Source: a virus
Lineage: Duplodnaviria; Caudoviricetes
Length of the DNA: 64,000 bases
Virus record (IMG/VR): IMGVR_UViG_3300037851_000542
Span: 1 to 64,000 of that record
Reading direction: 5' to 3' (one strand)
A model generated the notes under the pieces. That model was not told the DNA's origin. It made no database searches and saw only the letters and a program-made list of their open reading frames with translations. Of the stretch, positions 1 through 64,000 are shown in pieces. How positions within the stretch are numbered: the first letter of the stretch is position 1; each line of letters opens with the position of its first letter. Position numbers and translations under genes: made by a program.

Positions 1-227
1 TAAAGAACCAGTTTAAATTTAAAATATGACTTACCGGTGTGAATAATGAAGTGGTCAATGTCTGCATTTTCATATGCTTTTGAATTTTTTACCACATCTA
101 GATCAAAGACGGCACTTAATCCAGATTTAAAAATTACTAATATGTAATTATTGTTGTTACTTGCAGTATAATAATGAGAAGTTTCAATACCAGTATCTAA
201 CCTTTTTAGTAAATATTCGCAGCTCAT
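1..227 (-). CDS. small array protein, runs off the window start
   Basis: ATG at 227 overlaps the TGA of the 224..451 ORF (ATGA); open frame MSCEYLLK... to the window edge. Confidence 0.7.
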   Translation of the reverse strand, partial: MSCEYLLKRLDTGIETSHYYTASNNNNYILVIFKSGLSAVFDLDVVKNSKAYENADIDHFIIHTGKSYFKFKLVL

Positions 228-451
228 ATAAAATAAAAAATATCTTTATAATCCCTATGCTGCTTACAGATATTAAATCTTATAAACCTTTTATTCAATG
301 TATAGTAAGTCCTGTTCAATATAAACTCTTTTAAAGAAGTGTAGATCATAGGTTGTAAGTATATATCAACACTTATTGTTTGGTTGATACCTAGAGTTAA
401 AGGTTTTCCCATATTATTTTTATTAGCTATAGCTAAATAGGTATACTTCAC
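224..451 (-). CDS. small array protein with C-terminal tail
   Basis: MKYTYLAI...FYFI*. Confidence 0.8.
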   Translation of the reverse strand: MKYTYLAIANKNNMGKPLTLGINQTISVDIYLQPMIYTSLKEFILNRTYYTLNKRFIRFNICKQHRDYKDIFYFI

Positions 452-458
452 GGTTAAC

Positions 459-707
459 CTAAATTAAATATAATAAATCAGTCTTTAATCTTCCCATAGA
501 AATACCGTCTTTGCCAAATTTATCTGTTAAGGTAAAACCTTGAACATTATGATCTTGGAAGTGATATTCTTTTCTTTTTAAAAATTTAGTTAAGTCATGA
601 TAACGATAAACAGGAAAGTCCCAATACTTAACAAGTAAAAACATTTTGGCAGTAATTTCTACGGGATAGTATAATTCTGTGCCAAAATGATTTTTTGATA
701 ATATCAA
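459..707 (-). CDS. small array protein with C-terminal tail
   Basis: ends LLYLI*. Confidence 0.8.
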   Translation of the reverse strand: MILSKNHFGTELYYPVEITAKMFLLVKYWDFPVYRYHDLTKFLKRKEYHFQDHNVQGFTLTDKFGKDGISMGRLKTDLLYLI

Positions 708-738
708 ATAGTTTCCTTTCCTAGCAAATTTAGTTCTC

Positions 739-993
739 TTAAATTAAATAAAATAAATCCCTAATCTCTTTTCCGTGTCTATGTAAAATAATATTCTCAA
801 AACCAGAGTCAGTTAAATAGTCCGATTGGTATTTTATATACTCCTGTAATGAAATTATTATAGGGGCACAGTTTTTAATAAGTATTGAAACTTTTTGATT
901 TTCTGCTAAGTTATAAATAGCACAGTACGGATCAGTAAGGTTAGGATTATAATAATAACCATTAGGGTAAAAAGCTAAAAACTTATAAACCAT
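739..993 (-). CDS. small array protein with C-terminal tail
   Basis: MVYKFLAF...LFYLI*. Confidence 0.8.
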   Translation of the reverse strand: MVYKFLAFYPNGYYYNPNLTDPYCAIYNLAENQKVSILIKNCAPIIISLQEYIKYQSDYLTDSGFENIILHRHGKEIRDLFYLI

Positions 994-1002
994 TTGTAAG
1001 CT

Positions 1003-1242
1003 TTAAATTAAATAAAATATATCAGTGTAAAAGTCAAAGAAGTAAGGAGGAATATAAAAAGATTTAAAATATTGATTGCTTGTATAAAATTTTTTATTTT
1101 TAATAAAGGTTGGCACTTCTATAATTTTAATTGGATCGTCCACTAAATATATAGCAACTTTGGTATGACAAAGGTCTAGAACGCTATAATCAAAACTATC
1201 ATCTGCTTCGGGGTATTTAGAATTTAACAAAAGATACCTCAT
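1003..1242 (-). CDS. small array protein with C-terminal tail
   Basis: likely start MRYLLL at 1242 (track start overlaps the neighbour); ends IFYLI*. Confidence 0.8.
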   Translation of the reverse strand: MRYLLLNSKYPEADDSFDYSVLDLCHTKVAIYLVDDPIKIIEVPTFIKNKKFYTSNQYFKSFYIPPYFFDFYTDIFYLI

Positions 1243-1246
1243 AGTG

Positions 1247-1474
1247 CTACACGATATAGAAAATTCTCTGAAAAAACAAATATTTAGCATCAATAGTAGC
1301 ATACCTAAAGTCCTTATCTTTAGCAATTTCCGTCTGGTCTCTTATGAACTGAGATAAAGATATTGTTTTAGAACAGTTTTTATAGAAATCAACACTAACC
1401 CTTTGAATCGTGGGAAATTTAATTACCATCGGCGATTTATGATAGATGTCAAACACTAAATAGTCGTAATGCAT
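1247..1474 (-). CDS. small array protein with C-terminal tail
   Basis: MHYDYLVF...IFYIV*. Confidence 0.8.
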   Translation of the reverse strand: MHYDYLVFDIYHKSPMVIKFPTIQRVSVDFYKNCSKTISLSQFIRDQTEIAKDKDFRYATIDAKYLFFQRIFYIV

Positions 1475-1484
1475 AATTAAATAC

Positions 1485-1715
1485 TTATACTAAAATCAGT
1501 ATTACTTCAAACCAGTGCCCGCTTATTGTCGTACCCATTGAGTGAGAATTTTGTTTTCTTAATTGCATTGTATGTTTGTGTAGATTTTTCAAATTAGTTA
1601 TAATTTCGTGTCTTACATAACCTCCTTCGTTAAAAAAAGATATTTTAACTAAAGAGTCAGAAGGAAAAGCCGTTTGCCTCAGTTTGCCAGTTAAAGTGTT
1701 TACTAAGTATTTCAT
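1485..1715 (-). CDS. small array protein with C-terminal tail
   Basis: likely start MKYLV at 1715 (ATGA coupling); ends ILILV*. Confidence 0.8.
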   Translation of the reverse strand: MKYLVNTLTGKLRQTAFPSDSLVKISFFNEGGYVRHEIITNLKNLHKHTMQLRKQNSHSMGTTISGHWFEVILILV

Positions 1716-1954
1716 ATTAATCTCAACCATTTTTCAAAAGTAACACCTTCTTTTTCAATATAAAATTCAACAGCCCCTTTGGACTCTAATTTTGCTAAAT
1801 TAATATAAAGATGTTTCATATCGGTTACGATGCGGGAGGGTTTCGAATTCAGCCAGTTATCTTCAGTGCGATAGTATATATTTATTGAGGAATCTAAATC
1901 ATAGTCCATTATCATCATATACTTAACATACCAGGCTTTTACTAAGTATCTCAT
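1712..1954 (-). CDS. small array protein with C-terminal tail
   Basis: MRYLVK...WLRLI*, ATGA overlaps. Confidence 0.8.
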   Translation of the reverse strand: MRYLVKAWYVKYMMIMDYDLDSSINIYYRTEDNWLNSKPSRIVTDMKHLYINLAKLESKGAVEFYIEKEGVTFEKWLRLI

Positions 1955-2196
1955 ATCAGTATTAGCATAGTTGTGTACCAGTAACCATAGCCGCCAATCT
2001 GTATAACATCTGCTCCATCTATCTTTAATCTCATTAAATGTTTATGTAAGTTGTTCATATTGGTTTTAATTACGTCTTGTTTAAGATCGTCTTTATTACA
2101 AAAAATTATTCTAATTTCCGAGTAATCCGGAAAATTAGTTATTTTTAAACCAAAACCATCGAGAGAGTGTACCCTATGTGTTAAATATCCCCTCAT
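1951..2196 (-). CDS. small array protein with C-terminal tail
   Basis: MRGYLT...MLILI*; resembles 1485..1715. Confidence 0.8.
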   Translation of the reverse strand: MRGYLTHRVHSLDGFGLKITNFPDYSEIRIIFCNKDDLKQDVIKTNMNNLHKHLMRLKIDGADVIQIGGYGYWYTTMLILI

Positions 2197-2411
2197 ATAA
2201 AATAATAAATATTAGTATAAGCGTTCATAGTGTGCTTTAGGACATTTAAATCGCCAAAAGTGTTTTTAAACTCAGTAATTACTCTTTTTGGAGCCCCATC
2301 TCCTACTACATAATAATCTATTGTAACTCGATAAGGCTTGTATATAGAAAATCTAAACTCACAATCAATTACATCCCAGTTATTGTATACACTTTTTCTT
2401 AAATAATACAT
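2193..2411 (-). CDS. small array protein with C-terminal tail
   Basis: MYYLRK...IYYFI*. Confidence 0.8.
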   Translation of the reverse strand: MYYLRKSVYNNWDVIDCEFRFSIYKPYRVTIDYYVVGDGAPKRVITEFKNTFGDLNVLKHTMNAYTNIYYFI

Positions 2412-2412
2412 A

Positions 2413-2634
2413 TTAAACCAAGTAATAAATTGCTCTTACGTGCTTATCTTTTAGTAGTAAACTAATGTTTTTATTTTTGCCGCTCTTAAAAAGGTCTTTT
2501 ATGGTAAAAAATAATTCCCAACCAAAAACTTCCTCTAGATCACTTTCGTCTATTTTAGTATACATTATGATGTGAGCTTCATTTGGAAATTCAATATGTA
2601 TATTAATATGCGTGTAAGCTATGAAGTATTTCAT
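2413..2634 (-). CDS. small array protein with C-terminal tail
   Basis: MKYFIA...IYYLV*. Confidence 0.8.
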   Translation of the reverse strand: MKYFIAYTHINIHIEFPNEAHIIMYTKIDESDLEEVFGWELFFTIKDLFKSGKNKNISLLLKDKHVRAIYYLV

Positions 2635-2831
2635 ACTAGATAATAAATAGATTTTAAAGTTACAGTTCCGGTGTTATAATGGTCAGGTCCAAACATATCC
2701 ATAGCCATTCTGATTTCAGTAATATTCATTGGTTCAGGTAGATCTATTGTATCATACTTTATAGCTGGTTCAATCGGAAGGTCAAACACATCATTATTAT
2801 AAATATAAACTAAAAGATATTTTGTTCTCAT
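2631..2831 (-). CDS. small array protein with C-terminal tail
   Basis: likely start MRTKYLLV at 2831 (TAATG overlap); ends IYYLV*. Confidence 0.75.
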   Translation of the reverse strand: MRTKYLLVYIYNNDVFDLPIEPAIKYDTIDLPEPMNITEIRMAMDMFGPDHYNTGTVTLKSIYYLV

Positions 2832-3058
2832 TAGATTAGGTGATATATGTTTTCCAGTTGCTGAGCTTTGAATGTAAAACACATATCCTTAAATATAATT
2901 CTATGTTGATTTTTGAAATTTACACATTCTTTTGCAGATATAGGCATAGGAAGCTTACCGTACATGTGGCTAAAAAATACATCCCTACCGACGGCGGGAG
3001 AGAACAGAGGGTGCCCTTCTAGTTTCTGAAACCTTACTAAGTATATAGGCTTTTTCAT
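2831..3058 (-). CDS. small array protein with C-terminal tail
   Basis: likely start MKKPIYLV at 3058; ends IYHLI*. Confidence 0.75.
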   Translation of the reverse strand: MKKPIYLVRFQKLEGHPLFSPAVGRDVFFSHMYGKLPMPISAKECVNFKNQHRIIFKDMCFTFKAQQLENIYHLI

Positions 3059-3309
3059 ATTAAATACCAAAGTTTTCTGACATAGTGAGGAAACCAAACT
3101 ATCTTTTCTTTTTTTAAAAAAGTATTCAAGGCACCTATATTGTTAAAATTTAATGATACTGCATTTGAAGGAAGGTCTCCTTCAAAAATATCTATTAAAT
3201 CGTTGCTATCGTAACTTATATACTGTATTTTTATATTATTCTTTGCAAAATCTCCATTAAACATATCCTCACATAATGCAAGGTATTTATACTCAATATT
3301 AGTACTCAT
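3055..3309 (-). CDS. small array protein with C-terminal tail
   Basis: MSTNIEYKYLA...LWYLI*. Confidence 0.8.
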   Translation of the reverse strand: MSTNIEYKYLALCEDMFNGDFAKNNIKIQYISYDSNDLIDIFEGDLPSNAVSLNFNNIGALNTFLKKEKIVWFPHYVRKLWYLI

Positions 3310-3539
3310 ATTAAATGCCACAATTTTACTATTTGACGGTATTTATAGCACACGCAGCTCTTTTTTAAGATAGTATTTAAAGAGGTTATATCAGAGCTAG
3401 GCAAAGCATAACAAGCACAAATAAGCTTTATTTCCTCAGAGCTTACTCTACCTATAAAAGTCTCGCAACCAAGTGCAAGATACGTACTACTCAGGTAACT
3501 GTAATCATTATTACTATTAAATACCTTTTTTATTTTCAT
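3306..3539 (-). CDS. small array protein with C-terminal tail
   Basis: ends KLWHLI*. Confidence 0.75.
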   Translation of the reverse strand: MKIKKVFNSNNDYSYLSSTYLALGCETFIGRVSSEEIKLICACYALPSSDITSLNTILKKSCVCYKYRQIVKLWHLI

Positions 3540-3781
3540 ACCCAGTGCCAGAGTTTTAATGGTATTATAGCTCCTTTATTTGGGCATATTTTTCCATCAA
3601 TAGTTCCCTTTAAAAGAGCTTTTTTAATCCAGTATGCATAAAAGTTACTATTAGGAAACTCTATATCCCACACTAACTGTAAAATAACTTCTACTTCTTT
3701 CTCAGAAAAGAGACCTACATAAGGAGTGGCTGAATTGTCTTCTAAACCTTTACTGGAATTATATAGTAATAAGTATGTCAT
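3536..3781 (-). CDS. small array protein with C-terminal tail
   Basis: MTYLLL...KLWHWV*. Confidence 0.75.
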   Translation of the reverse strand: MTYLLLYNSSKGLEDNSATPYVGLFSEKEVEVILQLVWDIEFPNSNFYAYWIKKALLKGTIDGKICPNKGAIIPLKLWHWV

Positions 3782-4089
3782 TATATTAAATTTATCCTTT
3801 TTAAATCTGTGATTTTAATCCCTCCAAAACGCGCACGGGCATAACTTATTCCCATAGCCCAAGCTAGAGCGGGGTTAGTATCCCTTAGATACTCAAACTC
3901 GTGTTCTTTCGCATTATAATCGAATACACATTTATTGTTTAACTTTTTTTCAAAAACTGCTTTAATTGAAAGGGCATTCGACCTCCTTTTTTTAGGAGTA
4001 TAGTTAAGTTTTAATTCAGGGTGTACATAAATTAACACAGATTGTCCTGTTTCAACATTTAAGGCTATGATATTAGGTGTTGGTTTCAT
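3781..4089 (-). CDS. small array protein with C-terminal tail
   Basis: 102 aa; ends RINLI*. Confidence 0.75.
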   Translation of the reverse strand: MKPTPNIIALNVETGQSVLIYVHPELKLNYTPKKRRSNALSIKAVFEKKLNNKCVFDYNAKEHEFEYLRDTNPALAWAMGISYARARFGGIKITDLKRINLI

Positions 4090-4099
4090 TTTTAACTCT

Positions 4100-4327
4100 T
4101 TAGATTAAGATATTGATTGATTTTATTAATTCCTTCTGCCCTATCCACCATCCACCGTTATCTCTTATAATATATCTTAGCTTTTTAAATTTGTCATAGG
4201 TAAAACCGTTATAGGTAGAATCTCTGTAATATAAATAACTCTGATCTACAATCTTATATCGAATACCTAAAGCATATTTACTTTTTTTAGTGCAAACTAA
4301 ATACTTTTGATTACCTAATCTTTCCAC
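4100..4327 (-). CDS. small array protein with C-terminal tail
   Basis: KYLVC...SINILI*. Confidence 0.8.
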   Translation of the reverse strand: MERLGNQKYLVCTKKSKYALGIRYKIVDQSYLYYRDSTYNGFTYDKFKKLRYIIRDNGGWWIGQKELIKSINILI

Positions 4328-4341
4328 ACCCTGATCTGTTA

Positions 4342-4590
4342 TTAAATTAATATATGAATGGAAATTATAGATTCACCCAGTTGAAAACACCATTGCTCTT
4401 CGTGCTCTTCTAGAATATCTCTGATATGAATGAACTGCTCGTATGAATTACTGTGGTACAAATGGCAATTATCTAGCTCTTTCATAGTTTTAATCTTGTA
4501 TTCGGGGTTACCAGTAACAACACTAAAACAATTACTACTGATCTCTCTTTTGCCAGTAGTACGAATTAAATATTTAAAATTATGACTCAT
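4342..4590 (-). CDS. small array protein with C-terminal tail
   Basis: FKYLIR...SIHILI*. Confidence 0.8.
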   Translation of the reverse strand: MSHNFKYLIRTTGKREISSNCFSVVTGNPEYKIKTMKELDNCHLYHSNSYEQFIHIRDILEEHEEQWCFQLGESIISIHILI

Positions 4591-4593
4591 TTT

Positions 4594-4686
4594 TTATTCA
4601 GCCGTTAAATTAAAAACCCTAAAACTAGGATTAGCGCTATTATAATACCCACCATAAAACACTAGATATTTAACATTAACAGTCAT
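4594..4686 (-). pseudogene. probable truncated array member (30 aa)
   Basis: MTVNVKYLVF...AE*: family N-terminus but no tail. Confidence 0.4.
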
Positions 4687-4708
4687 TATTGTTTTCCGCT
4701 TGTCAACC

Positions 4709-4900
4709 TTAAATTAATATGTAAATAGCTTCTATAGACAACCAATTATGGAAACACCAAATAGTGCCATTTAATGACTTATCTAAACATATTTTGTAAT
4801 GTGCATATAAATCTATAGGATGTGCAATATCGTCCCACATCTCTAATAAACAGTGATGATTAGATCTTGCTTTACACACTAACCACTTACAGTCCCTCAT
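4709..4900 (-). CDS. small array protein with C-terminal tail
   Basis: KWLVC...AIYILI*. Confidence 0.75.
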   Translation of the reverse strand: MRDCKWLVCKARSNHHCLLEMWDDIAHPIDLYAHYKICLDKSLNGTIWCFHNWLSIEAIYILI

Positions 4901-4910
4901 TGCTATTCCC

Positions 4911-5141
4911 TTAAACTAGCATATATACATCTGCGACAGATGTACCGCATGGAAGTACTACATAAACCCCAGTTTTTTCTGTTATTTCTCGATCTTCTCT
5001 AATGTTCTTAATAAACTCTTTAACAGGCACTTCATATTCTCTTTCCAAATAGCTTAAATCTAAGATACGATGACTTCTAGTGTCTCCGCATAGCACTAAC
5101 CACTTACCGTTACTCATGTTTATCTGTTTACCACTACTCAT
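4911..5141 (-). CDS. small array protein with C-terminal tail
   Basis: KWLVLC...VYMLV*; sigma28-type promoter at 5187-5214 upstream. Confidence 0.75.
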   Translation of the reverse strand: MSSGKQINMSNGKWLVLCGDTRSHRILDLSYLEREYEVPVKEFIKNIREDREITEKTGVYVVLPCGTSVADVYMLV

Positions 5142-5283
5142 GTTTACCTGTTTGTTAAACTTTTAAATTTAAATCACTAAAAGTAGTATCGGTATTAAGT
5201 ATAAATAACTTTAACTATAAATGTACCATAGTGACTTTATTTCACGGAGGCTTTAAAATTTTTATAGGGTATACTAATAATCT

Positions 5284-5571
5284 TTAGATTAAATAAAGAA
5301 CATCTGTCCAGTAAAGGTTACACAGGTTAAAATCATCAAAGCTGAAACAAATAAAATTATCAGCTTGTAATTTGGATCGGTTATTAATAAAATAAGTTAA
5401 GTTACTTGACAAGTGAATAACTAAAGCGTCTTTAAAAGTACTGTGTGTTTTATAAAAGTTTACAGGTTCATTATTATCACAGCTTACAGATAAATAACCT
5501 CTATTTTCTTCTGAGTTAAACTTTTTACAGGGGCGCATTAAATAGCTGTATTTATTACCGTATTTATTCAT
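5284..5571 (-). CDS. small array protein with C-terminal tail
   Basis: YSYLMR...VLYLI*. Confidence 0.8.
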   Translation of the reverse strand: MNKYGNKYSYLMRPCKKFNSEENRGYLSVSCDNNEPVNFYKTHSTFKDALVIHLSSNLTYFINNRSKLQADNFICFSFDDFNLCNLYWTDVLYLI

Positions 5572-5579
5572 AAATAATC

Positions 5580-5858
5580 TTAGATTAAATAAAACACATC
5601 TTTATAGTGACCTAATGGTGGTTTATTACTAGTAGCATTATGTAGTCTAAAATGACTAACATGGTCACAATAAATATACTTAGCTTTGTTACTAATTAGC
5701 TCATTAATACTTATGACCTTAGTTGTATTTCTTCCTTGGGCGTCATCATTCTTATAATATCTTGGTATTCTTATCTTTTGCGATGAAGGGAGTAATTCTT
5801 TTACATAGAATGTTTTAATAGTAAAAGTAGTAATAAATAGGTAGTTATATTTAAGCAT
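5580..5858 (-). CDS. small array protein with C-terminal tail
   Basis: YNYLFI...YKDVFYLI*. Confidence 0.8.
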   Translation of the reverse strand: MLKYNYLFITTFTIKTFYVKELLPSSQKIRIPRYYKNDDAQGRNTTKVISINELISNKAKYIYCDHVSHFRLHNATSNKPPLGHYKDVFYLI

Positions 5859-5864
5859 ATTAAA

Positions 5865-6179
5865 TCATATCAGATAATATAATCTGTGGTAAGAATTTTC
5901 TGGTCCGCTGCCGCTAAATCTAAAATATTTAAAGGAATGGTGGTTATAATATTGAATTTTATTATTTAAAAACTCTTCGAAAGTTATTTCAAAATACTCA
6001 ACATAGGGGTAATTCTTTGTATAAATAAGAACAGTTTCTGGCGTTATTAAATCATCTTGATCAAACAAGTTATCTAATATTTTAAGCTTAGTGTACCAAC
6101 TGATATCCTTAAAAGGATCACTATCTTTTTTCCTATAAAATAATAAAAATCTTCCTTTATTGTAATCTATTTTTTTCAT
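5865..6179 (-). CDS. small array protein with C-terminal tail
   Basis: RFLLFY...LYYLI*. Confidence 0.8.
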   Translation of the reverse strand: MKKIDYNKGRFLLFYRKKDSDPFKDISWYTKLKILDNLFDQDDLITPETVLIYTKNYPYVEYFEITFEEFLNNKIQYYNHHSFKYFRFSGSGPENSYHRLYYLI

Positions 6180-6188
6180 AACTCTAAC

Positions 6189-6473
6189 CTAGATAAAGTA
6201 AAATATATTTTCATAGGTAGATAAAGGAGCAGTATGGGCACTATAGGTGCTTGGTTTTATTATAAAATACCTAAACATTGGTACATCTATCAAGCCGCTT
6301 TTATTTTTTAAAAAGTGGTCTATTTGAATTGGCTTCCTAAGGGTATCTATGGATGGAGAAGATGTATATACAATAATTTCTTCTTCGCCGGTTAAGTGTA
6401 GGATCTCTGGAATGTAAGTATTATAACCTGTGTACTCTACTCTAAATAATAAGTATTTACAACTAATAGGCAT
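6189..6473 (-). CDS. small array protein with C-terminal tail
   Basis: KYLLFR...YENIFYFI*. Confidence 0.8.
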   Translation of the reverse strand: MPISCKYLLFRVEYTGYNTYIPEILHLTGEEEIIVYTSSPSIDTLRKPIQIDHFLKNKSGLIDVPMFRYFIIKPSTYSAHTAPLSTYENIFYFI

Positions 6474-6475
6474 AG

Positions 6476-6745
6476 TTAGATAAAGTAAAAAGCATCTTTA
6501 TAATCTGGATCTACTCTGCTAAGGTGTGAGAAATTATTATATATAACTATGAAATATCTAAAGCCTGTATCTGAAGTAATACTATGTTTATTCCTAATAA
6601 ATTTATCTATACTCATTGCCTCAGGAGGTCTACCTCGTCTGTGGACATTAATCTTTTGTGCGCAATTTAGTTCTTTAGCTTTAATTTCTTGAATTCTATA
6701 AGGTCTTCTTATCAATAAGTATTTGCCCATTAAAGTATTATACAT
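6476..6745 (-). CDS. small array protein with C-terminal tail
   Basis: KYLLIR...DPDYKDAFYFI*; start 6745 or 6730. Confidence 0.8.
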   Translation of the reverse strand: MYNTLMGKYLLIRRPYRIQEIKAKELNCAQKINVHRRGRPPEAMSIDKFIRNKHSITSDTGFRYFIVIYNNFSHLSRVDPDYKDAFYFI

Positions 6746-6749
6746 TGTT

Positions 6750-7052
6750 TTAAATAAAATAAAAAGCATCTTTCCAGTACGGAGGATCTGTTTTGAAGTA
6801 AAGAATATGAGACGGATCTAAATCTGCCAGTGTGAAATATTGAAAGTTAAAATTAGGTAAAAGATTTTTTTTTCTAACAAACTCACTAAGCGTCACTGGT
6901 CTTAGAAAGTTTTGTTTATAAACTTTACCTTGTAAGTTTTTAGCATAAAAGTTTATCTTTTGGTCTAAAGGAAAAGAACTGTGAATAGGATCCCAACAGG
7001 GAAAGTCTTCACTCTTAAAGAATAATAAATAACTTTGAGTTTTATTTTCCAT
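6750..7052 (-). CDS. small array protein with C-terminal tail
   Basis: SYLLFF...DPPYWKDAFYFI*; close paralog of 6476. Confidence 0.8.
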   Translation of the reverse strand: MENKTQSYLLFFKSEDFPCWDPIHSSFPLDQKINFYAKNLQGKVYKQNFLRPVTLSEFVRKKNLLPNFNFQYFTLADLDPSHILYFKTDPPYWKDAFYFI

Positions 7053-7054
7053 TC

Positions 7055-7351
7055 TTATATAAAATAAAAAATAGTTTTAAATTTTAGTAATCCATACTCA
7101 TAGAAAAATTCACCTATACTCTTAGATCCAATATTTTTTGGGTCAGTCTCCCCTCCTTTTATATTTCTAAGTAGGTTTATATAACTCATACAATCTTTTA
7201 TTGGTTCTTTTTTTATAAAAACTCGTGGATCGTTTTTTGCCGCATAGAAATAAATATTTAAATCGTCTGATAAATCAACAGGCGTATATTCCCAGTAATT
7301 GCTATACCAACAATAATTTGTATATCTAAATATTAAATATTTATTATTCAT
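7055..7351 (-). CDS. small array protein with C-terminal tail
   Basis: KYLIFR...TIFYFI*. Confidence 0.8.
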   Translation of the reverse strand: MNNKYLIFRYTNYCWYSNYWEYTPVDLSDDLNIYFYAAKNDPRVFIKKEPIKDCMSYINLLRNIKGGETDPKNIGSKSIGEFFYEYGLLKFKTIFYFI

Positions 7352-7360
7352 CTGTAACTG

Positions 7361-7600
7361 TTAAATAAAATAATATAAATACTCATAGCAAAAGCGATCA
7401 CCATCTACCGAAAAAGCTTCTATTTTTAGGTCATTTGGTGGTTTTACGTTTTTAAAATGTTTTATATCTGATTTAATAGATTTCCAATCCCTGTTTAATA
7501 TTAATTCCCTTGGTTCAATATACCAAACTGTAATCTTAGTATTTTCATTTACTACAAATACCGCTTTAAAACTAACGGAGTCAACAGCTAACAATTTCAT
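7361..7600 (-). CDS. small array protein with C-terminal tail
   Basis: MKLLAV...YLYYFI*; paralog of 7605. Confidence 0.8.
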   Translation of the reverse strand: MKLLAVDSVSFKAVFVVNENTKITVWYIEPRELILNRDWKSIKSDIKHFKNVKPPNDLKIEAFSVDGDRFCYEYLYYFI

Positions 7601-7604
7601 ACAT

Positions 7605-7856
7605 TCAAATCAAGTAATAAAGCCCAGAAAAATGAGTTTCATCCTCTGGGACAATGTAAAAACAAGAAAAAGAATCAGCAAAATCTTTTTTTACTTTATT
7701 AAATCTTCTTAAATCTGAGATTACCCACTTGTGCTGAGGATTAGGATAGTCATTAAAACCAAAACCAGTAGAATACCAAACTTTTATTACTGTTTCTTGT
7801 GTAATTTTAACAGAGCAAAATGTTTTACCATCTCCCCTCCTTCCGAGTAATTTCAT
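7605..7856 (-). CDS. small array protein with C-terminal tail
   Basis: MKLLGR...GLYYLI*. Confidence 0.8.
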   Translation of the reverse strand: MKLLGRRGDGKTFCSVKITQETVIKVWYSTGFGFNDYPNPQHKWVISDLRRFNKVKKDFADSFSCFYIVPEDETHFSGLYYLI

Positions 7857-7860
7857 AATT

Positions 7861-8112
7861 TTAAATCAAATAATAGAGCTTATCAAGATTAGGGTTACCA
7901 CAGGATTGTATACTGTGAATCCAAGTTCTACACTTATTCCACTCATCACAGTTTTTTAAATCTATTACTGCTCCTTGTTTAAACGTATAGTAAATGTTGT
8001 GAATTCTTTTGCTATTATCCGTGTATGTAAAGTCTATTGCATTTCTATGTTTAATAAAATCAATTTTTATATCGGGTAGTAATTTATGTTGTTCTTTTGC
8101 TAAATACTGCAT
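7861..8112 (-). CDS. small array protein with C-terminal tail
   Basis: likely start MQYLAK at 8112; ends KLYYLI*. Confidence 0.8.
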   Translation of the reverse strand: MQYLAKEQHKLLPDIKIDFIKHRNAIDFTYTDNSKRIHNIYYTFKQGAVIDLKNCDEWNKCRTWIHSIQSCGNPNLDKLYYLI

Positions 8113-8116
8113 ACAC

Positions 8117-8368
8117 TTAAATAAAATAATAAAGCTTATGGTAAGCAATTACACTTTTATCTACACTCATTTCAAAATCGTCTTCTTGTGCAGATAGCCT
8201 ATTTAGAAACTTAAAAGCACCAGCTTTTTTTAGTGTGATAATATTGGAGACCCTGTGTTGGTCATCCAGATCCCAATATTTATAATAAATTGCTGTAGTT
8301 TTATTCAGGATGATAGCTCTAGGGTAGTCATTATTTTTTGCTAAATATTGCATTTTATTTTCACTCAT
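8117..8368 (-). CDS. small array protein with C-terminal tail
   Basis: MSENKMQYLAK...KLYYFI*; paralog of 7861. Confidence 0.8.
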   Translation of the reverse strand: MSENKMQYLAKNNDYPRAIILNKTTAIYYKYWDLDDQHRVSNIITLKKAGAFKFLNRLSAQEDDFEMSVDKSVIAYHKLYYFI

Positions 8369-8524
8369 ATCTAAGTGTCCCATAGTCAGTTAGATTAATG
8401 CTGCCCCGAATTTTTTTATACTAAACAATACCAGTCTATAATTGTATAAAAAGTGTTAGTGCTCTCTTCTAGAAATCTTACAACCACATTATCATCGGTA
8501 TAAAGTAAAAATAACTTTAGGTTT

Positions 8525-8830
8525 TTATACCCAGTATTTAGAAGTCCAATACACTATTTGTCTAAAACCCACACCACCTACTTCTAGTAAACCTAGTCTT
8601 AGACTTTGATCTTCAGACATTTCTTTGTTTATGTTATCAATACAAGATTCTAAATGTATTATGCTATTATACTGGTCCCAGCCCCAGCTTCTCTCTCTTA
8701 TTACTTTGAAAACCACAGTCCCATTAGTAAGGTCACTATAACTATATAGTAACCAGTGATCGCTTCCTTTAATTGTTTTACCTAGGTAATCGGTTTTAAA
8801 GCATTTAAATAAATATATTTTTTCACTCAT
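8525..8830 (-). CDS. small protein with tail-like end
   Basis: IYLFKC...SKYWV*; own sigma28-type promoter at 8867-8894. Confidence 0.75.
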   Translation of the reverse strand: MSEKIYLFKCFKTDYLGKTIKGSDHWLLYSYSDLTNGTVVFKVIRERSWGWDQYNSIIHLESCIDNINKEMSEDQSLRLGLLEVGGVGFRQIVYWTSKYWV

Positions 8831-9129
8831 AATATCCCTTTTAATTATATAACCTAATTAGATATGTATCGTCACTAATTAAAAATAACTTTAGTTAAAT
8901 AATTAGGAAGAGGACTAATCAAAGAGGATATGGGGAGATTTATAAGGATTGTCTCCTAGGTCAATTGGGGAATAGGGATTGCCGCCTAGGTTGATTCCAG
9001 TAATAAATACTGCCGCCTAGATAATGTCCCATAGTCATATAAGGTAATAACCCAGAATATAAAGTTCAGCCCCCAGTGATTGTTAAAAAATAACCGGATT
9101 CAATCCGGTTATAGGGGTGCTTTTAGGTA

Positions 9130-9540
9130 TTATCTAGTTATGGTTATGTTTACCAATTTAGGATCAATTCTGTGTAATTCTGTTAGGAATCTTAAAACTA
9201 CTCGGGAACAACGATCAATCTTTCCTGATCCGGTATTCCCTTCGATCATTCTCCAATTGTTACCTTGTGGTGTTCTACCGTTAGAATTAAGCATAAGGTT
9301 TAATAATTGAACTAGTACCATGTTTTGATTCAAAGCTATTGATACCATTGTTTCAATGGTTGATCTTGAATTATGGTATTTTCTATTATTGCTTAAAGAT
9401 TGGTGCTCATTATTTAAGTATCGGCAAGCTACCAAAGCATTTAATTGATCTACTGTCAACGATGATACTCTATAATCTTCATTAACTAAAGTGTATTTCC
9501 ATGTAGACTTACCATTATTGTAGTTTACTGAAGTTATCAT
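9130..9540 (-). CDS. hypothetical protein
   Basis: 136-aa ORF with AAGG upstream. Confidence 0.7.
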   Translation of the reverse strand: MITSVNYNNGKSTWKYTLVNEDYRVSSLTVDQLNALVACRYLNNEHQSLSNNRKYHNSRSTIETMVSIALNQNMVLVQLLNLMLNSNGRTPQGNNWRMIEGNTGSGKIDRCSRVVLRFLTELHRIDPKLVNITITR

Positions 9541-9959
9541 ACTTTACCTTTATATTAGTTAAACCGTTTCTTTCCTCTTATAGTAACTATCGACTATAAA
9601 CCGGAATTACTATAGCTTTAGATCAAGGTAATACGAATTATTCGTATATTTTATTTCTAATATTGTAACATACTGAAAACACATAAAATTATATTTCATA
9701 GGTAATTCTATTAGATTGATAAATAATTCTTTACAGCATTAAAGCTACCAGGATTGATTCTAATTAGTTTTATGGTCTATTGATACAATGGTATAGACTC
9801 AATACCGATCATTCAATGGTAACAATCCTCAATAGAATCAATAGGTTATGTTGGCATAGTTTTTTATTTTGTATGGATATTGCATAGCTTTATTTAAAGC
9901 TAATTTTAAATAAAAATATAAGAGAATTCCCTAGGGAATTCTCTTATATATCACATATA

Positions 9960-10163
9960 CTAGTTTTTCTTATGTTCTATTATCTCAGTTAATAATTTAT
10001 ATATTCCAGCTATAGCTGGGTTCTTGTTACCTTTAATAATAGACTTTAAACTATTATCTTTCATCTCGATTAGTGTATCAATTGATAATCCCATAAATAC
10101 ATGACAAGTAACATCATCATTCTGAACTAGGGAATCAAATATATTGCTCATAGTAATCACCAT
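9960..10163 (-). CDS. hypothetical cassette protein
   Basis: ORF between promoter 10283 and hairpin 9916. Confidence 0.7.
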   Translation of the reverse strand: MVITMSNIFDSLVQNDDVTCHVFMGLSIDTLIEMKDNSLKSIIKGNKNPAIAGIYKLLTEIIEHKKN

Positions 10164-11280
10164 TAGTTAATTAGATACTTTTATAAGTTCTTTTTTACAA
10201 GTTATTAGGATTAAAATACATATAAACAATTTAATAGCGATCATCTTATTCCTTTATTTGGTATCTTTCCTCTTATAGTAATTATCGGACTAATCAAGAA
10301 TACTCTTTAGGTTATTATTTAAAAATAGGTGATTCTCTTAGGTCACGCCATTATAAAAATAAGGTATAATCCTTTTACCTAAGTGTTTGAAAGTCTTACA
10401 TAATATAAACTTAATAGAATCAGCTATTTATAAGCTATTAATATACTTACATAAAATTAACCATATGAAATAATTCACTAAAATTAAGTATATGACATAC
10501 TTAAGGAAATCTAAGTAATTGATATAATTGAATAAATTTAACTATATAATATGTTTAAACAAAGTTAAGTATCTGATTTAATTAAGAAAAGTTAAGTACT
10601 CGATCTCAGGTAGAAACTATAACTTTCTTGTAGCTTTATATAAAGATAGCTTTAAATAAAGGCAAACGGTCAACCAAACCTAGCCTTTTTCAAGGCTAGG
10701 TTTTTATCATTATAAATTATTATATGTATTCTAGCTTTGTATTAGAAACTAAGAAATACCCCTAGGGGTATTTCTTAGTACCTCCTATTACAGTATAAAT
10801 AGATTCTTAGGAATCTTCTTATAGTGCCTACCATTCTTTTCTACAAATACTCTTATCTTATTCTCAGGAGCATTCTTTTTCATTATGAGTGTAGTTAATC
10901 CTAAACTCATGACAGCCCCGAATATTAATCCTACTAATACAGATAATACTTCTAACATTGTTCATTCTCCTGTGTTAATTCTTCTGTGGTTACTAATAGT
11001 CCTCTTGATTCTAATACTTTGTAATGGTCTTGGATGTCTTGTTCGGTGATCTCACCTAGTGATTCTGTATATAATCCTCCTAGTTCTTCTATTGAGGGTC
11101 TCATATTTTGGTACTCCTTTTTTTGCCTTATGTATATACTATCGGATCTAATCGTAGATTACTTTAGTTTTATTTTTCTCTCTAGGTAATTTTCTTAGGT
11201 GCCCCAAAATTAAATCAGCTTTATATAAAGCTAAGTATGTAAGCTAAGAGAATCCCCTAGGGGATTCTCTTAGTGTTATC

Positions 11281-11502
11281 TTATTCCCAATATAGCTTTC
11301 CTGATACAGCACCTTTTACTTTAGTTAAACCACAATCTTTCATAAATTGTTCTTTCTGTTTCCTTTCTATTGCTTTGATTGCTTTCTTTCTTAGTTCTTT
11401 ATACTCCTTTGGTTGGTCTAGTTCGGTTACTATGGTTCCAGTAGTATTGATTCGAATTGATCTTTCTTTGGTTTCTTTGTTTTGAAGTAGTGTATATTTC
11501 AT
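11281..11502 (-). CDS. hypothetical cassette protein
   Basis: promoter 11536, GGAG SD, terminator 11244. Confidence 0.8.
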   Translation of the reverse strand: MKYTLLQNKETKERSIRINTTGTIVTELDQPKEYKELRKKAIKAIERKQKEQFMKDCGLTKVKGAVSGKLYWE

Positions 11503-11590
11503 TTTAATTACTCCTATTTTTTGCCCATATAAGTATATCGGATGATATACTTATAAACTTTAGATTGAAATTACTACCTAGGAAATATTA

Positions 11591-11890
11591 CTAGTTTATC
11601 TCTTTGTTCTCTTGTCTTCCAAAGATAACAGTAGCACAATCAATAATCAAAGTAGGCTCTATATTGGTTACTACTGAAACGAATATAGCAGGCTCAAAAC
11701 ATCTCTTTTTAAGGGTATTAAGATGCTCTTGAGAATGTATAACCATATTACAGGTGATGTTATTGTTTACTTCGACTATTACACTTCCTAGTTCATCGTT
11801 TATGAATTTAGTTATCATTCCATATATAGGATAAGTTTTTCCTAGTTCTGGTTTTTCTACTTGCGGGTTTAGTTGTAATTGGTTGTTCAT
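11591..11890 (-). CDS. hypothetical cassette protein
   Basis: promoter 11931, AGGAG SD. Confidence 0.8.
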   Translation of the reverse strand: MNNQLQLNPQVEKPELGKTYPIYGMITKFINDELGSVIVEVNNNITCNMVIHSQEHLNTLKKRCFEPAIFVSVVTNIEPTLIIDCATVIFGRQENKEIN

Positions 11891-12107
11891 TGTAGCACTC
11901 CTAATATGGGTTTTTTCCTCTTAGTAATAGTATCGGATCTAATCAGATAAATCTTTATATTAAAATAGCTCTGTCTAGGTATTTTTCTTAGTTGCCCCGA
12001 AATAAAATCTGCTTTATGTAAAGCTAGGCAGTTGGCACGAAGATTGCATAGCTTTATATAAAGCTATCACATAATTAAGAGAATCCCCTAGAGGATTCTC
12101 TTACTCT

Positions 12108-12305
12108 TTAAAGTATTTGTAAACAGTATGTAGTTAGTGGTACTAGGTTTTTTTCTAAGTGTTCAGAGTAAAAATCAATCTTTAATTCTAGTTTAACTAA
12201 TAATTTTTCTTCCTGTTCTGTTAGTCTTCTGTGTAGCATTGCATTGCATAACTCAGTATGCTTATCTAGTGCTTTCTTTAGTTTTAGTTCCGTTTTAGTT
12301 AGCAT
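12108..12305 (-). CDS. hypothetical coiled-coil protein
   Basis: 65-aa ORF, AAGGA SD. Confidence 0.7.
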   Translation of the reverse strand: MLTKTELKLKKALDKHTELCNAMLHRRLTEQEEKLLVKLELKIDFYSEHLEKNLVPLTTYCLQIL

Positions 12306-12321
12306 CCTTTACCTTATGTTT

Positions 12322-12615
12322 TTATCCTATTATTACTACTCCGTTAACCTTATCACCTTTCTTTAATTGTTTAGCTTTACACTGCTCAACAAAATCTAAA
12401 GGAAAGTCAAACGGTACCGCTCCATAACTAGGTGACAAGTGCATAAAATACTTTGCATTACTGCCTTTACTATTTAATACTCCTTTTCCTGTAATTGGAT
12501 CAAATTGACCTATAGACTTGTCAGATTGGACCGTGATAGTCCTATCACCATCATTAAAAGGATATACACTAAATTCTTGTGGTTTTCTCATATTGCCTAG
12601 TTTTGCAGTGATCAT
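12322..12615 (-). CDS. hypothetical phage protein
   Basis: promoter 12649, GGAGG SD. Confidence 0.8.
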   Translation of the reverse strand: MITAKLGNMRKPQEFSVYPFNDGDRTITVQSDKSIGQFDPITGKGVLNSKGSNAKYFMHLSPSYGAVPFDFPLDFVEQCKAKQLKKGDKVNGVVIIG

Positions 12616-12783
12616 ATTACCTCCATTGTATCTTGCCTTATATAAGTATATCGGAGTACTTTTAATTTATCTTTAGGTTAAAGTAATATGTTTACGAGTT
12701 TTTCTTACTTGCCCCAGAATTAAATTAGCTTTATATAAAGCTATCGTACAAATAAGAGAATCCCCTAGAGGATTCTCTTATTT

Positions 12784-13014
12784 CTAATCAATTAGTGAAC
12801 CTAGACTCAACTCTAACTTTAGATTACGAAAATCCTCTAGTAGGTCATAACTAGCAGTGTAATAATGTCCTGTAAAAGATGCCTCTATTAGTCTACCGTT
12901 CACGATCTTATATATCGTCGTGTTCCTGCCAAAATCTTCAAAGACGATATTTACTTCGTGAACTTCGTTAAACATAACTCTATCCAGACCTAATTGATGT
13001 TCCGTGTATGTCAT
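12784..13014 (-). CDS. hypothetical cassette protein
   Basis: promoter 13058, AGGAG SD; shares TIYKIVNGRL-type motif with 15608. Confidence 0.8.
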   Translation of the reverse strand: MTYTEHQLGLDRVMFNEVHEVNIVFEDFGRNTTIYKIVNGRLIEASFTGHYYTASYDLLEDFRNLKLELSLGSLID

Positions 13015-13224
13015 GTCTTTACTCCTGTTGAAGGTTATTTTCTACTCTCATATACACTATCGACGCATAATTAAGAATCCTTTAGACCAATCTTAAGATG
13101 CTACGAAAAACTCGTAGGCTACCGAATCTTGCTTAGCTTTATATAAAGCTAATTTATATCACGTTAGCTTTATATAAAGCTAACCTCTGCTAATTTAATT
13201 TTGGCGCAATAATTGCATAGCTTT

Positions 13225-13515
13225 TTATTGGTATATACTAAGAATAATTAACCAAGGTATAACAGCTAGTGAAAAGTAAACAGTATTCAAACATATAAAT
13301 ATAACTTTGTAATGCTTACATAAAATAAATATGGATATGCCACATAATAAAGCAAACAATTTTCCTATAATTAAAGCGTTTATAACTCCATATTGAACCA
13401 TTAAATAGCTCAATAATGGATTACCCTCACCTTGTATAGAATGAGTACTAACACCAATATACGTTAGTACTCCATCTAGGATCTGTAATATTATAAAGGT
13501 TATTAGTAGGTTCAT
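13225..13515 (-). CDS. small membrane protein (DUF5658-like)
   Basis: ILQILDGVLTYIGV...GEGNPLL pattern, 3 hydrophobic segments. Confidence 0.65.
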   Translation of the reverse strand: MNLLITFIILQILDGVLTYIGVSTHSIQGEGNPLLSYLMVQYGVINALIIGKLFALLCGISIFILCKHYKVIFICLNTVYFSLAVIPWLIILSIYQ

Positions 13516-13520
13516 ATAGT

Positions 13521-13766
13521 TTAACAGGTTACTAATGCTACTGCTAGTTTATCATCATCTAGTAGTTTTATGTATATGCTGGAAAAATATGTTTCACTTA
13601 TTACGCCATCAAAAAAATCATCTTTGAGGTACATAGCGTCATCAATATCAAACCATCTACCTTTTAACTCAAATCCTTCTACTAAATCTTTTGATGGATC
13701 TTCCTCATTCGGTCTAAATTCTACATCAACAACCTTTACATAGTGGATAGTTTGTTCATTGCTCAT
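13521..13766 (-). CDS. hypothetical acidic protein
   Basis: promoter 13800. Confidence 0.75.
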   Translation of the reverse strand: MSNEQTIHYVKVVDVEFRPNEEDPSKDLVEGFELKGRWFDIDDAMYLKDDFFDGVISETYFSSIYIKLLDDDKLAVALVTC

Positions 13767-14200
13767 AAATGTTACCTATGTTTTTTTGCCTATAGTAGTT
13801 ATCGGAACGAATCAAAGAATACTTTACACTTAAATCTTATTTCTAGGTAATTTTCTTAGTTGCGCCGAAATGTCTTAGCTTTATATAAAGCTGGCACAAG
13901 ACTTGCTTAGCTTTATATAAAGCTAAGCCGTTGGCACGATTCTTGCATTATGCATAACCTGTGCCATAAGTGAATCTATTAGAGTCTGGTAGAATCTATC
14001 AAAGTCCTATAGCTTTATATAAAGTCTTGCGCACGCGCACGGACAACTTTATATAAAGGTAGCTTTATATAAAGGCAAACGTGTAACCAAACCTAGCTTT
14101 ATATTAATATAGCTTTATATTATTGCAAAAACCTTAACCAAACCTAGCTTTATATTAGAGTCTAAGAAATACCCCTAGGGGTATTTCTTAGTAGTTTACT

Positions 14201-15031
14201 TTAGTATACAAATCCTAAACTTTCAATATCTTTTCTGAATTCAGCCATTAGAGCAGGTAAACGATCAAGTAATAGTTTTGTTAATTCCTCTTTAGGTAAT
14301 GATAATTGTTCGTCGGTAGCATCCGGCCAAATTCCGGTATTTCTAGCCTTATCTAGTTCTCTTTCTTTTCCTTCACTGAAGGAAGTAGCTACTTTGATTA
14401 TTTCAAAATCATTTTTAACAAATTCATCCCAAATTAAAGGATTCTTAGAAGTATCACCATAAAAATCTAAAGCAAAAGGGCATTCATGCCATTTTGTTGT
14501 GTAACCTTCTGGCGATAACTTACTAGAAAAATTGCTAGGGTTATCTTTACCATAAGGAACTTCTACTAGCTTTATATTAGATAAGTATCCTCTATTTTCT
14601 TCAATCCATTTTATAAATGATTTGGAGTAGTTAGTAAATGGCACATTAAAGTTATTAAACTTAACAGCATATTCAAAGGATGATGGTTCACCTTTAGATC
14701 TTCCCCAACAATCCTTATCACCAGCCAAATAAACCGTATTATTAACATAATACATAGGCTGATCGGAACTACAGAGATGCCATTTGATTAAATGAGCATA
14801 TTCAGGAAAATGTTCTTGTATTTGATCGTGTATACATCCTCCTGAACCTTCACGCCATCTACCACGATCTAAGTATTCGGTTTCTCCTGTAATAGCAAAG
14901 GTATTGTGTTTATTATTGCATTCGTCATCATACCTAATTTTTACTCTGATTCTTTCTGTACCTTCATTGAATAGCTTCCAATCAGATTGAATAACTTGTT
15001 TCTTAGTTAATATGCTTTCTGGTAGTGACAT
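14201..15031 (-). CDS. conserved hypothetical phage protein (276 aa)
   Basis: long clean ORF, promoter 15075, terminator 14162. Confidence 0.85.
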   Translation of the reverse strand: MSLPESILTKKQVIQSDWKLFNEGTERIRVKIRYDDECNNKHNTFAITGETEYLDRGRWREGSGGCIHDQIQEHFPEYAHLIKWHLCSSDQPMYYVNNTVYLAGDKDCWGRSKGEPSSFEYAVKFNNFNVPFTNYSKSFIKWIEENRGYLSNIKLVEVPYGKDNPSNFSSKLSPEGYTTKWHECPFALDFYGDTSKNPLIWDEFVKNDFEIIKVATSFSEGKERELDKARNTGIWPDATDEQLSLPKEELTKLLLDRLPALMAEFRKDIESLGFVY

Positions 15032-15250
15032 CTTTTTATTCCTTATTAAAAGGTTTTTTTCCTCTTATATTAACTATCGGTATTATATTCAGAATGCTTT
15101 AGATTGATTTGTTCTTTCTAGGTATTTTTCCTACTTGCCCCGCATCAAACCTGCTTTATATAAAGCAGGTTTATGGTAACTGAGCTTTATATAAAGCTCA
15201 GTATATAAGCTAAAAGAATCCCCTAGGGGATTCTTTTAGTTTGTTAAAAT

Positions 15251-15535
15251 TTAATTTGCAGTAAAGGATCTACTTTCAGGAGTATTAATAACAATAGGAT
15301 CAAAGTCATGTAATTGTGTTTCTCCTGTTAATGATTGTATCTTACTTGCAAATAATCTGGATACTCTATGTTGATTAACCCATTCAGTACCTTTATTGTT
15401 TTCATTAGCTAATTGCCACAATCTTTCCGTAATAGCAGAAAAGGATCTTACTACACCACTAAGATTACAAGCATTCTGAACCTGTATTGCTTCATTTATT
15501 AGTTCACTTTCTGAATAATTAGTATATCGTGACAT
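15251..15535 (-). CDS. hypothetical cassette protein
   Basis: promoter 15574, GGAG SD, terminator 15210. Confidence 0.8.
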   Translation of the reverse strand: MSRYTNYSESELINEAIQVQNACNLSGVVRSFSAITERLWQLANENNKGTEWVNQHRVSRLFASKIQSLTGETQLHDFDPIVINTPESRSFTAN

Positions 15536-15607
15536 GTTATATTCTCCTATATAATTTTTCCTACTAAATAAACTATCGGCACAATTTAAAATAAACTTTA
15601 GGTTAAT

Positions 15608-15997
15608 TTATCGGTAAAGATTAGAATACTGTGAATCTTTTAATTTTGCTTTTAAGTCTTCTACTACATAACCAATATGACTAGTAAATTTTGCTGATAC
15701 TAGTCTATCATTTATTACCTCATAGATAAGAGTATGGGGAAACTTTTTACCAAAGGTAAGAAATACTCTTAAGTGTTTTTTGTTTGCCGTATAAAAATAA
15801 ATGTTATTATTGTGATCTGTATACTTCCATGTTTCATTGACTTTATGGTGTAAATTTATAATAGCGTTTAATGCTTTGATTCTAGATTGTGTTAATTTAC
15901 TTTCATTATTGGCTTCACTTTTTTTACAATCTTCTAAATGCTTTTCTAAGTCAGCCAATTTTTTAAATAGTCTTATTTCTTTAGTAGTAGTATTCAT
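15608..15997 (-). CDS. hypothetical cassette protein
   Basis: promoter 16032. Confidence 0.8.
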   Translation of the reverse strand: MNTTTKEIRLFKKLADLEKHLEDCKKSEANNESKLTQSRIKALNAIINLHHKVNETWKYTDHNNNIYFYTANKKHLRVFLTFGKKFPHTLIYEVINDRLVSAKFTSHIGYVVEDLKAKLKDSQYSNLYR

Positions 15998-16604
15998 ATG
16001 ATTACCTTCTATTTGTTTGCCTATAGTAGTCTATCGGTTCAATAAATAATAATCTTTAGTTTAAAATTAAAATCTAGGTAAATTTCTTAGTCCTTCTCGA
16101 ACAATGCCTAGCTTTATATAAAGCTAGGAAGCTGGCACGAATCTTGTTTGACTTTATCATAATAACATTGTATACTTATTTTGTTGGGGTGAATATACTC
16201 ACTTCGATCAGGACGGACGGGACTGTAGGACTTGCCCTTAGAAACCCCTATTTTCGGATAGCGGGAGTAGTCACATAAAGTGAGCTTTATATAAAGATGG
16301 CTTTATATAAGCGCCATATATAGCCATACCTTGCTTTATATAAAGTTGGCTTTACCTAATTGCAAAATAGACCACCAAACTTAGCTTTATATTAAAATCT
16401 ATTAGATACCCCTAGGGGTATCTAATAGATATGTTATTACTTTTTATCCTTTAACATACAAATTAAACCATTACCTACCCATATAGTTTTATAACCTAGT
16501 GATTTAGCTTTCATATAGTAACTAATATACCTGTTATTTATGATTATCTCATTCCTATTAGATGAATTTCTATATACTTTTTTCACTTTTATTACTCCTG
16601 TTTT

Positions 16605-17138
16605 TTACAATATACTTTCTCTAATGTCATAAAATACCATATCGGGTATAGGTCGATCTCTATTTGTTCTAGAACTAAATATGCTTAGTCCTAAATTACT
16701 ACATATTTCTATTCTATCCCGTTGATTTAAAACCTCGTACCAATATTTATTAATTTCGTTATATTCGGCTTCAGAAATGGCATCTTCATTATACAGTGGA
16801 TAATTCTCTAATGCGCCCAAAATTTCATATACTTTATTTAATACTACCTCACTTGTTTGCTTATGTACTAGTATGGTTTCTATCCAACCTACTGCCCAAT
16901 GATTAGCCTGTATTGATTGAATCATAGGTTCATTACTATCTAACATTGAAACTGTTTCTTCAGTTAGTTTTTCTAAATCCCTTAAGATGCATTCAAAGTT
17001 TACATTAGTATATAATTTGCTATCTCTATGCCTACCATATACCTCAATATAATCATAGAATGTAGGACCAAAGTAGGAATCTGGTAATTTCCAAAAGTTA
17101 TCTGATAGTGCTTCCAAGTTAGTGTTATGTCCTACCAT
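16605..17138 (-). CDS. conserved hypothetical phage protein
   Basis: HWAVGWIETILV motif; promoter 17180, GAGG SD. Confidence 0.8.
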   Translation of the reverse strand: MVGHNTNLEALSDNFWKLPDSYFGPTFYDYIEVYGRHRDSKLYTNVNFECILRDLEKLTEETVSMLDSNEPMIQSIQANHWAVGWIETILVHKQTSEVVLNKVYEILGALENYPLYNEDAISEAEYNEINKYWYEVLNQRDRIEICSNLGLSIFSSRTNRDRPIPDMVFYDIRESIL

Positions 17139-17380
17139 TTTTTATTACCTCTTATGTTTTGTTTTTCCCTATATATGTATATCGGATCTAATCGTAATAA
17201 TCTTTAGACTAGAATTATATTACTAGGTAATTTTCTTAGGTGCGCCAAAATAAAACTGGCTTTGTACAAAGCTTTGCAATCGGCGTGCCAGCTTCGTAGC
17301 TTTATATAAAGCTACGTTTATAAAAAAAGATGCCGGTGCAGAACCTCACCGGCTAGGTTTTTATAGAGTAGGAGTATTAA

Positions 17381-17629
17381 CTATGAGGTAGGATTTAAAT
17401 TATTTAATCTTCTTTCTAAGTTAGAACATTGAGGTTCAAATTGTTTAATTTCTTGTTCAAATATGTATCTTATTTTAGAAACATTTTTAGTCTCTTTATA
17501 AAACCTGTAAGGTGAAACATAATTTAGTTGAGGATGCTTGATATATAACCAACCTAAATCACCATTGTAATACTCTTTTACATCATTACAAAGGTTATCG
17601 AATAATTTGCTGTTTATTTTATCTGACAT
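17381..17629 (-). CDS. hypothetical cassette protein
   Basis: promoter 17664, GGAG SD. Confidence 0.75.
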   Translation of the reverse strand: MSDKINSKLFDNLCNDVKEYYNGDLGWLYIKHPQLNYVSPYRFYKETKNVSKIRYIFEQEIKQFEPQCSNLERRLNNLNPTS

Positions 17630-17693
17630 ATTTCTTACTCCTATGTTTTTCCCTATATATGTTTATCGGCGGTAATTGAATTAAACTTTAGAA

Positions 17694-18092
17694 CTAATTT
17701 ACTTTATTTGTAAGTTTTGCGATCTCCTTTAAATGATTAGCAGGTGAATACTCATTTTTAGGTTCAAACGTTTTACCCTTTCTCAGGTCTTGTATATAGT
17801 TTTTAGGTAATGTAATATCAAAGTAATGGTTTAATCTCCTATGATCTCCTTTACAATCTTCAATTGTAATAGGTCTCATATTATTATTAGGCTCAGGAAA
17901 GATACTATCAAACTCTAATTGTAAAGTTTTAAGTTCAGAGCAGGTACCGTTAAATGTTATGTTTATTACAGTTCTAGATTGACCACAAGTGTTAAAATCA
18001 GTAAACTTGTTTATAATATGTCCTTTACTTTTAAGGAAGTTTATAGCGTTGTTTCTTTCCTCTATAGTGGTTTCAAAGTTATCACGTATCAT
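17694..18092 (-). CDS. hypothetical cassette protein
   Basis: promoter 18132, AGGAG SD. Confidence 0.8.
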   Translation of the reverse strand: MIRDNFETTIEERNNAINFLKSKGHIINKFTDFNTCGQSRTVINITFNGTCSELKTLQLEFDSIFPEPNNNMRPITIEDCKGDHRRLNHYFDITLPKNYIQDLRKGKTFEPKNEYSPANHLKEIAKLTNKVN

Positions 18093-18444
18093 ATTAAACT
18101 CCTTAAGTTATTTTATTCCGCCTATGTATTCTATCGTCACTTGATTATATAAACTTTAGTTTAAAATAAAAGTCTAAGAGTTTTTCTTACTATGCTTTAT
18201 ATCAAGTAGCTTTATCTAAAGCTGAGGTTTTTAAAAGTACCGGATCTGTAAAATCAGATCCGCCTAGCTAGATTAACTCTCTTGTGATTCCTTTATAGCA
18301 TTTTTCTTTTGATTAGTCCTAGTCCTGTTCCTTTTTGTTCTCTTATCTTGCATAGAGGTATTACGGCAAGCCATAGTATTATTAGGGTCTATTCTATCTT
18401 TATAGTTGTTTTTCTTTTTTGTCATAATACTCCTATAGTATACA

Positions 18445-18768
18445 CTAACTTTTATCGGCGTTTGATACTCTTACCCCAAAATTAACGACATCTCTAAGAT
18501 TTTGGGCTGTTATTTTCCAAGATGGCTCATATCCGCATAAATCTAAACCGCTATCCTCTTCTGCTGCCTCTATAAGTGTAGAAAGGTAGTATCTTGCTAC
18601 AAATTGCCCACGTCCCATATCAAAAGAATGTCTTGTATCGTAAAATTCAATAACTGGTTCCTCTTTATCATGTGTCAGACAATCTTCTAAACCGTATGGA
18701 CTGCCCTTAACTAAAACTCTTACATTGAAGGTTATTCCTTGATTGTTAGTTACTTGAATCATATACAC
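18445..18768 (-). CDS. conserved hypothetical phage protein
   Basis: EPVIEFYDTRH...GQFVARYYLSTL motif; promoter 18796. Confidence 0.8.
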   Translation of the reverse strand: MYMIQVTNNQGITFNVRVLVKGSPYGLEDCLTHDKEEPVIEFYDTRHSFDMGRGQFVARYYLSTLIEAAEEDSGLDLCGYEPSWKITAQNLRDVVNFGVRVSNADKS

Positions 18769-19277
18769 CCTATAGTTGTTTGCCTATATAATAACTATCG
18801 GCTTGTTTATATATTATCTTTAGGTTAAAATTTATATATGCAAGTTTTTCTTAGTAGTCCCAGAAATAAACTAGCTTTATATAAAGCGTAGCGTTATATA
18901 AAGCTAGGCGAGCGGCTTTATATAAAGCTAAGCTTTATATAAGCGTCACACGTAGCCATACCTTGCTTTATGTAAAGTCAGCTTAAAATGATCGCAAAAT
19001 AGGCAGCCAAACCTTAGTTTAAGTTATAAATTAAAAAATAGCACTAGAGGGTAGTTTTAGCTTTATATAAAGCAAGATCGTATTTAAAAAAGGTGCCGGA
19101 GGCGAAAACCTCTCCGGCTAGGTTAGGAGGAACTATGATATGCTTAAAGAAAAAAGAGGATACAGGAAAATAAATCTAATGATTAAGGAGGTAATAAACT
19201 GAGATACTATGCTTATTTACTTTCCTCTACCCTCTATATAATATATCGTCACGTTTGTTAAATTACTTTAGTCTTTT

Positions 19278-19571
19278 TTAATAATTATTAATATTTATTT
19301 TTGCCTGCTCTAAACTTTCTATACCCTTTTCTAAGGTCTCAATTTCTCCTGTAAAGGTTTTATCTCCACTAATAGGGTTAGTCACGTACTTAGCTTGTCT
19401 AATAGCAAATACCCTTGTATTATCCTCAAAGCATTTCTTTTCTGAGGTAATAAAAGTACCATTACTAAACAGTTTACTTTCTACTTTTGAAGCGAAAAAC
19501 CTCATAGTATCAAGATCAAAGAAGTGATGTCCAATATCTTTATTAAGTTTTTTTATTTCCTGTATATTCAT
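19278..19571 (-). CDS. conserved hypothetical phage protein
   Basis: GHHFFDLDTMRFFASKV motif. Confidence 0.8.
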   Translation of the reverse strand: MNIQEIKKLNKDIGHHFFDLDTMRFFASKVESKLFSNGTFITSEKKCFEDNTRVFAIRQAKYVTNPISGDKTFTGEIETLEKGIESLEQAKININNY

Positions 19572-19573
19572 TT

Positions 19574-19774
19574 TTAATTATCCTCTTTTATTTCATAAAC
19601 TCCCCAAGTATCAATATCTTGGGTATCAATATATTCAAATAAGATATCGTCGGAACCGTCTTCAAGTTTATTATTGGCTAATTCTATAGCCTGTTCTACT
19701 GACTCGGCTTCCACTTCAAATATTTTAAGCCATCTTTCGTGTACATTAACATGATACTTTTTTTTAGTAGTCAT
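19574..19774 (-). CDS. DpnD/PcfM-like small protein
   Basis: YHVNVHE...FEVEAESVEQAIELA pattern; promoter 19810. Confidence 0.6.
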   Translation of the reverse strand: MTTKKKYHVNVHERWLKIFEVEAESVEQAIELANNKLEDGSDDILFEYIDTQDIDTWGVYEIKEDN

Positions 19775-19967
19775 TTTTTTAATCTCCTATAATTTACCTT
19801 CTAATATTATATCGGCGAGTTTATAGTTTATCTTTAGATTGATTTATTATTTCTAAGTAAATTTCTTATTTGCTCCAGAGCATATGTTAGCTTTATATAG
19901 AGTTAGCTTTATATAAAGCAGGTATATAGGACTAAGAGAATCCCGTAGGGGATTCTCTTAGTTTGGT

Positions 19968-20189
19968 TTAACCTACTAATTGATTTAACTGTGATTGGTC
20001 TACTAATGTTTTTGGATTGCTTCCAACCCAAGAATTTATATGCCTAGTTGTTGTCTTAGTGTAGTATGTATTGGTAACAAAGTATCCTTGATTAGGTATA
20101 TACACGGCTACAGGAGTACTATAACTATACAAAACAATCATACCTTTGATATGTACCTCAGTTTTATTTTTTGCTAAACTTTTAATCAT
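19968..20189 (-). CDS. small phage protein, paralog of 22177
   Basis: shared SLAKNKT...LYSYSTPVA...KTT.RHINSWV. Confidence 0.8.
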   Translation of the reverse strand: MIKSLAKNKTEVHIKGMIVLYSYSTPVAVYIPNQGYFVTNTYYTKTTTRHINSWVGSNPKTLVDQSQLNQLVG

Positions 20190-20425
20190 TTGGATTGACT
20201 CGCTGGACTATTTACAACACTAGGAGCAACAATTTCACCAATAAAGTTTATTAATCCTTCTATACCTTCAATATCTTCTTTTAAAAGTTCTTCGGCATCT
20301 TCATCACTTATGAAGTGTATAAGATCATTTTTTAGCCTGATTTGTACCTCTATTAAAGTATTCAATTGTTTTTCTAATAGATCTAAGTCTACATTTTTAA
20401 TTGTAATATCTTTTGTATTGCTCAT
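20186..20425 (-). CDS. hypothetical protein
   Basis: promoter 20463, GGAG SD. Confidence 0.75.
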   Translation of the reverse strand: MSNTKDITIKNVDLDLLEKQLNTLIEVQIRLKNDLIHFISDEDAEELLKEDIEGIEGLINFIGEIVAPSVVNSPASQSK

Positions 20426-20637
20426 CTTAGTAACTCCCTAAATAATTTACCTTCTAATATTATATCGGCTTGATCAATAATTATCTTTAGGTTAATTACG
20501 TGTTCTAATAGTTTTTCTTAGATTAATATTAAATAAAGGTAGCTTTATATAAAGCTACCTTTATTTAAAGCTAGATTTATATAAAGTTAGTATACTGAGA
20601 CTAAGAGAATCCCGTAGGGGATTCTCTTAGGTGTTTA

Positions 20638-21387
20638 TTATTCTTTTGTAAATAGTTCTAATAGTATCCTACCCTCTTGTAATGCCCTATCAATACCAAA
20701 GAAACCCCAACATGATTCTAAGATTTCATCTTCAGTATGATGACATGAGTTACAAGTATTAGTCTTAGTCACAACAAAACCATAAACATCACCTTCTAGG
20801 TATTTTGCATAAGTCTTAACTTCATTATTAAGGTATTCTAGTATTTGTTCCTTTGATTTATCCTTTAATCCTTCAGATTCAATCTTTGATTTGGTAACAT
20901 ATATCCAGCCTACTTGACCACTATCCCGACCGCAACTAAACCCACTTGTGTTCATTGTAATACCACCATGCTCATATGCATGTAGGTTTAAGTATATTAC
21001 ACTATCAGGAAGATCCGTAACTGTTTGTATGCGTTCTACCGTAGTTTCAAACAATAAGTTTATAGACCGATCATAACTATGTTCTAGGATTTCCCTGTAT
21101 TGACTTATATTACCTTTACAAGTGTTAAGAATAAAATCTAGTTTTTCTTGTTCAGTAGCCTCACTTTCCCATATATCTATTAGAAAAGATTCAGGTTCTT
21201 TATAATTGTGTTTGTCTCCTAACCTATAACCCCTATGAAAGCATATCATTGTTCCTAGGTTATCCCATTCTCTAGGCGACATGGGACAATCATCATTAAG
21301 TATTTCAAGTTTATACCCGTTTTTTACTTCTTTGTGTATTACATATGATGACATAATTATTACCTCTATAATAGTTTTTCTACTCAC
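20638..21387 (-). CDS. conserved hypothetical phage protein (~240 aa)
   Basis: SPREWDNLGTMICFH...HGGITM...SGQVGWIY...YLEGDVYGF...ESCWGFFG; start probably about 21355. Confidence 0.85.
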   Translation of the reverse strand: MSRKTIIEVIIMSSYVIHKEVKNGYKLEILNDDCPMSPREWDNLGTMICFHRGYRLGDKHNYKEPESFLIDIWESEATEQEKLDFILNTCKGNISQYREILEHSYDRSINLLFETTVERIQTVTDLPDSVIYLNLHAYEHGGITMNTSGFSCGRDSGQVGWIYVTKSKIESEGLKDKSKEQILEYLNNEVKTYAKYLEGDVYGFVVTKTNTCNSCHHTEDEILESCWGFFGIDRALQEGRILLELFTKE

Positions 21388-21451
21388 ATTAATATTATCG
21401 GCTACAATATGAATAATCTTTAGGTTAAAATTATAGGTCTAGGTGTTTTTC

Positions 21452-21940
21452 TTATCCACCTCTATTACCTCTATATTCTTTTTCTACTTTAGTCTGTAAT
21501 AATCCTTTTTTATATACTATTTTTCCCTGAAACGCTTGCCCGCTTTCATAGTAACTCAGTTTAATATCTACTAAAGGGAATTTTAAAGCCAATTCTTCAA
21601 TAACCGGTTCTGGCGGTGACCAAGCCGTTAGAAAAGAAACTAAAACTCTTTTTTGTATTCTTTTAGTAGTCGGTAAATTTTCCAGCTGTATTTCGTAAGC
21701 GTTCCATTTGGTACCCCAATTCTCTACACACCAATTATACCCACCAGAATTAAAACCGCTACCCTCTTTTATTTTATCGGCTTCCAAATACCTGGAAGGA
21801 TAAGGAATCAATGTATTAAAATCAAAAATAGACTCACTAGTTTTAATACAATCTAAAACCTTTTGAACATCTTCTATTTTACCTTGAATTAAAAGATCAT
21901 TTTCTACGTGATTAGGCATCCTTTTCTCCCTATGAAACAC
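21452..21940 (-). CDS. DUF1281/YubB ferredoxin-like family protein
   Basis: MPNHVENDL...NWCVENWGTKWNA...FLTAWSPP motifs. Confidence 0.75.
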   Translation of the reverse strand: MFHREKRMPNHVENDLLIQGKIEDVQKVLDCIKTSESIFDFNTLIPYPSRYLEADKIKEGSGFNSGGYNWCVENWGTKWNAYEIQLENLPTTKRIQKRVLVSFLTAWSPPEPVIEELALKFPLVDIKLSYYESGQAFQGKIVYKKGLLQTKVEKEYRGNRGG

Positions 21941-22176
21941 AAATTTAAAATTCTTTTCCTAGTATAATTATCGGACGTATTATCAATTAACTTTAGATTG
22001 AATTATAGGTTTAGGTGTTTTTCTTAGTAATCCCAAAACCAATGTTGGCTTTATATAAAGCTGGAAAGTTGGTATGATTTATGCATAGCTTTATATTAAG
22101 CTACTTTATATAAAGCTATTGGATAAATAAAAATTGCCGTAGTCGGAACCCCTACGGCTAGGTTTATGTTTAAAGG

Positions 22177-22413
22177 TTATAGAAAACTATGTATTACTGA
22201 ATCCGATACGTGTCTTTGGTTGACTAAAGGAGTTACCCAAGAATTTATGTGACGTTTTGTCGTTTTAGAGTAGTTTAAATAATCTTTGGATATTAGGTAT
22301 TCTCCCTTGGTAAAAATTGCTACTGGTGTTGAATAAGAATATAATATTTTAGTTCCATCTAGCTTATAAATTACTGTTTTATTTTTTGCTAAACTTTCAA
22401 GTCTTTGCATCAA
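22177..22413 (-). CDS. small phage protein, paralog of 19968
   Basis: SLAKNKT...LYSYSTPVA...KTTKRHINSWV. Confidence 0.8.
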   Translation of the reverse strand: MMQRLESLAKNKTVIYKLDGTKILYSYSTPVAIFTKGEYLISKDYLNYSKTTKRHINSWVTPLVNQRHVSDSVIHSFL

Positions 22414-22661
22414 TGTAATTCCTCATCAAATAAAATAGTTACCGGTTTTTCTATATTAGTTATTTTTATATTCTTAGTCTCCAATTCATTTATAAAGTTT
22501 CTTAACTCATCTCTATATAAGGTAAGGGCTTCACCTTGTATACTTTTATCTGTATTATTAAATTTAGTGAATACAATACTAGTTCTATCGGTATCAGACA
22601 GAACTAATCCTATTAGGTTGTTATTTTCATCCTTAATAGTTTTCTTTATATGTCTTTCCAT
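22410..22661 (-). CDS. hypothetical protein
   Basis: ATGA-coupled to 22177. Confidence 0.7.
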   Translation of the reverse strand: MERHIKKTIKDENNNLIGLVLSDTDRTSIVFTKFNNTDKSIQGEALTLYRDELRNFINELETKNIKITNIEKPVTILFDEELH

Positions 22662-22666
22662 ATTGT

Positions 22667-22972
22667 TTAATCTCTATAGTGTATGCAGTTTCTAACTACT
22701 TCCCAATTGATCCCTACTTCTGAGTCGTGATTATCTTTTAAATCACATAAAACAGCAAAGGCTTGGTCATCCGTTAAATTTGTATCCATTTCTTGAGCTT
22801 CCATCTTTATATCTTCTATAGACCACATCAATGCAATTTGGCTAGTAGGATCAAATTTTAGAACATCTTTTGGAAAAAGCTCTAACAGTTTTTTAACTTC
22901 CTCTATTGTTGGGTTTTCACTATCTACGAATTCTTGTAATGTTTTCATCTTATTTACTCTTATTTTTACCAC
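22667..22972 (-). CDS. conserved hypothetical phage protein
   Basis: WSIEDI...LTDDQAFAVL...HDSEVGINWEV motif; promoter 22981. Confidence 0.75.
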   Translation of the reverse strand: MVKIRVNKMKTLQEFVDSENPTIEEVKKLLELFPKDVLKFDPTSQIALMWSIEDIKMEAQEMDTNLTDDQAFAVLCDLKDNHDSEVGINWEVVRNCIHYRD

Positions 22973-23015
22973 TAATTATTTATCGGCATTATTATAAAAT
23001 AACTTTAGGTTAAAA

Positions 23016-23291
23016 CTAAATATCTATAAAATATAGGTCTTGATCAGTATAAGGCAATGGTTCTACTACTTCTACAAAGTCCCAACATTTAGGTTGATAC
23101 ATTGTAGCTATATCTTCCCTTGCCTCTTGTTCATTTTTAAATTTACCTTCAATTATATCATCTCCTACAGTTATTTGGTTTGATTGAACATCATAAACTA
23201 TTAGTGCTCTTAAATAGTGTGGTATGTCTTCCGTATTACCAATGTTAATGCTACCTATAATTACTTTTTCCATAATTAAATTCCTATTCAA
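23016..23291 (-). CDS. hypothetical protein
   Basis: ORF in cassette. Confidence 0.7.
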   Translation of the reverse strand: MNRNLIMEKVIIGSINIGNTEDIPHYLRALIVYDVQSNQITVGDDIIEGKFKNEQEAREDIATMYQPKCWDFVEVVEPLPYTDQDLYFIDI

Positions 23292-23496
23292 AGTCTATGT
23301 TTATTGCCTTTGTCCATATACCATCTAAAAGAATATGTAATCCGAATTCATCATCTTCACAAGTATCATCTGCTTTAGTCTCAAATAATCTAGAATCCTC
23401 AGTACTGATAAATCTTCCATCTTCTAAAGGTAACCATAGATCTTGACCTGTTAAATCTTTTCTTACCTTCACAGTATGCTTTACAGTATTATTCAT
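23284..23496 (-). CDS. hypothetical protein
   Basis: promoter 23542. Confidence 0.75.
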   Translation of the reverse strand: MNNTVKHTVKVRKDLTGQDLWLPLEDGRFISTEDSRLFETKADDTCEDDEFGLHILLDGIWTKAINIDFE

Positions 23497-23770
23497 ATTG
23501 GTACCTTTATTTAAGATAGCTTATTTGCCTTCTAATAATAGTATCGTCATTGTTATAAATAATCTTTAAACTAAAATTGTAGTACTAGGTAAATCTATTA
23601 GGTGCGCCGAAATTAAAAGTAGCTTTATATAAAGTTGCTTTATAGCAAGCTAGCTTTATATAAAGCCAGCTTGATGGCACGAATCTTGCTTAGCTTTATA
23701 TAAAGCTACCACACGACTTTATATAAAGCGTAGCTTTATATAAAGTTATAACACAGCTTGATATAAAGTT

Positions 23771-23835
23771 GATCGAACGATCAACCGATCAAAAGATCTA
23801 ATGATCATTTGGGAAACTCACAACCAAACCTAGGC
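23771..23835. repeat. GATC ladder copy 1 (5 GATC at 8-bp period) plus CCAAACCTAGG
   Basis: GATC at 23771, 23779, 23787, 23795, 23803. Confidence 0.9.
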
Positions 23836-24039
23836 TTTTTATTATAATGCGGTTTTAGTTTATTATTTTATTTTTGGGGCACTATATGAAAATGAAACTA
23901 TAAAAAGGCACCCACCCCTTTTACCTATAATGTAATAATATGATCGCTAATCTTATAATATATTCAAAATATGATCGCTAAAGTTATTATATATGAATAT
24001 TTCTGACGCTAAAACATTCATATATAACAAAATAAATCG

Positions 24040-24351
24040 CTAACCTATATCCTTAGTTAAGAACCAATTCCTGTCATACATATCCTGAGTAAATATAATT
24101 TTCTTTAGGTCTGTCTTATCAAATACTGACTCAGTAAGATCTAGGTCTGAAGTAATAGAACTCAATTGATAGTATTGCTTCTCTTGATTTCTATACCTGT
24201 ACTTGTTTACTCCAACTACTTTAGTATTATAAATCGCGGCAAAAGATTCATCCTCCTGATTAGGATCAGCCTTAAGTTTAACATATAAAGTATAGTTACC
24301 TCTGAGTTCGATATTATTTATATCTATAATAGCAAGGTCTTGTTCTGACAT
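24040..24351 (-). CDS. hypothetical protein, paralog-like to 24376
   Basis: YTLYV...YDRNWFLTKD versus YTLHV...YGKTWWLVKD. Confidence 0.75.
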   Translation of the reverse strand: MSEQDLAIIDINNIELRGNYTLYVKLKADPNQEDESFAAIYNTKVVGVNKYRYRNQEKQYYQLSSITSDLDLTESVFDKTDLKKIIFTQDMYDRNWFLTKDIG

Positions 24352-24375
24352 GTCATACTCCTTTATAAAATAAAA

Positions 24376-24600
24376 TTAATCTTTTACTAGCCACCAAGTT
24401 TTACCATAATTCTCTGGTGTGAAAGCAAGATCACATACATCTACTTGTACTGCAATCTTATCGCCACACTTTGAGTCAAAATAAAAATTAGAACTTACCT
24501 TATTATCCAGTTTTACTTCTTTTGCTATACCTTGCACCTCCGTATGAGATACATGTAAGGTATATTCATCTTCCTTGTTCAGGTCTTCCAGTTTAATCAT
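24376..24600 (-). CDS. hypothetical protein
   Basis: promoter 24637. Confidence 0.75.
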   Translation of the reverse strand: MIKLEDLNKEDEYTLHVSHTEVQGIAKEVKLDNKVSSNFYFDSKCGDKIAVQVDVCDLAFTPENYGKTWWLVKD

Positions 24601-24660
24601 AGCTTAATATCCCTTATAGCTTAGCCACTAAATAACTATCGGCGCAGTAAGTAAATAACT

Positions 24661-24948
24661 TTAGATTAAAAATACTAATTTATCTGAATCCAGTAGTATT
24701 GCTGTGTGTATATTTGTAAATTTTGGCGTCGGTGTGGTTTGAACCTGCAACTCCATATAGAAATCGTCCAGAGCAGTAATTTTTCCGGCGACCCAAATAA
24801 AACCGTCTGACTTTCTTTTGATTAGACAAGAAGTACCAACCAAAGTAATACCATTACCAAGCATCCTTAAAAGCCTATCTGTATGAGTACCTTCAAATAT
24901 ATCCTCAAAACTAGGAAGATTAGTATTTATCATATAAAGAAGAACCAC
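24661..24948 (-). CDS. small protein with C-terminal tail
   Basis: ends LVFLI*; stop lies inside the next -35 box. Confidence 0.75.
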   Translation of the reverse strand: MVLLYMINTNLPSFEDIFEGTHTDRLLRMLGNGITLVGTSCLIKRKSDGFIWVAGKITALDDFYMELQVQTTPTPKFTNIHTAILLDSDKLVFLI

Positions 24949-25196
24949 TGAGTATTAGTAGAATCTTTGTGAAAAAAGAAATCCTGTGTCATATAAGAAA
25001 CAATTTTTGTTTTTACGTCCGCATACTTAATTGACCAATCTTGCTCATTATTATCAGTACCCTTAGATACTATTACCCAAGTCTTATTTAATCCTAAATG
25101 ATCGGGGCTATATAAAACTTTAGGTACTTTTATAAAAGTATTTCCATTGTTAAATATAGCCTTTAGTTTATCTTGATTAGTAGGTTTAGTTATCAT
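24930..25196 (-). CDS. small protein with C-terminal tail
   Basis: ends WFFFI*; promoter 25232. Confidence 0.75.
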   Translation of the reverse strand: MITKPTNQDKLKAIFNNGNTFIKVPKVLYSPDHLGLNKTWVIVSKGTDNNEQDWSIKYADVKTKIVSYMTQDFFFHKDSTNTQWFFFI

Positions 25197-25427
25197 CTAG
25201 GTTGATAGTCTCCATAAAAGTATAACATAGGTATCGGCACATACTTAAGATAACTTTAGATATATTTTACTGACCCAGCTTTATATAAAGCGTAGCTTTA
25301 TATAAAGCCCTAGGTTGGTATGATTTATGCATAGCTTTATATCAAGCTGAGCTTGATATAAAGCACCCTTTATTTAAAGCTAGATTTATATAAAGCTAAA
25401 TTAAAATACATAGCTTTATATAAAGTC

Positions 25428-25491
25428 GATCAGCAGATCAAACGATCAAAAGATCTAATGATCATTTGGGAAATTGATCACCAAACCTAGG
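25428..25491. repeat. GATC ladder copy 2
   Basis: GATC at 25428, 25436, 25444, 25452, 25460 and 25476. Confidence 0.9.
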
Positions 25492-25834
25492 CTTTTTAGC
25501 AATTGATTTTTTAATCTATAAATTACTTATTTGGTAACCTGTGGAAGATTATAATTTATAAATAGACCCCACCCTATTGATTTTAAACCTAGTTTAAACT
25601 TTCATTAATTAATGAAAGTTCCTGTAAAAATAGGGTCACTATGGGATAGTTATTTTAGGCTAAAGTTATTTAATATTTAAGTCGTATTATTTATATCAAA
25701 ATTAAAGTATATAATTATATAGACAAACTTTAGATTAAAATAGAGTAGAATAGTAGTATATTTAGTGTGATATATAAATAAACTTTAGATTAAAAACAGG
25801 TTAAAAGTGCTACTATGGGACGGAGAATAAAGAC

Positions 25835-26158
25835 TTAAATTAAAAACTGATAATTATATAACTTATAACCTAAACATAAAAACCATTCTAATTTGGTAAC
25901 ACCACTACCATTACTATAAAAAACAGGATGGTGATGTTTAAGATCTAAGTCTACTGGAGAAACACTATAACTAATATTATAATTAATTCTAGAGGTAATA
26001 GATCTAAGTGTAACAGTTTTAGTAATGATTACAAGACGAAACTGGGGTTTATGACCTATTTCAAATAAGGTTAGCAAAGTAATACTAGATTTATTTCTAA
26101 GTAATCGTTTTATATCTTTTGAGGTTAGTGGAAAAGAATAAGGCTTCTTAGGCGTCAT
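25835..26158 (-). CDS. small protein with C-terminal tail
   Basis: ends YQFLI*. Confidence 0.7.
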   Translation of the reverse strand: MTPKKPYSFPLTSKDIKRLLRNKSSITLLTLFEIGHKPQFRLVIITKTVTLRSITSRINYNISYSVSPVDLDLKHHHPVFYSNGSGVTKLEWFLCLGYKLYNYQFLI

Positions 26159-26256
26159 AATAACAGGTTTTTAGTGAAAATTACCCAACCTATTTATTAG
26201 AGACTAGTCTCTAATAAGAAGATCAGTATTTTTATTAAATATTTTCCTTAAAATAA

Positions 26257-26577
26257 TCAAATCAGGTAGAAAAATAAATGACTTTCTATGTTATCCTTGT
26301 ACATAAATATATTTTCGGGCTTTGTAAACTCATTTCTTGCCTCTAATTTCCATACATTACCATAAACAGAAGACCCCTGAGTAATAGGAATACACCTAAA
26401 AGCATTAAAAGAGTTAAAATAAGTTTTAGTAAGCCTGTCTTTAGGCACACACACCATAAACATATTTATACTTCTATGCAGTGCTTTATTTTTATCTATA
26501 ACCCCTTTGTGGTCGCTGCGTAAAAAACGTAATAACTTCTGATAAGATTTTAAAAACTCACCATTAACACTAGTCAT
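26257..26577 (-). CDS. small protein with C-terminal tail
   Basis: ends LFFYLI*. Confidence 0.75.
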   Translation of the reverse strand: MTSVNGEFLKSYQKLLRFLRSDHKGVIDKNKALHRSINMFMVCVPKDRLTKTYFNSFNAFRCIPITQGSSVYGNVWKLEARNEFTKPENIFMYKDNIESHLFFYLI

Positions 26578-27608
26578 TAGGTCCTTTGATTATTTCATAT
26601 AAAATAATACCAACTAGTACTGCAATTATAGTTAATCCAAAGCAAAAGTGGGGTAAAAATTCCATAATACTATTCCTCGTCGTCATCACTAAGATAAACT
26701 ACATAGATAGAGATTGTTAATAATATACCAATAAATACAAAAAGACCTAAGAGAAATTCTAAAAGAAGTGCCATAAACTACCTATGATAACAATTAAATT
26801 TCAATGATAAACAGTATCCTTATTTGACCTTTTACTTATTATTTTCTTGTTCTATAATCACCGCATCAATATTTTTTAAGATAGCAAAAAACTCCGCATA
26901 TAAGTCTTTTCTTGCCTTGCTTTCCTCTAGCGCTTTTCTTTCTAGCTCTAGTCTCTCGGTCTCTTTTTTAAGAACAAAACTCTTATAATCCAAATATAAT
27001 CCTCAAGCAGCCCATATACCTACACATAAACCAACAAAATAAAAAACAACTCCAAACAAAGTCATAAACAAATACCTATAATAAAAATTAAATTTCGGGG
27101 CAAAATAGATTTATTTCTTTGATTAGTCCCAAAAGATCTCCTTTAAAAAAGGAAACACAGCAACCCCAATAGAAACAAAAACAATACCCAATAATACATT
27201 CTCTAACATAAACTGTCCATTAAAAAATAAAGTTATATAGATCCTATCGGCAGATTACTAGGATTACTTTAGTGTTATTTATGCAGGAAAGGTACTTTGT
27301 CTAGGGCTTTATATAAAGCGCCGAGCTTTATATAAAGCTAGAAGTCCTAGGATGGATTGTAAGAGCTTAAAATGCCTAGGTTAATAGTAGAGAGTGGGTA
27401 AGCAAGAAAAGCCCGTTAAGGGCTTTTCTTGGCTGCTGTAAATTAAATCTAGGTTTACATTAATTATGTGTATTTAAATAAGTTTACACAGTGTGCTACC
27501 CGTAGGGGTATAATATAGGTTTAACCTAGGGTATTATATAAATATTAATTAAGTATTAATTCTAATTTAATTAAATATTAGCTAGAGGTATAATAAACCT
27601 TAACACAA

Positions 27609-27735
27609 GAAGGAAAGCAAGCTTTCCTTCTCTCCTACCTCTGACGAGGAAAGCAAGCTTTCCCTAGCTACCCTTAGCCTAGGAAAAGCAAGCTTTTCCT
27701 TACCCTTCCTAGGGGGTAAAAAGCAAGCTTTTTAC
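27609..27735. repeat. four phased hairpins, core AAAGC-AA-GCTTT
   Basis: inverted repeats at 27609-27630, 27648-27663, 27681-27700, 27716-27735; centres 35-36 bp apart. Confidence 0.9.
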
Positions 27736-27875
27736 TCATACCTTGAACCATAGACCTATGGGTAGTTTTATACCCTGTAAAATCACCTATAACTAGCTTT
27801 ATACCTTATGGGGTCTATTCTCTCTATAAACCCTGTTAGGTATAAAATCACAGGTTTTATTGTGTCACTATGGGA

Positions 27876-28000
27876 TATAGAAAAATACTAGAACTTGTTT
27901 CTAGTATTTTTCTAGTGTTTGGGTAAATGTTCTAGTATATTTCTAGTACTTACTAGAATAAGGAGGGTTTAAGGCTAAAATGTTCTAGTATTTTTCTATA
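27876..28000. repeat. GTTCTAGTA(T)TTTTCTA repeats (3 direct, 1 inverted)
   Basis: 27876-27894 is the reverse complement of 27982-28000; further copies near 27898 and 27929. Confidence 0.75.
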
Positions 28001-28180
28001 AAAGAAGTTGATGGGATTTATGCTTTTTATAGTAAAAAAGGCACTATGGGACAAAGAAGGTATATAGATGAGTTAGAGAAGGGATATACAGATTATATGT
28101 TATATTCTTTTTATAATAAAACTAAGCTAAAGTTTCTTTTAGTTACTACCGATATAGATCATATATAAATCTTACTTTTA

Positions 28181-28366
28181 TTGAATTATATAACCCTGTG
28201 TGTTAGAAGAGAGCTTGTAGGGATAGTAGAACTTTTAACACAATATGGGGCAGAGGTTACTGTTTATAATAACTATGCTTTAAATGAATCTTTAAAGCTC
28301 TCTTGTGGTCATAAGATGGCTAGGGTTCTTATTATCTTATTTGTCTTTGTTTTTACATTATCTTAA
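28181..28366 (+). pseudogene. ankyrin-repeat fragment
   Basis: GIVELLTQYGAEVTVYNNYAL resembles one ANK repeat; TTG start, no tail. Confidence 0.4.
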
Positions 28367-28458
28367 ATTTATGTCTTGCGCCCGAAAAAAATACTCAAGT
28401 TATATAGGGTTTGCGCCGATACCTTTATTGATTAGTTACTTATATAAAGTTATTGCTT

Positions 28459-28728
28459 ATGAGTGTAGATGATATTAAAGAGGCAGTATCTGATGATCAG
28501 TATATAAATTGGTTCTATGATGCTTGTGAAAAAGGAGATCTGGATCTAGCTAAAAATCTATACAATAAGGGTATGGACTTAGGTATAAATATTTACCTAT
28601 CTGAGGATGGAAGCACTATAATAAACTGCCTTAAGAATGGTCATTATGATGTAGTTAAGTATATAATTACTAAGGGCTCTTCAATATCTTCTTTAGACGT
28701 TTTAGATGAATTTCTCAGGATTATTTAA
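28459..28728 (+). CDS. short ankyrin-like protein with tail
   Basis: FYDACEKGDLDLAKNL...NGHYDVVKYII; ends FLRII*. Confidence 0.75.
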   Translation: MSVDDIKEAVSDDQYINWFYDACEKGDLDLAKNLYNKGMDLGINIYLSEDGSTIINCLKNGHYDVVKYIITKGSSISSLDVLDEFLRII

Positions 28729-28738
28729 TTATATACTT

Positions 28739-28999
28739 ATGGATTTATATTTTGATGATGATTCTCATGACCCCCGGCAGCTTTTCTATAATGCATGTCA
28801 ATCTGGAGATTTAGCGCTTGTTAAGAGGTTATTTGAAACAGGTAGAGTTGTTATAGCTTTAAAAGGAGAGTGTTCAGAGTGTTCATATTCACTAAGTATA
28901 GCTCTTAACCATAGGCAGTATGGTATTATTGGGTACTTAAATAGTATAGGAGTTGGGTGTTGTTTAGAGGATATAAGAAGATTTTATAGGATTATTTAA
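28739..28999 (+). CDS. short ankyrin-like protein with tail
   Basis: FYNACQSGDLALVKRL; ends FYRII*. Confidence 0.75.
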   Translation: MDLYFDDDSHDPRQLFYNACQSGDLALVKRLFETGRVVIALKGECSECSYSLSIALNHRQYGIIGYLNSIGVGCCLEDIRRFYRII

Positions 29000-29085
29000 A
29001 TAAGCGTTTCTATGTCTATTATAGTAATGTGTATAGGGTTTTGTATTGGTCTGTTTACATTTCTAGTCCAATTCCTTATCCTTAA

Positions 29086-29331
29086 GCACTGCCCCCGAAA
29101 AAAAAAGCTCGTGTAGTTCCCGTAGGGTCCTTACTTTGTGCCTGTGGTGAAAAAGAGGATTTAGATACAGTTAAGAGGTTAGTTGAGTCTGGGATCATAG
29201 ACAAGCCGTCTTTAGATGCGGGTTTAACAACTAGTAGTATTTGTAGAAACAGAGAAATATCCAAATATTTAATTACAAATGGCGCTACACCTGCTTGTTT
29301 AAAAGACCTAGAAGCTTTTTATATTATTTAA
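29086..29331 (+). pseudogene. ankyrin-like frame with no canonical start (not in the ORF track)
   Basis: open frame ...CACGEKEDLDTVKRLVESG...ISKYLITNGA...EAFYII*. Confidence 0.55.
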
Positions 29332-29339
29332 ATAAGATT

Positions 29340-29762
29340 ATGTTTAAAGACCAGCGTACTGCCGACAATTTATTTTACTTGGCGTGTGAACAAGGAGACC
29401 TAGAGGAGGTTAAAAAACTAATTATAAGAGAGCAGATTTATATACAAGACGTAGGAACTCAGGGTGTCATTTTAAGCTCTATAAAGGGAAATTTAAAAAT
29501 AATTAAGTTCTTAATTGAGGTAATGAATGTTAAAATAGCGTACCCGATTAGTAATTTAAGTGCCCTAAGTGAGGCAGCTAGAAATGGACATTTTGAGGTA
29601 GTAAAGTACTTGGTATCAAAAGGAGCTAGTGTCACAGAAAGAGACAGTGCCCCTTTTAGGTGGGCAATGGTAAAGAGACATTATCACATTGGAATGTATC
29701 TGTTTAACCAAGGATCAATACCTGACTCAGAACACTTAGCTAGACTTTTTAATTTTATTTAA
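29340..29762 (+). CDS. ankyrin-repeat protein with tail
   Basis: LACEQGDL, AARNGHFEVVKYLVSKGA; ends LFNFI*. Confidence 0.85.
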   Translation: MFKDQRTADNLFYLACEQGDLEEVKKLIIREQIYIQDVGTQGVILSSIKGNLKIIKFLIEVMNVKIAYPISNLSALSEAARNGHFEVVKYLVSKGASVTERDSAPFRWAMVKRHYHIGMYLFNQGSIPDSEHLARLFNFI

Positions 29763-30040
29763 ATAAAATACCAGAGTTTAGATGCATTATTTACGGGGCT
29801 TAATACTTGAGTATAATTCTCTTTTTCATCAAAGGGTGCTACTACTATGGCATAGTTAAATTTAAATTCTTTGATGTATATTCCTATTAAATGATCCATT
29901 GTGAAGACATTCCAGTGCCATAAATATGCATATTCTTTGCCCCATTTTAAATTTAAAATATGATCATTAGGTATAGATTTAACTTCTGAGTTCTCTAAAT
30001 GGGAGTATTTTTTTGGCAAACTAGGCTGAGTATGGGACAT
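29759..30040 (-). CDS. small protein with C-terminal tail
   Basis: ends KLWYFI*. Confidence 0.7.
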   Translation of the reverse strand: MSHTQPSLPKKYSHLENSEVKSIPNDHILNLKWGKEYAYLWHWNVFTMDHLIGIYIKEFKFNYAIVVAPFDEKENYTQVLSPVNNASKLWYFI

Positions 30041-30792
30041 AGGGTTTTTGGCTTAAAAGGTTTATAGTTAACAGTTTACTGTAAACTGTGCAATTTTAAA
30101 AAACCAGACTGTTTTTTTCTAAAGTTGTTAAAATTACCTGCCTAGAAGGGGTATCCTACTAGTCATTATAGCACATAAACAGGTCACTATGGGATACTTT
30201 TCATTAAAAAATACGGTTAAATTTTGAATTAAATTTGACTCATAATGGCGCATAAATCACTCATAATTAACGCACAACTTACCCATAATATAGGGCATAT
30301 TTAGGTCATTTTACCCCTATATTTAAGCCTAAACTTGAGCAAAAATAAGGTCATTTTGGAGGCAAATTTATAGGTAATTTTTGACCTAATTTTCATTAGT
30401 TTTTAGTGCTAATTTCGACAGTAATTTACCCTATTTTGAGCCTTAATTTAATACAGATTTAAGGGTATTTTACCTTTAGTTCAGACTTAAATTTAATCAA
30501 AAAGTTACTGCCTTGAAACCTAAATCAGAAGATCATTAGTCAATTTTTAGATTAAATTATTTTAAAATAATGTTAAAATACCTAAAAAATAAATTATTTA
30601 AAAATGATTAAAATTGGTAAAAAGAGCTAATATCCCATAGTAAAAGGGTATTTTATAGCTATTAAATTGGTATTATTTTATTTTTAAATAAAAAAGACTA
30701 AAGTTTTAGAGAAAAGCAGTCGATAGGTGATAGACTTAAGATTGATAATACTTTTAAGTAACTTTATAACAATTAATAAGGAATAAATAAAC

Positions 30793-31860
30793 ATGGTATA
30801 CTTAATAACTCAACTAAAAGAAGCAACTGCAAATGGAGATTTACATCAGTTTAAAGAATTAGCTAAAGAGGCTAATAGCGAACTTCTAATCAGCAAAGAT
30901 TTAATTTTCTCGGTTACCAAAGGTTCAAATTTTGAAATAGTTAAATATCTCATAGATCAGTGCAAAATTGATGTACAAATATATAATAATATACTTTTAA
31001 TATTCCATTCCAGCAGAGGAAATGTAGATAATGTTGAGTATCTTTTAGATCGTGGTGCGGACTTACAAAGTCAAGATAATATGCCTTTTATAACGAGTGC
31101 TATAGTTGGGGATTTAAAAATGGCACGTTTTTTTCTCAATCGCGGAGCAGATATTCATGCCCGTGAAGATGAAGCCCTTGTAAAGGCAGCAGCACGCAGT
31201 GGAATAGAAATGATTAAATTTTTAGTGGAAAATGGGGCAGATGTTCAGGCTCAAGATAACGGTGCTTTTAAAAACAGTCTTTGTAATAGCAATCCTGAGG
31301 TTGCTAAATTTCTACTTGAGTATGGGGTTAACTCAATAGAAGCAAAAGTCGAGGGACTAACTAGATGTGCCCAAGAAAAAAACTTTGAGATGTTTAAGCT
31401 TTTAGTAGAGAAAGGTGCCTGCCTAGACATTAACAATAGTTATTTTTTACGTCAAGGTCTCTCTAATGGTGACTTGGAGCTAGTTAAGTATTTATTAGAG
31501 TTAGGCGCAGACATAAATAGTACTGAGAATCGTGCTCTGACTATTGCAGCTGCTAATGGGTACTTTGAGTTAGTTAAATTTTTAGTGGAAAAAGGTGCTG
31601 ATGTAAAAGCTAATGACAGTGAGGCTTTTAGATTTGCTGCCGAAAAAAATTATCTAGGTATAGTTAAATATCTTTTAGAGCAGGGAGCCAATATACATGC
31701 TGATAACAGCTCTGCTTTGAAGCAGAGCGCTATGCTAGGGCATTTTGAAGTATTTGAATATTTGCTAGAGCAAGGTGCAGACCTTGCTACATTAAACGAT
31801 CAAAAACTGAAAAAATTTATTAAAAGTGCTCATAGCAATATAGCTAAGTATTTAGTTTAA
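30793..31860 (+). CDS. ankyrin-repeat protein (~10 repeats)
   Basis: repeated G..E.VK.L.E.GAD..A.D..AL units; ends AKYLV*. Confidence 0.95.
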   Translation: MVYLITQLKEATANGDLHQFKELAKEANSELLISKDLIFSVTKGSNFEIVKYLIDQCKIDVQIYNNILLIFHSSRGNVDNVEYLLDRGADLQSQDNMPFITSAIVGDLKMARFFLNRGADIHAREDEALVKAAARSGIEMIKFLVENGADVQAQDNGAFKNSLCNSNPEVAKFLLEYGVNSIEAKVEGLTRCAQEKNFEMFKLLVEKGACLDINNSYFLRQGLSNGDLELVKYLLELGADINSTENRALTIAAANGYFELVKFLVEKGADVKANDSEAFRFAAEKNYLGIVKYLLEQGANIHADNSSALKQSAMLGHFEVFEYLLEQGADLATLNDQKLKKFIKSAHSNIAKYLV

Positions 31861-31870
31861 AGTAACAGAT

Positions 31871-32767
31871 GTGATAAGAACTAAAGCGCAAAAATCATTA
31901 GAATTTAACCAAATATTAAATGCTTATGAGGAATTAGACTTTAAACTAGTTAAGTCTTTGGCAGCACAGGGAATCAGACCCAGAAAAGCTGATTTAATGC
32001 ATTGCTATTATCAATGTGCTTATTATGGTAGGTTAGATATGCTTAAGCATTTAATAGCTTACCATAACACTTCGAGTAAATCTTATATAAATTTTGCAGC
32101 TAATTCAGCTTTGTTTAGTGGGCAACTAAACATTATTAAATACCTAGATAAATTAGGGGCAGAATACAGTTGGGATGCCTTTAAGGACGCTTGTGAGAAT
32201 GGACATTTTGAAGTTATAAAGTATATAATAAATGGAGAATGTTATAGTACAGGAACTATAATTAAAGGTTTAAAAGGCTCTGTTTTAGGAAATCAATTAG
32301 AAATAACCAAGTTTCTGTTAAATATTCTTTTAAACTTGCCCCCAGAAAGCTTTTATTGTGACCCTTATGATGTTATTAGTGACTGTGCTCATACAAGCAT
32401 TGTCAGTCATAATGGGGATATTTTAAACTTATTGTGGAAAACTACATCTTTAAATCCGTCTACTGAGTTATTAGAGTCAGCAGTTAATTCAAGAAACCTA
32501 TATGCTTTAAAACTTCTAACAAAACATAAAGCGTGGTTAACTCCAGAGCTATTAATATTCAGTATTATGTTAGATATAGCTGAACCATACCCTAATAGCC
32601 CTATAACGGCGTATATTCTCAAAAATATAAATGTAAGTACTATTAAATTTGTGCACCTTACTCGTTTACTGAGAATTAAACAGCACCAACTAGTAAAAGA
32701 ACTTACCGTGAATAGAGGGTGTAAAGTTAATAAACGAATAATGAAAAGATTATATTATGTTATTTAA
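31871..32767 (+). CDS. degenerate ankyrin-repeat protein with tail
   Basis: AYYGRLDMLKHL, ALFSGQLNIIKYL, ACENGHFEVIKYI; ends LYYVI*. Confidence 0.8.
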   Translation: MIRTKAQKSLEFNQILNAYEELDFKLVKSLAAQGIRPRKADLMHCYYQCAYYGRLDMLKHLIAYHNTSSKSYINFAANSALFSGQLNIIKYLDKLGAEYSWDAFKDACENGHFEVIKYIINGECYSTGTIIKGLKGSVLGNQLEITKFLLNILLNLPPESFYCDPYDVISDCAHTSIVSHNGDILNLLWKTTSLNPSTELLESAVNSRNLYALKLLTKHKAWLTPELLIFSIMLDIAEPYPNSPITAYILKNINVSTIKFVHLTRLLRIKQHQLVKELTVNRGCKVNKRIMKRLYYVI

Positions 32768-32844
32768 ATTCAGCTAAAGTTTATTTTAATGTGCGCCGAT
32801 AGTAATATTATAGGGAAAAAGATTAACTGTTAAAAAGGACTACA

Positions 32845-33027
32845 ATGAGTCAAAATTTAAATAAAGAAAGCGAGCAGGCGAAAAAAGAACAAATTATTGA
32901 CGATATTAATAATAGTCTGTTAGAAATTAAACAAGTAACAGGAGCAGGAATATTAAACCTTTCCCAGTTAGGATATCTTCAAGGTATTCTCAAAAGCCTT
33001 ATAACCCCTGTCGTAATTGAGGAATAA
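32845..33027 (+). CDS. hypothetical protein
   Basis: promoter 32774, AGGA SD. Confidence 0.7.
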   Translation: MSQNLNKESEQAKKEQIIDDINNSLLEIKQVTGAGILNLSQLGYLQGILKSLITPVVIEE

Positions 33028-33415
33028 GATGAATCAAGACTTAAACAGAGAAGAGTATTTAAAAAAGATTTCAGAGTTAGTTTTAGGAGAGCTAGTTGTA
33101 GTTAGCACTTGGGACTACTCGACTCAGCATTTTGAGGTTAGAAAAGTAGAAAAATTAACCAATAAACTAATAGTTTTAGATAATAATTTGAGATTCAACA
33201 AAGAGAATGGTAGAGTTTGGGGAGGTAACCACGGAAGAACTCCTTACTTATTGATCCTAACACCAGAGGTGGGTAATGCAGTAAGGAAATACAAGTTAAT
33301 TAGATCTGTAAAAACTAACTTGGACAAAGTAAAAAGTTTAAAACTAGATGAGCTAAGCACTGATACCCTGAGTATTTTAAAAGAAGTGCTAGAAAAGACT
33401 CTTGAGAAAAAATAA
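33017..33415 (+). CDS. hypothetical phage protein
   Basis: clean ORF in operon. Confidence 0.75.
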   Translation: MRNKMNQDLNREEYLKKISELVLGELVVVSTWDYSTQHFEVRKVEKLTNKLIVLDNNLRFNKENGRVWGGNHGRTPYLLILTPEVGNAVRKYKLIRSVKTNLDKVKSLKLDELSTDTLSILKEVLEKTLEKK

Positions 33416-33437
33416 CAATTAGTTTAAAACTTTATAT

Positions 33438-33806
33438 ATGTCTGCAGAATTAAAGAAAAAAGAAAAAGACTTTTGGACACTAGAAAAAGTCATTAGTAGT
33501 GCCCAAAATGCCCGCAACCTAGGTCACGGAATTGCTTGGTGGCACGCTAACGGTGAAGGTGCTTGTGCTTGGGCAATAAGACACGGGTACTATACCGAAA
33601 TTACTAAGATTATCTTTAAAACTAAAAAACGGCATACAAAAGCTTCGGCTTTTAAAAGTGCCAAAATTGCAGCAGATGCAGGTCTTAGAATTAGCGATTG
33701 GCGCAGAAAAGATGCTGTAGCTTATAATTGGGTAATTAATAAAGGGTATTTACCTGAAGTCAGACAAAGTATTTTTAAACTAAGTCCAGTTTATAGAAGC
33801 AAGTAG
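33438..33806 (+). CDS. hypothetical protein with two helical repeats (WTLEKV...AY.W...KG)
   Basis: internal repeat ACAWAIRHGY / AYNWVINKGY. Confidence 0.7.
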   Translation: MSAELKKKEKDFWTLEKVISSAQNARNLGHGIAWWHANGEGACAWAIRHGYYTEITKIIFKTKKRHTKASAFKSAKIAADAGLRISDWRRKDAVAYNWVINKGYLPEVRQSIFKLSPVYRSK

Positions 33807-33826
33807 TTTTTGAAAATTATTAATTA

Positions 33827-34612
33827 TTAATTATTAGTATCTGTATCTACCCATTCAAAACTGTACCCTTTGTAAGTTTTAGTTGTAGTTTTATTATATA
33901 ATATGCTACTCAAATAACTGAGGTTAATTTTTAATTCTCTAGCGCAGGCTGCTTTAGATTTATAGATGCGTTCTTTTTTAGTTTGTGTATGAATTGCTTT
34001 TACAGGTTTAGATATAGCAGAAACTACAGTTCTTTTATCATATAACCTTTGTTGAGAGCCTCCAGAGAATACAATATTTTTATTTTTTATATCTTTAATT
34101 TTGGAATCTATGGTTTTTTTAATTTCGGTCTCTGGGTAATCATTAGCAAAACTAAATGTTAAAAAATGCTTAAATGATTTTTGAGAACCGTACCTAACTC
34201 TTTCACATATCTTCTGAGCTTTTTCTTTTGATATTTTTAAATCTTTACTTAAAGTGGCGTAATCTTTATAAAATTTAACCTCTAATGTTCTGACATTAAG
34301 CGTAACATTTGTAAACCTTTGTAGGCGATTTTCATTATCAAACAAGGGTACAAACTGTCTTTTTACTTCTAGTTCTACTATAAACCTATCACTCTCCTTT
34401 AACACTGAGCAAATAGGCTCTAATTTAAAATTGTTTTTATTTGGGATATATTTCCTTATATATTTATATTGAGGTATAACACTTCTATGCATGTAGCATA
34501 AGTCTCTATGTTTTCTTGTTCTTGCTCTTAAGTTTGTAGTTGACCCTATATATGCTGGGGTTTCTATATTGGGTAAGAAAATTCCGTAGATGATCGCATG
34601 TTTTTTACTCAT
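33827..34612 (-). CDS. GIY-YIG homing endonuclease with C-terminal NUMOD1-like HTH
   Basis: IIYGIF...AYIGST.NL..R.RKH; KPVKAI...IYKSKAACARELKI. Confidence 0.8.
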   Translation of the reverse strand: MSKKHAIIYGIFLPNIETPAYIGSTTNLRARTRKHRDLCYMHRSVIPQYKYIRKYIPNKNNFKLEPICSVLKESDRFIVELEVKRQFVPLFDNENRLQRFTNVTLNVRTLEVKFYKDYATLSKDLKISKEKAQKICERVRYGSQKSFKHFLTFSFANDYPETEIKKTIDSKIKDIKNKNIVFSGGSQQRLYDKRTVVSAISKPVKAIHTQTKKERIYKSKAACARELKINLSYLSSILYNKTTTKTYKGYSFEWVDTDTNN

Positions 34613-34754
34613 TATGTTAAAATAGCATACGCCTTTTAACTAGACAAGTTTATTTAAAACCTGAAAATTAAATTTTACATTTTGCGCCCGAAAAAACTTA
34701 AGTTTCTAAAGAGAAGTGCCGATAGAGTAATATGGAATTAACTTTTAATATGAA

Positions 34755-35087
34755 TTGGCACATATGGATTGGGATCAAATATTCTCAGAAGCTTGTGAAA
34801 CAGGAGATTTAGCCACAGTTAAAAAACTTTCAAAGGTGGTTACAAAAAGAGCACTAAAAGAGGGTTTGTGGATAAGCGCCCAAAATTACGAAGGCAACGC
34901 ACCGGAAGATCAAGAAGATCAGTTCGAAATAATTAAGTATTTAGTAGAAAAGAAAAAAATAAATGTTAAAGAGTTTGATGATGGTTTAATTAGCGGGATT
35001 GACAGTATAAAAATAGGTAGATATTTAATTGAAAAAGGTTTAAAATGTAGTTCTGCGTATCTTCTTGGGTTTTTTCACTTTATTTAA
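34755..35087 (+). CDS. short ankyrin-like protein with tail
   Basis: FSEACETGDLATVKKL...FEIIKYLVE; ends FFHFI*; promoter 34697. Confidence 0.75.
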   Translation: MAHMDWDQIFSEACETGDLATVKKLSKVVTKRALKEGLWISAQNYEGNAPEDQEDQFEIIKYLVEKKKINVKEFDDGLISGIDSIKIGRYLIEKGLKCSSAYLLGFFHFI

Positions 35088-35255
35088 TTTTATGTTTTTT
35101 GGGACAACAATGAAATTAGTCAGTATCGATCTAGATGTAATGTTTCTAGAAGTAGTTCTAGAGAGAAGTAATGGAGAAATTGTAAGTATTAAGGTATTCA
35201 CAATGTTTGTTGTATTTATTATTTGTATTGTTGCGCACTTGCTGGGGTTAATGTA

Positions 35256-35702
35256 ATGAGTAGTTCTAATACTATATTTCTAGATCCTTTAGAACCTCTT
35301 GTATTCTCCAGTAACAATTATATTGTACCTAATAATGCCGAGTTTAAATTTAGAGAATACGATAAATCTGTAAAAATACTAGGAACTATAACTAAAACAT
35401 TAGTAGACTTCCGTGAAGATCGTATGAGTTTAAAAATACCTAGAGGCTGGACAACAAGAGCATCTGCAAAAGACATACATGATGCTATGGTAAAAAGTCT
35501 TATAAGTTTCGGAACATCTACCTTAACAATAAGAGCTGGTAATAAAATAGTATTCGAATGTAGTATGAAAAAACCTGGTCTTATCCATAGTTATAAGAAA
35601 CTCAAACCAACAGACAAGCAATTTCTTAAACACTTGGCAGAAGAGATAAGGAAAACTATGTTGGCTGAAGCTATAGTTACTAAAAAACTACATTTTATCT
35701 AA
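35256..35702 (+). CDS. hypothetical protein with tail
   Basis: ends KLHFI*; stop lies inside a -35 box. Confidence 0.75.
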   Translation: MSSSNTIFLDPLEPLVFSSNNYIVPNNAEFKFREYDKSVKILGTITKTLVDFREDRMSLKIPRGWTTRASAKDIHDAMVKSLISFGTSTLTIRAGNKIVFECSMKKPGLIHSYKKLKPTDKQFLKHLAEEIRKTMLAEAIVTKKLHFI

Positions 35703-35880
35703 AGTTATTTTAAATAGCTGTCGATACAAGCTATAGTAGATAAACTTTATTTTAAAAAGGATTAGTATTATGGTTAATTTTATAAAAGGCGTGACATTTA
35801 TTTGGATTTTTGCAGTATCTGTATACCTACTGATAACTATCTTAAATCACCTTCCATTATTTTGCTTTAAGGTAGGATAG

Positions 35881-36147
35881 TCAAATCAGGTAAAGTAAAA
35901 AACTCATATTGCTATGCCCTTTCTTCATTGCTGATGGAAAGGCATAGAATACTTGTTTTTTAGATTTACTAAATGTTATTTTAGCAATCTTGCTTTCGTT
36001 ATCCCATCGTTCTATTTTAGAAATACTATAAGAGGAAATACACAACGGACTAGAGAGATCAAAATATAAAAATTTATACTCTATAACAGTTTTGTCTTTT
36101 AAAAGACCTTCTGGGTCTATGCTTTTAAGTGCGTTTAAATAGTCCAT
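35881..36147 (-). CDS. small protein with tail
   Basis: ends FLLYLI*. Confidence 0.75.
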   Translation of the reverse strand: MDYLNALKSIDPEGLLKDKTVIEYKFLYFDLSSPLCISSYSISKIERWDNESKIAKITFSKSKKQVFYAFPSAMKKGHSNMSFLLYLI

Positions 36148-36148
36148 A

Positions 36149-36445
36149 TTAGATTAGATATAGTAATCTGTGAGGTGGGCTATTTCTTTCATTCCTAGGA
36201 TTAAATACATCCAAGTTTAATTCTGAAGGAAACATACGGTTTCTAATTGGAGAAGTATATTCAAAACTAAGTGTTTGTAGTCTGCTGCCTCCGGCATTAT
36301 AAGGTCTAATAACTATTTTTACATTCTTTATAGAAGAGTAAAGGTAGCCATCATTACCACTGCTCACGGGGGTGACTAATATATATCTACTTTTTGCATC
36401 TATTAAAGGAAAGGACTTTAAAAACGAACCGTATTGAAAAATCAT
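36149..36445 (-). CDS. small protein with tail
   Basis: ends RLLYLI*. Confidence 0.75.
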   Translation of the reverse strand: MIFQYGSFLKSFPLIDAKSRYILVTPVSSGNDGYLYSSIKNVKIVIRPYNAGGSRLQTLSFEYTSPIRNRMFPSELNLDVFNPRNERNSPPHRLLYLI

Positions 36446-36449
36446 GTGT

Positions 36450-36689
36450 TTAAATTAAATAAAAAACTTGCCAGTTCATTCCATAATTAGGTATATAAAA
36501 TATGGTTTTGTCTACGTCCTCAAACTTTTCAATAGGTACAATATCAATGTGGTTGCGATCCATTTTATAGTAAACCCTATCAAATATGTAAGCCCACTGA
36601 TCCTCCATCTTGGCTACCAGTAAAAAATGAGTACCAAGGTACCTTTCGTTAAAGGTTTTTAGAAACATATGAATTTGAATTTCTTTCAT
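36450..36689 (-). CDS. small protein with tail
   Basis: ends QVFYLI*. Confidence 0.75.
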   Translation of the reverse strand: MKEIQIHMFLKTFNERYLGTHFLLVAKMEDQWAYIFDRVYYKMDRNHIDIVPIEKFEDVDKTIFYIPNYGMNWQVFYLI

Positions 36690-36759
36690 CTATTGATCTT
36701 AACATTTAATTGTTGTAAAATCAAATCATAACAAGTCTGCACTAATTGTTCTATAATTT

Positions 36760-37254
36760 ATGACAAATTTAACACCTCAGCCCCAAAAAATACAACTACA
36801 ACAAGTATCTAAAGACGAATTAATATCCTATGTCAAATTTAACAATTTAGCTGTACTAAAAAAGGTACTAACAAGGTATAATGTTTCAGCTATAGTACCT
36901 TACCTGCATACAAGTACTTTAGCTATTTTAAAGCATTGTACTTCTAACAAACTTCTCAGTAAACCTCAGATACAAAATATACTTACTGCTGCTCTTTTTT
37001 CCAGAAATAAAAAGACTGTTTCGTATCTAAAAAGTCTAGGGTATAAGGTTGAAATTAAACACCTTCTTAATGTGATAGGTAAACTGGAGGAGTTAGATGA
37101 GAAAATTAAATCAGCCAAACTAAAATTACATCTTTACTACTCTGCAGAAGATACAATAAAATATAATAAGCAGCTAGATAAAGTTATTAACCTTAAAAAA
37201 GAATATAAAAAAACCTATTACGCTTGTTTATATACACTTTCTGAGATTTTTTAA
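36760..37254 (+). CDS. hypothetical helical protein (weak ANK-like segments)
   Basis: AALFSRNKKTVSYLKSLG segment. Confidence 0.65.
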   Translation: MTNLTPQPQKIQLQQVSKDELISYVKFNNLAVLKKVLTRYNVSAIVPYLHTSTLAILKHCTSNKLLSKPQIQNILTAALFSRNKKTVSYLKSLGYKVEIKHLLNVIGKLEELDEKIKSAKLKLHLYYSAEDTIKYNKQLDKVINLKKEYKKTYYACLYTLSEIF

Positions 37255-37263
37255 TAAACTAAA

Positions 37264-37731
37264 ATGTATCATACAAATTTAAAATTACTCACAGGCAAGC
37301 TACAAAAAATAAAAACAGATCATTTAAACAATACTACTGTAGACTTACCTGATGCTTGGAAACAGTACCCAGTTTTTAGAAATAAGTTTAAAAATGTAGT
37401 AGATGCTGCTATAGAAGAAATGTTATATTTAAACTCTAATATTGTTAATTCGGGCTGTAAATTAAACATGTTTGGCTATGATTCTATTAAAAGTAAACTA
37501 CTAGATCATCACTACTTGGTGTACTTTAAAATACTAAAAGACACAACCAGCATAGGGTTCCCTACACTATACTTGGAAGGTAATTCACTTACCAATGAAG
37601 TATATACCAGAATAGTGAGTAACAGCACAGAAGATGTATTACAAATGAATATAAACGATTGGGATAAAGACTCCGTAATGTTTGTATTTGAAAAGTTTGC
37701 AGAAGAGTGTTTAAATGGGTACTTGTTGTAG
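37264..37731 (+). CDS. hypothetical protein with tail-like end
   Basis: ends NGYLL*. Confidence 0.7.
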   Translation: MYHTNLKLLTGKLQKIKTDHLNNTTVDLPDAWKQYPVFRNKFKNVVDAAIEEMLYLNSNIVNSGCKLNMFGYDSIKSKLLDHHYLVYFKILKDTTSIGFPTLYLEGNSLTNEVYTRIVSNSTEDVLQMNINDWDKDSVMFVFEKFAEECLNGYLL

Positions 37732-38294
37732 GATCTAATAGAATGTTTGATGCCACAGCCTGTTTTGTAATAAACCCAGATAGAGAAAAGGCTCATATTG
37801 ATAGTTTGGTTAGAGATAATAAAAGAACAGCTCTAAAATTTTATATTAAAATAAGAGCTAGTTTCGCAGTTTCGTATTGCGATAAAAGAAAAGAGGTAAT
37901 CAGGTATGGTCTTTCTGAGCTGGAAAAAACCTATAAAGCAGGCAAGAAAGTTTTTTATTATAAATTTATAACAAAATTAATAGATCATTTGATTAGGAAA
38001 GGTCTGTATAAGCCTGATATTTTTTTGTTTGATTTACTAGGTGATTTTATCTATGAATTTAAGAATAAACATTTGATGTTAAAGTTACTTGATTGCCTTG
38101 TATACTTTACACCAGATATTTCTTACATTAAAAGTCTTATGAGGACTTTAAAACTCACTTACATACCATTGCACACTGCTTGTATCTTTTGTATAAAATT
38201 TTCTATAAAAGACATTTTAGATATGCACGAGTTGTATGGTTTAAGTCTGCATATCACTAAAGGAGATTTAAGCCGTAAAGTAATTTTAGTCTAA
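37707..38294 (+). CDS. hypothetical protein with tail-like end
   Basis: ends KVILV*; real start probably the ATG near 37743. Confidence 0.7.
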   Translation: MFKWVLVVGSNRMFDATACFVINPDREKAHIDSLVRDNKRTALKFYIKIRASFAVSYCDKRKEVIRYGLSELEKTYKAGKKVFYYKFITKLIDHLIRKGLYKPDIFLFDLLGDFIYEFKNKHLMLKLLDCLVYFTPDISYIKSLMRTLKLTYIPLHTACIFCIKFSIKDILDMHELYGLSLHITKGDLSRKVILV

Positions 38295-38349
38295 AGTTTT
38301 ATTATACCTCTGCCGATATAATATTTAGGCTAACTTTAATAGAACTAAA

Positions 38350-38568
38350 ATGGATTTAATTGTAATAGAGTATACAACCCTTGCTTCTTACTTCTGTTCA
38401 GTGGTATTATTTGGACTAGGGTTTATTGGCTTAGGTATTTATAAGCTCTTAGAGTCTAATAGTATAGCTCCTATAGTGGTACCTGTTTATTATTGTGTAG
38501 TTGCTTCTTTTGTATTTATAGAAATGTTTAGTTTTTTATTATTATTGGCAGTAAAATGGCAACTTTAG
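38350..38568 (+). CDS. small 2-TM membrane protein
   Basis: two hydrophobic segments; promoter 38291. Confidence 0.7.
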   Translation: MDLIVIEYTTLASYFCSVVLFGLGFIGLGIYKLLESNSIAPIVVPVYYCVVASFVFIEMFSFLLLLAVKWQL

Positions 38569-38725
38569 CCCCGAAAAAAAATAAACAATCAGGTGATTCA
38601 GACATTGGAAGTATGTTTATGATACTTGTAATCATATTTATGTTTATTATTTGGTTTAGTTGGTACTTGGATGTTAGAAGAAAAAGTTGGCATAATAATG
38701 ATCAAAACAAGTTAATTATAGAAGG

Positions 38726-38780
38726 TTGACAAGCAGTAGTGTTTTTGCTACTATACCTTAACTCTAAAGTTAAGGTATAG
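38726..38780 (+). promoter_or_regulatory. sigma70-type promoter and 12-bp inverted repeat upstream of tnpA
   Basis: TTGACA(38726)-N17-TACTAT(38749); CTATACCTTAAC-N6-GTTAAGGTATAG at 38751-38780. Confidence 0.75.
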
Positions 38781-39380
38781 TTAACTAGGCGATACTATAA
38801 GAGGAAGGAAGCAAGTCAGATTCTTGGATTGCACCCGAATACAATTAGAAGATATGAGAAAGAGGGAATTATCAACGGGATTAGGAATTCAGCAGGACAG
38901 AGGCTGCTTGATCTCGACTCCTATCTTGGCAGATCTAAAAGAAACAGAACAATCTGTTACTGCCGAGTCTCGTCGTCGAAGTAAAAAGACGATCTTGTCA
39001 GACAAATCCTCTACATGCAAGAGCAATTCCCAAACGCAGAGATTATCTCGGATGTCGGAAGTGGGATCAACTTTAAAAGAAAGGGACTTAAAGCCATTTT
39101 GGAATCAGCAATGTGCGGAGATAAGTGCACAGTTATTGTTGCCCACAGAGATCGTCTTGCGAGATTTGGCTTCGAACTCATTGAGTTTGTCCTTGAACAA
39201 AACGGTGGGAGGATCTTGGTTCTCGACAAAAGTTTACACTCACCTCAATCCGAGCTTACCAACGATCTGCTCGCAATACTTACCGTCTTTAGCTGCAGGA
39301 TGCACTGGCTCCGTAATTACCGTACAAAAATCAAAGAAGATAAAGCTCTTTCTAACAGCGGACCAAAGAAGAAAGATTAG
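38781..39380 (+). pseudogene. tnpA: IS607 TnpA (MerR-HTH + serine recombinase) with an internal stop
   Basis: KEASQILGLHPNTIRRYEKEG...CYCRVSSSK*KDDL..Q...DVGSGINFKRKGL...AHRDRLARFGFE; TAA at 38982-38984 where Gln is expected; no ATG at the 5' end. Confidence 0.85.
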
Positions 39381-40449
39381 ACATTGGGAAGGGGTGTCCC
39401 GACTTCTTTTTAATAAAACCGTAGCTCTTTTAAAGGATGGTACGGTTAAGTCCTCTTGGAGGTCTATAAAGACCGATCTTATTACTTCCCTACCAGACTG
39501 GTCGCATACAGCGCCCTACCAAGTTAGATCTATAGCTATACGAGATGCTTGCTTAGCAGTATCTGCAGCAAAGAAAAAATTCCTGAAAACAGGGGAGTTT
39601 CAAGAAGTAAGCTTTCGAAGAAAGCATACAGCCCTGAAAAGCATCTATATCCCTAGCTCTGCGGTAAAACCAAGTAAAGTCAGAGCTAAAAGCGCCAAAA
39701 TCTATTTCCGCCTTTTAGGTGATGTTAGATTAGCTGAAAAATTACCAGAATCGCACGGAGACTGTCGGTTAGTAATCTCGAACGGAGAATACTTTCTGAA
39801 TGTATCTTACAAAGCAACCTTCTTACCTAACTCTAGCGAAAACCAAACGAAAGTTAGGCAGAGAGTAGTTGCTTTGGATCCTGGTATTCGTTCGTTTGTT
39901 ACTTTTTTCGCTGAGAACTCTTTTGGTAAGATCGGGCAAGGAGATATTGGGAGGATAGGGAGGCTTTGCTATTACCTAGACTCTCTTTATTCTAAAATTG
40001 CCAAAGCAACGTCTAAATCAAAATATCGAATGCGGAAAGCTGCTGCTAGAATTAGAAAGAAAGTCAGAAACTTAATCGACGAACTTCATCATAAGTCCGC
40101 TGCCTTTCTAACTTCAAATTACGATTTAATCCTTCTTCCTAAATTCGAAACATCTAAAATGGTTCAAAGAAGTTACAGAAAGATTAGATCCAAAACCGCC
40201 AGAGCTATGTTGACTTTCGCGCATTATAAATTTAAGATGTTCTTAAATCATAAAGCGAACGAAAATAATGCAAAAGTCTTAGAAGTTTGCGAAGCTTACA
40301 CTTCGAAAACTAAATCTTGGTCGGGCGAAATAGTAAAAAATCTCGGCGGCAATAAGTATATAAAAGAAAAAGATCTAATTTTAGATCGAGATTTTAACGG
40401 CGCTAGAAATATCCTCGTTAAAACTTTAAGCGGGTTTAACAAAAGTTAA
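39313..40449 (+). CDS. tnpB: IS607 TnpB RNA-guided nuclease (start approximate)
   Basis: KKIKLF N-terminus, VVALDPGIRSF, LLPKFETSKM, LDRDFNGARNI RuvC motifs; the upstream part of the 541-aa track ORF is an alternate-frame read of tnpA. Confidence 0.85.
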   Translation, partial: VITVQKSKKIKLFLTADQRRKIRHWEGVSRLLFNKTVALLKDGTVKSSWRSIKTDLITSLPDWSHTAPYQVRSIAIRDACLAVSAAKKKFLKTGEFQEVSFRRKHTALKSIYIPSSAVKPSKVRAKSAKIYFRLLGDVRLAEKLPESHGDCRLVISNGEYFLNVSYKATFLPNSSENQTKVRQRVVALDPGIRSFVTFFAENSFGKIGQGDIGRIGRLCYYLDSLYSKIAKATSKSKYRMRKAAARIRKKVRNLIDELHHKSAAFLTSNYDLILLPKFETSKMVQRSYRKIRSKTARAMLTFAHYKFKMFLNHKANENNAKVLEVCEAYTSKTKSWSGEIVKNLGGNKYIKEKDLILDRDFNGARNILVKTLSGFNKS

Positions 40450-40499
40450 ACCCTTTGGGAGATTCCCCCTGTTTTTATCCGGCGCAATCCGAATAAAAA

Positions 40500-40694
40500 T
40501 TGCAGTGTTTTCGAATGGTAACATTAGTTAACATAATTGAATCGGTAGTAAGTATGTTCAGAGTTAAAAAAGTAGATAGACTTCTTAATCCCTCAAATGT
40601 TAAACTGAGTAAGGAAGCACAAGAAGTAGCTTTACAAAGATTTAAGGTGTTAGAAAAAAGTATTAAAGATTACGTAAAAAGATATAAGAAATGA
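40500..40694 (+). CDS. hypothetical protein
   Basis: start probably the ATG near 40554. Confidence 0.55.
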   Translation: MQCFRMVTLVNIIESVVSMFRVKKVDRLLNPSNVKLSKEAQEVALQRFKVLEKSIKDYVKRYKK

Positions 40695-40882
40695 GAAAAG
40701 TACCCTATACAGAAAAAAGAGAAAATGAGGAATATTTTATCAAAGGTAGTGCAATAAAATACAATGACCCTTTGGAAGATAAAGAAAGTTTAAAACAAAT
40801 TGTAAAAAATATTATAATTACTTTTGCAGTGTTTACAGCATTTATGATTATAATAGGTCTACTTATTTCTGTAATGAAATAA
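40691..40882 (+). CDS. small membrane protein
   Basis: C-terminal TM segment; ATGA coupling. Confidence 0.65.
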   Translation: MRKVPYTEKRENEEYFIKGSAIKYNDPLEDKESLKQIVKNIIITFAVFTAFMIIIGLLISVMK

Positions 40883-40901
40883 ATATCTTAAAAAGATAAA
40901 C

Positions 40902-41237
40902 ATGAAATTACAAGTTAAATACCACTCTAATTACGACTATAAAGACTTAACGAAGCCTTTTCAATCTGTTAGCCTTGTAACTGATTCTGTAGCTCTTTTT
41001 ACTGAAAACTACGATGAAGAGGTCCTTATAAGACTTTTCTTTGGCGTATGTCCTGAGATTACAATATCCTTAACAAAAAAAGACAAGCATTTTACTAAGG
41101 ATTTAGAAATATTAAAGGGACTACGAGGAGACATAGATCATAGTTGGTTGCGTAATCCAGCAGGAGGAAAACCATATTTAGGCAACTCTTGCTGTTGTTT
41201 CTCAGTATGTTTTTTAAACATTGAAAGGTTAGAATAG
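40902..41237 (+). CDS. hypothetical protein, paralog of 41257
   Basis: MKL.V.Y..N...FQS.S...IER shared. Confidence 0.75.
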   Translation: MKLQVKYHSNYDYKDLTKPFQSVSLVTDSVALFTENYDEEVLIRLFFGVCPEITISLTKKDKHFTKDLEILKGLRGDIDHSWLRNPAGGKPYLGNSCCCFSVCFLNIERLE

Positions 41238-41256
41238 CCCTTAAAATTAATAAATT

Positions 41257-41571
41257 ATGAAATTAAAAGTTATCTATAAACAGAATACTGCTAACTTCAG
41301 GAACTTTGAGTATTTTAATTTTACTGGAGAGTTTCAAAGTATTTCTGTGGATAATTGTAGCAAAGGTACTGGCATAAAGATAATTTTTAAAGAAGCGCCT
41401 GTAGTTAAAATTATTATAGGCGATACTACTCAAGAAGATGAAATATATTTAGAAAGGTTAAGGCAAAACCTAGAAAATGAGTATAAAGTCTGTCTAAGTG
41501 ATTCCGGTTACTTCAGCGCGATAAGCTATAAATTTTCAGCAGGTACTTTAAGAATTGAAAGAGTAAATTAG
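41257..41571 (+). CDS. hypothetical protein, paralog of 40902
   Basis: see 40902. Confidence 0.75.
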   Translation: MKLKVIYKQNTANFRNFEYFNFTGEFQSISVDNCSKGTGIKIIFKEAPVVKIIIGDTTQEDEIYLERLRQNLENEYKVCLSDSGYFSAISYKFSAGTLRIERVN

Positions 41572-41576
41572 GATAT

Positions 41577-41969
41577 ATGAAAAGTAAATTAGATTTTTCA
41601 GATCTTGTAGGAGGTGTTATAATTGAAATTAAGGGTTTGCAGAGCGGATCCGATGAAATAATATTTGTCTTAAAAGACGGACGTAAACTCACAATGTACC
41701 ACGATCAAGATTGTTGTGAGAATGTTGCTGTAGAGGATTTTGAAGGCGATATATTAGATATGCTAAATACACCTATACTCAAAGCAGAAATGTCAACTAA
41801 TCAAAACGATCCTGAAGAGGACGCCGGTGATAGTTTTACTTGGACTTTCTATAAACTAGCAACAATTAAAGGATCTTTAGATATAAGATGGTATGGGACA
41901 TCAAATGGTTACTATTCTGAAGAGGTCTATTTAAAGTGGGAAATTCCTGAGTTTAAATATATTATTTAA
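41577..41969 (+). CDS. conserved phage protein
   Basis: MYHDQDCCENV...SFTWTFYKLAT.KG...IRWYGTSNGYYSE motif; ends FKYII*. Confidence 0.8.
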   Translation: MKSKLDFSDLVGGVIIEIKGLQSGSDEIIFVLKDGRKLTMYHDQDCCENVAVEDFEGDILDMLNTPILKAEMSTNQNDPEEDAGDSFTWTFYKLATIKGSLDIRWYGTSNGYYSEEVYLKWEIPEFKYII

Positions 41970-42056
41970 TTTAAAAATAGGAAATTTTATACTCAAGTAT
42001 TTTACCATTAGTACCGATATATTCTATGGAAATAGTAATTTTATAAAAGGGAAGAT

Positions 42057-42287
42057 ATGGAATACCAAATTGTAAATCAAGATAATAAAAGAAGTTATAT
42101 AATTGTAACTGTAGGTAATAGTCAAGTAAAAATTACCAAAGATATAGGCGACTGGTTTACAGTAGAAAAACTAAATCCAGAAGTAACTAGTTACAATGAT
42201 TATATTTTTCTGCGTAGTGTTCCAGCAACCAGTTTTAATGAAGCTATTGAAAAAGTAAAAGAACTTCAAGAAAAATTTAGTTTGTAA
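42057..42287 (+). CDS. hypothetical protein
   Basis: promoter 41992. Confidence 0.7.
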   Translation: MEYQIVNQDNKRSYIIVTVGNSQVKITKDIGDWFTVEKLNPEVTSYNDYIFLRSVPATSFNEAIEKVKELQEKFSL

Positions 42288-42302
42288 ACTACTAAAGGAT
42301 TA

Positions 42303-42527
42303 ATGGAACTATACAAAGACATTGACTTTGAAGAGCTTGAAAAAAAGATTAAAAGTATAGTAAAATTAAAAGATATACACATGTTTGATCTACTGGATCA
42401 TAAGGATCTAGCCAAAGAAAATGAAGACGGTATTAGAATAGCTGTTTCACGTCTCCTACAGAAAGGAGAAATCGTATTTAAGAATGAACTGCTGTCGTCA
42501 ATTAGTAAATTTTCTCATCTTATTTAA
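42303..42527 (+). CDS. small protein, possible wHTH, tail-like end
   Basis: IRIAVSRLLQKGEI; ends FSHLI*. Confidence 0.6.
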   Translation: MELYKDIDFEELEKKIKSIVKLKDIHMFDLLDHKDLAKENEDGIRIAVSRLLQKGEIVFKNELLSSISKFSHLI

Positions 42528-42544
42528 ATTAAGGGATTAAAAAT

Positions 42545-42742
42545 ATGTTACAACAACCAAAACCTGTAGTACCTATAAATGAATATTTTGGTGGATCAGA
42601 TTATATGTACGTTATTTACGTCTCAGTCGGATTTGGTCTAGTTTTAGGCTTTCTTCCTTTAATTTGTGACGGCGCAAGAAAAGAAGAAGAAGAAAGAAAA
42701 CGAAAAGTATGTTTAGACCACGGGGGCATCTTGAGTATATAG
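42545..42742 (+). CDS. small membrane protein
   Basis: single TM segment. Confidence 0.6.
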   Translation: MLQQPKPVVPINEYFGGSDYMYVIYVSVGFGLVLGFLPLICDGARKEEEERKRKVCLDHGGILSI

Positions 42743-42821
42743 CATTATCTGATGGTACCTTTTATTGTACAGACGTAGAGTCAGAGGTTATTATTAATAT
42801 AGAAAACTTAAAACAACTAAG

Positions 42822-43907
42822 ATGAGAGATCAATTAGAAGAGGTCACTGAGAGGTACGAGCAGGTTGGGCAGATGTTGTCAGATCCGTCTACTATCCACG
42901 ACCGTGAGAAGTTTTCGAGATTGTCCCGTGAGCATAAAGACCTAAAGGAAATTGTTGCCACCTTTACTGCCTTTAAGCGGGTAGCTGAAGAGATTGAGGG
43001 AAATCAAGCGATTATTAAGGAGGGTAGTGATAATGAGTTGGCAGAAATGGCTCAGCTTGAGCTTAAGGAGCTTCAAGATAAAAGTGAAGCATTGGAGGAG
43101 CAGTTGCATGTTCTACTGCTGCCAAAAGATCCTCTTGACGAAAAAAACGTAATTTTGGAAATACGGGCAGGTACTGGTGGAAATGAGGCATCTCTGTTCG
43201 CTGGGGAATTGCTCCGCATGTATCTTCGATATGCTGAGCACCGTGGTTGGAAAAGTGAGCTGATGGACAGTAACTCATCTGAAGCTAGGGGTTTCAAGGA
43301 GGTGTCAGTGCTGTTATCCGGTGAAAAGGTCTATAGTAGGTTAAAGTTTGAGGCGGGAGTACATCGAGTACAAAGAGTGCCGGTAACCGAATCGCAGGGC
43401 AGAATCCATACTTCTACGGTAACAGTTGCAGTGATGCCGGAGGCTGAGGATATAGAAGTAGACGTTTATGATAAAGACATTCGGGTTGATGTTTATCGTG
43501 CGGGCGGACCCGGAGGGCAGTGTGTAAATACAACTGATTCAGCAGTTCGCCTTACCCATCTTCCCACGGGAATAGTTGTAGCGATGCAGGACGAAAAATC
43601 GCAACACAAGAACAAAGAGAAGGCGATGCGAGTTCTGAAGGCTCGGATCCTAGCAAAAAAAGAGGAGGAGCAGGCTGCTGAACGACGGGATGAAAGGCGG
43701 AGTCAAGTGGGGACCGGAGAACGTTCGGAGAAGATCAGGACATATAACTTTCCACAGTCAAGAGTTACTGATCATAGAATTCATTTGACGGTACACGCTT
43801 TGGATCAAGTGCTTAATGGAAGCCTTGATCTTTTGCTTGAGCCTATTATTGTGGAGTCTAGGGCTCAAAGTATTTCGCAGCAGAAGCAGGGAATTACCAA
43901 TATCTAA
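42822..43907 (+). CDS. prfA: peptide chain release factor 1
   Basis: EIRAGTGGNEA, GVHRVQRVPVTESQGRIHTS (PxT motif specific to RF1), GGPGGQ.VNTT (GGQ), RTYNFPQSRVTDHRI. Confidence 0.97.
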   Translation: MRDQLEEVTERYEQVGQMLSDPSTIHDREKFSRLSREHKDLKEIVATFTAFKRVAEEIEGNQAIIKEGSDNELAEMAQLELKELQDKSEALEEQLHVLLLPKDPLDEKNVILEIRAGTGGNEASLFAGELLRMYLRYAEHRGWKSELMDSNSSEARGFKEVSVLLSGEKVYSRLKFEAGVHRVQRVPVTESQGRIHTSTVTVAVMPEAEDIEVDVYDKDIRVDVYRAGGPGGQCVNTTDSAVRLTHLPTGIVVAMQDEKSQHKNKEKAMRVLKARILAKKEEEQAAERRDERRSQVGTGERSEKIRTYNFPQSRVTDHRIHLTVHALDQVLNGSLDLLLEPIIVESRAQSISQQKQGITNI

Positions 43908-44134
43908 AACTTAAAATAAATTATTTAATTTAAAAATACGGGGAGTTAATGAGAATAGTAAACAACTTAGATCCATTACTTTTATTGAGCAATGTTAAAG
44001 GTGAGCTTAGATGTACAAAAGGAGGAGAAAAAGTTGGACGTTTATATAGTGATGACTAAATTTTTAGCCTAAAGTTTTGTTATATTGTTGCCGATAATAT
44101 ATACATAAGAGTTATTTATTGGAGATATTTATAT

Positions 44135-45247
44135 ATGTGTGACAATATAACAAAGTTTGAGATGTCTATCGCAGGGTGTAACAAGAATAACCAGTTATTA
44201 GCTAAATTACATGAAAAATACGGTACTACTAAGGCTTTACCTCCTGAGACTGCATTCGTAGTAGGTCATACTCTACTATACGGTCCTGCAGGCTGTGGCA
44301 AAACTTCCTCAGCTTTAAAATGTGTAGAATTAGCAGGAGCGTCTGAAGAAAATAAAACTTTTTTTAAACTGTCTGCAGACAGTATTAATACAACTATAGA
44401 ATTTGTCAGAATACTAGAAGCAATATTAAACTGGGAAGGGTATCTTTGCAACTATGGTAAAATAGACCATAAGCATTGCGGTAAAAGGTGTTGTATTAAG
44501 GATCCAGTTCACCCTAGAGGACCAATTAAGCCTATTTACTTATTTATTGATGAAATTCACAACCTCAAAAAAGAAGTCCAAGAAGGGCTATTACTAATAT
44601 TAGAAGATTTCAGGTATCAGTATCGTGACGGAAATATAAACTATGATGTTCGATTTCCAAAGTTTACATTGCTTGCAGCTACAACTGATCCTGGGTTGCT
44701 TTTAAAGCCACTTATTAGCAGGTTTAAAATCAAATTAAAGGTTGATAGAAAAACTGATCAAGATATGGAATCAGTAGTTACTAGATTAGCAACAGAAAGA
44801 GGGCTAATACTAGAGCAAAAATCAGTTGAAGTTTTAAGTAGGATTTCGCAGGGGATTCCAAGAGAAGCACGTAACCACGTAGAGGGTTTATATAATTGCT
44901 GGGCTTATTTATTACATAATAATTCATCCATAGAAGGGCTTAGGGAGGATATTATTACTGGTAATGTAGCTGCCTACTATGCTAAAATTAATAATTTTAT
45001 ACAAGACGGTACTTCCCAAGAGCAATTAAATGTATTACTATATTTGAGCGGTAAGAGTGATAACGGTAAGTATATTACTGCCGGGGTCAAAAAATTATGT
45101 AATTCTTTAAGCTTTGATGAAAATTATTATTTATCCTTTATAGAGCCTAGGTTAATATTGAACGGATTGATTGATACGGCGCAATCAAGAAAGATTACTA
45201 ATAAAGGGCTAGAGTACTTAAACAGTATAAATAACAACTTGGATTAA
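44135..45247 (+). CDS. ruvB: RuvB-like AAA+ ATPase (Holliday junction branch-migration motor family)
   Basis: LLYGPAGCGKT, LFIDEIH, FTLLAATTDPGLLLKPLISRF, GIPREA, C-terminal IEPRLI..GLI. Confidence 0.8.
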   Translation: MCDNITKFEMSIAGCNKNNQLLAKLHEKYGTTKALPPETAFVVGHTLLYGPAGCGKTSSALKCVELAGASEENKTFFKLSADSINTTIEFVRILEAILNWEGYLCNYGKIDHKHCGKRCCIKDPVHPRGPIKPIYLFIDEIHNLKKEVQEGLLLILEDFRYQYRDGNINYDVRFPKFTLLAATTDPGLLLKPLISRFKIKLKVDRKTDQDMESVVTRLATERGLILEQKSVEVLSRISQGIPREARNHVEGLYNCWAYLLHNNSSIEGLREDIITGNVAAYYAKINNFIQDGTSQEQLNVLLYLSGKSDNGKYITAGVKKLCNSLSFDENYYLSFIEPRLILNGLIDTAQSRKITNKGLEYLNSINNNLD

Positions 45248-45248
45248 A

Positions 45249-45449
45249 ATGAGAGACCCTAAACGTATACCAAAATTACTAGATCTTATTAAAAAATTAT
45301 GGGAAAAAAATCCAGATTTAAGGTTACTTCAAATGTTGGGCAATCTATTTAATAGTGGTTTTGATCCTTATTACACGGAAGATGATATTTTATATAAAAA
45401 GTTAATTCAAATGTATGGCGATCCTGATTTAAAGGATAAAAACAACTAA
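45249..45449 (+). CDS. small conserved phage protein (DUF1040-like)
   Basis: MRDPKRIPKLLDLIKKLWEKNPDLRLLQML. Confidence 0.7.
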   Translation: MRDPKRIPKLLDLIKKLWEKNPDLRLLQMLGNLFNSGFDPYYTEDDILYKKLIQMYGDPDLKDKNN

Positions 45450-45504
45450 AGTTATTTTTAACTTATACCAATATATAAATATCAACTTAAATTATAGGAA
45501 CAGT

Positions 45505-45864
45505 ATGGGAAGAACAATTATTAAACTGGCAGATAGATACTTAGAGTGGTCTTCTATAGTTGACGCTCCTGCCACTTATGGTATGACTCTTGAGGAATTT
45601 AAAAATTACTACGAACAGTCCTACGGTACCAGTTCTATGGCTGAATTAGAGGAAAGACTTAAAAGGGTAGAAAAAACAGGCACAAGCTCTATGTCAGAGG
45701 AAACTGTAGACGAGTTGATATCTTTTAATAGAGCCGGATTTGAGGAAAGTTGTTTAAGCAAGGAAGAACTTATTGATCATTATGTAATAATTCCGGAACA
45801 GTTTTCAGTTAAGTTGGGTAAGAAGTTATCCTTAAGTAAAGATTTAGAAAACCTAAAAAAGTGA
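45505..45864 (+). CDS. conserved hypothetical phage protein
   Basis: YLEWSSIVDAP...RVEKTGTSS...FNRAG motif. Confidence 0.75.
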   Translation: MGRTIIKLADRYLEWSSIVDAPATYGMTLEEFKNYYEQSYGTSSMAELEERLKRVEKTGTSSMSEETVDELISFNRAGFEESCLSKEELIDHYVIIPEQFSVKLGKKLSLSKDLENLKK

Positions 45865-45963
45865 AATAATTTAAGCACTCTGTATAATTAATCATAAAAC
45901 TCTTGAGGATATTATCCTTAACACTGGTAATTTAAAAATTAAAAATTATTACTTATAGCCAAG

Positions 45964-46155
45964 ATGTTTAATAACCCTTTAATTAAAACCATTAAAGTTC
46001 CGGCAAACTTTAATGGAACTGTTATAGTGAAATATGATATAACCTATGAGAAATTTAGGAGAATAAATCTTTTAGCTAATGGACATACTTACCCTAAAAT
46101 TTCAACAGCTAATACTTGCTCTAAATACCCTACTAGTCATTTTGATAAGAATTAA
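45964..46155 (+). CDS. hypothetical protein
   Basis: short ORF. Confidence 0.5.
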   Translation: MFNNPLIKTIKVPANFNGTVIVKYDITYEKFRRINLLANGHTYPKISTANTCSKYPTSHFDKN

Positions 46156-46223
46156 ATTAATTTTTAATTAAAGTTTTTTATAATCTGCGCCGATATAAAT
46201 ATTGTTAATAACATTTAAAACCA

Positions 46224-46487
46224 ATGGAAAATACGGCTACAATAAACATCTCATTACCAGACCAGCTATCAGACTATGTTAAATCTAGAATAGATATAGA
46301 AGGCTATCAAACTGTAAGTGAGTATTTTAGACATTTAGTTAGAGAAGATCAGAAAAGTAAAACTGTGTCTACAATTAACAATCTTATTGAGGAAGCTTTA
46401 AATTCTCCAAGTACTCCTTTAACTGATGAGGACTGGTCCTTACTTAGAAATAAACTAGAGCAACATAGAGCTAAAAAAATAGATTAA
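46224..46487 (+). CDS. ParD-like ribbon-helix-helix antitoxin (no adjacent toxin)
   Basis: TINISLPDQLSDYVKSRI..EGYQTVSEYFRHLVREDQ...IEEALNSP; promoter 46168. Confidence 0.75.
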   Translation: MENTATINISLPDQLSDYVKSRIDIEGYQTVSEYFRHLVREDQKSKTVSTINNLIEEALNSPSTPLTDEDWSLLRNKLEQHRAKKID

Positions 46488-46492
46488 ATTAT

Positions 46493-46735
46493 ATGGCGTT
46501 AAAGGTTAAACAAGATTTTATTAATATACCTTATAGAGATATTGGGGCAGGACAATTTACAACTGAAAGGGTAATTTCTGTAAATGGTAATACAGTCATA
46601 GTCCACAGCTCAAATTTAGAAAACGGTAATATTAAATGTGAAATTACCAACCGTATTAAAAATGAAGTATGTTTTATTATACCTTGCACTGATGTTTTAG
46701 ATGGATATAGATTCTCTAGTATAATTTTAGTATAG
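46493..46735 (+). CDS. small beta protein with tail, paralog of 46744
   Basis: VISVNG...NG.I.C...IP; ends SIILV*. Confidence 0.7.
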   Translation: MALKVKQDFINIPYRDIGAGQFTTERVISVNGNTVIVHSSNLENGNIKCEITNRIKNEVCFIIPCTDVLDGYRFSSIILV

Positions 46736-46743
46736 TTAAAAAT

Positions 46744-46998
46744 ATGTTTGATAAATTTATTTCTATAAAACTGCCCTGTAAGTGTCTAAGTAATCCTGTT
46801 ATAGATTTTCTTACTGATACACGCACTGTTTCAGTTTTTGGTCATAAGTTTATAGTAGATAGAAGTTCATACTGGAATGGTGCTATTTTCTGCACTGCTT
46901 ATAAAAATCCTTCTAATAGTACCATTAGAGTGAAAATACCTTATAATAAAATTGTGACTAAAGTCAGTAGTGGAACTTTCATTTTAAATTTGATATAA
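46744..46998 (+). CDS. small beta protein with tail
   Basis: TVSVFG...NGAIFC...IP; ends ILNLI*. Confidence 0.7.
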   Translation: MFDKFISIKLPCKCLSNPVIDFLTDTRTVSVFGHKFIVDRSSYWNGAIFCTAYKNPSNSTIRVKIPYNKIVTKVSSGTFILNLI

Positions 46999-47006
46999 TT
47001 AAAAAT

Positions 47007-47267
47007 ATGTTTGAACAAAGAATAGAAGATATAGCTGAAATGATTTATTTTCTGGGGCACCAAGGCAAAGGTGTAACAGATATAACTGTAGCAATCAGTA
47101 ATAAATATAACCTAAATGAAACCAGTTCTATCTCTAGAATATTAGAGGAGTACTTTGATCCTAGTACTAAGCTGGGTTTACAAAAATCAGCAGAATTAAT
47201 AAATAGTGAAATAATGCTAAAGGAGTTAGAACAACATTCCGATATAATCTATGACAGTTTTAGATAG
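47007..47267 (+). CDS. hypothetical protein
   Basis: clean ORF. Confidence 0.7.
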   Translation: MFEQRIEDIAEMIYFLGHQGKGVTDITVAISNKYNLNETSSISRILEEYFDPSTKLGLQKSAELINSEIMLKELEQHSDIIYDSFR

Positions 47268-47286
47268 ATTAAAATAGGATTATAGT

Positions 47287-48336
47287 ATGAGTAAGTTTGA
47301 AGCACCTTTAACAACCTTTACTTTATCACCCCATGAGAATGCAGATTCATTATCTATAGCTCAAGTAGGCGGATGGACTTGTGTTGTAAAAACAGAAGAT
47401 TTTATTAATGAAACTCTAGGTGTATACTTACCTTTAGATTCTATTGCTGATGAAAATCATCCATTACTTTTTTTTCTTGGCGGCAAAAGAGTTAAAACTG
47501 TTAAACTAAGAGGAGTTATATCACAAGGTTTATTATTACCTTTTTCAAAAGTAATAGAATATATGAAAACTACTTTGGGAATGTCTGAAGCTTCTATAGA
47601 AAAAGTTAGTATATTAGGTAAAGACTTCGTAGGCATACTAAGGGTTAGAAGATGGGAAGACTCTACTAAACTATCTTTAGGCGGTGATGCTGAAACCCCT
47701 AATCCTTTATTTAATAAGTATACAGATATTGAGAATATTAAAAACTTTACAAATGTTATAGTTAAAGGGGAACATATAAATCTCCAAGAGAAGCTTCACG
47801 GTTCTAGTAGTCGGTTCTCCCTAATCAATAATGAACTTATGATCGGTTCTAGAAATATCCAATTAAAAATTGAGGCTGAAAAAGAACCTAACTCTATATG
47901 GCATTATGTTTACAGAAGCAATAACCTAAAAGATAAACTTGAGCTGCTAGCTAAAATAACTGGCTCTTCTCATGTAGGTATATATGGTGAAATAGTGGGT
48001 AAAGGTATTCAGGATCTTCACTATAATCATAATACCCCTTATCTTTATGTTTATGATATAGTAGTAGATGGTAATTATGTTAGCCCCGATCTTTGTGAGC
48101 ATTATTGCAAAGAACTATCTTTAACTCATATTCCTATTCTTTTTAAAGGTCAATACACAGAAAACTTATTGCAATTAAGGTTAGGAAAAAGTACACTTGC
48201 TGATCATGTGAGAGAGGGTATTATTATAAAACCTATGATACCTAGGACTGATCCAGCTTTAGGTAGAGTAGTTTTAAAAGTAATTAGTGAAGACTACTTG
48301 ATGAGAAAGAATCCAAAAGATGCTAAGGATATTTAA
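47287..48336 (+). CDS. ATP-dependent RNA ligase (Rnl2/DRB0094-like)
   Basis: N-terminal HENADSL...GWTCVVK, QEKLHGSS (motif I), YGEIVG, YVYDI, REGIIIKP, LKVISEDYL. Confidence 0.85.
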   Translation: MSKFEAPLTTFTLSPHENADSLSIAQVGGWTCVVKTEDFINETLGVYLPLDSIADENHPLLFFLGGKRVKTVKLRGVISQGLLLPFSKVIEYMKTTLGMSEASIEKVSILGKDFVGILRVRRWEDSTKLSLGGDAETPNPLFNKYTDIENIKNFTNVIVKGEHINLQEKLHGSSSRFSLINNELMIGSRNIQLKIEAEKEPNSIWHYVYRSNNLKDKLELLAKITGSSHVGIYGEIVGKGIQDLHYNHNTPYLYVYDIVVDGNYVSPDLCEHYCKELSLTHIPILFKGQYTENLLQLRLGKSTLADHVREGIIIKPMIPRTDPALGRVVLKVISEDYLMRKNPKDAKDI

Positions 48337-48345
48337 AGGAACTCT

Positions 48346-48714
48346 ATGGCTTACTACTTCATTGTTAAGAGCAGCACTGATTCTAGGTATGGAGTACTTT
48401 CTATTGAAAAGACTACCTCTAAAAAAAGAATAAAGAGTTTTCTCCTGCAACATGAGAAAACTAAAGATAATTATGAGTTTACTTTTCCTGATTTAGCAAA
48501 AGAAAATACTTATGGTTCTAATTTTCATAGGAATATAGTTAGAGTTTATGGATTAGAGAAAGCTTTACCTTTACGGGAACTAAAAAAAGAAGCATCTAAA
48601 GCACAAAAAGCTAATTATGGATCAATCTATTCTAAATCTTACTCTCTAGACAATATTATAGAGAATTATCTTTATAAGCACGCATACAGGATTGATCAAG
48701 TTGAGGATCTTTAA
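48346..48714 (+). CDS. hypothetical protein
   Basis: clean ORF in operon. Confidence 0.7.
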   Translation: MAYYFIVKSSTDSRYGVLSIEKTTSKKRIKSFLLQHEKTKDNYEFTFPDLAKENTYGSNFHRNIVRVYGLEKALPLRELKKEASKAQKANYGSIYSKSYSLDNIIENYLYKHAYRIDQVEDL

Positions 48715-49059
48715 GTGAGCAAATTTAAAAAAGTTACATCTGGTTTTTATTATAAAAATAATGATATAATATCCAATAGTCTTTCTCCTTTAACTTTCTC
48801 TATAAGTAATTGCCCTAGACTTAAAGAAAAAATATTAGCACTGGCTAAACAGGTTTACAAGTTGAACAATAAATATGATGACGGGGTGAATAATATTTCT
48901 TTTTATGATTATAGAAATTTTCAAATTCACAGTAAAACAGGTAAAAGTTTAGGGATTAATTTTGCTATTTTTCACGTAGAGGTAGATGGATTTATTGTTA
49001 CTGGTGAACTAGGCGACGAGAAAACAGAATTTAAAACAGGCTGGATACAACTAAAGTGA
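48715..49059 (+). CDS. hypothetical protein
   Basis: GTG start abutting the previous stop. Confidence 0.65.
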   Translation: MSKFKKVTSGFYYKNNDIISNSLSPLTFSISNCPRLKEKILALAKQVYKLNNKYDDGVNNISFYDYRNFQIHSKTGKSLGINFAIFHVEVDGFIVTGELGDEKTEFKTGWIQLK

Positions 49060-49385
49060 AAAGAAGAAGAATAAAAAAACTCGCGCCGCCATTAAAAAAA
49101 CAGTGGAAAACTACAGATATTATGTTAGACTTAGTTTATTATACTAAAGAAATACCTTATCCTGTATATAAACATCCAGACGGTGGGTACGTAATAGCTG
49201 ATAATACACCTAGAACTTTAATCTGGTGGCAGGATTATATAGGGGATTTTTTAAGGATAATAAGAGCATCTAATCCAGAAGAATTAGCAGTAAAGTATTT
49301 AGTATTCTTTCTAAACCCAGAGGTTATACAAATACAGCTCGAAGAGGATGCCGAAGTTTATGAAGATGATGAATTTAATAATTGA
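49056..49385 (+). CDS. hypothetical protein
   Basis: GTGA coupling. Confidence 0.65.
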   Translation: MKRRRIKKLAPPLKKQWKTTDIMLDLVYYTKEIPYPVYKHPDGGYVIADNTPRTLIWWQDYIGDFLRIIRASNPEELAVKYLVFFLNPEVIQIQLEEDAEVYEDDEFNN

Positions 49386-49603
49386 ATAAACATATGAGAT
49401 CTGAAATTAGAATAGAAGTAGAAGAAGTAAAAAATTTAACTGAAGAACAGTTTGAGTATTTACTATTAAACTTTAGATGCATCTTTACAGAAAACAAAGT
49501 AGACAAAGGGGTGAGTTTACCCTATGAAGATGCTAAAATTCTATTTGAGGTAGAAGAAAAGTACAATCAAACTTTAGAAGAGCTAAAAGAAAAACTGTTA
49601 TAA
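49382..49603 (+). CDS. hypothetical protein
   Basis: clean ORF. Confidence 0.6.
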   Translation: MNKHMRSEIRIEVEEVKNLTEEQFEYLLLNFRCIFTENKVDKGVSLPYEDAKILFEVEEKYNQTLEELKEKLL

Positions 49604-49616
49604 TCTGAGTAAAAGT

Positions 49617-49880
49617 ATGAACATAAAACTACAAGACTTTAAAGATCACATTGATAGTGCTATTGTATTAGGTGATATTAAAAAAGATACTGAGTATAGA
49701 TTATTTTATAATTACCCTAGGATCTCAGAGTCTGATATAACAGTGGATAATGACATATGCACTTTAAATGGTATAGTCTTAGACACGTATTATATCTTTA
49801 AATCTGAGCACAAACTAATTAAATTGTTAGCTTTTGAAAATAAAGATTATCTAAAAAACTGGTACTTAAAAGAAGTTTAA
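49617..49880 (+). CDS. hypothetical protein
   Basis: clean ORF. Confidence 0.7.
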   Translation: MNIKLQDFKDHIDSAIVLGDIKKDTEYRLFYNYPRISESDITVDNDICTLNGIVLDTYYIFKSEHKLIKLLAFENKDYLKNWYLKEV

Positions 49881-49881
49881 A

Positions 49882-50136
49882 ATGAGAGGACTATCAACCT
49901 GTTTCTTTTTATTTATAGTCTTAATATATCTTTATGGGTTTTACTGGGTCGCCGCGCTCAACCGTAATAATTACTTAGATAGAAGCAAGATCTGGTATGA
50001 TATTGATCCTAACAGTGAAGAGTACCTTGAGTCTAAAAGTCCGTACCAATCTTTTAAAATTATAGCTAGAGTTCTTCTATTTATGATCTGTATAATAGTC
50101 ATAACTATTATTAGGATTGCATTTAATTTACCTTAA
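49882..50136 (+). CDS. 2-TM membrane protein
   Basis: hydrophobic N- and C-terminal segments. Confidence 0.7.
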   Translation: MRGLSTCFFLFIVLIYLYGFYWVAALNRNNYLDRSKIWYDIDPNSEEYLESKSPYQSFKIIARVLLFMICIIVITIIRIAFNLP

Positions 50137-50179
50137 ATAATGCTAAAAGTTATTTTTTAATATCAATTAAAGGAATAAA

Positions 50180-50437
50180 ATGACAAAAAATGTTGAGATA
50201 AAGAATTATAAAAATAAGGAAGTCTCTTGGGGTCGAGGATTGAGAGATGGTCTATTGGGGCTTAAAAATTTAGATGAAAATACTGCATATTTTGAAGGCT
50301 ATAAAAAAGTGCCCATCCAAAGGAAAGCACTTGGACCTGTTTATGTTGAAGTACCTAAAACTGTTATAGAAATGTTATCGTTTGAGGAGAACACAGAAAA
50401 GAAACTAGGAGTAAACAAGCAATATGGCAGACGATAA
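50180..50437 (+). CDS. hypothetical protein
   Basis: AAGGA SD. Confidence 0.65.
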   Translation: MTKNVEIKNYKNKEVSWGRGLRDGLLGLKNLDENTAYFEGYKKVPIQRKALGPVYVEVPKTVIEMLSFEENTEKKLGVNKQYGRR

Positions 50438-50705
50438 ACTTCCAGACGAAAGTATGTGTACATCCTTTGCAAGGCTAGTCAGTGCTATTCAACACGCCGA
50501 GGAAACCGGCGCTCTCGATAATATCGAATTCTTGGCAGAGGCATTAGAAATCTACCAAACCAACTTTGAGTATAACCACTCTTTTATGCGTAAGGGACCT
50601 GCATATATGCTAAAAGCGAGGGAATTACTTCGTTTATGGGCAGAGAAAAAGTATTCGGAGGATTCGAACGACGTAGCTAAGGTAAATACTAAGGTAGTCA
50701 ATTAA
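50424..50705 (+). CDS. hypothetical protein
   Basis: AGGAG SD. Confidence 0.7.
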   Translation: MADDKLPDESMCTSFARLVSAIQHAEETGALDNIEFLAEALEIYQTNFEYNHSFMRKGPAYMLKARELLRLWAEKKYSEDSNDVAKVNTKVVN

Positions 50706-51024
50706 TGAAATAGAAAGAACATGTCTTTATTAATTTCCTGAGAGTAACCAGTGGGAAGCAGAAGTTTGGACTTTATTCGTTCACTTAACCAAACCCTAAG
50801 CAGATAAAATTAGATCTAAAATAAAGAAAGCTTCTGGTTCTTATTTAAACCTGTCTACTAGGGTCTCCTGCTCTCAACCTTATAGCTTTAAACTTTGTAA
50901 GCGTTCAGCTGAGGAAGTTGAAAGTCTGGTGAAGAGAAGCTCCGGTGGGTATCACCCAAGATACTCTGTAGCTAAGAAGGTAGATCTTAAAAAGGATTTA
51001 TACAAGCTGGGTATATTCAGATAG
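50704..51024 (+). pseudogene. possible decayed gene with two in-frame TAA
   Basis: protein-like frame NEIERTCLY*FPESNQWEAEVW...TKP*ADKIRSKIK...KLGIFR*; TAA at 50731 and 50797. Confidence 0.3.
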
Positions 51025-51108
51025 AATTAACTAAAGTTTTGTAGCATATTGACCGATAAGTAATAAGTAATAAGTAATAAGTAAACATTAACTTATATAA
51101 GGTAAAAT

Positions 51109-51882
51109 ATGATAATTAAAATAAAAATACTTCTATTAATTTTAGTAACTATTTGTACTACAGCAACTGCTCAAGAAGTTGTTCCGGAAACAATAGTAGT
51201 TAACATACATACCAAATACTTAAAGGAGGTGATATTTGCTTACGCTGATTACGATCCTAATGAAAGTGGTACCTTAAATAAAAGTTCTTCCATTCGTACC
51301 GTAGTTGTCACAAAAGATTCTAAAGTTTATTTCAGTGAGCCTTTTGATTCTGAAGATACAGAATTAACCAGATTTCTTGGAAACTGGATGAAGCCCTACT
51401 CTGGAGAGTATAGAATGGTTACAGATGGTTTTGGTAGAATTTTTGTTAAACCGTCTCTTTGGTGGTATGAGGATGATCAAGTAAAAGAGCACCAATTACT
51501 ATATGAGGATGAGTTTGGAAAGCAGTATAAACGTGTTAGTCCAAAAGATGCTCCAAGTTCATTAAAAAACTCTTGTAAGTGTATAGATATTACTCATCAA
51601 ATGTTTCACGCGCAAAAGCATAATTTAGAAATTGTGACTTATGATTTAGAAAATAATGATTGGGATAAATTAGTTAGAACTCTAGACCGAGAAGAACTTA
51701 GTCTTGCAACTGATGAAGTAAGATTACAAAAGTATATAGATAATGGTTACTCAGATACTAGCATTTTTTACCAAGTATTTCCAACTTTAATAACAGCCTT
51801 TTTACTGAGCTTTATCCCAGTAATTGTAATTGTACTTATCGTGATAATTCTCCTCTATCTTCGCGCTGCTACCTGGAGGTAA
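51109..51882 (+). CDS. exported protein with signal peptide and C-terminal TM anchor
   Basis: MIIKIKILLLILVTICTTATAQ; hydrophobic C-terminus; promoter 51031. Confidence 0.75.
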   Translation: MIIKIKILLLILVTICTTATAQEVVPETIVVNIHTKYLKEVIFAYADYDPNESGTLNKSSSIRTVVVTKDSKVYFSEPFDSEDTELTRFLGNWMKPYSGEYRMVTDGFGRIFVKPSLWWYEDDQVKEHQLLYEDEFGKQYKRVSPKDAPSSLKNSCKCIDITHQMFHAQKHNLEIVTYDLENNDWDKLVRTLDREELSLATDEVRLQKYIDNGYSDTSIFYQVFPTLITAFLLSFIPVIVIVLIVIILLYLRAATWR

Positions 51883-51963
51883 ATAACTAAAGTTTATTTT
51901 AATTTGCTCCGATATAATTAATTAGAAGAAGATTTGTTATAAACTTAAATAAGGATATATAAA

Positions 51964-52407
51964 ATGTCGCTTGAACATGTAAAAGACTACCTAGAAACTT
52001 TACCTCAAATTAAAGGAATTGAATTAGTACTTCATAGTTATGCTAGCATCTGCGATGCTTACGGCAATATCATTGTTGGAGCAAATGGTTATATTACTAG
52101 AAAAGACTATTTTTCTATCCACGAGCGTATGCAAATCTTAAAAGAGCTAGACCGACCGGAAGAAAAGATGAGAGTTAGTGAGTTTTTACTGGCTCATCCA
52201 GAGATATCACGTAGAGCAGACGATGAGTACTGTATAGCAGTAAAAGGCATCGCTACTATTTATGCTGTGGTGCGCCCAGAAGAGGAAGGAGATAAACCGG
52301 GACTCTGGTGGGGCTCTTCTTGGTGGGATGACTTGTCCCCTTCTGTTTTACGCCGTATAGCAGAAGCTAAAGAGTTATTAGAAGAAGGAGAGCTTGTACA
52401 TGGTTAA
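51964..52407 (+). CDS. hypothetical protein
   Basis: promoter 51887, AAGGA SD. Confidence 0.75.
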   Translation: MSLEHVKDYLETLPQIKGIELVLHSYASICDAYGNIIVGANGYITRKDYFSIHERMQILKELDRPEEKMRVSEFLLAHPEISRRADDEYCIAVKGIATIYAVVRPEEEGDKPGLWWGSSWWDDLSPSVLRRIAEAKELLEEGELVHG

Positions 52408-52780
52408 AGTTGAACCTGAAAAAAACAATACTGAACATTTAGATAGGAAAATTCAAGAAAGATTAGAACATTTAAAGTCTCTAGAAAAAGGTTGGTACTG
52501 GGATGGAGAAGGAGAGCCTGTATCTGAAATAGCAATTAATGAAGCTAATAAATTAATAAGTGCAAGACCAGACCTGAAATCGTATTACCGATTGTATCCT
52601 GTACCAGAGGGTGGCATTTCTATAGAGTTTGAAAAATCAAATTTATTAATATCAATTTATATTAATAATGATGGTATTGTTATAGCAGATCAAAGTGGTA
52701 TAGCTTCAGAAAGAGAATTTGAAGGTGAGTTTACTGGGGTTAATGCAGAGTTTTTAGCGTTATTTAATAAATATGTCTAA
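52394..52780 (+). CDS. hypothetical protein
   Basis: LEKGWYWDGEGEP...PVPEGGISIEF motif. Confidence 0.75.
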   Translation: MYMVKVEPEKNNTEHLDRKIQERLEHLKSLEKGWYWDGEGEPVSEIAINEANKLISARPDLKSYYRLYPVPEGGISIEFEKSNLLISIYINNDGIVIADQSGIASEREFEGEFTGVNAEFLALFNKYV

Positions 52781-52833
52781 AGTTATTCTCTATTAGCGCC
52801 GATATAAATAATATAAGATTTATGGAGTAATAA

Positions 52834-53169
52834 ATGAAATTGCCAGAACTTACCTGTCCAAAAATTGATTATATTGCAGAAGCTATTAAATCTAGTTTAA
52901 AAAATTGTGATAAAATTGAGTTTTATGAATCTTGGGCAGAAACTCCTGAGCAGTATTCAAAAGAAATACAAGAACTTAAAGATCGAGCCCGTGAAATTTC
53001 TTGGAAACTAAGTGATTTAGAAAGTACCTTAGAAGAAGTTAGGTCAGCTAATAAAGAATTAAGGGAAAAAGCTTTAGAGTATATGGATTTATATTTAGAA
53101 CTTTTTAAAGAAAAAAGTAAGGAAAAACAAGTAGCAGGAATAACTATTTATTGTTATGATAAGGATTAA
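52834..53169 (+). CDS. coiled-coil phage protein
   Basis: TCPKID...LEEVRSANKELRE; promoter 52777. Confidence 0.75.
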   Translation: MKLPELTCPKIDYIAEAIKSSLKNCDKIEFYESWAETPEQYSKEIQELKDRAREISWKLSDLESTLEEVRSANKELREKALEYMDLYLELFKEKSKEKQVAGITIYCYDKD

Positions 53170-53629
53170 TATGGGATTTTTTAGTTGGAAAACAGCAGAT
53201 ACAAATCTTAGTATTCCTAATATACACTCGTGTCGTAAAACTTTTACGGTTTATATGATTACAGAAGATAAAATTTGGGAAGAAACCAGCTATAACGGCT
53301 ATGGAATCTTCGGAGGTAAGGATATTTATGCCCTTATAGTTGAAATGAATGGTTTAGTACCAGAAGGGTTAAGCACAGAAGATGAGAATTATGAAGAGGT
53401 AATTAGGGACAAGGGTATAGGTTTAATATTTAATAATAACCCCTCCGGAGATTTTGAAGTTGCCGCAAATAACGGTATTAAAGTACCTAAATTAGTTGAG
53501 AATAAAGGGGTTAGATATGATGAAGTAGGTCATAGTGCCCCTTGTCTAGATCAAGGCTTTTTCTATGACAACGATGATTCAGCTATTGACGCAGATTGGG
53601 ATACTGATTATGACGGCTGTGGTGGATAA
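53156..53629 (+). CDS. conserved hypothetical phage protein
   Basis: MGFFSW.TADT..SI...YNGYGIFGGKDIY...DQGFFY; start probably 53171. Confidence 0.8.
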   Translation: MIRINMGFFSWKTADTNLSIPNIHSCRKTFTVYMITEDKIWEETSYNGYGIFGGKDIYALIVEMNGLVPEGLSTEDENYEEVIRDKGIGLIFNNNPSGDFEVAANNGIKVPKLVENKGVRYDEVGHSAPCLDQGFFYDNDDSAIDADWDTDYDGCGG

Positions 53630-53673
53630 AGGATAAAATTAAGCATATAATTAATTTAAAAATAAAAGGAAAA

Positions 53674-54156
53674 ATGAAAAATAAAATAGTACTAGCACTT
53701 TTAATTACAGCAGTAGGTTGCACCCCTATGGCTAAAAGGACAAACTCTATTGAAGGTGGGTGGGTCTCTAAACCTTTAAATAAGCGAACATTTTACATAA
53801 GCTACCAGGGTAATTATTTAACTAGCAACACTACAGCAGAACAATTAGCTCTTGACCAGGCGCACAATACTTGTTTAAAAGCAGGAAATTCAGGAGAATT
53901 TAAAATAGTAAACGGCAGTACAACATCGTCGCATCTCCAAATTGGAGCATTTATGGCTTCGGTGTCACTGGATAAACCGACTGCTTCATACATTATAGAG
54001 TGTGAATCTACTCAAAGGTTAAATAACCTTGTAAATTATAGATTTAATACGCCTAAGACTATAGTGTCATATCCTGAAAATAATACTGGGACTATTAATA
54101 GGCAGAGATTCAACAAAGCTTGGGAAAAATATCTTAAAAATAACAGTAAGGAATAG
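53674..54156 (+). CDS. putative lipoprotein
   Basis: MKNKIVLALLITAVG-C lipobox. Confidence 0.7.
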   Translation: MKNKIVLALLITAVGCTPMAKRTNSIEGGWVSKPLNKRTFYISYQGNYLTSNTTAEQLALDQAHNTCLKAGNSGEFKIVNGSTTSSHLQIGAFMASVSLDKPTASYIIECESTQRLNNLVNYRFNTPKTIVSYPENNTGTINRQRFNKAWEKYLKNNSKE

Positions 54157-54321
54157 TATTATGATTTACCTTTTAATAATTATATTTCATCATACTGGTA
54201 GAGCTGTTGCTATAGACCATATAGAATTCAATAGTAGTGCCAGCTGTGAGATCACAGCAAGCTCTGTGAGAAAGTTAGACCCAAGGATAGAAACATTTTG
54301 TGTATTTAAAGGTTAAATGAA

Positions 54322-54708
54322 ATGAAGTGGTTTAAATATTTCTTATTAGGTCACAGCGATATAAATACTGTAATAGGCGATATTGCAGTAGCTGTATTAG
54401 AGTTAGAGGATTTGCTTAATATAAAAGAAAGACTTAAAACGTCTACTAAAGGCGTAACCTACGGTATTCTAGTAGATCATAATAAGTTAATTGTAGAATC
54501 TACTAAAAAACTTGTAGGTCTTATTGGAATAGTAAAAGCATTAGAAGATATAGACGGTAAAGATTATAGTAGTAGTTTTTCTAGAGTTGCACTTTTAAAT
54601 GCTGTATTAAAAAATGAACTACCTGCTTTTTTAAAGGAGCTAAGGGAGGTTACAACTATTAAACCAGATGTTACTAAGAGACAAATAATTACATTTAACC
54701 CAAATTAA
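54322..54708 (+). CDS. hypothetical protein
   Basis: clean ORF. Confidence 0.7.
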   Translation: MKWFKYFLLGHSDINTVIGDIAVAVLELEDLLNIKERLKTSTKGVTYGILVDHNKLIVESTKKLVGLIGIVKALEDIDGKDYSSSFSRVALLNAVLKNELPAFLKELREVTTIKPDVTKRQIITFNPN

Positions 54709-54710
54709 AT

Positions 54711-56141
54711 TTAAATATAGTTCACATTATTATATAAAGCTTTTAATGTATTTTCTCTTTCAATGCTCCAATTAGTGAGCATTGAATGTGGGTTTGATTT
54801 ATCTTGATAATCTAGTACTACAGCTACTGCTTTTTCAGGTAAATATCTTAGTATTCTACCAGTACTTTGAATCATAGTTGTAGTATTCTTTCCTGTAAAA
54901 GGACCTACTAATTGAATAGCACTCAGTTGTGGAACATTAAAACCTGTATCAAATAACTTATAGGTACCCACAATAACATCTATAAGATTATCTTTAACTG
55001 CTTCTACATCTAAGTCTAATTGTTTGTGGTCTACTGAGAATCCACCTTTATTGTCTGATTTATATGGAAAGGATACACTTAGTCCTTGCTCCCTTAATAA
55101 ATTAGCTAATGTTTTACCGTGGTCTACTCTATTAACACACATTATAACTTTATGGTTTAAGGTTTTAACTAGGTTATATGTGTCTGTAATAATCATTAGG
55201 TTGCGCGGAATGCTATTACTGATATCTTCTTCTAAGGAGTGTTTAGCTTTGAACTTAGCCCACTGGGGCATACTGTTACTAAAGTTATAGTAAAAGTTTA
55301 AGTTTGTTTTTCTAATCATACAGACTGGTGTTAGTCTCTTGGGTATTGATGTTTCTGGTATATGGACTTGTATTGGACCAAAAAGGGCTTCCATTAATTT
55401 ATTTTTCTGTTCATCTCTATAATGTTCTGGTGTGGCAGAAAACCCATATAATCTTTCTGCGCCCAGATTTAAAATAGCATTTCTACTTGTTAAGGCACTA
55501 CTAAAATGAACCTCATCATAGAGAACCATATAGAACTGATTCCTGAGCCTCTCAATATCAAAAGAGGACTTTCCAATAGTTCTTAAAGATCCTACTGTAA
55601 TAGGTTTTATACTAAATTGCTTTTGTTTTATTAGTCCAATATCTTCTTTTGGTATGCCTAATACTTTTTCTACTTCTCTAGTAAATTGTCTAAGTAGTAT
55701 GTCTTTGTCTGCTAAGAATAAAATAGGACCTTTATTCTGGAGCCCTATTATTAGATTCATACAAATAGTTTTACCTGAGCCTGCAGCGCTTTGAAATCTG
55801 CCTACTTTATGCTTTAATAAGCTTTTTACAGCATCTCCTTGGTAAGCAAAAGGACCTGTAGTATAATTTATATTAGGACTTATTCTAAAACTTTGATCAG
55901 TATATTTATGTTCCTGATCTTCTAATTTATAACTTAGGTTAGCTTGTTCCAGGTATTTAATAAGATTATATAAAAGACCCCTTGGTATTTTTACATAATC
56001 TTTGTCTTCACTGTAAAGATTAACGTATTCTACTTGTTCATCTGACTCTAAAGTAAAATAACAATCTGATTGTAATCTTTGTCTTATAATAAGAGGAAGG
56101 TTATAAACATATAACCCATCCTCGATTTTTATGGTGACCAT
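54711..56141 (-). CDS. superfamily 2 DNA helicase (UvsW/XPB-like)
   Basis: YQGDAV (Q motif), SAAGSGKT, YDEVH, GFSATP, FDTGFNVP, QSTGRILR. Confidence 0.9.
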   Translation of the reverse strand: MVTIKIEDGLYVYNLPLIIRQRLQSDCYFTLESDEQVEYVNLYSEDKDYVKIPRGLLYNLIKYLEQANLSYKLEDQEHKYTDQSFRISPNINYTTGPFAYQGDAVKSLLKHKVGRFQSAAGSGKTICMNLIIGLQNKGPILFLADKDILLRQFTREVEKVLGIPKEDIGLIKQKQFSIKPITVGSLRTIGKSSFDIERLRNQFYMVLYDEVHFSSALTSRNAILNLGAERLYGFSATPEHYRDEQKNKLMEALFGPIQVHIPETSIPKRLTPVCMIRKTNLNFYYNFSNSMPQWAKFKAKHSLEEDISNSIPRNLMIITDTYNLVKTLNHKVIMCVNRVDHGKTLANLLREQGLSVSFPYKSDNKGGFSVDHKQLDLDVEAVKDNLIDVIVGTYKLFDTGFNVPQLSAIQLVGPFTGKNTTTMIQSTGRILRYLPEKAVAVVLDYQDKSNPHSMLTNWSIERENTLKALYNNVNYI

Positions 56142-56150
56142 TTAAGGATA

Positions 56151-57032
56151 TCACATAGTAGGCATAACAGCACTAGGTAAACTGTTACCTAACGCATTCT
56201 GAATATTATTTACATCCTGTTGATTTGCCGGTTGAACTTGAGGCACTGGATTATGAATAATCACTTGCTCTTGTTGCTGCGGAACAACCTGCTGCTGTTG
56301 CACATACTGTGGCTGCTGAACAGCTTGAGTAGGCTGTACGTATTGTGGCTGCTGAGGTTGATGCGGCACAAACTGTGACTCTACAGGAGTCTGCACGTAC
56401 TGTGGCTGTTGCTGAAGCGCTGTGGATGGTGCCTGAACATACTGCTGCGTCTGAGGCTGTTGTACATACTGTTGCTGCTGTTGCTGTTGCTGTTGAGGAA
56501 CAAATTGCTGAGGTGCTGCCATAACTTGTGGAGGAGGTTGCATCCCAGGAGCATACACAGGCTGTTGCTGCTGCGGTTGTTGCATCTGCTGTTGTTGTGG
56601 GGCTTGACCTTGATTATCATTACTAGGTTTAGCAAAGATGTTTTTTAGCATAGCGTTAACTTTATCATCTATAACCATACCCTTAACGTAGGTAAGATTT
56701 ACATAGACTCCGCCACCTTCTCCACCTACTTCTTTTAAACTGAGCTGTCCGTTAACTGCTACCTTAACAGATTTATACATTTCACCTAAGTATGCATTTG
56801 GATTAGCTTTATCGTGATAAACATTGGCAATTGCAAGAGCAAATCTGTCTTGAGCTGGGTCTTTACAGAAGTATGAACAGTTAATTTTTCCGGCGGTAAA
56901 CTTATTTTCAACATCTTTCCCTAGACCATCTACATATACGGTGAATCCCATTATAGTACCGTTTTGATCTTGCTTAACTATCTTGGCAGGGTATATAACT
57001 TTACCAATAAATCCGTGACTAAATATATCCAT
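56151..57032 (-). CDS. SSB-like OB-fold protein with a long Q/P-rich tail
   Basis: N-terminal ~135 aa beta-rich (FIGKV...FTVYV...KVAVNGQL); C-terminal ~155 aa Q/P/V/Y low-complexity. Confidence 0.6.
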   Translation of the reverse strand: MDIFSHGFIGKVIYPAKIVKQDQNGTIMGFTVYVDGLGKDVENKFTAGKINCSYFCKDPAQDRFALAIANVYHDKANPNAYLGEMYKSVKVAVNGQLSLKEVGGEGGGVYVNLTYVKGMVIDDKVNAMLKNIFAKPSNDNQGQAPQQQQMQQPQQQQPVYAPGMQPPPQVMAAPQQFVPQQQQQQQQQYVQQPQTQQYVQAPSTALQQQPQYVQTPVESQFVPHQPQQPQYVQPTQAVQQPQYVQQQQVVPQQQEQVIIHNPVPQVQPANQQDVNNIQNALGNSLPSAVMPTM

Positions 57033-57130
57033 TTTTCTTTTCCTATCTGTAAAAATATACCTAAAGTTTTATCTTAATTGTTCCGATAGAACATATGTGA
57101 TTAGAGTATATTAAAGCACAAGGGTAGAAT

Positions 57131-57487
57131 ATGCAAGTTAAAAACCAAGAAATTATTAAAAACTTAGTAACTTTATTAACAATCAGTGAAGAAATGTCTA
57201 ACTCTAAGGACAGTTCCTGTAAGTTTAATGCCTTTTTTTCTACGGTGCAATCAGAATTAGAAACTATTGGTAATCTCCTAGATCAAGTAAGAAATGACTA
57301 CATTGAACAAGTAAAGGACGGTACTATACAAAATGTATGCCAAAGTTTACTTGAAATATCAAATGTAAATTTAAATATAAATTACTCTCAGGAAAATGTT
57401 GCTTTATCGGATGAGTTTAATGTAAACTATAATACTGAAACAGTAGATTCAAGTTTATTCCTAACAGACCTGTCGGAACTAAATTAA
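57131..57487 (+). CDS. hypothetical protein
   Basis: promoter 57061. Confidence 0.75.
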   Translation: MQVKNQEIIKNLVTLLTISEEMSNSKDSSCKFNAFFSTVQSELETIGNLLDQVRNDYIEQVKDGTIQNVCQSLLEISNVNLNINYSQENVALSDEFNVNYNTETVDSSLFLTDLSELN

Positions 57488-58228
57488 ATGGAAAAAAGTA
57501 ATATACGTTATATTCTAACAATTGATTTAGAACTGACTTGTGATGATCACCCTAATTGGTCTCCAGAATTTCAAGAAATTATAGAAATAGGATGGGTTCT
57601 ATCTGATCTAGAATATAATATTATAAAAGAAGGTCAGTTCTTTGTAAAACCTCTAAGAAATAGGATAATATCTGATTATTGCACTAAACTTACAGGGATA
57701 ACACAAGAAGACGTAAAATATGAAAAAAAACTATCAGTTGCTGTACACAACTGGTATAATGAATTAGAGTGCCCTTCAAATGAGATAATGTTAGCTGGTT
57801 GGGGAAATGACGCTGAGTGGCTAAAAAAGGAATTAAAAGAGCAGGGTTATGATCTTGCATTTGATTATAATTATATTAATATAAAATTAGCTGACCAACT
57901 TTTATATAAGAGACCACAAGGTAGACGGGGCTTAAAAGCTGTTTGCGAAAGTTTAAACCTAAGTATGGAGTCTCCCCAACATAGGGCGCTTCCTGATGCT
58001 AAAACAGCGTTTAAAGTATTAAAAACTCATAAACTAGGTGTATTAGATTACGCTATTAGTAAGGATAGGACTTACAAACAAGCTCTCACTAGAAAATATA
58101 GTAATATGGTAGATAAACTAGTTAAAAGATCCAACCTGACACAAGAAAAATCATTAAAATTGCTACAATATACCGATTATGATTTTACTAAAGCTTTAAA
58201 CATTTTTAAACTTTTAAAAGAAGATTAA
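57488..58228 (+). CDS. DEDDh 3'-5' exonuclease (ERI/KapD-like)
   Basis: IDLELTC (ExoI), EIIEIG, CTKLTGITQEDV, WGNDA, QHRALPDA (ExoIII). Confidence 0.85.
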   Translation: MEKSNIRYILTIDLELTCDDHPNWSPEFQEIIEIGWVLSDLEYNIIKEGQFFVKPLRNRIISDYCTKLTGITQEDVKYEKKLSVAVHNWYNELECPSNEIMLAGWGNDAEWLKKELKEQGYDLAFDYNYINIKLADQLLYKRPQGRRGLKAVCESLNLSMESPQHRALPDAKTAFKVLKTHKLGVLDYAISKDRTYKQALTRKYSNMVDKLVKRSNLTQEKSLKLLQYTDYDFTKALNIFKLLKED

Positions 58229-58233
58229 TTTTA

Positions 58234-58554
58234 ATGTACAGTGATCAATTAGACCTTTGTGTAAAAAACATTCTTTTTTTAGAAGACCAGCTACTAAAAT
58301 TAGCTGCCAGAAAGGATCTTCCATCTTTTGTTTATGGTAGACTAGAACAACATTTAGAAATAGTTAAAGTTCAGAAAAAAAATGTAATTAGAATGAATAC
58401 TTTAATTAAACAAAACTATGAATCTGATGAGATCTTTCAATGTTCGGCTAGAATTAAAGCACTTGCTGAGATGATCAATAGAGACTGTCTAGATATAATT
58501 AACACTTTAAAAAACAAACAAAATCCTAAGGAAAGCGAAAACAATGAAAATTAA
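58234..58554 (+). CDS. hypothetical protein
   Basis: clean ORF. Confidence 0.7.
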   Translation: MYSDQLDLCVKNILFLEDQLLKLAARKDLPSFVYGRLEQHLEIVKVQKKNVIRMNTLIKQNYESDEIFQCSARIKALAEMINRDCLDIINTLKNKQNPKESENNEN

Positions 58555-58810
58555 ACTAACAGTAACAGATACAAAAAAACCTATGAAGTTTCAAACCAGA
58601 CAAGGGAATTTAACCTCTTTTGATAGCGACCCTGCTACTGACTACTCGCATGTTACATTTGGGTTTGAAGATGCAACACCAGTCTCAATAATTTTTAGTA
58701 TACCTGATATGCCAGTTATTTTACAGCTAAAAGATGACTTCCTTAAAGGTAAAATTGGAGGCACTTATAAAATTAATACTTCTGAAATCACAATTGTTAA
58801 AGTTAACTAG
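58544..58810 (+). CDS. hypothetical protein
   Basis: AAGGA SD. Confidence 0.7.
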   Translation: MKIKLTVTDTKKPMKFQTRQGNLTSFDSDPATDYSHVTFGFEDATPVSIIFSIPDMPVILQLKDDFLKGKIGGTYKINTSEITIVKVN

Positions 58811-59141
58811 TAGAAATTTAATGGACTATACTGAAAAGAAAATATATAAAATAACTGCATCTATAAAAGCCCTTTACTCTGGAGTAGAAATATCTTACCC
58901 TCCTTATGGACACATAGTTATGTTCAAGGAAGGGGAGCCTATTACTACAAACGGTAAGACTTTTGTACTGCACGAAGATACTTTGTTTGTAAAATATATA
59001 AACAAAGAAGGGGAGATTACTTTTTCTAATTTTTATTTATTAAATATAAGTGGGTTCTTTAATTTCTTGGCAGAACTATCAGATCACGAGTTAGCTATTT
59101 ATACGGGACAAGCTATATTAAATACAAACAACTTTAAATAA
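58734..59141 (+). CDS. hypothetical protein
   Basis: real start probably MDYTEKK near 58821. Confidence 0.65.
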   Translation: MTSLKVKLEALIKLILLKSQLLKLTSRNLMDYTEKKIYKITASIKALYSGVEISYPPYGHIVMFKEGEPITTNGKTFVLHEDTLFVKYINKEGEITFSNFYLLNISGFFNFLAELSDHELAIYTGQAILNTNNFK

Positions 59142-59625
59142 CTTTAACTAACCACCAAGTATTGCTATAATCTTTAAAGTTACGTATTATTTTAACCTGT
59201 TTGTTGTTTTTAAGACACATTATATAAAAATCAGCTAAAGGGTTATCTATTTTTTGGTATAACTTCTTTATGTTATATAAAGTCCCATTGCTATAGAGTT
59301 GATAATATTTATATTTTCTTACTATATCTTTATAGTCCCTTATACCTACTTCTAGGTCCCTAAAGGCGGTTTTTATATTTGGTTTTTTTAAAAGCCCCCA
59401 AATTACTTTATACTGACCGGTCGTTCTTAACTGTCTGTGCTTTGATTGGGTCTGTAAATCAAAGTACTCTACTATAACCATATAATTTTTAACATAGATA
59501 CTAATAATATCGTATATTCTGCCACCACTTAAAAAGTAATAATGTTCTGGATCAATGTTATTAAACTGAGATAGATCTCTGGGGTTTAGGTCTGGAGACC
59601 TGCTTAATAATAGATTAAAGTCCAT
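59134..59625 (-). CDS. two-domain small phage protein, tail-like end
   Basis: duplicated YY.L...G..Y.I unit; ends WWLVKVI*. Confidence 0.7.
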   Translation of the reverse strand: MDFNLLLSRSPDLNPRDLSQFNNIDPEHYYFLSGGRIYDIISIYVKNYMVIVEYFDLQTQSKHRQLRTTGQYKVIWGLLKKPNIKTAFRDLEVGIRDYKDIVRKYKYYQLYSNGTLYNIKKLYQKIDNPLADFYIMCLKNNKQVKIIRNFKDYSNTWWLVKVI

Positions 59626-59634
59626 TGTTTTACT

Positions 59635-59668
59635 ACAATTTTCACAATTTTCACAATTTTCACAATTT
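59635..59668. repeat. 9-bp tandem repeat ACAATTTTC x3.8
   Basis: read directly. Confidence 0.85.
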
Positions 59669-59703
59669 GTGAGCTGTGAATTTACAGTTTGTAAATTGTA
59701 AAT

Positions 59704-59913
59704 TTACTCAACGTTCTCATCTGATAAATCGCTTTCCAACATCACAGGTTGAGCGCTTTTAATTTTCCACATTGAATAAACATCAAATAACATACTGCCT
59801 ATAAGAAACATAAACAACAAAAAGAATAATACAAAAAAATCTCTGGCTATTACAAATAAGAACTTCACTTTTGTCTCCTGAAAAGGTATAATAAATAGAT
59901 ACATCTTCTTCAA
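59704..59913 (-). CDS. small membrane protein
   Basis: hydrophobic core. Confidence 0.55.
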   Translation of the reverse strand: MKKMYLFIIPFQETKVKFLFVIARDFFVLFFLLFMFLIGSMLFDVYSMWKIKSAQPVMLESDLSDENVE

Positions 59914-59926
59914 TTATATATAAAAA

Positions 59927-60505
59927 TTGGAACAATTTCAAATGGTTAATCCAAATAATTCTAAAATTTTAGTTATTGCAGGTCCTACTGGGTCAGGTAA
60001 AACCACAATTCAGGCTGAATTACTTAAAAGAAATCCTGAATCGCTGTGTAAAATTGTAACTTGCACCAGTAGACCCTTAAGATCCAATGAAAAACAAGGG
60101 GATCCTTATTGTTTTCTTAGCCAATCAGAGTTTGAGGATAAGATAAATAATGGTGAATTTTTAGAATGGGTTAAGTATGATAATAGCTACTATGGTACCC
60201 CTAAAGATGCTTTTTTGGGCTTAATAGCTACTCCAGTAGCTATTATGGACTTAAGAGGTGTTATAGAATTAATTGAATTATACCCTGATCGTACTGAAGG
60301 AATTTTAATTTATGCTGGCTTTGAAACCCTTAAATCTAGGTTAAGTAAAAGAACAGATTCTAGTTATGATAGAGCTTCTTTACTTTTAGCAAACGAGTTA
60401 GAAGAGTTTAAGGAAGTTGAAAATATATTTACTTTGGCTTTTGATAATGATATTTATGATTTAGATCATATTTGCACTTCTATAGAGAAGAAATTTCTTC
60501 TATGA
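59927..60505 (+). CDS. gmk: guanylate kinase
   Basis: VIAGPTGSGKTT, TCTSRPLRSNEKQGDPYCF, FLEWVKYDNSYYGTP. Confidence 0.9.
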   Translation: MEQFQMVNPNNSKILVIAGPTGSGKTTIQAELLKRNPESLCKIVTCTSRPLRSNEKQGDPYCFLSQSEFEDKINNGEFLEWVKYDNSYYGTPKDAFLGLIATPVAIMDLRGVIELIELYPDRTEGILIYAGFETLKSRLSKRTDSSYDRASLLLANELEEFKEVENIFTLAFDNDIYDLDHICTSIEKKFLL

Positions 60506-61218
60506 CCCGATTTAATAACACAAAGTCTTTAACCTATAAAGAATTAGAATACTTATTACAGACTCAGAAATTCTTTAGGGTACTAAACGACAAGAATAAT
60601 AAGACCTATTTTTGTGAAGTAGAGGTAATTGATAATAATATTTGTTGCTTTAATACTGTTTCAAATAGGCTCATTTATAGGTTCCCCAAGGAGGAGCTGG
60701 GTATAAAGTATAAAATAATACCAGACTCTCATTATTTAAATTTTAAAAAAATACAATCTATAGGTGCAAAGGAGCTTACTGAGTTTTTACTAGGAGCAAA
60801 AAGAAAAGGTATTATTCACATCCCTGTAACAATTTATTTTGAGTGCAAGCCAAAGATTTATAACAAATGTGCTTTTCTAGACGTTACATATAGTAGCCTT
60901 ACTGATATAACAGAAGGGGACATTGAGTTAGGATACTTAAGTCCCGATATGACAACTAGACATAATTTAAAATTAGGAGATCTAGGGACAGCTTTTAAAT
61001 TACAAATACCTAAGGATTTTGTATTCTTTTCTACTCTGGCTAGCCGTAATAGTTTGAGAACCGTGAATACATTTTCCTCTGAGGAAAGCAGAAATATACT
61101 TAAGGTTATGTATGATTTAAAGTTCGGATTAAGAGGTTACGTACTAAGTAATATACACAGTGTAAAGTTACCATACTCCTCTAGTAACTATCCTGTAAAA
61201 TTTCTCTATCTGGTTTAG
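60502..61218 (+). CDS. hypothetical protein with tail
   Basis: ATGA-coupled to gmk; ends FLYLV*. Confidence 0.75.
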   Translation: MTRFNNTKSLTYKELEYLLQTQKFFRVLNDKNNKTYFCEVEVIDNNICCFNTVSNRLIYRFPKEELGIKYKIIPDSHYLNFKKIQSIGAKELTEFLLGAKRKGIIHIPVTIYFECKPKIYNKCAFLDVTYSSLTDITEGDIELGYLSPDMTTRHNLKLGDLGTAFKLQIPKDFVFFSTLASRNSLRTVNTFSSEESRNILKVMYDLKFGLRGYVLSNIHSVKLPYSSSNYPVKFLYLV

Positions 61219-61219
61219 A

Positions 61220-61552
61220 ATGCTTACCATAGATCAATTATATAACTACTGGGCGAAGTATCAACACACTACTTTTATAACTTTAAACAATGAAAATAGA
61301 CCTTACAAAGTAAGTTCTAACCCGCTTAGAGCGCCCTGGAAATTTAAATTAAAAGGGCATTGTATTTATATTGAAGAAAGATGTTTTGTTTTTAATAAAA
61401 TAAGGCACAATATGATAGGAAATGCCCTTATAATATTAGATCATAAAACTGAAACAGACTCTATAGAAACAGTGGTTATAAAACTGCCTAGGTTTTATAA
61501 CCAAGATGCTTTAATCACTGATCCTAGGATTAAAAAAATACATTTAATTTAA
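61220..61552 (+). CDS. hypothetical protein with tail
   Basis: ends KIHLI*. Confidence 0.7.
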   Translation: MLTIDQLYNYWAKYQHTTFITLNNENRPYKVSSNPLRAPWKFKLKGHCIYIEERCFVFNKIRHNMIGNALIILDHKTETDSIETVVIKLPRFYNQDALITDPRIKKIHLI

Positions 61553-61857
61553 AGCAAATTGTAACCATTAGGATAAAGAGAATTATACTGAGCAATAAAC
61601 TGACGCTCTTTAATTCTTACCTCTGATAAAGTTAAACCTTCTTCTAAAACTTCCATAACAAAAGATTCTTTTCCCAGAAGTCTTATGGCTGAATATAAAG
61701 GTTTATTATAATACTTATGGTGATGTGATCCATAAGCAATTGAAAAATGTGTTAATCTTCTTCTATTAGCATCATTAGTAATGCCTATATAAACTCTGTC
61801 TGGTTTATTTGTTGACCAGAGTTTGTATAGTAGATATTGTTTACCTTGACATTCCAA
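61549..61857 (-). CDS. GIY-YIG nuclease (single domain)
   Basis: YLLYKL...VYIGITND..RR..H...LYSAIR..G...F...VLE...ERQFI...N...GYN. Confidence 0.85.
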   Translation of the reverse strand: MECQGKQYLLYKLWSTNKPDRVYIGITNDANRRRLTHFSIAYGSHHHKYYNKPLYSAIRLLGKESFVMEVLEEGLTLSEVRIKERQFIAQYNSLYPNGYNLL

Positions 61858-61860
61858 TAG

Positions 61861-62307
61861 TTAGTTTTCTTTATTAAGTGTGCTTTTTAATTTCTTGTAC
61901 TCTGCAAGAGAATCTCTTTTCTTAATTTCTGGAGCGGCTTTAATTTCAACATTACTAGTCTGAACTTCAATATCAAAAATATCGTTTACTTTATTCAACT
62001 CAGAAAGTACACTTCTACTGACACTTAAGGTATTCACATTAGGTTCTTCCGTGAATTCAGGTGTATGAATAGGCTCATCAGAAAAGTATAGGTTTAGTTC
62101 AAAAATTAAAGCATCTTCTGAACTATCAAACCCGATAACTTTATAGCTTTCTATACCTATGTTTTTAGACCTTAATCCTGTGGGTAAGCTGGGCGTAACT
62201 TCTGAGACCAGAAACCGCCTAAAAACGGGGGTTTCTGGTATGAATACTTTTGAAATAGGCACTGTTATAGTTTTTTTCATTTTAAAAAATCCTGTGCTAG
62301 GTTCCAC
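61861..62307 (-). CDS. hypothetical protein
   Basis: start probably MKKT near 62280. Confidence 0.6.
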   Translation of the reverse strand: MEPSTGFFKMKKTITVPISKVFIPETPVFRRFLVSEVTPSLPTGLRSKNIGIESYKVIGFDSSEDALIFELNLYFSDEPIHTPEFTEEPNVNTLSVSRSVLSELNKVNDIFDIEVQTSNVEIKAAPEIKKRDSLAEYKKLKSTLNKEN

Positions 62308-63188
62308 ATATCTACATTAAAGTCTATAACAAAATTTATACCTGTTGGCGTTTTAGGTTTTCTGTATTTTGTCTCATTGTTTTTAACTGTGCCTACTTCA
62401 TAATGAGGTACTAGTAAGTTCTCATGTACCCTATTATACACTTTCCAAAGTCTGTTTCCTTCATCAGCTTCTCTATGTACTTTAAGTACATCTTTTACAT
62501 TTACTACTTTATCAAGAAATCTGAGTTTTATAGCTTTTTCAGCAAACTCTCTTGTTTCAGCACTAGTAAGTATTTTACTATACATTTTATTAATTTGCAA
62601 CTTTAACAGAGGCAAATGTTCAACTAATTCTTGCATAACTTTAGGAAGATACTCGGGTTGATCTGAGTAATGTTTCATTGACCATTTAAAAATACCCCCA
62701 GCAATTACATTATGCAAACTAACTGTTCTAAAAAATCCTAGTTGTAGTGTTTGCTTAGTGGTACCGTCGTGAGCACCTGTCTGAACTATTGTAAGCTTTC
62801 CTTCTCCTTCTAGGTCAAAGCTAGTAGATCCGTGATGATATGTTGCCCTGTATTTTTGAAACCCTACCCTGTGCTGGTTTCTTTTTTGGCGGCGCTGTTC
62901 TTGGTACTGTTGAATCTTCCATCCTCTTGTATTTAGATTTTCAATAACTGAGATATCGTCAGTTTTTCTAAACTTAGAAGTAGTACTTTGTGGATCTCTT
63001 TCAGTAATTATTATGGCGCTTTTTGGTAACAAAATTTCATTGTTTAAGAGGGCTTTAAGTTGTCTTTCAGACAATCTAGATTCTTTTTTTACTGGGACAG
63101 TTGCTATAGAAGGTTGCATAGAAGTTTCCAATATGTTAAAATTAAAAAGTAAAATATCTTCTATTAAGTATATCGACACCGAATACAA
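62277..63188 (-). CDS. DUF932/DUF945-like protein
   Basis: GWKIQ...AHDGTT...LQLGFFRTV...NRLWKVYNRVHENL; real start probably MQPSI about 63116; promoter at 63171-63198. Confidence 0.65.
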   Translation of the reverse strand: MYSVSIYLIEDILLFNFNILETSMQPSIATVPVKKESRLSERQLKALLNNEILLPKSAIIITERDPQSTTSKFRKTDDISVIENLNTRGWKIQQYQEQRRQKRNQHRVGFQKYRATYHHGSTSFDLEGEGKLTIVQTGAHDGTTKQTLQLGFFRTVSLHNVIAGGIFKWSMKHYSDQPEYLPKVMQELVEHLPLLKLQINKMYSKILTSAETREFAEKAIKLRFLDKVVNVKDVLKVHREADEGNRLWKVYNRVHENLLVPHYEVGTVKNNETKYRKPKTPTGINFVIDFNVDMWNLAQDFLK

Positions 63189-63198
63189 ATAACTTTAG
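63171..63198 (-). promoter_or_regulatory. sigma28-type promoter
   Basis: CTAAAG-N16-TCGATA. Confidence 0.7.
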
Positions 63199-63213
63199 AC
63201 TATAATTAACTCC

Positions 63214-63402
63214 ATGTCATATTTTTTTATTTATTTACTAGGTTGCTTTGCTTCTGGTCTGTTAGTACCTTGCACGACAAAGATACTAGAATCTCCACCA
63301 TCGGTACTAGAGTTCATTATTACTATAGTAGCCTCTTGGATAGGTGTTGTGTTACAGATAGGGCTTATTATAGTTTTTATACTGCTTTATTTTTTGACCT
63401 AA
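63214..63402 (+). CDS. small 2-TM membrane protein
   Basis: two hydrophobic segments. Confidence 0.55.
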   Translation: MSYFFIYLLGCFASGLLVPCTTKILESPPSVLEFIITIVASWIGVVLQIGLIIVFILLYFLT

Positions 63403-63406
63403 TCTA

Positions 63407-63628
63407 CTATTCTAATATAATTTCAAATACTAGATTATCCTTTACAATAGAGGATTTTATAGATTTCAGGTTATAGTACCTTTTATAATTTAAAAAAGAC
63501 TTTCCTGCTAAAAATTCTTCTAGTACTTCTTGAGGATCAGTCTTTTTATAATTACAAGGTAGATGCATAAACTCCAACTTAGAGTTTATGTAGAACTTAT
63601 AGTGAATGTCTGAGTCAAAGTTTGTCAT
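63407..63628 (-). CDS. hypothetical protein
   Basis: clean ORF. Confidence 0.65.
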   Translation of the reverse strand: MTNFDSDIHYKFYINSKLEFMHLPCNYKKTDPQEVLEEFLAGKSFLNYKRYYNLKSIKSSIVKDNLVFEIILE

Positions 63629-63632
63629 ATAG

Positions 63633-64000
63633 TTAAATTAAAAATACTCTATCGGGAGCAGTCCATAATCTCTGTTCCTGTGTTAAGGTATAATCCTCAA
63701 ACTTCTCATCGCCTTTAAATAAAAATAGATACTTAAAATCCTTACTGGGGCTGTAAGTGTAAACTTTATTAGTGTCTAAATCGAGGTAATAGGCAAAACG
63801 TTTATTGCTAAACAAATACACATAATTTTCTAATCTAATTTGCCCTACTGCTAAGCGTGGATTCCTATTACTGGTATGGTTTGAATAGGGAATAGGCTGC
63901 CATTTACCTTCTTCAATGTATCTTAAAACCTGTTTAAAAGATAGTGGACCAAAGCTTGACCTTGACCCCCAATAAGAAGTATTTGAACTATAAGTGTGTA
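63633..64000 (-). CDS. 5'-partial protein with tail
   Basis: the frame of the track ORF stays open to the window end (at least 121 aa); ends RVFLI*. Confidence 0.7.
   Translation of the reverse strand, partial: HTYSSNTSYWGSRSSFGPLSFKQVLRYIEEGKWQPIPYSNHTSNRNPRLAVGQIRLENYVYLFSNKRFAYYLDLDTNKVYTYSPSKDFKYLFLFKGDEKFEDYTLTQEQRLWTAPDRVFLI

What the first reader, a model, noticed from the sequence alone, without database searches (positions are those of the whole stretch)
224..64000. A shared C-terminal tag (hydrophobic-Y-L/F-I/V-COOH) on about 55 ORFs, including unrelated folds: candidate undescribed protein-sorting system
Seen: 32 consecutive ORFs at 224-8830 and about 25 more (24661, 24930, 25835, 26257, 28459, 28739, 29086, 29340, 29759, 30793, 31871, 34755, 35256, 35881, 36149, 36450, 37264, 37707, 41577, 42303, 46493, 46744, 59134, 60502, 61220, 63633) end in FYLI/FYFI/YYLI/LYLV/FHFI/FYII-type tetrapeptides, almost always with terminal I or V. 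The motif holds at protein level: codons vary (TTT TAT TTA ATT TAA at 739; TTC TAT ATC GTG TAG at 1247; TAT TAC TTG ATT TGA at 7605; TTC TAC CTG ATT TGA at 26257; CTA TAT CTA ATC TAA at 36149) and all three stops are used. It occurs on both strands and on different folds: small alpha/beta array proteins, all seven tail-bearing ankyrin-type ORFs, and beta proteins at 46493/46744. It is absent from the ~30 cassette genes at 9.1-24.6 kb and from prfA, RuvB, RNA ligase, helicase, SSB and exonuclease. Known: free hydrophobic C-termini are read by PDZ domains (class II, hydrophobic-X-hydrophobic-COOH) and by tail-specific proteases (Tsp/Prc, HtrA). Phages also use short peptide tags to load internal virion proteins (the T4 capsid-targeting sequence is N-terminal). 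Inference: a portable C-terminal address that marks one class of cargo for virion loading and co-ejection, export, docking on a hub protein, or timed degradation.
Basis: partly seen in the sequence, partly recalled or inferred. Interest (0 to 1): 0.92.

Follow-up and report, generated by a model that had tools for sequence, protein, structure and literature searches.

The report
Shared C-terminal tag on phage proteins
About 70 small accessory proteins of an uncultured 260-kb freshwater phage, including several with unrelated folds, all stop on the same five-residue hydrophobic ending (…hydrophobic-Tyr-Leu/Phe-Ile/Val), a selected protein-level label whose reader and purpose are still unknown.

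Summary
The window is the first 64 kb of a 259,994-bp jumbo phage, probably of a Bdellovibrionota host. Of 370 ORFs, 74 end in [Y/H/I..]-[L/F/I]-[I/V]. Sixty-nine of these lie among the 187 accessory genes at the two contig ends, where 4.8 are expected.

- The constraint acts on the protein. Synonymous codons are used freely, and orthologues in related metagenome fragments keep the tail (85% identity) better than the body (60%).
- The motif sits exactly at the free C-terminus, with no shoulder at offsets 1-13.
- Carriers include a clade-restricted alpha/beta family, where the tail is modelled as the last strand. They also include seven ankyrin proteins, which stop right after a repeat's second helix.
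- A DUF7448 protein carries an 11-residue tail that is absent from the other homologues listed.
- Other AT-rich phages and five Bdellovibrionota MAGs, including the likely host lineage, lack the tag.

The function is not shown. The phage encodes an intact ClpP but no PDZ, S41 or Lon domain. My best guess (about 0.3) is a C-terminal turnover tag. Capsid loading, docking on another hub, and a purely structural terminal strand remain open. This scan has noted analogous lineage-specific terminal tags in other huge phages.

The parts
224..8830 (-). Array of 32 consecutive small ORFs (63-107 aa), every one ending in the tag (FYLI, FYFI, YYLI, YYFI, YYLV, LILI, IHILI, WHLI and similar). Most also carry an N-terminal K/R-Y-L-hydrophobic motif.
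   Evidence: Members at 224-1474 and 5284-7351 fall in the 18-member tail-less HMM family. AF2 model of 6192-6473.
24661..25196 (-). Two overlapping tagged ORFs (tails KLVFLI and QWFFFI)
25835..26158 (-). Tagged ORF, 107 aa, tail NYQFLI
26257..26577 (-). Tagged ORF, 106 aa, tail LFFYLI
28453..28999 (+). Two small tagged proteins of the ankyrin BLASTP cluster (tails EFLRII and RFYRII)
29295..29762 (+). Ankyrin-repeat protein, 155 aa, tail RLFNFI
29759..30040 (-). Tagged ORF, 93 aa, tail KLWYFI
30793..31860 (+). Ankyrin protein, 355 aa, with helix-2 motifs recurring at a 30-residue period. The chain stops exactly after the helix-2 motif of the last repeat (IAKYLV-COOH).
31871..32767 (+). Degenerate ankyrin protein, 298 aa, tail RLYYVI
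34755..35087 (+). Ankyrin-type protein, 110 aa, tail FFHFI
35223..35702 (+). Tagged ORF, 159 aa, no family hit, tail KKLHFI
35881..36689 (-). Three consecutive tagged small ORFs (tails FLLYLI, RLLYLI, QVFYLI)
37707..38294 (+). Tagged ORF, 195 aa, tail RKVILV
41577..41969 (+). DUF7448 protein carrying an appended 11-residue tail that ends EFKYII. The other homologues listed lack this tail. AF2 models the tail as coil after the last strand.
42303..42527 (+). Tagged ORF, 74 aa, tail KFSHLI
46493..46998 (+). Two tagged small ORFs (tails SSIILV and FILNLI)
59134..59625 (-). Near-tag ORF, 163 aa, tail WLVKVI.
60472..61552 (+). Two consecutive tagged ORFs (248 aa with tail KFLYLV; 110 aa with tail KKIHLI)
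63633..64000 (-). Tagged ORF that runs past the window end (to 64175 in the genome), tail DRVFLI

Best explanation
Shown: the ending hydrophobic-hydrophobic-[Tyr/His/x]-[Leu/Phe]-[Ile/Val]-COOH is a selected protein-level motif. It is tied to the free C-terminus and carried by about 70 accessory proteins of one jumbo-phage clade, probably infecting a freshwater Bdellovibrionota host.

Inferred: one common partner reads it through the free carboxy-terminus. The mechanism I rank first is a C-terminal turnover tag (degron). A non-polar five-residue C-terminus would hand these accessory proteins to an AAA+ protease, most plausibly a host unfoldase working with the phage's own ClpP. That would limit their lifetime. 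For the binder-like carriers (ankyrins and the hyper-variable small domains), it could drag a bound host protein into the protease with them.

The confidence given is for this mechanism. That the tag is real, protein-level and selected I hold at about 0.9. That a common reader exists at all I hold at about 0.6.
For: Reality and selection of the tag:
- Enrichment is 69 observed against 4.8 expected in accessory genes.
- Codon usage at tag positions is neutral.
- Eight orthologue pairs show tail identity of 34/40 against body identity of 389/643. All six tail changes are conservative, and 10 of 34 identical tail residues use different codons.
- The strict 4-mer sits at offset 0 in 39 proteins, against 6 at offsets 1-13.
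- Terminal Ile outnumbers terminal Leu by 73 to 15.

Portability:
- The DUF7448 tail is present only in this phage's copy and a 78%-identical relative among the 120 listed of 5,076 hits.
- That tail is modelled as coil.
- With tails removed, the bodies show no HMM or HHalign similarity between groups.

Proteolysis lead:
- The phage encodes a full-length ClpP (E = 2.8e-68) with Ser, His and Asp at the conserved triad motifs. It lies outside the head module.
- Transferable three-residue C-terminal Lon degrons (x-[L/I]-[L/I/V]-His) are documented (PMC11986505).
- Non-polar C-terminal pentapeptides as degradation signals for Tsp, ClpXP, ClpAP and FtsH are from my own knowledge (Parsell, Silber and Sauer 1990; Herman 1998).
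- Carriers are non-structural genes. Variants of the TAAAG-N16-CCGATA promoter that precedes replication-type genes also stand before the tagged arrays.
Against: - No degradation was measured.
- In the largest family AF2 makes the tag an integral beta-strand (residues 86-92 of 94). An unfoldase normally needs a free tail.
- The tag does not resemble the tmRNA tags of the host-like MAGs, which end VAA, LAA, IAA and VNA. It also lacks the terminal His of the Lon degron.
- A ClpP gene alone does not link to the tag.
- By this scan's unchecked notes, other huge phages carry different lineage-specific tags. That favours a phage-encoded reader over a conserved host protease.
- Keeping 37% of accessory proteins unstable is not obviously useful.
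Confidence: 0.3

Rival explanations
1. Capsid-loading address. The tail docks the carriers on the inner surface of the procapsid (major capsid protein or scaffold). A diverse set of small anti-host proteins would then be packaged and co-ejected with the DNA, as with T4 internal proteins or encapsulin cargo.
For: - The tag is lineage-specific and absent from the host-like MAGs and from other phages.
- Carriers are small, hyper-variable and slightly basic, at +2.1 against -0.5 net charge per 100 aa.
- They include binder scaffolds (ankyrins) and a DUF7448 fold that weakly resembles a toxin-immunity protein.
- T4 internal-protein genes also lie in hyperplastic, non-structural regions (own knowledge).
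Against: - Seventy or more different cargo species, one of 355 aa, is a lot.
- Tagged operons carry the same TAAAG-N16-CCGATA promoter class as replication genes, not the TATACTATAG-type motif seen before structural genes.
- Neither of the two unannotated proteins encoded next to the capsid gene ends in the tag.
- The known T4 signal is N-terminal and is cleaved off.
Confidence: 0.2
2. Docking on another hub. The tail is a ligand of the class II PDZ type (hydrophobic-x-hydrophobic-COOH), or a comparable beta-augmentation ligand. It would bind one phage or host protein that is neither a protease nor the capsid, for example a scaffold, chaperone, membrane platform or clamp-like ring, and so concentrate the accessory proteins at one site.
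For: - The free C-terminus is strictly required and Ile/Val is preferred over Leu at the last position.
- Tyr at -3 and an aromatic residue at -4 resemble class II PDZ ligands such as EYFI, EYYV and YYKV (own knowledge).
- A hydrophobic five-residue core preceded by Lys also fits DnaK-type binding sites (own knowledge).
Against: - No PDZ domain is found in the phage by three Pfam models at E <= 1, and no S41 or DnaN N-terminal domain either.
- Bacterial PDZ proteins are mostly periplasmic.
- The signal-peptide status of the carriers was not tested.
- No candidate hub was identified.
Confidence: 0.2
3. There is no reader and the ending is structural. Most carriers would be hyper-diverged members of one small alpha/beta framework in which an N-terminal strand (K-Y-L-hydrophobic) and the C-terminal strand (hydrophobic-Y-L-I) clasp the fold. 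The ankyrins simply end after helix 2, whose consensus (V-K-Y-L-V/I) happens to look the same.
For: - AF2 places the tag in strand 5 of a five-stranded sheet.
- An N-terminal [YFW][LF]-hydrophobic motif occurs in 31 of 69 tagged proteins, against 16 of 118 untagged ones (p = 3e-6) and 7 of 69 internal control windows.
- The tag residues (I, V, Y, F) are the best beta-formers.
- Internal ankyrin repeats of 30793-31860 carry VKYLI, VKYLL and VKFLV at the aligned position.
Against: - The DUF7448 tail is appended beyond the conserved domain and is modelled as coil.
- No carrier has any overhang after the motif. A mere last strand would tolerate one.
- Terminal Ile outnumbers Leu 73 to 15.
- With tails removed, no homology is detectable between carrier groups.
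- About 25 tagged proteins lie outside the array, its look-alikes and the ankyrins.
Confidence: 0.18
4. Nucleotide-level artefact. The AT-rich 3' ends would be selected as translation-initiation or coupling regions, or as recombination junctions, for the next gene, and the peptide would be a by-product.
For: - F, Y, L and I have pure A/T codons.
- 42 of 69 tagged genes have the next start within 15 nt.
- Only 20% of tagged genes have an SD-like sequence upstream.
Against: - G/C-containing synonymous codons are not depleted: ATC is 11 against 5.2 expected and CTG is 6 against 2.4.
- 22 of 69 tagged genes have no coupled downstream gene.
- Orthologues change codons but keep residues.
- A-rich residues (K, N) do not share in the motif.
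- Other AT-rich phages lack it.
Confidence: 0.03

Closest known systems
C-terminal degrons of bacterial AAA+ and tail-specific proteases: ssrA ...LAA for ClpXP/ClpAP/FtsH/Tsp; Lon x-[L/I]-[L/I/V]-His degron (PMC11986505); non-polar C-terminal pentapeptides (own knowledge)
   Same: A short, transferable, mostly non-polar motif that must sit at the free C-terminus. The information lies in the last 3-5 residues. A Clp protease subunit is encoded by the phage.
   Different: The sequence is bulky and aromatic, ending Ile/Val rather than Ala-Ala or His. It marks 20% of a viral proteome and is clade-specific. In one carrier family it is modelled as a folded strand rather than a free tail. No degradation has been shown.
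Class II PDZ ligands and PDZ proteases (Prc/Tsp, DegS/DegP; PMC5686067)
   Same: The hydrophobic-x-hydrophobic-COOH pattern with Ile/Val at position 0 and Tyr/Phe at -2/-3. The free carboxylate is essential.
   Different: No PDZ domain is detectable in the phage. Bacterial PDZ proteases act in the periplasm.
T4 capsid-targeting sequence of internal proteins, and encapsulin cargo-loading peptides
   Same: A lineage-specific short peptide shared by otherwise unrelated small proteins of a large phage. Encapsulin signals are C-terminal and bind an HK97-fold shell.
   Different: The T4 signal is N-terminal and removed by the prohead protease. Encapsulin peptides have a different sequence. No virion data exist here, and the promoter class is not that of the structural genes.
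Viral ankyrin proteins with a C-terminal degradation-machinery hook (poxvirus Ank/PRANC F-box; Ank/BC-box proteins binding Cullin-2, PMC6232478)
   Same: An ankyrin binder module combined with a conserved C-terminal element shared across a multigene family of a large virus.
   Different: Those elements are 30-50-residue domains that recruit eukaryotic E3 ligases. Here the element is five residues, in a bacterial virus.
Clamp-binding C-terminal tails (T4 gp43, gp55, gp33; bacterial QL[SD]LF motifs)
   Same: Hydrophobic or aromatic peptides at the extreme C-terminus that several unrelated proteins use to dock on one ring.
   Different: The tag lacks the Gln/acidic context. About 70 carriers is far more than any clamp interactome of a phage. 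No DnaN-type clamp N-terminal domain was found in the phage.

Membership tests
ssrA-like / ClpX C-motif-1 degron | Extreme C-terminus of small aliphatic residues (L-A-A or V-A-A type) resembling the host tmRNA tag | tested here: not met
   The tmRNA tags of four Bdellovibrionota MAGs end PVAA, ALAA, AIAA and VVNA. The phage tag ends Y-L/F-I/V.
ssrA-like / ClpX C-motif-1 degron | Unstructured, accessible tail | tested here: inconclusive
   The DUF7448 tail is modelled as coil, but the tail of the array family is modelled as beta-strand 86-92.
ssrA-like / ClpX C-motif-1 degron | Tag-dependent degradation by ClpXP/ClpAP | not testable with these tools
   This needs half-life assays. Only the presence of an intact phage ClpP was shown.
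Lon C-terminal His degron (PMC11986505) | Invariant terminal His preceded by two hydrophobic residues | tested here: not met
   Only 2 of 370 ORFs end in His. The tag ends Ile (62) or Val (12).
Class II PDZ ligand system | hydrophobic-x-hydrophobic-COOH with a strict free C-terminus | tested here: met
   Position profile and offset analysis.
Class II PDZ ligand system | A PDZ-domain reader in the same system | tested here: not met
   PF13180, PF17820 and PF00595 give no match at E <= 1 in six frames of the phage. Host PDZ proteins were not examined.
T4-type capsid-targeting sequence | N-terminal about 10-residue peptide removed by the prohead protease | tested here: not met
   The tag is C-terminal. 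An N-terminal K-Y-L-hydrophobic motif co-occurs but is modelled as strand 1 of the fold.
Encapsulin-type cargo-loading peptide | C-terminal peptide that binds the interior of an HK97-fold shell | not testable with these tools
   The location matches (C-terminal). Binding to the capsid protein (187495-188565) was not tested.
Ank/PRANC or Ank/BC-box viral adaptor | Ankyrin repeats followed by a 30-50-residue F-box or BC-box-like C-terminal domain | tested here: not met
   The phage ankyrins end directly after helix 2 of the last repeat, and no extra domain is found.

The most novel reading that the evidence does not exclude
A phage-encoded, proteome-scale address system. A five-residue C-terminal label would be read by a dedicated, still unidentified phage component. 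It would either load about 70 fast-evolving anti-host binders into the jumbo capsid for co-injection, or turn those binders into PROTAC-like adaptors that deliver bound host proteins to the phage ClpP. This scan's notes describe different lineage-specific tags in other huge phages. If those hold, this would be one instance of a general, undescribed organising principle of large phage genomes.
Probability: 0.3. Interest if true: 0.9.

Novelty: new variant of a known kind. Interest (0 to 1): 0.74.

Why it matters
A fifth of this phage's genes, nearly all of them orphan genes, share one selected peptide label. Finding its reader would assign a common fate (turnover, packaging or docking) to about 70 proteins at once. 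It would also give a handle on the accessory genes of huge phages. If the label is transferable, it is a ready-made five-residue tool for controlling protein lifetime or loading cargo into capsids. If similar clade-specific labels really recur in other huge phages, the phenomenon is general and has not, to my knowledge, been described.

Tried and rejected
- **Nucleotide-level or AT-bias artefact:** rejected.
- **By-product of translational coupling:** rejected, because 22 of 69 tagged genes have no coupled downstream gene.
- **Mimic of the host ssrA tag:** rejected.
- **Tag used across the host proteome:** the tag-plus-stop DNA pattern shows no excess comparable to the phage's in five Bdellovibrionota MAGs. 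Counts against controls are 6 vs 3, 2 vs 1, 10 vs 0, 21 vs 16 and 0 vs 1.
- **Phage tmRNA or tRNA:** ARAGORN finds none.
- **PDZ (three models), S41, Lon_C and DnaN N-terminal domain in the phage:** none found.
- **Rfam on the window:** no match.
- **Fold searches of the array-family model:** nothing significant in PDB Foldseek, VIA wide, AFDB clusters or BFVD; best Z is 4.4.
- **Homodimer prediction of the array protein** (complex prediction): no verdict, so it is not used as evidence.
- **Exhaustive profile search of 1.84 billion proteins with the family:** only this phage and close relatives were found, so no distant homologues were available to test for overhangs. P0140 is spurious.
- **Relatives through the RuvB-like gene and the helicase in IMG/VR:** none.
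- **Alignment A3:** not searchable.
- **RtcB loci:** these are unrelated phages and served only as a null.
- **Capsid-gene relatives (L012, L018):** these are structural-region fragments without tags.
- **PHROG scan of ten tagged singletons:** no hits.
- **Sequencing runs:** only two freshwater metagenome DNA runs hold the stretch, and no RNA holder is listed.
- **Sigma-70 scan:** uninformative in this AT-rich DNA.
- **Literature searches:** no description of such a tag was found.
- a mistyped request.

Full report
**What the DNA is.** The window is the first 64 kb of a single 259,994-bp virus record with 33% G+C. CheckV estimates it as 95% complete. It encodes a large terminase, a major head protein and ribonucleotide reductase. 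It has no close cultured relative.

Its prfA is 89% identical at the protein level to the prfA next to groES/groEL on a contig of a Lake Mendota Bdellovibrionota MAG. The next-best hits, at 59-63% identity, are also Bdellovibrionota-type MAGs. The host is therefore probably a freshwater member of that phylum. Only freshwater metagenome runs hold the DNA.

**Checking the observation.** All 32 consecutive minus-strand ORFs at 224-8830 end in the motif, as do about 22 further ORFs in the window.

- In a greedy set of 370 ORFs for the whole genome, 74 end in [YFHWILNRMV][LFIWVM][IV] and 47 in the strict form [YHF][LFI][IV]. The internal frequencies of these patterns are 1.7% and 0.34%.
- Shuffling residues within each protein gives 8.8 +/- 2.9 and 1.5 +/- 1.2.
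- The carriers cluster at the two contig ends, 0-64 kb and 238-258 kb, which form one region if the genome is circularly permuted. There, 69 of 187 genes are tagged against 4.8 expected.
- In that region Ile is the last residue of 73 proteins (39%; background 8%) and Leu of only 15. Tyr holds position -3 in 45.
- The 183 core genes are at background.
- Spurious ORFs of the same DNA carry the tag at 5% (loose) and 1.6% (strict).
- Eighty 20-kb flanks of other phages, many equally AT-rich, are at background.

**Protein or nucleotide constraint.**

- Synonymous codons at the five tag positions follow genome usage. G/C-containing codons are not avoided: ATC occurs 11 times against 5.2 expected, and CTG 6 times against 2.4.
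- Three short metagenome contigs carry syntenic orthologues. Over eight pairs the bodies are 60% identical (389/643) and the last five residues 85% (34/40).
- All six tail replacements are conservative: F/L, H/Y, M/L and I/V. Ten of the 34 identical tail residues use different codons.
- Twenty-two of 69 tagged genes have no coupled downstream gene. The tail is therefore not a by-product of a downstream initiation region.
- The strict four-residue motif ends exactly at the C-terminus in 39 proteins. It ends at offsets 1-13 in six proteins in total, against a background of 0.0007 per position. The free carboxy-terminus is part of what is selected.

**Who carries it.** BLASTP leaves 63 of the 74 carriers as singletons.

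- With the last six residues removed, an iterated HMM gathers 18 proteins, all tagged, into one family. Its layout is K-Y-L-L-F ... E-F-I-R-N-K ... F-R-Y-F ... D-x-F-Y-L-I.
- Profile-profile comparison finds nothing between this family and the neighbouring groups of the array.
- The family is confined to this phage clade. An exhaustive HMM search of 1.84 billion representatives returns only the phage's own proteins and close relatives.
- AF2 on window 6192-6473 with 25 paralogues and orthologues gives a mean pLDDT of 78.8. The model has five strands and a helix, and the tag forms the last strand, residues 86-92. No known fold matches.
- Tagged proteins are also enriched for an N-terminal [YFW][LF]-hydrophobic motif: 31 of 69 against 16 of 118 untagged and 7 of 69 internal control windows. 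This motif is strand 1 in the model.

So for many small carriers the two conserved ends look like a structural clasp. Part of the excess is a framework feature.

**Evidence that it is more than a framework.**

- Five carriers score as ankyrin repeats in Pfam, and seven fall into one BLASTP cluster. In the 355-residue protein at 30793-31860 the helix-2 motifs recur at a 30-residue period. The chain stops exactly after the helix-2 motif of the last repeat (I-A-K-Y-L-V-COOH), where internal repeats continue E-x-G-A-D.
- The one untagged ankyrin paralogue (253040-253492) runs on past the equivalent point.
- The clearest case is the DUF7448 protein at 41577-41969. Of 5,076 homologues, 120 were listed and their C-termini examined. 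Those printed end soon after the conserved S-N-G-Y-Y-S-E-x-V-x-F with assorted polar tails. Only this copy and a 78%-identical metagenome relative carry the extension ending E-F-K-Y-I-I.
- AF2 with 120 sequences (pLDDT 85.8) ends the domain at strand 118-122 and leaves the tail as coil.

The same pentapeptide therefore appears as a strand, as the end of a helix and as a free tail.

**Where it is not.** The tag-plus-stop DNA pattern shows no excess comparable to the phage's in five Bdellovibrionota MAGs (one gives 10 against 0). The same holds for a complete but distant relative and for the structural-region fragments of closer relatives. The tmRNA tags of the host-like MAGs end VAA, LAA, IAA and VNA. 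The phage has no tmRNA or tRNA gene.

**Candidate readers.** The phage has no PDZ domain by three models and no S41, Lon or DnaN N-terminal domain. It does encode a full-length ClpP at 135445-135987 (E = 2.8e-68). Ser, His and Asp stand at the conserved triad motifs. The gene lies away from the head module.

The TAAAG-N16-CCGATA promoter class stands before nearly every untagged cassette gene at 9-25 kb and before replication-type genes. Slightly degenerate copies also precede the tagged arrays. A different motif, TATACTATAG-like, precedes structural genes. This places the carriers with the non-structural programme, but the timing is not shown.

**Interpretation.** I hold at about 0.9 that the tag is a real, selected, C-terminus-dependent protein motif. 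I hold at about 0.6 that a common reader exists. I rank the mechanisms as follows.

- **Turnover tag feeding an AAA+ protease with the phage ClpP: 0.3.** It rests on the ClpP gene, on documented short transferable C-terminal degrons (PMC11986505) and, from my own knowledge, on non-polar C-terminal pentapeptides as degradation signals. It is weakened by the folded-strand model and by the lack of likeness to ssrA.
- **Capsid-loading address: 0.2.**
- **Docking on another hub, such as a PDZ-like or chaperone-like reader: 0.2.**
- **Purely structural clasp with no reader: about 0.18.**
- **Nucleotide artefact: 0.03.**

**Context.** This scan's earlier, unchecked notes report the same tag at the other end of this genome. 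They also report different lineage-specific terminal tags on small proteins of other huge phages. I did not test those. They nudged me towards a phage-encoded reader.

**Comparison and novelty.** The nearest known things are C-terminal degrons, class II PDZ ligands, T4 and encapsulin targeting peptides, and viral ankyrin proteins with a C-terminal hook to degradation machinery (PMC6232478). The tag fails the sequence or architecture criteria of each (see the membership test). It may still work like one of them. I found no description of such a proteome-wide tag in phages. I class it as a new variant of a known kind: a short C-terminal linear signal. The more radical reading is given under the novel case.

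Noticed in passing
window 9100-24650 (minus strand): About 30 untagged 'cassette' genes. Nearly every one has its own TAAAG-N16-CCGATA promoter-like site and a good Shine-Dalgarno sequence. Upstream lie a conserved element (…GGGGCAA-TAAGAAAAA-ACCTAGA…) and clusters of the palindrome AGCTTTATATAAAGCT. This organisation is quite different from the tightly coupled, SD-poor tagged arrays.
   Followed up: partly
window 42822-43907: The phage prfA (RF1) is 89% identical to the prfA beside groES/groEL on a Lake Mendota Bdellovibrionota MAG contig (L023). It sits in a locally G+C-richer stretch (0.39). This points to a recent host-to-phage transfer and a host assignment.
   Followed up: partly
genome 135445-135987 (L116:1498-2097, minus strand): Full-length ClpP with the conserved Ser, His and Asp motifs, about half identical to solved cellular ClpPs. 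It has a short insertion before the conserved ATD motif. It lies next to a PIN/PhoH-like ATPase and outside the head module.
   Followed up: partly
whole genome: ARAGORN finds no tRNA or tmRNA gene in this 260-kb phage.
   Followed up: no
whole genome: Tagged genes avoid TAG stops (6 of 74 against 81 of 296, p = 3e-4) and favour TGA (19 of 74 against 36 of 296). I attribute the TGA excess partly to ATGA start/stop overlaps, but did not count them. The phage encodes its own RF1, which reads TAA and TAG.
   Followed up: no
window 25630-28060, 30180-30650, 8377-9040, 5223-5236: Repeats of (G)TCACTATGGGA(T/C) occur in unusually long non-coding gaps (1.6 kb at 26578-28180; 0.75 kb at 30041-30792) and upstream of array segments. 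A related TATACTATAG motif lies 30-80 nt upstream of many structural-region genes and is a candidate late promoter.
   Followed up: partly
window 38824-40449; genome 82652-83128 and 239176-240312: Three TnpB/IS605 OrfB-type genes, one of them a fragment, in the phage genome.
   Followed up: no
window 41577-41969: The DUF7448 model's best PDB match is chains D and E of entry 8owu, a polymorphic-toxin PT7 / immunity PIM7 complex (Foldseek probability 1.0, but TM only 0.44-0.50). By their size I take these chains to be the immunity protein. This is a weak hint that the widespread phage domain is a toxin or defence binder.
   Followed up: no
window 57488-58228: An RNase T-type exonuclease carries a C-terminal TAP_C (UBA-like) domain hit (E = 1.7e-6), which is unusual for a phage.
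   Followed up: no
L113:1276-1563: In a related phage fragment, a paralogue of the gene next to it stops early and lacks the tagged C-terminus. It is possibly a decaying copy.
   Followed up: no

What the first reader, a model, noticed from the sequence alone, without database searches (positions are those of the whole stretch)
1..8830. Tandem expansion of about 33 highly diverged 60-105 aa proteins, tightly translationally coupled
Seen: an uninterrupted minus-strand run, mostly with 0-30 bp gaps and many ATGA/TAATG overlaps. Shared layout: N-terminal (K/R)Y/W-L-hydrophobic strand, a central K(I/V)xhY strand, an L..FI..K helix, and the terminal Y-L/F-I strand. Neighbours form closer sub-clades (5580-7052 with YKD.FY.I; 7361/7605; 7861/8117; 1485/1951; 4100-5141), which is the pattern of repeated local duplication and rapid divergence. 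One apparently broken copy lies at 4594-4686. Inference: an accordion-like paralog array, such as a repertoire of variable binding proteins against host defence or receptor targets.
Basis: partly seen in the sequence, partly recalled or inferred. Interest (0 to 1): 0.75.

Follow-up and report, generated by a model that had tools for sequence, protein, structure and literature searches.

The report
Tandem small-protein gene array, jumbo phage
A 260-kb uncultured freshwater phage, probably of a Bdellovibrio-like predator, carries an unbroken row of 33 tiny genes; at least two thirds belong to one new protein family with a confidently predicted, unmatched fold, the row grows and shrinks by recombination at shared gene ends, and its function is unknown.

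Summary
Window 3-8830 (minus strand) carries 33 ORFs of 63-104 aa and is 94% coding. Of 32 junctions, 27 overlap or are at most 12 nt apart.

One family or not: 16 members beat every decoy that kept their termini but shuffled their cores. About seven more have weaker support. Ten share only length, the N-terminal Y-L strand and the C-terminal h-Y-[LF]-I end.

AlphaFold2 with the paralogs as alignment gives pLDDT 93.6 (four strands, helix, two strands). The conserved termini are modelled as strands. Six structure libraries give no significant match. Pfam, PHROGs and 1.84 billion representative proteins give only one outside relative.

Accordion behaviour is supported. 23 of 33 genes have their closest paralog within two genes. 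A related 2-kb contig lacks three whole genes and holds an extra truncated copy. The only DNA repeats sit at gene ends. Orthologs show dN/dS 0.15-0.27, so selection is purifying, not positive.

Three promoters matching the Bdellovibrio attack-phase FliA consensus (TAAAG-N16-CCGAT) drive the row.

Function is inferred only: early host-takeover or anti-defence binders. The same C-terminal ending on ankyrin and other proteins (noted before in this scan) leaves a shared-handle reading open.

The parts
3..8830 (-). The whole array: 33 small ORFs. The last one (3-227) is completed at the other end of the circular contig as a 78-aa protein ending LYLI.
8868..8893 (-). Sigma-28/FliA-type promoter (TAAAG-N16-GACGAT), 38 nt before the first gene (8525-8830).
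   Evidence: consensus compared with PMC3627812
8494..8519 (-). Sigma-28/FliA-type promoter heading an 11-gene unit (8117-8368 down to 5284-5571).
5188..5213 (-). Sigma-28/FliA-type promoter in the 142-nt gap, heading a 21-gene unit (4911-5141 down to the gene at 3-227).
9090..9112 (-). Intrinsic-terminator-like hairpin (10 pairs, then T run) that closes the upstream gene 9130-9540 before the array begins.
5284..8383 (-). Upstream block of family A members (5284, 5580, 5865, 6189, 6476, 6750, 7055, 7361, 7605, 7861, 8117). Typical endings are Y-K-D-x-F-Y-[LF]-I, with a helix motif [IV]-S-h-x-E-F-[IL]-x-N-K.
3..1474 (-). Downstream block of family A members (3, 224, 739, 1003, 1247), plus 459-707, whose support is mixed.
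1247..1474 (-). The modelled member (75 aa). AlphaFold2 gives pLDDT 93.6 and pTM 0.79, with strands at 2-9, 16-21, 25-30, 36-39, a helix at 40-52, and strands at 56-61 and 66-73.
1485..2196 (-). Trio 1485/1712/1951. 1485 and 1951 are clearly paralogous (E 5.6e-12). All three score above or near the decoys against the family profile. Endings are L-I-L-[IV] or L-R-L-I.
2193..4900 (-). Ten genes whose core relation to family A is weak or not shown: 2193, 2413, 2631; 2831, 3055, 3306, 3536 (endings K-L-W-[YH]-L-I); 3781; 4100, 4342, 4709 (endings I-x-I-L-I). Similar pairs exist inside each group.
4911..5141 (-). Family A member directly behind the promoter. It is absent from the related contig. 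A 24-nt tandem duplication spans its start (5104-5151), so 5117 is an alternative start.
4594..4686 (-). Broken copy: a 30-codon remnant with the N-terminal K-Y-L-V-F motif and no C-terminal ending.
5284..5312 (-). Gene-end repeat (C-terminal codons plus stop). It is 83% identical to the end of the preceding gene at 5580-5608, and the match runs on into the spacer after the stop. These two copies flank exactly the gene that the related contig lacks.

Best explanation
The stretch is a lineage-specific multigene array in the accessory (early-type) arm of a circular 260-kb jumbo-phage genome.

Shown:
- At least 16, and probably about 23, of the 33 genes encode one new family of roughly 75-100-aa alpha/beta domains (four strands, one helix, two strands).
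- The conserved N-terminal Y-L-h and C-terminal h-[FY]-Y-[LF]-I segments are modelled as beta-strands of the domain.
- Closest paralogs sit next to each other, and a related phage differs by whole-gene gains and losses.
- The only DNA-level repeats are the 20-36-nt gene ends. They therefore serve as the homology for unequal recombination, which is the accordion.
- Orthologs are under purifying selection, so these are working proteins.
- The row is split into three units (1, 11 and 21 genes) by promoters of the form TAAAG-N16-CCGAT.
- Genes within a unit overlap or lie 1-12 nt apart and mostly lack a Shine-Dalgarno-like sequence.

Inferred:
- The host is a Bdellovibrionota bacterium whose sigma-28 (FliA) polymerase reads these promoters in swimming attack-phase cells. 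The array would then be made at once on infection and translated by termination-reinitiation coupling.
- The products act as a repertoire of small binders that share a scaffold and differ on their surfaces, aimed at host proteins (takeover or anti-defence).
- The ten members without detectable core similarity are most likely older, further diverged copies. This is not shown.
For: Array anatomy.

Family membership:
- With termini removed, core-only BLAST gives 10 pairs of at least 22 bits, against 0.3 in shuffles.
- In a leave-one-out HMM test against 100 decoys that keep the termini, 16 array members (plus 2 genes at 257 kb) score z of 3.5 or more with no decoy reaching them. Six more have 1-5 decoys reaching them.
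- 5284 is recovered by profiles that did not contain it, at E 7e-5 and 2.6e-4.
- AlphaFold2 on 36 paralogs gives pLDDT 93.6 (all five models 92-94). The ESM Atlas single-sequence model of another member (6189-6473) has pLDDT 0.37. This suggests, but does not prove, that the paralog alignment carries the fold signal.

Novelty of the family:
- No Pfam or PHROGs hit for 10 members.
- A profile search of 1.84 billion representatives gave 11 self hits and one outside protein.
- No structural match: Foldseek E above 0.2 in PDB, AFDB and BFVD; best VIA Z 4.5.

Accordion behaviour:
- 23 of 33 best partners lie within two genes, p < 2e-4.
- Related contig L021 has orthologs of 6750, 6476, 6189, 5580, 4709 and 4342 (52-72% identity for the five measured). 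It lacks 5865, 5284 and 4911 as whole units and has an extra truncated 4342-like copy.
- Gene-end repeats flank the 5284 unit.
- dN/dS is 0.15-0.27.

Protein-level selection on the ending: the last codon is ATT 10, ATA 9, ATC 6, GTN 7, and Tyr is TAT 16, TAC 5.

Promoters and host:
- 25 promoter matches in the window against 0.46 expected, three of them in the array.
- The Bdellovibrio attack-phase consensus is TTAAG-N16-CCGATA (PMC3627812).
- The phage RF1 is 89% identical to that of a Lake Mendota Bdellovibrionota MAG. The phage copy has 46% GC against a genome mean of 33%.
Against: - Ten of 33 members show no core similarity to the family profile.
- The one independent fold prediction for such a member (4342-4590, alignment without family A) reached only pLDDT 55.8.
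- An iterative HMM from a tight nine-member seed stops at 12 members at E below 1e-3. The wider membership therefore rests on decoy statistics and not on E-values.
- The confident model may be driven by the family A rows alone.
- The same C-terminal ending sits on ankyrin-repeat and other larger proteins. In those proteins it cannot be the last strand of this small domain.
- No expression, timing, binding or phenotype data exist.
- Host assignment rests on one captured gene and a promoter consensus.
- dS is near saturation, so the dN/dS values are rough.
Confidence: 0.6

Rival explanations
1. The genes are a row of unrelated small genes that share only a portable address or handle. In this reading the C-terminal h-Y-[LF]-I-COOH ending, often with an N-terminal Y-L strand, is read by one common partner such as a protease, a sorting machine or an assembly hub. 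The array is then a collection of tagged cargo or adaptor proteins, not a paralog family.
For: - The ending occurs on about 60 genes confined to 240 kb through 0 to 65 kb of the circular map. These include ankyrin-repeat proteins and proteins of 110-250 aa.
- Ten array members share nothing detectable with family A beyond the termini.
- Synonymous codon variation shows the ending is selected as protein.
- An earlier follow-up in this scan reached the same view of the ending (e1-5404331).
Against: - About two thirds of the array share core similarity beyond the termini.
- The paralog alignment yields one confident fold in which the ending is a strand in a block of mean pLDDT about 90, not a free tail.
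- Nearest neighbours are nearest relatives.
- No receptor for the ending has been identified.
Confidence: 0.2
2. The conserved gene ends are nucleotide-level signals and not protein features. In this reading the AT-rich last codons act as the initiation or re-initiation region of the next gene, or as recombination sites, and the apparent protein motif is a by-product.
For: - The last four codons lie where a Shine-Dalgarno sequence would be for the next gene in 27 of 32 junctions. Only 19% of array genes have a Shine-Dalgarno-like sequence.
- Outside the array, genes with the ending are more often followed by a gene within 15 nt (17 of 33 against 39 of 131, p 0.024).
- Gene ends are the only DNA repeats in the array.
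Against: - Third codon positions vary freely (Ile ATT/ATA/ATC, Val GTN, Leu TTA/TTG/CTG/CTA, Tyr TAT/TAC). Replacements are chemically conservative, not nucleotide-conservative.
- The ending persists at the unit ends, before gaps of 118 and 142 nt in the window and about 195 nt after the last gene, where no gene follows closely.
- The N-terminal Y-L motif sits 2 to 15 residues from the start codon.
Confidence: 0.07
3. The products are packaged internal or ejected virion proteins. In this reading the N-terminal M-K-Y-L segment is a capsid-targeting leader like that of T4 internal proteins, as proposed elsewhere in this scan for other tagged arrays.
For: - The N-terminal M-[KR]-Y-L superficially resembles the start of the T4 capsid-targeting sequence (from memory of M-K-T-Y-Q-E-F-I-A-E; not tested).
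- Earlier scan notes on other jumbo phages read leader-tagged arrays this way.
Against: - The N-terminal segment is modelled as strand 2-9 of the domain with pLDDT about 93.
- No conserved Glu or other cleavage position follows it.
- The genes sit behind sigma-28-type promoters among small accessory genes, 70 kb or more from the large (presumably structural) genes at 100-200 kb.
Confidence: 0.04

Closest known systems
Tandem multigene families and 'gene accordions' of large DNA viruses (poxvirus K3L amplification; African swine fever virus MGF110/360/505; giant-virus ankyrin and other expansions). From general knowledge, not checked here.
   Same: Head-to-tail paralogs in a variable arm of the genome. 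Copy number changes by recombination between copies. Neighbours are the closest relatives. The presumed role is in host interaction.
   Different: This is a bacteriophage and the units are far smaller (about 250 bp). The homology for recombination is only 20-36 nt at the gene ends. No recent identical copies are present, so no ongoing amplification is seen. Measured selection on orthologs is purifying.
Early host-takeover gene clusters of large phages (SPO1 genes 37-60 in the terminal redundancy; T4 and T5 early small ORFs; terminal-repeat genes of Staphylococcus phage K). From general knowledge.
   Same: Dozens of densely packed small genes read by the host polymerase from strong early promoters. 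Most have no database relatives.
   Different: Those clusters are made of mostly unrelated genes. Here most members are paralogs with one predicted fold and shared termini, and the promoters are sigma-28-type, not sigma-70-type.
Anti-CRISPR and other anti-defence loci of phages
   Same: Rows of small, fast-turning-over genes without known domains, variable between close relatives.
   Different: Those loci hold unrelated proteins and usually a marker regulator (aca). No such marker is present, and no similarity to any known anti-defence protein was found.
Non-polar C-terminal degrons of bacterial AAA+ proteases (the ssrA tag ending L-A-A; tail-specific degradation of proteins with non-polar C-termini). 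From general knowledge, and as the closest match named by an earlier follow-up (e1-5404331).
   Same: The last four or five residues are hydrophobic, are selected at the protein level and are shared by unrelated proteins.
   Different: In family A the ending is predicted to be a structured strand and not an exposed tail. The residues are bulky aromatic/aliphatic, not small. No degradation data exist.
Hint/intein fold (Prp8 intein 6owu/6mx6; split NrdJ-1 and DnaE inteins)
   Same: It is the top structural neighbour in two searches that are not independent, since one only re-aligns Foldseek's own hits. Z is 4.4-4.5 with 66 of 75 residues aligned at rmsd 3.5-3.6. Hint-type entries also appear weakly in AFDB and the Atlas (TM 0.55). 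N- and C-terminal strands are both conserved.
   Different: Z is below the usual background for this tool (7-8). There is no N-terminal Cys/Ser nucleophile and no C-terminal His-Asn. The domain is half the size of a mini-intein.

Membership tests
   Met for 16 members (z of 3.5 or more, 0 of 100 termini-preserving decoys) and weakly for about 7 more. Not detectable for 10.
   The family A member 1247-1474 gives pLDDT 93.6. The non-A member 4342-4590, with an alignment free of family A, gives pLDDT 55.8. Its secondary-structure order is compatible (strand ... strand, strand, helix ... strand) but the model is unreliable. Only two fold jobs were allowed.
Viral gene accordion / tandem multigene family | Tandem head-to-tail paralogs whose nearest relatives are neighbours. 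| tested here: met
   23 of 33 best partners lie within two genes; 0 of 5000 permutations reached this.
Viral gene accordion / tandem multigene family | Copy-number difference between related genomes, at unit boundaries. | tested here: met
   One related contig (L021/L022) lacks 5865, 5284 and 4911 as whole genes and has an extra truncated 4342-like copy. Repeats at gene ends flank the 5284 unit. Only one relative of 2 kb was available.
Viral gene accordion / tandem multigene family | Adaptive amplification or positive selection. | tested here: not met
   dN/dS is 0.15-0.27 in five ortholog pairs, with dS about 1 or saturated. No near-identical recent copies exist; the best paralog pair is 34% identical.
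Hint/intein superfamily | Significant structural match to the Hint fold. | tested here: inconclusive
   Best Z is 4.5 (rmsd 3.5, 66 aligned) and TM is 0.55 to Hint-type entries. All are below significance.
Hint/intein superfamily | N-terminal Cys/Ser nucleophile and C-terminal His-Asn. | tested here: not met
   N-termini read M-x-Y-L-h and C-termini h-Y-[LF]-I. No conserved Cys, Ser, His or Asn occurs at the ends.
T4-type capsid-targeting-sequence proteins | Short N-terminal leader ending at a conserved protease site, separate from the folded body. | tested here: not met
   The N-terminal motif is modelled as strand 2-9 of the domain. It lies at a variable distance from Met1 and no conserved Glu follows it.
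C-terminal degron or handle shared by unrelated proteins | The same ending on proteins of different folds, selected at the protein level. | tested here: met
   About 60 genes carry it, including ankyrin proteins. Synonymous codons vary.
C-terminal degron or handle shared by unrelated proteins | Exposed, unstructured tail. | tested here: not met
   For family A, residues 66-73 of 75 are a strand, and the 10-residue blocks covering 61-75 have mean pLDDT 89 and 92. Not tested for the larger proteins.
C-terminal degron or handle shared by unrelated proteins | A dedicated receptor or protease acts on it. | not testable with these tools
   No candidate partner was identified, and the complex-prediction machine was unreachable.
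Any Pfam or PHROGs family | Profile match at or near the curated threshold. | tested here: not met
   Ten members spanning all sub-groups have no hit better than E 0.006, and all are far below cut-offs.

The most novel reading that the evidence does not exclude
The conserved N- and C-terminal strands may be a portable two-piece handle and not merely the core of one fold. About 60 early proteins of different folds (the 33 here, mini-proteins of 46-53 aa, ankyrin-repeat proteins) would use it to dock onto one common partner or onto each other, for example by strand pairing between paralogs made in equal amounts from coupled genes. The array would then be a combinatorial library of tagged effectors or adaptors that a Bdellovibrionota phage deploys on entering an attack-phase cell. 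This would be an undescribed phage protein-addressing or assembly system.
Probability: 0.2. Interest if true: 0.85.

Novelty: new variant of a known kind. Interest (0 to 1): 0.62.

Why it matters
- Size. A row of 33 is very large for a phage paralog array.
- Novelty of the family. It has no relatives outside its own lineage among 1.84 billion representative proteins. Its confidently predicted fold matches nothing in six structure libraries.
- Mechanism in view. Short conserved gene ends act both as core strands of the protein and as the homology for gene gain and loss. The array is therefore a clean natural example of accordion evolution at the scale of 250-bp units.
- Host and timing. If the host assignment holds, this is part of the start-up programme of a jumbo phage of predatory Bdellovibrionota, read from the host's attack-phase sigma-28 promoters. 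I know of no described jumbo phage for that host group.
- Route to the shared ending. The array gives a ready set of small, foldable proteins for asking what the shared hydrophobic ending does.

Tried and rejected
Database and relative searches that found nothing
- DNA similarity to 50,697 phage records: none.
- Word-indexed protein searches with 6476, 4342 and the whole alignment returned only the query itself.
- Searches for related loci all failed to find kin: the array pair alignment in viral and metagenome contigs, and the upstream gene, the helicase and uS2 in viral contigs.
- The neighbouring methylase found 18 unrelated phages without the array. I used these as negative controls.
- tblastn of the helicase against phages gave at most 27% identity, so no cultured relative exists.
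- Five Bdellovibrionota MAGs hold no family member. This says little, because no positive control genome was included.
- The ESM Atlas had no usable neighbour.

Structure
- No library gave a significant match. This is not proof of a new fold for a 75-residue model.
- hhalign of sub-groups C, D and E against family A aligned only the termini.
- My column-shuffle control for group D was flawed, because the fixed block missed its N-terminal motif. I do not use that result.

Readings rejected
- Recoded stop codons or one giant repeat protein: the ORFs use three frames and three stop codons.
- tRNA or other RNA genes in the window: none found.
- Sigma-70-type promoters are not enriched (59 found against 66 expected).

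Tools not available
- Complex prediction (two copies of the modelled member, to test dimerisation through the hydrophobic strands) was unreachable in eight tries (and one more). There is no result.

Literature
- Searches for phage gene accordions or tandem small-protein families gave nothing pertinent.

Full report
WHAT IS THERE

The window is the first 64 kb of a single 259,994-bp contig with 33% GC. The contig is circular. Its first 163 bases repeat at its end, and a 119.5-kb JGI metagenome contig that is 100% identical over 16.7 kb runs straight across the junction.

From 8830 down to 3 on the minus strand lie 33 ORFs. I moved eight starts to the ATG that sits at the previous gene's stop. 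After that the ORFs are 63-104 aa and cover 94% of the stretch.

The 32 junctions break down as follows:
- 8 ATGA overlaps
- 2 TAATG overlaps
- 17 gaps of 1-12 nt
- 2 gaps of 14-31 nt
- 3 gaps of 118-156 nt

The ORFs use all three frames and all three stop codons, so this is neither one gene nor a recoding artefact. The gene cut at base 3 is completed at the other contig end as a 78-aa protein ending LYLI.

TRANSCRIPTION UNITS

A clean terminator hairpin (9112-9090) closes the gene upstream of the array. Three sites of the form TAAAGTT-N15-CGAT lie on the minus strand at 8893-8868, 8519-8494 and 5213-5188. The window holds 25 such sites against 0.46 expected by chance. The next site follows the last array gene.

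The row is thus cut into units of 1, 11 and 21 genes. No convincing terminators lie inside them.

Read as TAAAG-N16-CCGAT(A), the sites match in sequence and spacing the TTAAG-N16-CCGATA consensus of 92 of 140 attack-phase promoters of Bdellovibrio bacteriovorus. In that organism FliA (sigma-28) acts as a global regulator (PMC3627812).

The phage's release factor 1 (42822-43907) is 89% identical to that of a Lake Mendota Bdellovibrionota MAG. The bacterial copy and its flanks have 45-51% GC. The next relatives, at about 56-63%, are mostly also Bdellovibrionota. The phage copy has 46% GC in a 33% genome.

I infer a Bdellovibrionota host and immediate expression of the array by host sigma-28 polymerase in swimming cells. 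An earlier follow-up left open whether a phage sigma factor reads these promoters (e1-5404330), and I did not test that.

ONE FAMILY OR NOT

The shared termini are striking. Twenty-seven of the 32 complete ORFs end in a strict hydrophobic/aromatic tetrapeptide, typically F/Y-Y-L/F-I. Most begin with M-x(0-14)-[YW]-L-h. I therefore tested whether anything beyond the termini is shared.

- Core-only BLAST. With the termini cut off, all-against-all BLAST of the cores gives 10 pairs of at least 22 bits, against 0.3 in shuffles.
- Leave-one-out profile test. Each protein was scored against a profile of the others. It was compared with 100 decoys that kept its own termini and had a shuffled core. Sixteen array members and two genes at 257 kb have z of 3.5 or more with no decoy reaching them. 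Six more (1712, 1951, 2631, 4342, 7861, 8525) have 1-5 decoys reaching them.
- Recovery by independent profiles. 5284 is recovered by profiles that did not include it.
- Unsupported members. Ten are not distinguishable from their decoys: 459, 2193, 2413, 2831, 3055, 3306, 3536, 3781, 4100 and 4709. Profile-profile comparison of their sub-groups with family A aligns only the termini. Some are linked by pairwise similarity to supported members or to each other: 4100-4342, 2413-2631 and 3055-3306.
- Strict iteration. A search from a nine-member seed stops at 12 members. The outer membership is therefore statistical and not clear-cut.

FOLD

AlphaFold2 was run on the 75-aa product of 1247-1474 with 36 paralogs as the only alignment. 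It gives pLDDT 93.6 and pTM 0.79, and all five models lie at 92-94. The elements are strands at 2-9, 16-21, 25-30 and 36-39, a helix at 40-52, and strands at 56-61 and 66-73.

The ESM Atlas single-sequence model of a different family member (6189-6473) has pLDDT 0.37. The comparison is across two proteins and two methods. It suggests, without proving, that the paralog alignment carries real shared information.

The conserved N-terminal motif is strand 1 and the conserved ending is strand 6. The family's best-conserved internal motif, [IV]-S-h-x-E-F-[IL]-x-N-K, spans strand 4 and the start of the helix. I could not read coordinates, so I have not shown that strands 1 and 6 pair.

No library gives a significant match. 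Foldseek E is above 0.2 in PDB, AFDB clusters, Swiss-Prot models and BFVD. The best VIA Z is 4.5, to a Prp8 intein, which is below this aligner's usual background. Atlas TM is at most 0.57. Hint-type entries recur weakly, but the catalytic end residues are absent.

A second model, of 4342-4590 with an alignment that excludes family A, reached only pLDDT 55.8. Its order of elements is compatible, but the model decides nothing.

EVOLUTION

Twenty-three of 33 genes have their best partner within two genes, and none of 5000 permutations reached this.

The profile search of 1.84 billion representative proteins returned 11 of the phage's own genes and one outsider. That outsider sits on two identical 2-kb lake-metagenome contigs.

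On that contig, orthologs of 6750, 6476, 6189, 5580 and 4342 are 52-72% identical. An ortholog of 4709 is also present, recognised at 72% DNA identity and from its start sequence. Genes 5865, 5284 and 4911 are missing as exact units. An extra truncated 4342-like copy sits where this phage has its 30-codon remnant.

The end of 5580 and the end of 5284 share about 28 nt, including the spacer after the stop. These two copies bracket exactly the unit that the relative lacks. Apart from the three promoter sites and one chance-level pair, all direct repeats of 20 nt or more in the array sit at gene ends or starts.

So the conserved termini double as recombination homology. Ortholog dN/dS is 0.15-0.27 with dS around 1 or saturated. 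These are constrained proteins, and there is no sign of positive selection at this depth.

THE ENDING BEYOND THE ARRAY

A slightly looser version of the ending fits 61 of 383 crude genes. All but one lie between 240 kb and 65 kb across the contig junction, and none of the roughly 180 genes between 70 and 230 kb carry it.

Carriers include three more array-like clusters, mini-proteins of 46-53 aa at 253.9-255.1 kb, and ankyrin-repeat and other proteins of 110-250 aa.

Third codon positions vary freely, so selection acts on the protein. The ending persists where no gene follows closely. This agrees with two notes of this scan (e1-5404381, e1-5404331). It keeps open the reading that the ending is also a handle for a common partner.

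In family A, however, the ending is modelled as a structured strand. For these proteins a purely structural reason is the simpler explanation.

VERDICT

It overreaches in extent, because about two thirds of the members, not all 33, are demonstrably one family. It also overreaches on selection.

Function remains inference. I favour early, sigma-28-driven host-interaction proteins built on one small scaffold. I give this package 0.6, with most of the uncertainty on function and on the ten outliers.

Dimerisation and expression are therefore untested.

Noticed in passing
window 42822-43907; loci L023-L030: The phage release factor 1 is 89% identical to that of a Lake Mendota Bdellovibrionota MAG. 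The bacterial copy and its flanks have 45-51% GC. The next-best hits (56-63%) are mostly also Bdellovibrionota. The phage copy has 46% GC in a 33% genome. This points to a recent capture from, and so a host among, Bdellovibrionota.
   Followed up: partly
window, 25 sites (for example 5188-5213, 8494-8519, 8868-8893, 11537-11562, 28128-28153): The phage's sigma-28-type promoters read TAAAG-N16-CCGAT. That is the same sequence and spacing as the FliA consensus of Bdellovibrio attack-phase promoters (TTAAG-N16-CCGATA, PMC3627812). This favours the host sigma factor as their reader and ties phage start-up to the swimming attack phase.
   Followed up: partly
window 5222-5231, 8376-8385, 9025-9034, 28044-28053 and others; L021 about 1078-1088: A second motif, CTATGGGACA, occurs 12 times (one mismatch allowed) against 2.5 expected. 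It often lies next to the sigma-28-type promoters and is conserved next to the promoter on the related contig. It may be a regulator or processing site.
   Followed up: no
window 8941-9020: Three direct repeats of about 19 nt (core CTAGGCGGCA on the minus strand), spaced 30-31 nt apart, lie between the upstream terminator and the first array promoter. This looks like an operator or factor-binding array.
   Followed up: no
window 5104-5151: A 24-nt tandem duplication includes the start codon of the gene at 4911-5141. It creates two in-frame starts (5141 and 5117). The second start gives the usual short N-terminus (M-S-N-G-K-W-L-V).
   Followed up: no
genome 253,700-255,514 (L002 13700-15514): A second tight row of mini-proteins of 46-79 aa begins M-Y-[LI]-L and ends Y-Y-F-I or W-W-Y-F-I. 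These may be minimal versions of the same two-strand clasp. Three 48-aa copies are adjacent.
   Followed up: no
window 28453-32767, 34755-35087; genome 250,490-251,146: Several ankyrin-repeat proteins end in the same kind of hydrophobic tetrapeptide (for example L-R-I-I, Y-R-I-I, F-N-F-I, Y-Y-V-I, F-H-F-I, F-I-V-I). The ending is therefore not confined to the small-domain family.
   Followed up: partly
window 38824-40449: A TnpB/Cas12f-like (OrfB_IS605) transposon protein lies in a local GC-rich island (37-39% against about 30%). It is an incidental mobile element in the early arm.
   Followed up: no
genome 259,322-259,624 and 258,335-259,063 (L002 19322-19624, 18335-19063): Directly after the array come a GIY-YIG-like 100-aa ORF and an N6/N4 DNA methyltransferase. 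The methyltransferase has 55-69% identical copies in many unrelated phage contigs and looks like a mobile cassette.
   Followed up: partly
contig ends (window 1-163 = genome 259,832-259,994): A 163-bp terminal overlap, together with a 100% identical 119.5-kb contig from JGI sample 3300037310 that spans the junction, shows the record is a circular or circularly permuted assembly.
   Followed up: yes

Follow-up and report, generated by a model that had tools for sequence, protein, structure and literature searches.

The stretch of DNA analysed here (the window; 64,000 nt, positions 1 to 64,000 of IMG/VR record IMGVR_UViG_3300037851_000542, Caudoviricetes) is part of the genome of a 260-kb freshwater jumbo phage and carries numerous small genes preceded by the motif CTAAAG-N16-CCGATA. 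A total of 27 exact matches are present in the window, compared to 0.03 expected from shuffles. With up to one mismatch allowed the number rises to 43 (0.31 expected by chance), of which 27 are minus-strand and 16 plus-strand copies, with outer limits at exactly 5187-63198. An earlier reading of the letters without database searches (the sequence-only reading) had arrived at the same total, but its split into 28 minus-strand and 15 plus-strand copies was not reproduced; the minus-strand total becomes 28 if a copy with two mismatches (23542-23569) is counted. The predicted promoters (28 nt each) are listed below together with selected genes. Sites called exact match the motif completely, all others carry one mismatch unless two are stated, and distances are those to the downstream ORF.

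Minus arm
5187-5214 (−), TTAAAG-N16-CCGATA; ATG of the 76-aa ORF 4911-5141 45 nt downstream
8493-8520 (−), variant CCGATG; upstream of ORF 8117-8383
8867-8894 (−), GACGATA; 36 nt to ORF 8525-8830
10283-10310 (−), exact; 119 nt to ORF 9960-10163
11140-11167 (−), exact; 35 nt to ORF 10952-11104
11536-11563 (−), exact; 33 nt to ORF 11281-11502
11931-11958 (−), ATAAAG; 40 nt to ORF 11591-11890
12649-12676 (−), exact; 33 nt to ORF 12322-12615
13058-13085 (−), GTCGATA; 43 nt to ORF 12784-13014
13800-13827 (−), GTAAAG; 33 nt to ORF 13521-13766
15075-15102 (−), exact; 43 nt to the 276-aa ORF 14201-15031
15574-15601 (−), exact, in full TAAAGTTT...GCCGATA; 38 nt to ORF 15251-15535
16032-16059 (−), exact; 34 nt to ORF 15608-15997
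17180-17207 (−), exact; 41 nt to ORF 16605-17138
17664-17691 (−), exact; 34 nt to ORF 17381-17629
18132-18159 (−), GACGATA; 39 nt to ORF 17694-18092
18796-18823 (−), exact; 27 nt to ORF 18445-18768
19244-19271 (−), GACGATA; no ORF of at least 30 aa within 250 nt
19810-19837 (−), exact; 35 nt to ORF 19574-19774
20463-20490 (−), exact; 37 nt to ORF 20186-20425
21396-21423 (−), exact; ORF 20638-21387, GTG of the longest ORF 8 nt past the -10 box
21969-21996 (−), exact; 28 nt to ORF 21452-21940
22981-23008 (−), exact; ORF 22667-22972, GTG 8 nt past the -10 box
23542-23569 (−), two mismatches, TTAAAG...GACGATA; 45 nt to ORF 23284-23496
24637-24664 (−), exact; 36 nt to ORF 24376-24600
25232-25259 (−), exact; 35 nt to ORF 24930-25196
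27245-27272 (−), exact; innermost copy of this arm, at the divergence point

Plus arm and the site at 63171
28127-28154 (+), exact; first copy of this arm, 26 nt to ORF 28181-28366
28394-28421 (+), variant CTCAAG; 31 nt to ORF 28453-28728
30698-30725 (+), GTCGATA; ankyrin-repeat genes 30793-32767
32774-32801 (+), exact; 43 nt to ORF 32845-33027
34697-34724 (+), variant CTTAAG, a B. bacteriovorus-type -35 box; 30 nt to ORF 34755-35087
35699-35726 (+), GTCGATA
38291-38318 (+), exact; 31 nt to ORF 38350-38568
38824-40449, TnpB (OrfB) gene
41992-42019 (+), variant CTCAAG; heads the same-strand ORF run 42057-43907, the last being the RF1 gene
42822-43907 (+), release factor 1 (RF1) gene with PCRF and RF-1 domains; a clue to the host lineage
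44069-44096 (+), exact; RuvB-like AAA gene 44135-45247, whose ortholog in the relative G125 keeps the motif with N15
45446-45473 (+), variant CCAATA; 31 nt to ORF 45505-45864
46168-46195 (+), TTAAAG; 28 nt to ORF 46224-46487
47217-47244 (+), exact, inside the 3′ end of ORF 47007-47267; RNA ligase gene 47287-48336
51031-51058 (+), exact; 50 nt to ORF 51109-51882
51887-51914 (+), exact; 49 nt to ORF 51964-52407
52777-52804 (+), exact; 29 nt to ORF 52834-53169
57061-57088 (+), exact; 42 nt to ORF 57131-57487
63171-63198 (−), GTCGATA; DUF932 gene 62277-63188, whose G125 ortholog keeps the motif with N15

The spacer is invariant, as had been noticed from the letters: a scan for TAAAG-Nx-CCGATA gave 31 matches for x = 16, whereas neither x = 15 nor x = 17 gave any. 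The whole genome contains 54 sites with up to one mismatch, 50 of which are intergenic and 51 co-oriented with the next gene, which bears out the described location at gene junctions facing downstream. The median distance from motif end to start codon at these 54 sites is 38 nt (27-50 nt is cited as promoter-like), and a Shine-Dalgarno sequence usually accompanies the start codons. The full consensus of the repeats is aaTtaA-n-CTAAAGTTt-N12-tGCCGATA. Within the motif conservation is limited to the two sigma-28 boxes, the spacer sequence being free, and an A/T-rich tract is conserved upstream.

The functional sigma-28 consensus TAAAGWWY-N11/12-RYCGAWRN, as quoted in PMC8762339 (citing Yu et al. 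2006), is matched in its N12 form by the phage sequence TAAAGTTT...GCCGATA(A/T). The phage boxes also fit those of P. aeruginosa fliC, TCTAAAG (-36 to -30) and GCCGATAA (-15 to -8) (PMC12784957). The sequence-only reading had described the spacing as 1 bp longer than in E. coli; it is not unusual, since N16 equals the N12 variant of the consensus quoted there, it recurs in the B. bacteriovorus attack-phase consensus TTAAG-N16-CCGATA, which is based on 140 mapped start sites (PMC3627812), and G125 uses both spacings. Compared with class-3 flagellar promoters of E. coli, Chlamydia and P. aeruginosa, both boxes are identical with the consensus, down to the C that precedes TAAAG and the GC of the extended -10 box, and like FliA/SigD class-3 promoters the copies lie upstream of genes, with the N12 variant of the quoted spacing. 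Unlike these promoters they are phage-borne, reach about 50 copies in 88 kb and precede genes unrelated to motility; the longer spacing is used throughout, in contrast to the shorter one of P. aeruginosa fliC. Judged by consensus match, orientation and placement, the repeats represent flagellar-type (sigma-28, FliA/SigD) promoters, as first proposed.

The regulon is not phage-wide as had been assumed, since 49 of the 54 sites are confined to two divergent small-gene arms, which extend from 237 kb across the record ends to 65 kb and make up 34% of the genome, and another motif is used elsewhere. About fifty motif copies in the arms appear to head short transcription units of small, fast-turnover genes. 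Genes outside the arms (tail fibres; in relatives also the sigma gene) are preceded by a different motif, TATACTAT(A). No -35 partner of TATACTAT was found, and because of this the sigma-28-type is the sole two-box class seen. Sigma-70-type promoters, already described as scarce, are not enriched (184 weak matches compared to 231 in shuffles, only 20 of them intergenic), and no phage RNA polymerase gene was detected in the 260-kb genome. Thus, the sigma-28-type is the only abundant promoter class matching a known host holoenzyme. The IS607 element to which the sequence-only reading had assigned one sigma-70 promoter is not established, since no serine-recombinase TnpA was seen beside the TnpB gene.

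About 38 motif copies are found in G125, in arms equivalent to those of this phage. The arms share 7 of 141 ORFs with G125, the core 54 of 178. Many G125 copies lie 7-8 nt before an ATG, which is the expected start of a sigma-28 transcript. Orthologous promoters have N16 in this phage and N15 in G125, and both spacings occur in G125. A scan of viral contigs revealed the same motif in unrelated contigs of 27-64% GC, in several of which both sigma-28 boxes coincide with a perfect sigma-70 promoter. The motif marks the borders of phage cassettes, joined in places by a repeated hairpin.

The RF1 gene has a GC3 of 0.44 compared to a phage median of 0.24 and is the top outlier among sizeable genes. 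It shows 83% nucleotide and 89% amino acid identity to the sole RF1 gene of the Bdellovibrionota MAG G001, which lies on a contig with the order groES-groEL-sua5-prfA. In the RF1 tree the phage and G001 genes together are sister to Bdellovibrionota MAGs plus three MAGs filed as Pseudomonadota (support 100/94). G001 encodes a true FliA (242 bits) and flagellins. By composition and phylogeny the phage captured its RF1 recently, and without subsequent amelioration, from a Bdellovibrionota lineage with flagella and FliA, and this single captured gene points to a flagellated, Bdellovibrio-like member of the Bdellovibrionota as the probable host. The GC content is about 47% for the probable host and 33% for the phage. 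G001 carries intergenic T[AT]AAG-N16-CCGATA sites, for instance ahead of a gene for a PilB-type ATPase and of an ORF whose match to the flagellin domain is sub-threshold. Exact T[AT]AAG-Nx-CCGATA matches in five Bdellovibrionota MAGs numbered 43 with N16 and 21 with N15, compared to 10 and 20 in six control genomes (Fisher p = 0.003). Enrichment of the exact motif in Bdellovibrionota genomes is weak (about 3 per genome versus an estimated ~1 for a reversed-pattern control), and no clean motif copy was seen in front of the flagellin genes of G001 and of four further MAGs.

Karunker et al. (2013, PMC3627812) proposed FliA as global regulator of the free-swimming attack phase in B. bacteriovorus. 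This regulon is large, mostly non-flagellar and sigma-28-driven, it shares the 16-nt spacing and the -10 box with the phage, and the probable phage host belongs to the same phylum. The -35 boxes differ (CTAAAG in the phage, TTAAG in B. bacteriovorus; CTTAAG occurs once in the phage, at 34697), as do the hosts, and individual native promoters of B. bacteriovorus vary in spacing, five native "FliA" promoters having spacings equivalent to N14 to N16 (PMC12622784, supplement). Since a FliA-run free-swimming stage is reported in the Bdellovibrio-like host group, the phage most likely borrows the host motility sigma. We assign a probability of roughly 0.58 to the reading that the host FliA holoenzyme recognises the CTAAAG-N16-CCGATA promoters. 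The weak motif enrichment in Bdellovibrionota, the lack of clean flagellin copies and the native N14 to N16 spacings count against it, and so do the GC difference between probable host and phage and the thin basis that one captured gene offers for a host assignment.

Of the two alternatives raised earlier, host FliA or a phage-encoded sigma28-like factor, both are live, but the label sigma28-like does not hold for the phage protein. The search for a sigma70-family gene yielded one full-length sigma (genome 78288-79259, 323 aa), which scores 17-19 bits against a FliA_WhiG cut-off of 189.6 and has its best matches in SigA/RpoD region 2. The main rival reading, possible though unlikely, is that this sigma reads the motif, whose sigma-28 likeness would be convergent. 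Host sigma-70 would then transcribe the sigma gene first, from a TTGnnn-N17-TATACT-type promoter, and the host core would be redirected to the ~50 accessory promoters as a middle class, as with SPO1 gp28. Domains sigma2, sigma3 and sigma4 are found in the full-length sigma of the phage and of every relative examined, and the modelled fold (AF2, pLDDT 84; ~300 columns aligning with sigmaS, SigA and sigma-28 chains) would suit a two-box promoter with -35 and extended -10 elements, which also speaks against host FliA. Of the 41 family members many lie on 100-255 kb contigs, with one copy per phage; sigma and motif co-occur in this phage and in G125, the two relatives that are complete enough, and their sigmas share K-N-x-[IV]-T-[ED]-I-I-K in the recognition helix. 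As the two sigmas are 44% identical, the N16/N15 difference could track them as well as two hosts. In four relatives the sigma gene has its own promoter of a different, sigma70-like type, which favours this alternative; the TATACTAT-containing promoter heading the sigma gene in the close relatives L244 and L245 is compatible with both models. Some sigma-like protein is also encoded by each of the five longest motif-rich viral records that are unrelated to this phage, but these proteins are of unrelated types (RpoD-like, or small region-2-only proteins) and yet the motif is identical. At the base-reading positions of FliA (PMC12784957), Q228 (sigma4.2) is replaced by E or D in the phage sigmas and R80 by K in this phage and by N in G125, although both phages retain the CGA core. 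Convergence on about 14 host-consensus positions would be a large coincidence, and unaided host polymerase would be left without an abundant promoter class.

A mixed reading, in which FliA and the phage sigma share the promoters but act at different times or another host sigma is retargeted to them by a phage protein (cf. T4 AsiA/MotA and sigma-70), is rather improbable; composite sigma-70/sigma-28-type promoters in other phage contigs show that one promoter region can have such a dual use, and G125 tolerates both N15 and N16. It is very improbable that recombination or mobility at cassette boundaries is the main role of the motif (cf. T4 hyperplastic promoter-stem-loop repeats), or that it is the operator of a phage regulator, with promoter likeness secondary. 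The hyperplastic arms with few ORFs in common with G125, the cassette-bounding motif and hairpin, and the operator-like overlap with perfect sigma-70 promoters are in favour of such a role. Nevertheless, conservation confined to two boxes around a free spacer, strict orientation, the 27-50 nt to start codons and the G125 ATG 7-8 nt past the -10 box are promoter properties, and recombination would supplement promoter function rather than replace it.

In the cascades of SPO1 (gp28 and gp33/34), T4 (gp55) and phiEco32 (gp36) early promoters are of the sigma-70 type, and the motif read by the phage sigmas is not known to resemble any host consensus. The present phage resembles them in relying on host core polymerase, in encoding its own sigma70-family factor and in having two or more promoter classes that occupy different parts of the genome. 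In contrast to them, the abundant class in front of its accessory genes copies the consensus of a host alternative sigma, and there is no enrichment of sigma-70-type promoters.

According to the preferred host-FliA reading, host core RNA polymerase with host FliA would recognise the motif promoters upon DNA entry, and these would constitute an early or host-takeover programme. The single, non-FliA-like phage sigma would be started from a weak sigma70-like promoter (TTGnnn-N17 followed by TATACT, TATAAT or TAATAT) and would then read TATACTAT(A), heading tail-fibre and other core genes. As FliA is the proposed attack-phase sigma of B. bacteriovorus, a phage meeting a swimming host would find sigma-28 holoenzyme abundant. 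If this holds true, the host motility sigma would launch infection through about fifty small, fast-changing phage genes.

Within the window the motif CTAAAG-N16-CCGATA was found 27 times as an exact match against 0.03 copies expected, and 43 times with at most one mismatch (minus strand 27, plus strand 16; 0.31 expected), the latter extending exactly from 5187 to 63198. The pattern TAAAG-Nx-CCGATA gave 31 matches in the window for x = 16 and none for x = 15 or x = 17. Thus the roughly 43 copies with an invariant 16-nt spacer claimed by the sequence-only reading are indeed present. The window covers the initial 64 kb of an IMG/VR virus record (259,994 bp, 33% GC, estimated completeness 95%); when one mismatch was tolerated, the whole record gave 54 sites, 50 of them intergenic and 51 co-oriented with the next gene. 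The end of CCGATA is separated from the start codon by a median of 38 nt over these 54 sites, usually with a Shine-Dalgarno sequence at the start. Judged from the sequence, the motif behaves as a promoter with a predicted transcription start about 7–8 nt after the −10 box. The regulon had also been described as phage-wide, but 49 of the 54 sites fall within 34% of the genome, from 237 kb via the record ends to 65 kb. With one exception, the minus-strand sites in the window are found left of 27.3 kb, and every plus-strand site is right of 28.1 kb; the sites thus form two arms with a common point of divergence.

A logo built from 49 sites gives the consensus aaTtaA-n-CTAAAGTTt...tGCCGATA; the upstream tract is A/T-rich, and the spacer sequence is free. 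The T, A, A, A and G of the −35 box and likewise the CGATA core of the −10 box were set by the search pattern. Outside these fixed positions, C precedes TAAAG in 43/49 sites and TT(t) follows it in most of them, in keeping with the −35 box TAAAG(WWY) of the sigma-28 class. C stands before CGATA in 40/49 and G ahead of this C in 31/49 sites, matching the −10 box RYCGAWRN (GCCGATAA) with its extended −10 GC. PMC8762339 cites Yu et al. 2006 for the functional sigma-28 consensus TAAAGWWY-N11/12-RYCGAWRN, and the phage sequence TAAAGTTT-N12-GCCGATA(A/T) is its N12 form. All phage copies have this form, which equals TAAAG-N16-CCGATA. The boxes of Pseudomonas aeruginosa fliC, TCTAAAG (−36 to −30) and GCCGATAA (−15 to −8), represent the N11 form; according to the same paper, sigma-28 promoters conserve neither the length nor the sequence of their spacer (PMC12784957). 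For Bdellovibrio bacteriovorus, 140 mapped attack-phase starts gave TTAAG-N16-CCGATA in 92 promoters (PMC3627812), which is the same N16 spacing as in the phage. An unusual spacing of the phage motif, earlier described as 1 bp longer than the E. coli consensus, is not supported, since N16 is both the published N12 form and the B. bacteriovorus spacing. Five native B. bacteriovorus ‘FliA’ promoters are heterogeneous in boxes and spacings and thus speak neither for nor against N16 (PMC12622784, supplement).

The arms consist of very small ORFs and a few recognisable genes, encoding ankyrin-repeat proteins, RF1, a RuvB-like ATPase, an RNA ligase, a helicase, DUF932 and TnpB. On the minus strand of window 1-5141 about 25 ORFs of 60–110 aa are tightly packed without an internal motif copy, and this run appears to be one long operon fed by the promoter at 5187-5214. 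Many promoters of the minus arm (window 10283-25259) share the element TA(T/A)A(G)GG(C/A)AAA about 8–12 nt after the −10 box, which from its position would be a conserved beginning of the transcribed leader, separate from the Shine-Dalgarno sequence further down. A small family of perfect hairpins, probably terminators or recombination hot spots, lies between the minus-arm cassettes:

Window 9924, 11250, 15216, 19938 and 20607: perfect hairpin (A)AGAGAATCCCCTAGGGGATTCTCT(T)

Elsewhere in the genome (216019-218796) the gene for the large subunit of ribonucleotide reductase is split by an intein with a LAGLIDADG domain.

Promoters of the sigma-70 type are not enriched: TTGACA-N16-18-TATAAT with at most two mismatches gave 184 matches, 20 of them intergenic, versus 231 in shuffled sequences. 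The window's only consensus-grade sigma-70 promoter, TTGACA-N17-TACTAT at 38726, precedes a TnpB gene. It corresponds to the clear sigma-70 promoter noticed earlier at this element; assigning the element to IS607 is not justified, as no TnpA was seen beside TnpB. The two TnpB genes, both with raised GC3, are:

Window 38824-40449: TnpB (OrfB_IS605 / Cas12f-like TNB), GC3 0.38, with a long N-terminal extension
Genome 239176-240312: second TnpB (OrfB_IS605 / Cas12f-like TNB), GC3 0.42, no TnpA seen

A protein search of 124 Bdellovibrionota genomes with the query used matched neither of them.

The phage encodes a possible reader of its own. As had been proposed, a sigma70-family gene is present (genome 78288-79259, 323 aa), but its likeness to sigma-28 did not hold up: the protein scored 17.1 and 19.1 bits with the FliA_WhiG model (TIGR02479) versus a cut-off of 189.6. 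Pfam regions 2 (E = 3e-4) and 4 (E = 0.017) were both matched under their gathering scores; TIGR02937 gave E = 1.6e-9, and the best PDB sequence matches were SigA chains (E = 3e-5). About 300 columns of an AF2 model (pLDDT 84) align with sigmaS, SigA, sigma-28 and sigma-32 chains, and Foldseek matched all sigma groups about equally and gave no group assignment. Because the model aligns alike with all groups, the protein is predicted to be a complete sigma2-sigma3-sigma4 factor without a group signature. In FliA, R80 (sigma2.4) reads −12G and Q228 (sigma4.2) reads the −35 T (PMC12784957). When conserved blocks were aligned by hand, the R80 position was occupied by K in the phage sigma and by N in its counterpart from the related phage G125, and the Q228 position by E or D in the phage sigmas, so that the base-reading residues of FliA are lacking. 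The gene is present in one copy per phage and has 40 homologues (43–68% identity), many on 100–255-kb contigs. In this phage and in three relatives (L243-L245) it is preceded by TTGnnn-N17-TATACT, TATAAT or TAATAT, and the sigma-28-type motif is absent from this upstream region. A Pfam-level search for a phage RNA polymerase (T7-like, beta, beta′) detected none; its T7-like model matched none of the control genomes, and the search could overlook phiKZ-type subunits that are very divergent.

The other 170 kb of the genome carry a different intergenic motif, TATACTAT(A), with 22 of 36 copies intergenic. It precedes, among others, the tail-fibre-like genes at 68682 and 75483, and in two of the relatives, L244 and L245, the promoter of the sigma gene is embedded in TATACTATATAAT:

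Genome 68-250 kb, e.g. 68630, 72642, 142512, 147488, 180834, 225267 and 239123: copies of TATACTAT(A)
L244 at 1794 and L245 at 9936: TATACTAT ahead of the phage sigma gene, as TTGnnA-N17-TATACTATATAAT

A −35 partner for the TATACT / TATACTAT motif was sought in the phage and not found. In G125, TATACTAT occurs 29 times versus 17 in the control. A phage-sigma promoter class of the SPO1 or T4 type differs from every host holoenzyme consensus, and the sigma-28-type motif does not. By its sequence TATACTAT(A) would be the better fit to a phage-sigma-specific class, and it is a candidate late promoter class read by the phage sigma.

A pointer to the host came from the RF1 gene (window 42822-43907), which is the strongest GC3 outlier among the sizeable phage genes (GC 46%, GC3 44% versus a phage median GC3 of 24%). 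Searched against 185,579 species genomes, it has its best match, with 89% amino acid and 83% nucleotide identity, in a Lake Mendota Bdellovibrionota MAG (G001). The matching gene is the only RF1 gene (prfA) of that MAG and lies on a contig with groES, groEL and sua5, a bacterial chromosome context. Next come, at 56–63% identity, other Bdellovibrionota MAGs and three that are filed under Pseudomonadota. A tree of 81 sequences places the phage and G001 genes together as sister to a clade of five of those MAGs plus the sequence L121 (support 100/94), with the sequence L127 just outside that sister clade. The phage RF1 has the appearance of a gene captured recently from the host lineage and not yet ameliorated. 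The ORF maps gave no sign of stop-codon recoding.

G001 encodes a bona fide FliA (242 bits, cut-off 189.6) and several flagellins. Exact T[AT]AAG-Nx-CCGATA, counted in five such MAGs, peaks at N16, with 43 of 104 matches over five spacings and 21 at N15; six control genomes belonging to other phyla gave 10 at N16 and 20 at N15 (Fisher p = 0.003). The N16 matches of G001 are mostly intergenic and commonly read CCGATAC; one lies upstream of a PilB-type ATPase gene and another upstream of a long ORF with a sub-threshold flagellin-domain match only. The flagellin upstream regions of G001 and four other Bdellovibrionota MAGs have long leaders and showed no clean sigma-28 box within 130–260 nt. Altogether, the motif and spacing signals in these MAGs are modest. 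Exact TAAAG-N16-CCGATA occurs about three times per genome in 124 Bdellovibrionota genomes, about 2.5-fold a reversed-pattern control (estimated by eye); picking a host by such counts was dropped because the phylum enrichment is too weak. We hypothesize, from the sequence comparisons, a Bdellovibrionota host for this uncultured jumbo-phage family. To our knowledge no large tailed phage of Bdellovibrionota has been characterised genomically.

A near-identity search with 8 kb against GenBank phages gave no match, and single-protein scans of viral contigs (sigma, RuvB-like protein) revealed no relatives. An alignment-based scan of viral contigs yielded one, G125, a 153-kb IMG/VR contig (34% GC) with a sigma 44% identical to that of the phage. 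Its first 53 kb hold about 38 motif copies, again in divergent arms, with N15 in 27 and N16 in 11. Only 7 of 141 arm ORFs of our phage have a homologue in G125, versus 54 of 178 core ORFs; therefore, the arms are hyperplastic while the promoter is conserved. Both phages have kept the motif ahead of their orthologous genes for the RuvB-like protein and DUF932, the spacer being N16 in our phage and N15 in G125. Many G125 copies have an ATG 7–8 nt after CGATA, the expected sigma-28 start point, without a Shine-Dalgarno sequence, which would imply leaderless mRNAs:

G125 (loci L235-L237), e.g. 11227, 13746, 14933, 30139, 33093, 38403 and 49531: leaderless-type sites

An identical promoter-plus-gene start is found three times in G125 (13746, 53225, 153176).

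A scan of IMG/VR with CTAAAGTT-N13-GCCGATA matched more than 117 contigs. Several are unrelated (GC 27% to 64%) and have the motif, with its spacing unchanged, 3–6 times in a stretch of about 10 kb. In many unrelated contigs a perfect sigma-70 promoter is interleaved with the boxes, CTAAAG-N9-TTGACA-N3-GCCGATA-N7/8-TATAAT, or in a variant with the sigma-70 boxes moved about 8 nt upstream:

L084, L089, L112/L074, L114, L075, L013 and L029, also L086 and L071/L111 (loci on IMG/VR contigs): composite promoters

From their sequence these may be dual-sigma promoters. A region-2-bearing protein is encoded in each of the five longest motif-rich records, but the types are unrelated: some are RpoD-like, others small and divergent.

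We consider host FliA the probable reader of the CTAAAG-N16-CCGATA promoters (probability about 0.58). FliA is favoured because about 14 positions of the motif agree with a bacterial holoenzyme consensus, because FliA is present in the probable host lineage, which also seems to prefer this spacing, and because FliA has been proposed as the dominant factor in the free-living stage of the phylum's model species. The phage sigma is in our judgement rather unlikely to read these promoters instead, but it is a strong rival: its build would allow it to read a two-box promoter, it is found together with the motif, and this phage and G125 differ in the spacer. It lacks the signature residues of FliA, which favours the host factor, as does the lack of another abundant promoter class for the unaided host polymerase. 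Phage DNA was found in two public sequencing runs, both freshwater metagenomes and probably the origin of the record, and no RNA run was listed.

Textbook phages either carry a polymerase of their own or use sigma-70 promoters to begin infection. We infer that TATACTAT is read by the phage sigma, that the arms are early and that the host is predatory. In a tentative scenario, to which we give somewhat less than even odds, the phage would infect a Bdellovibrio-like, possibly predatory host and would launch only in swimming cells: host FliA, the proposed master sigma of the free-swimming attack phase, would drive about 50 early/accessory promoters, and transcription would later be turned over by the phage sigma to late promoters of the TATACTAT type. 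As part of the same scenario, sigma-28-type early promoters, alone or fused to sigma-70 promoters, would be a common, undescribed strategy of environmental phages.

The composite promoters in other viral contigs suggest that the theme is widespread. A data set on spacer tolerance is provided by the roughly 50 natural sigma-28-type promoters, whose N12 is fixed, together with a sister phage mostly using N11, and a concrete host hypothesis is now given for this phage family. The largest promoter class of the phage copies the consensus of a motility-linked alternative sigma factor, a strategy for which a limited literature search gave no earlier description, and such promoters would couple phage expression to the state of the host, that is swimming and the attack phase.
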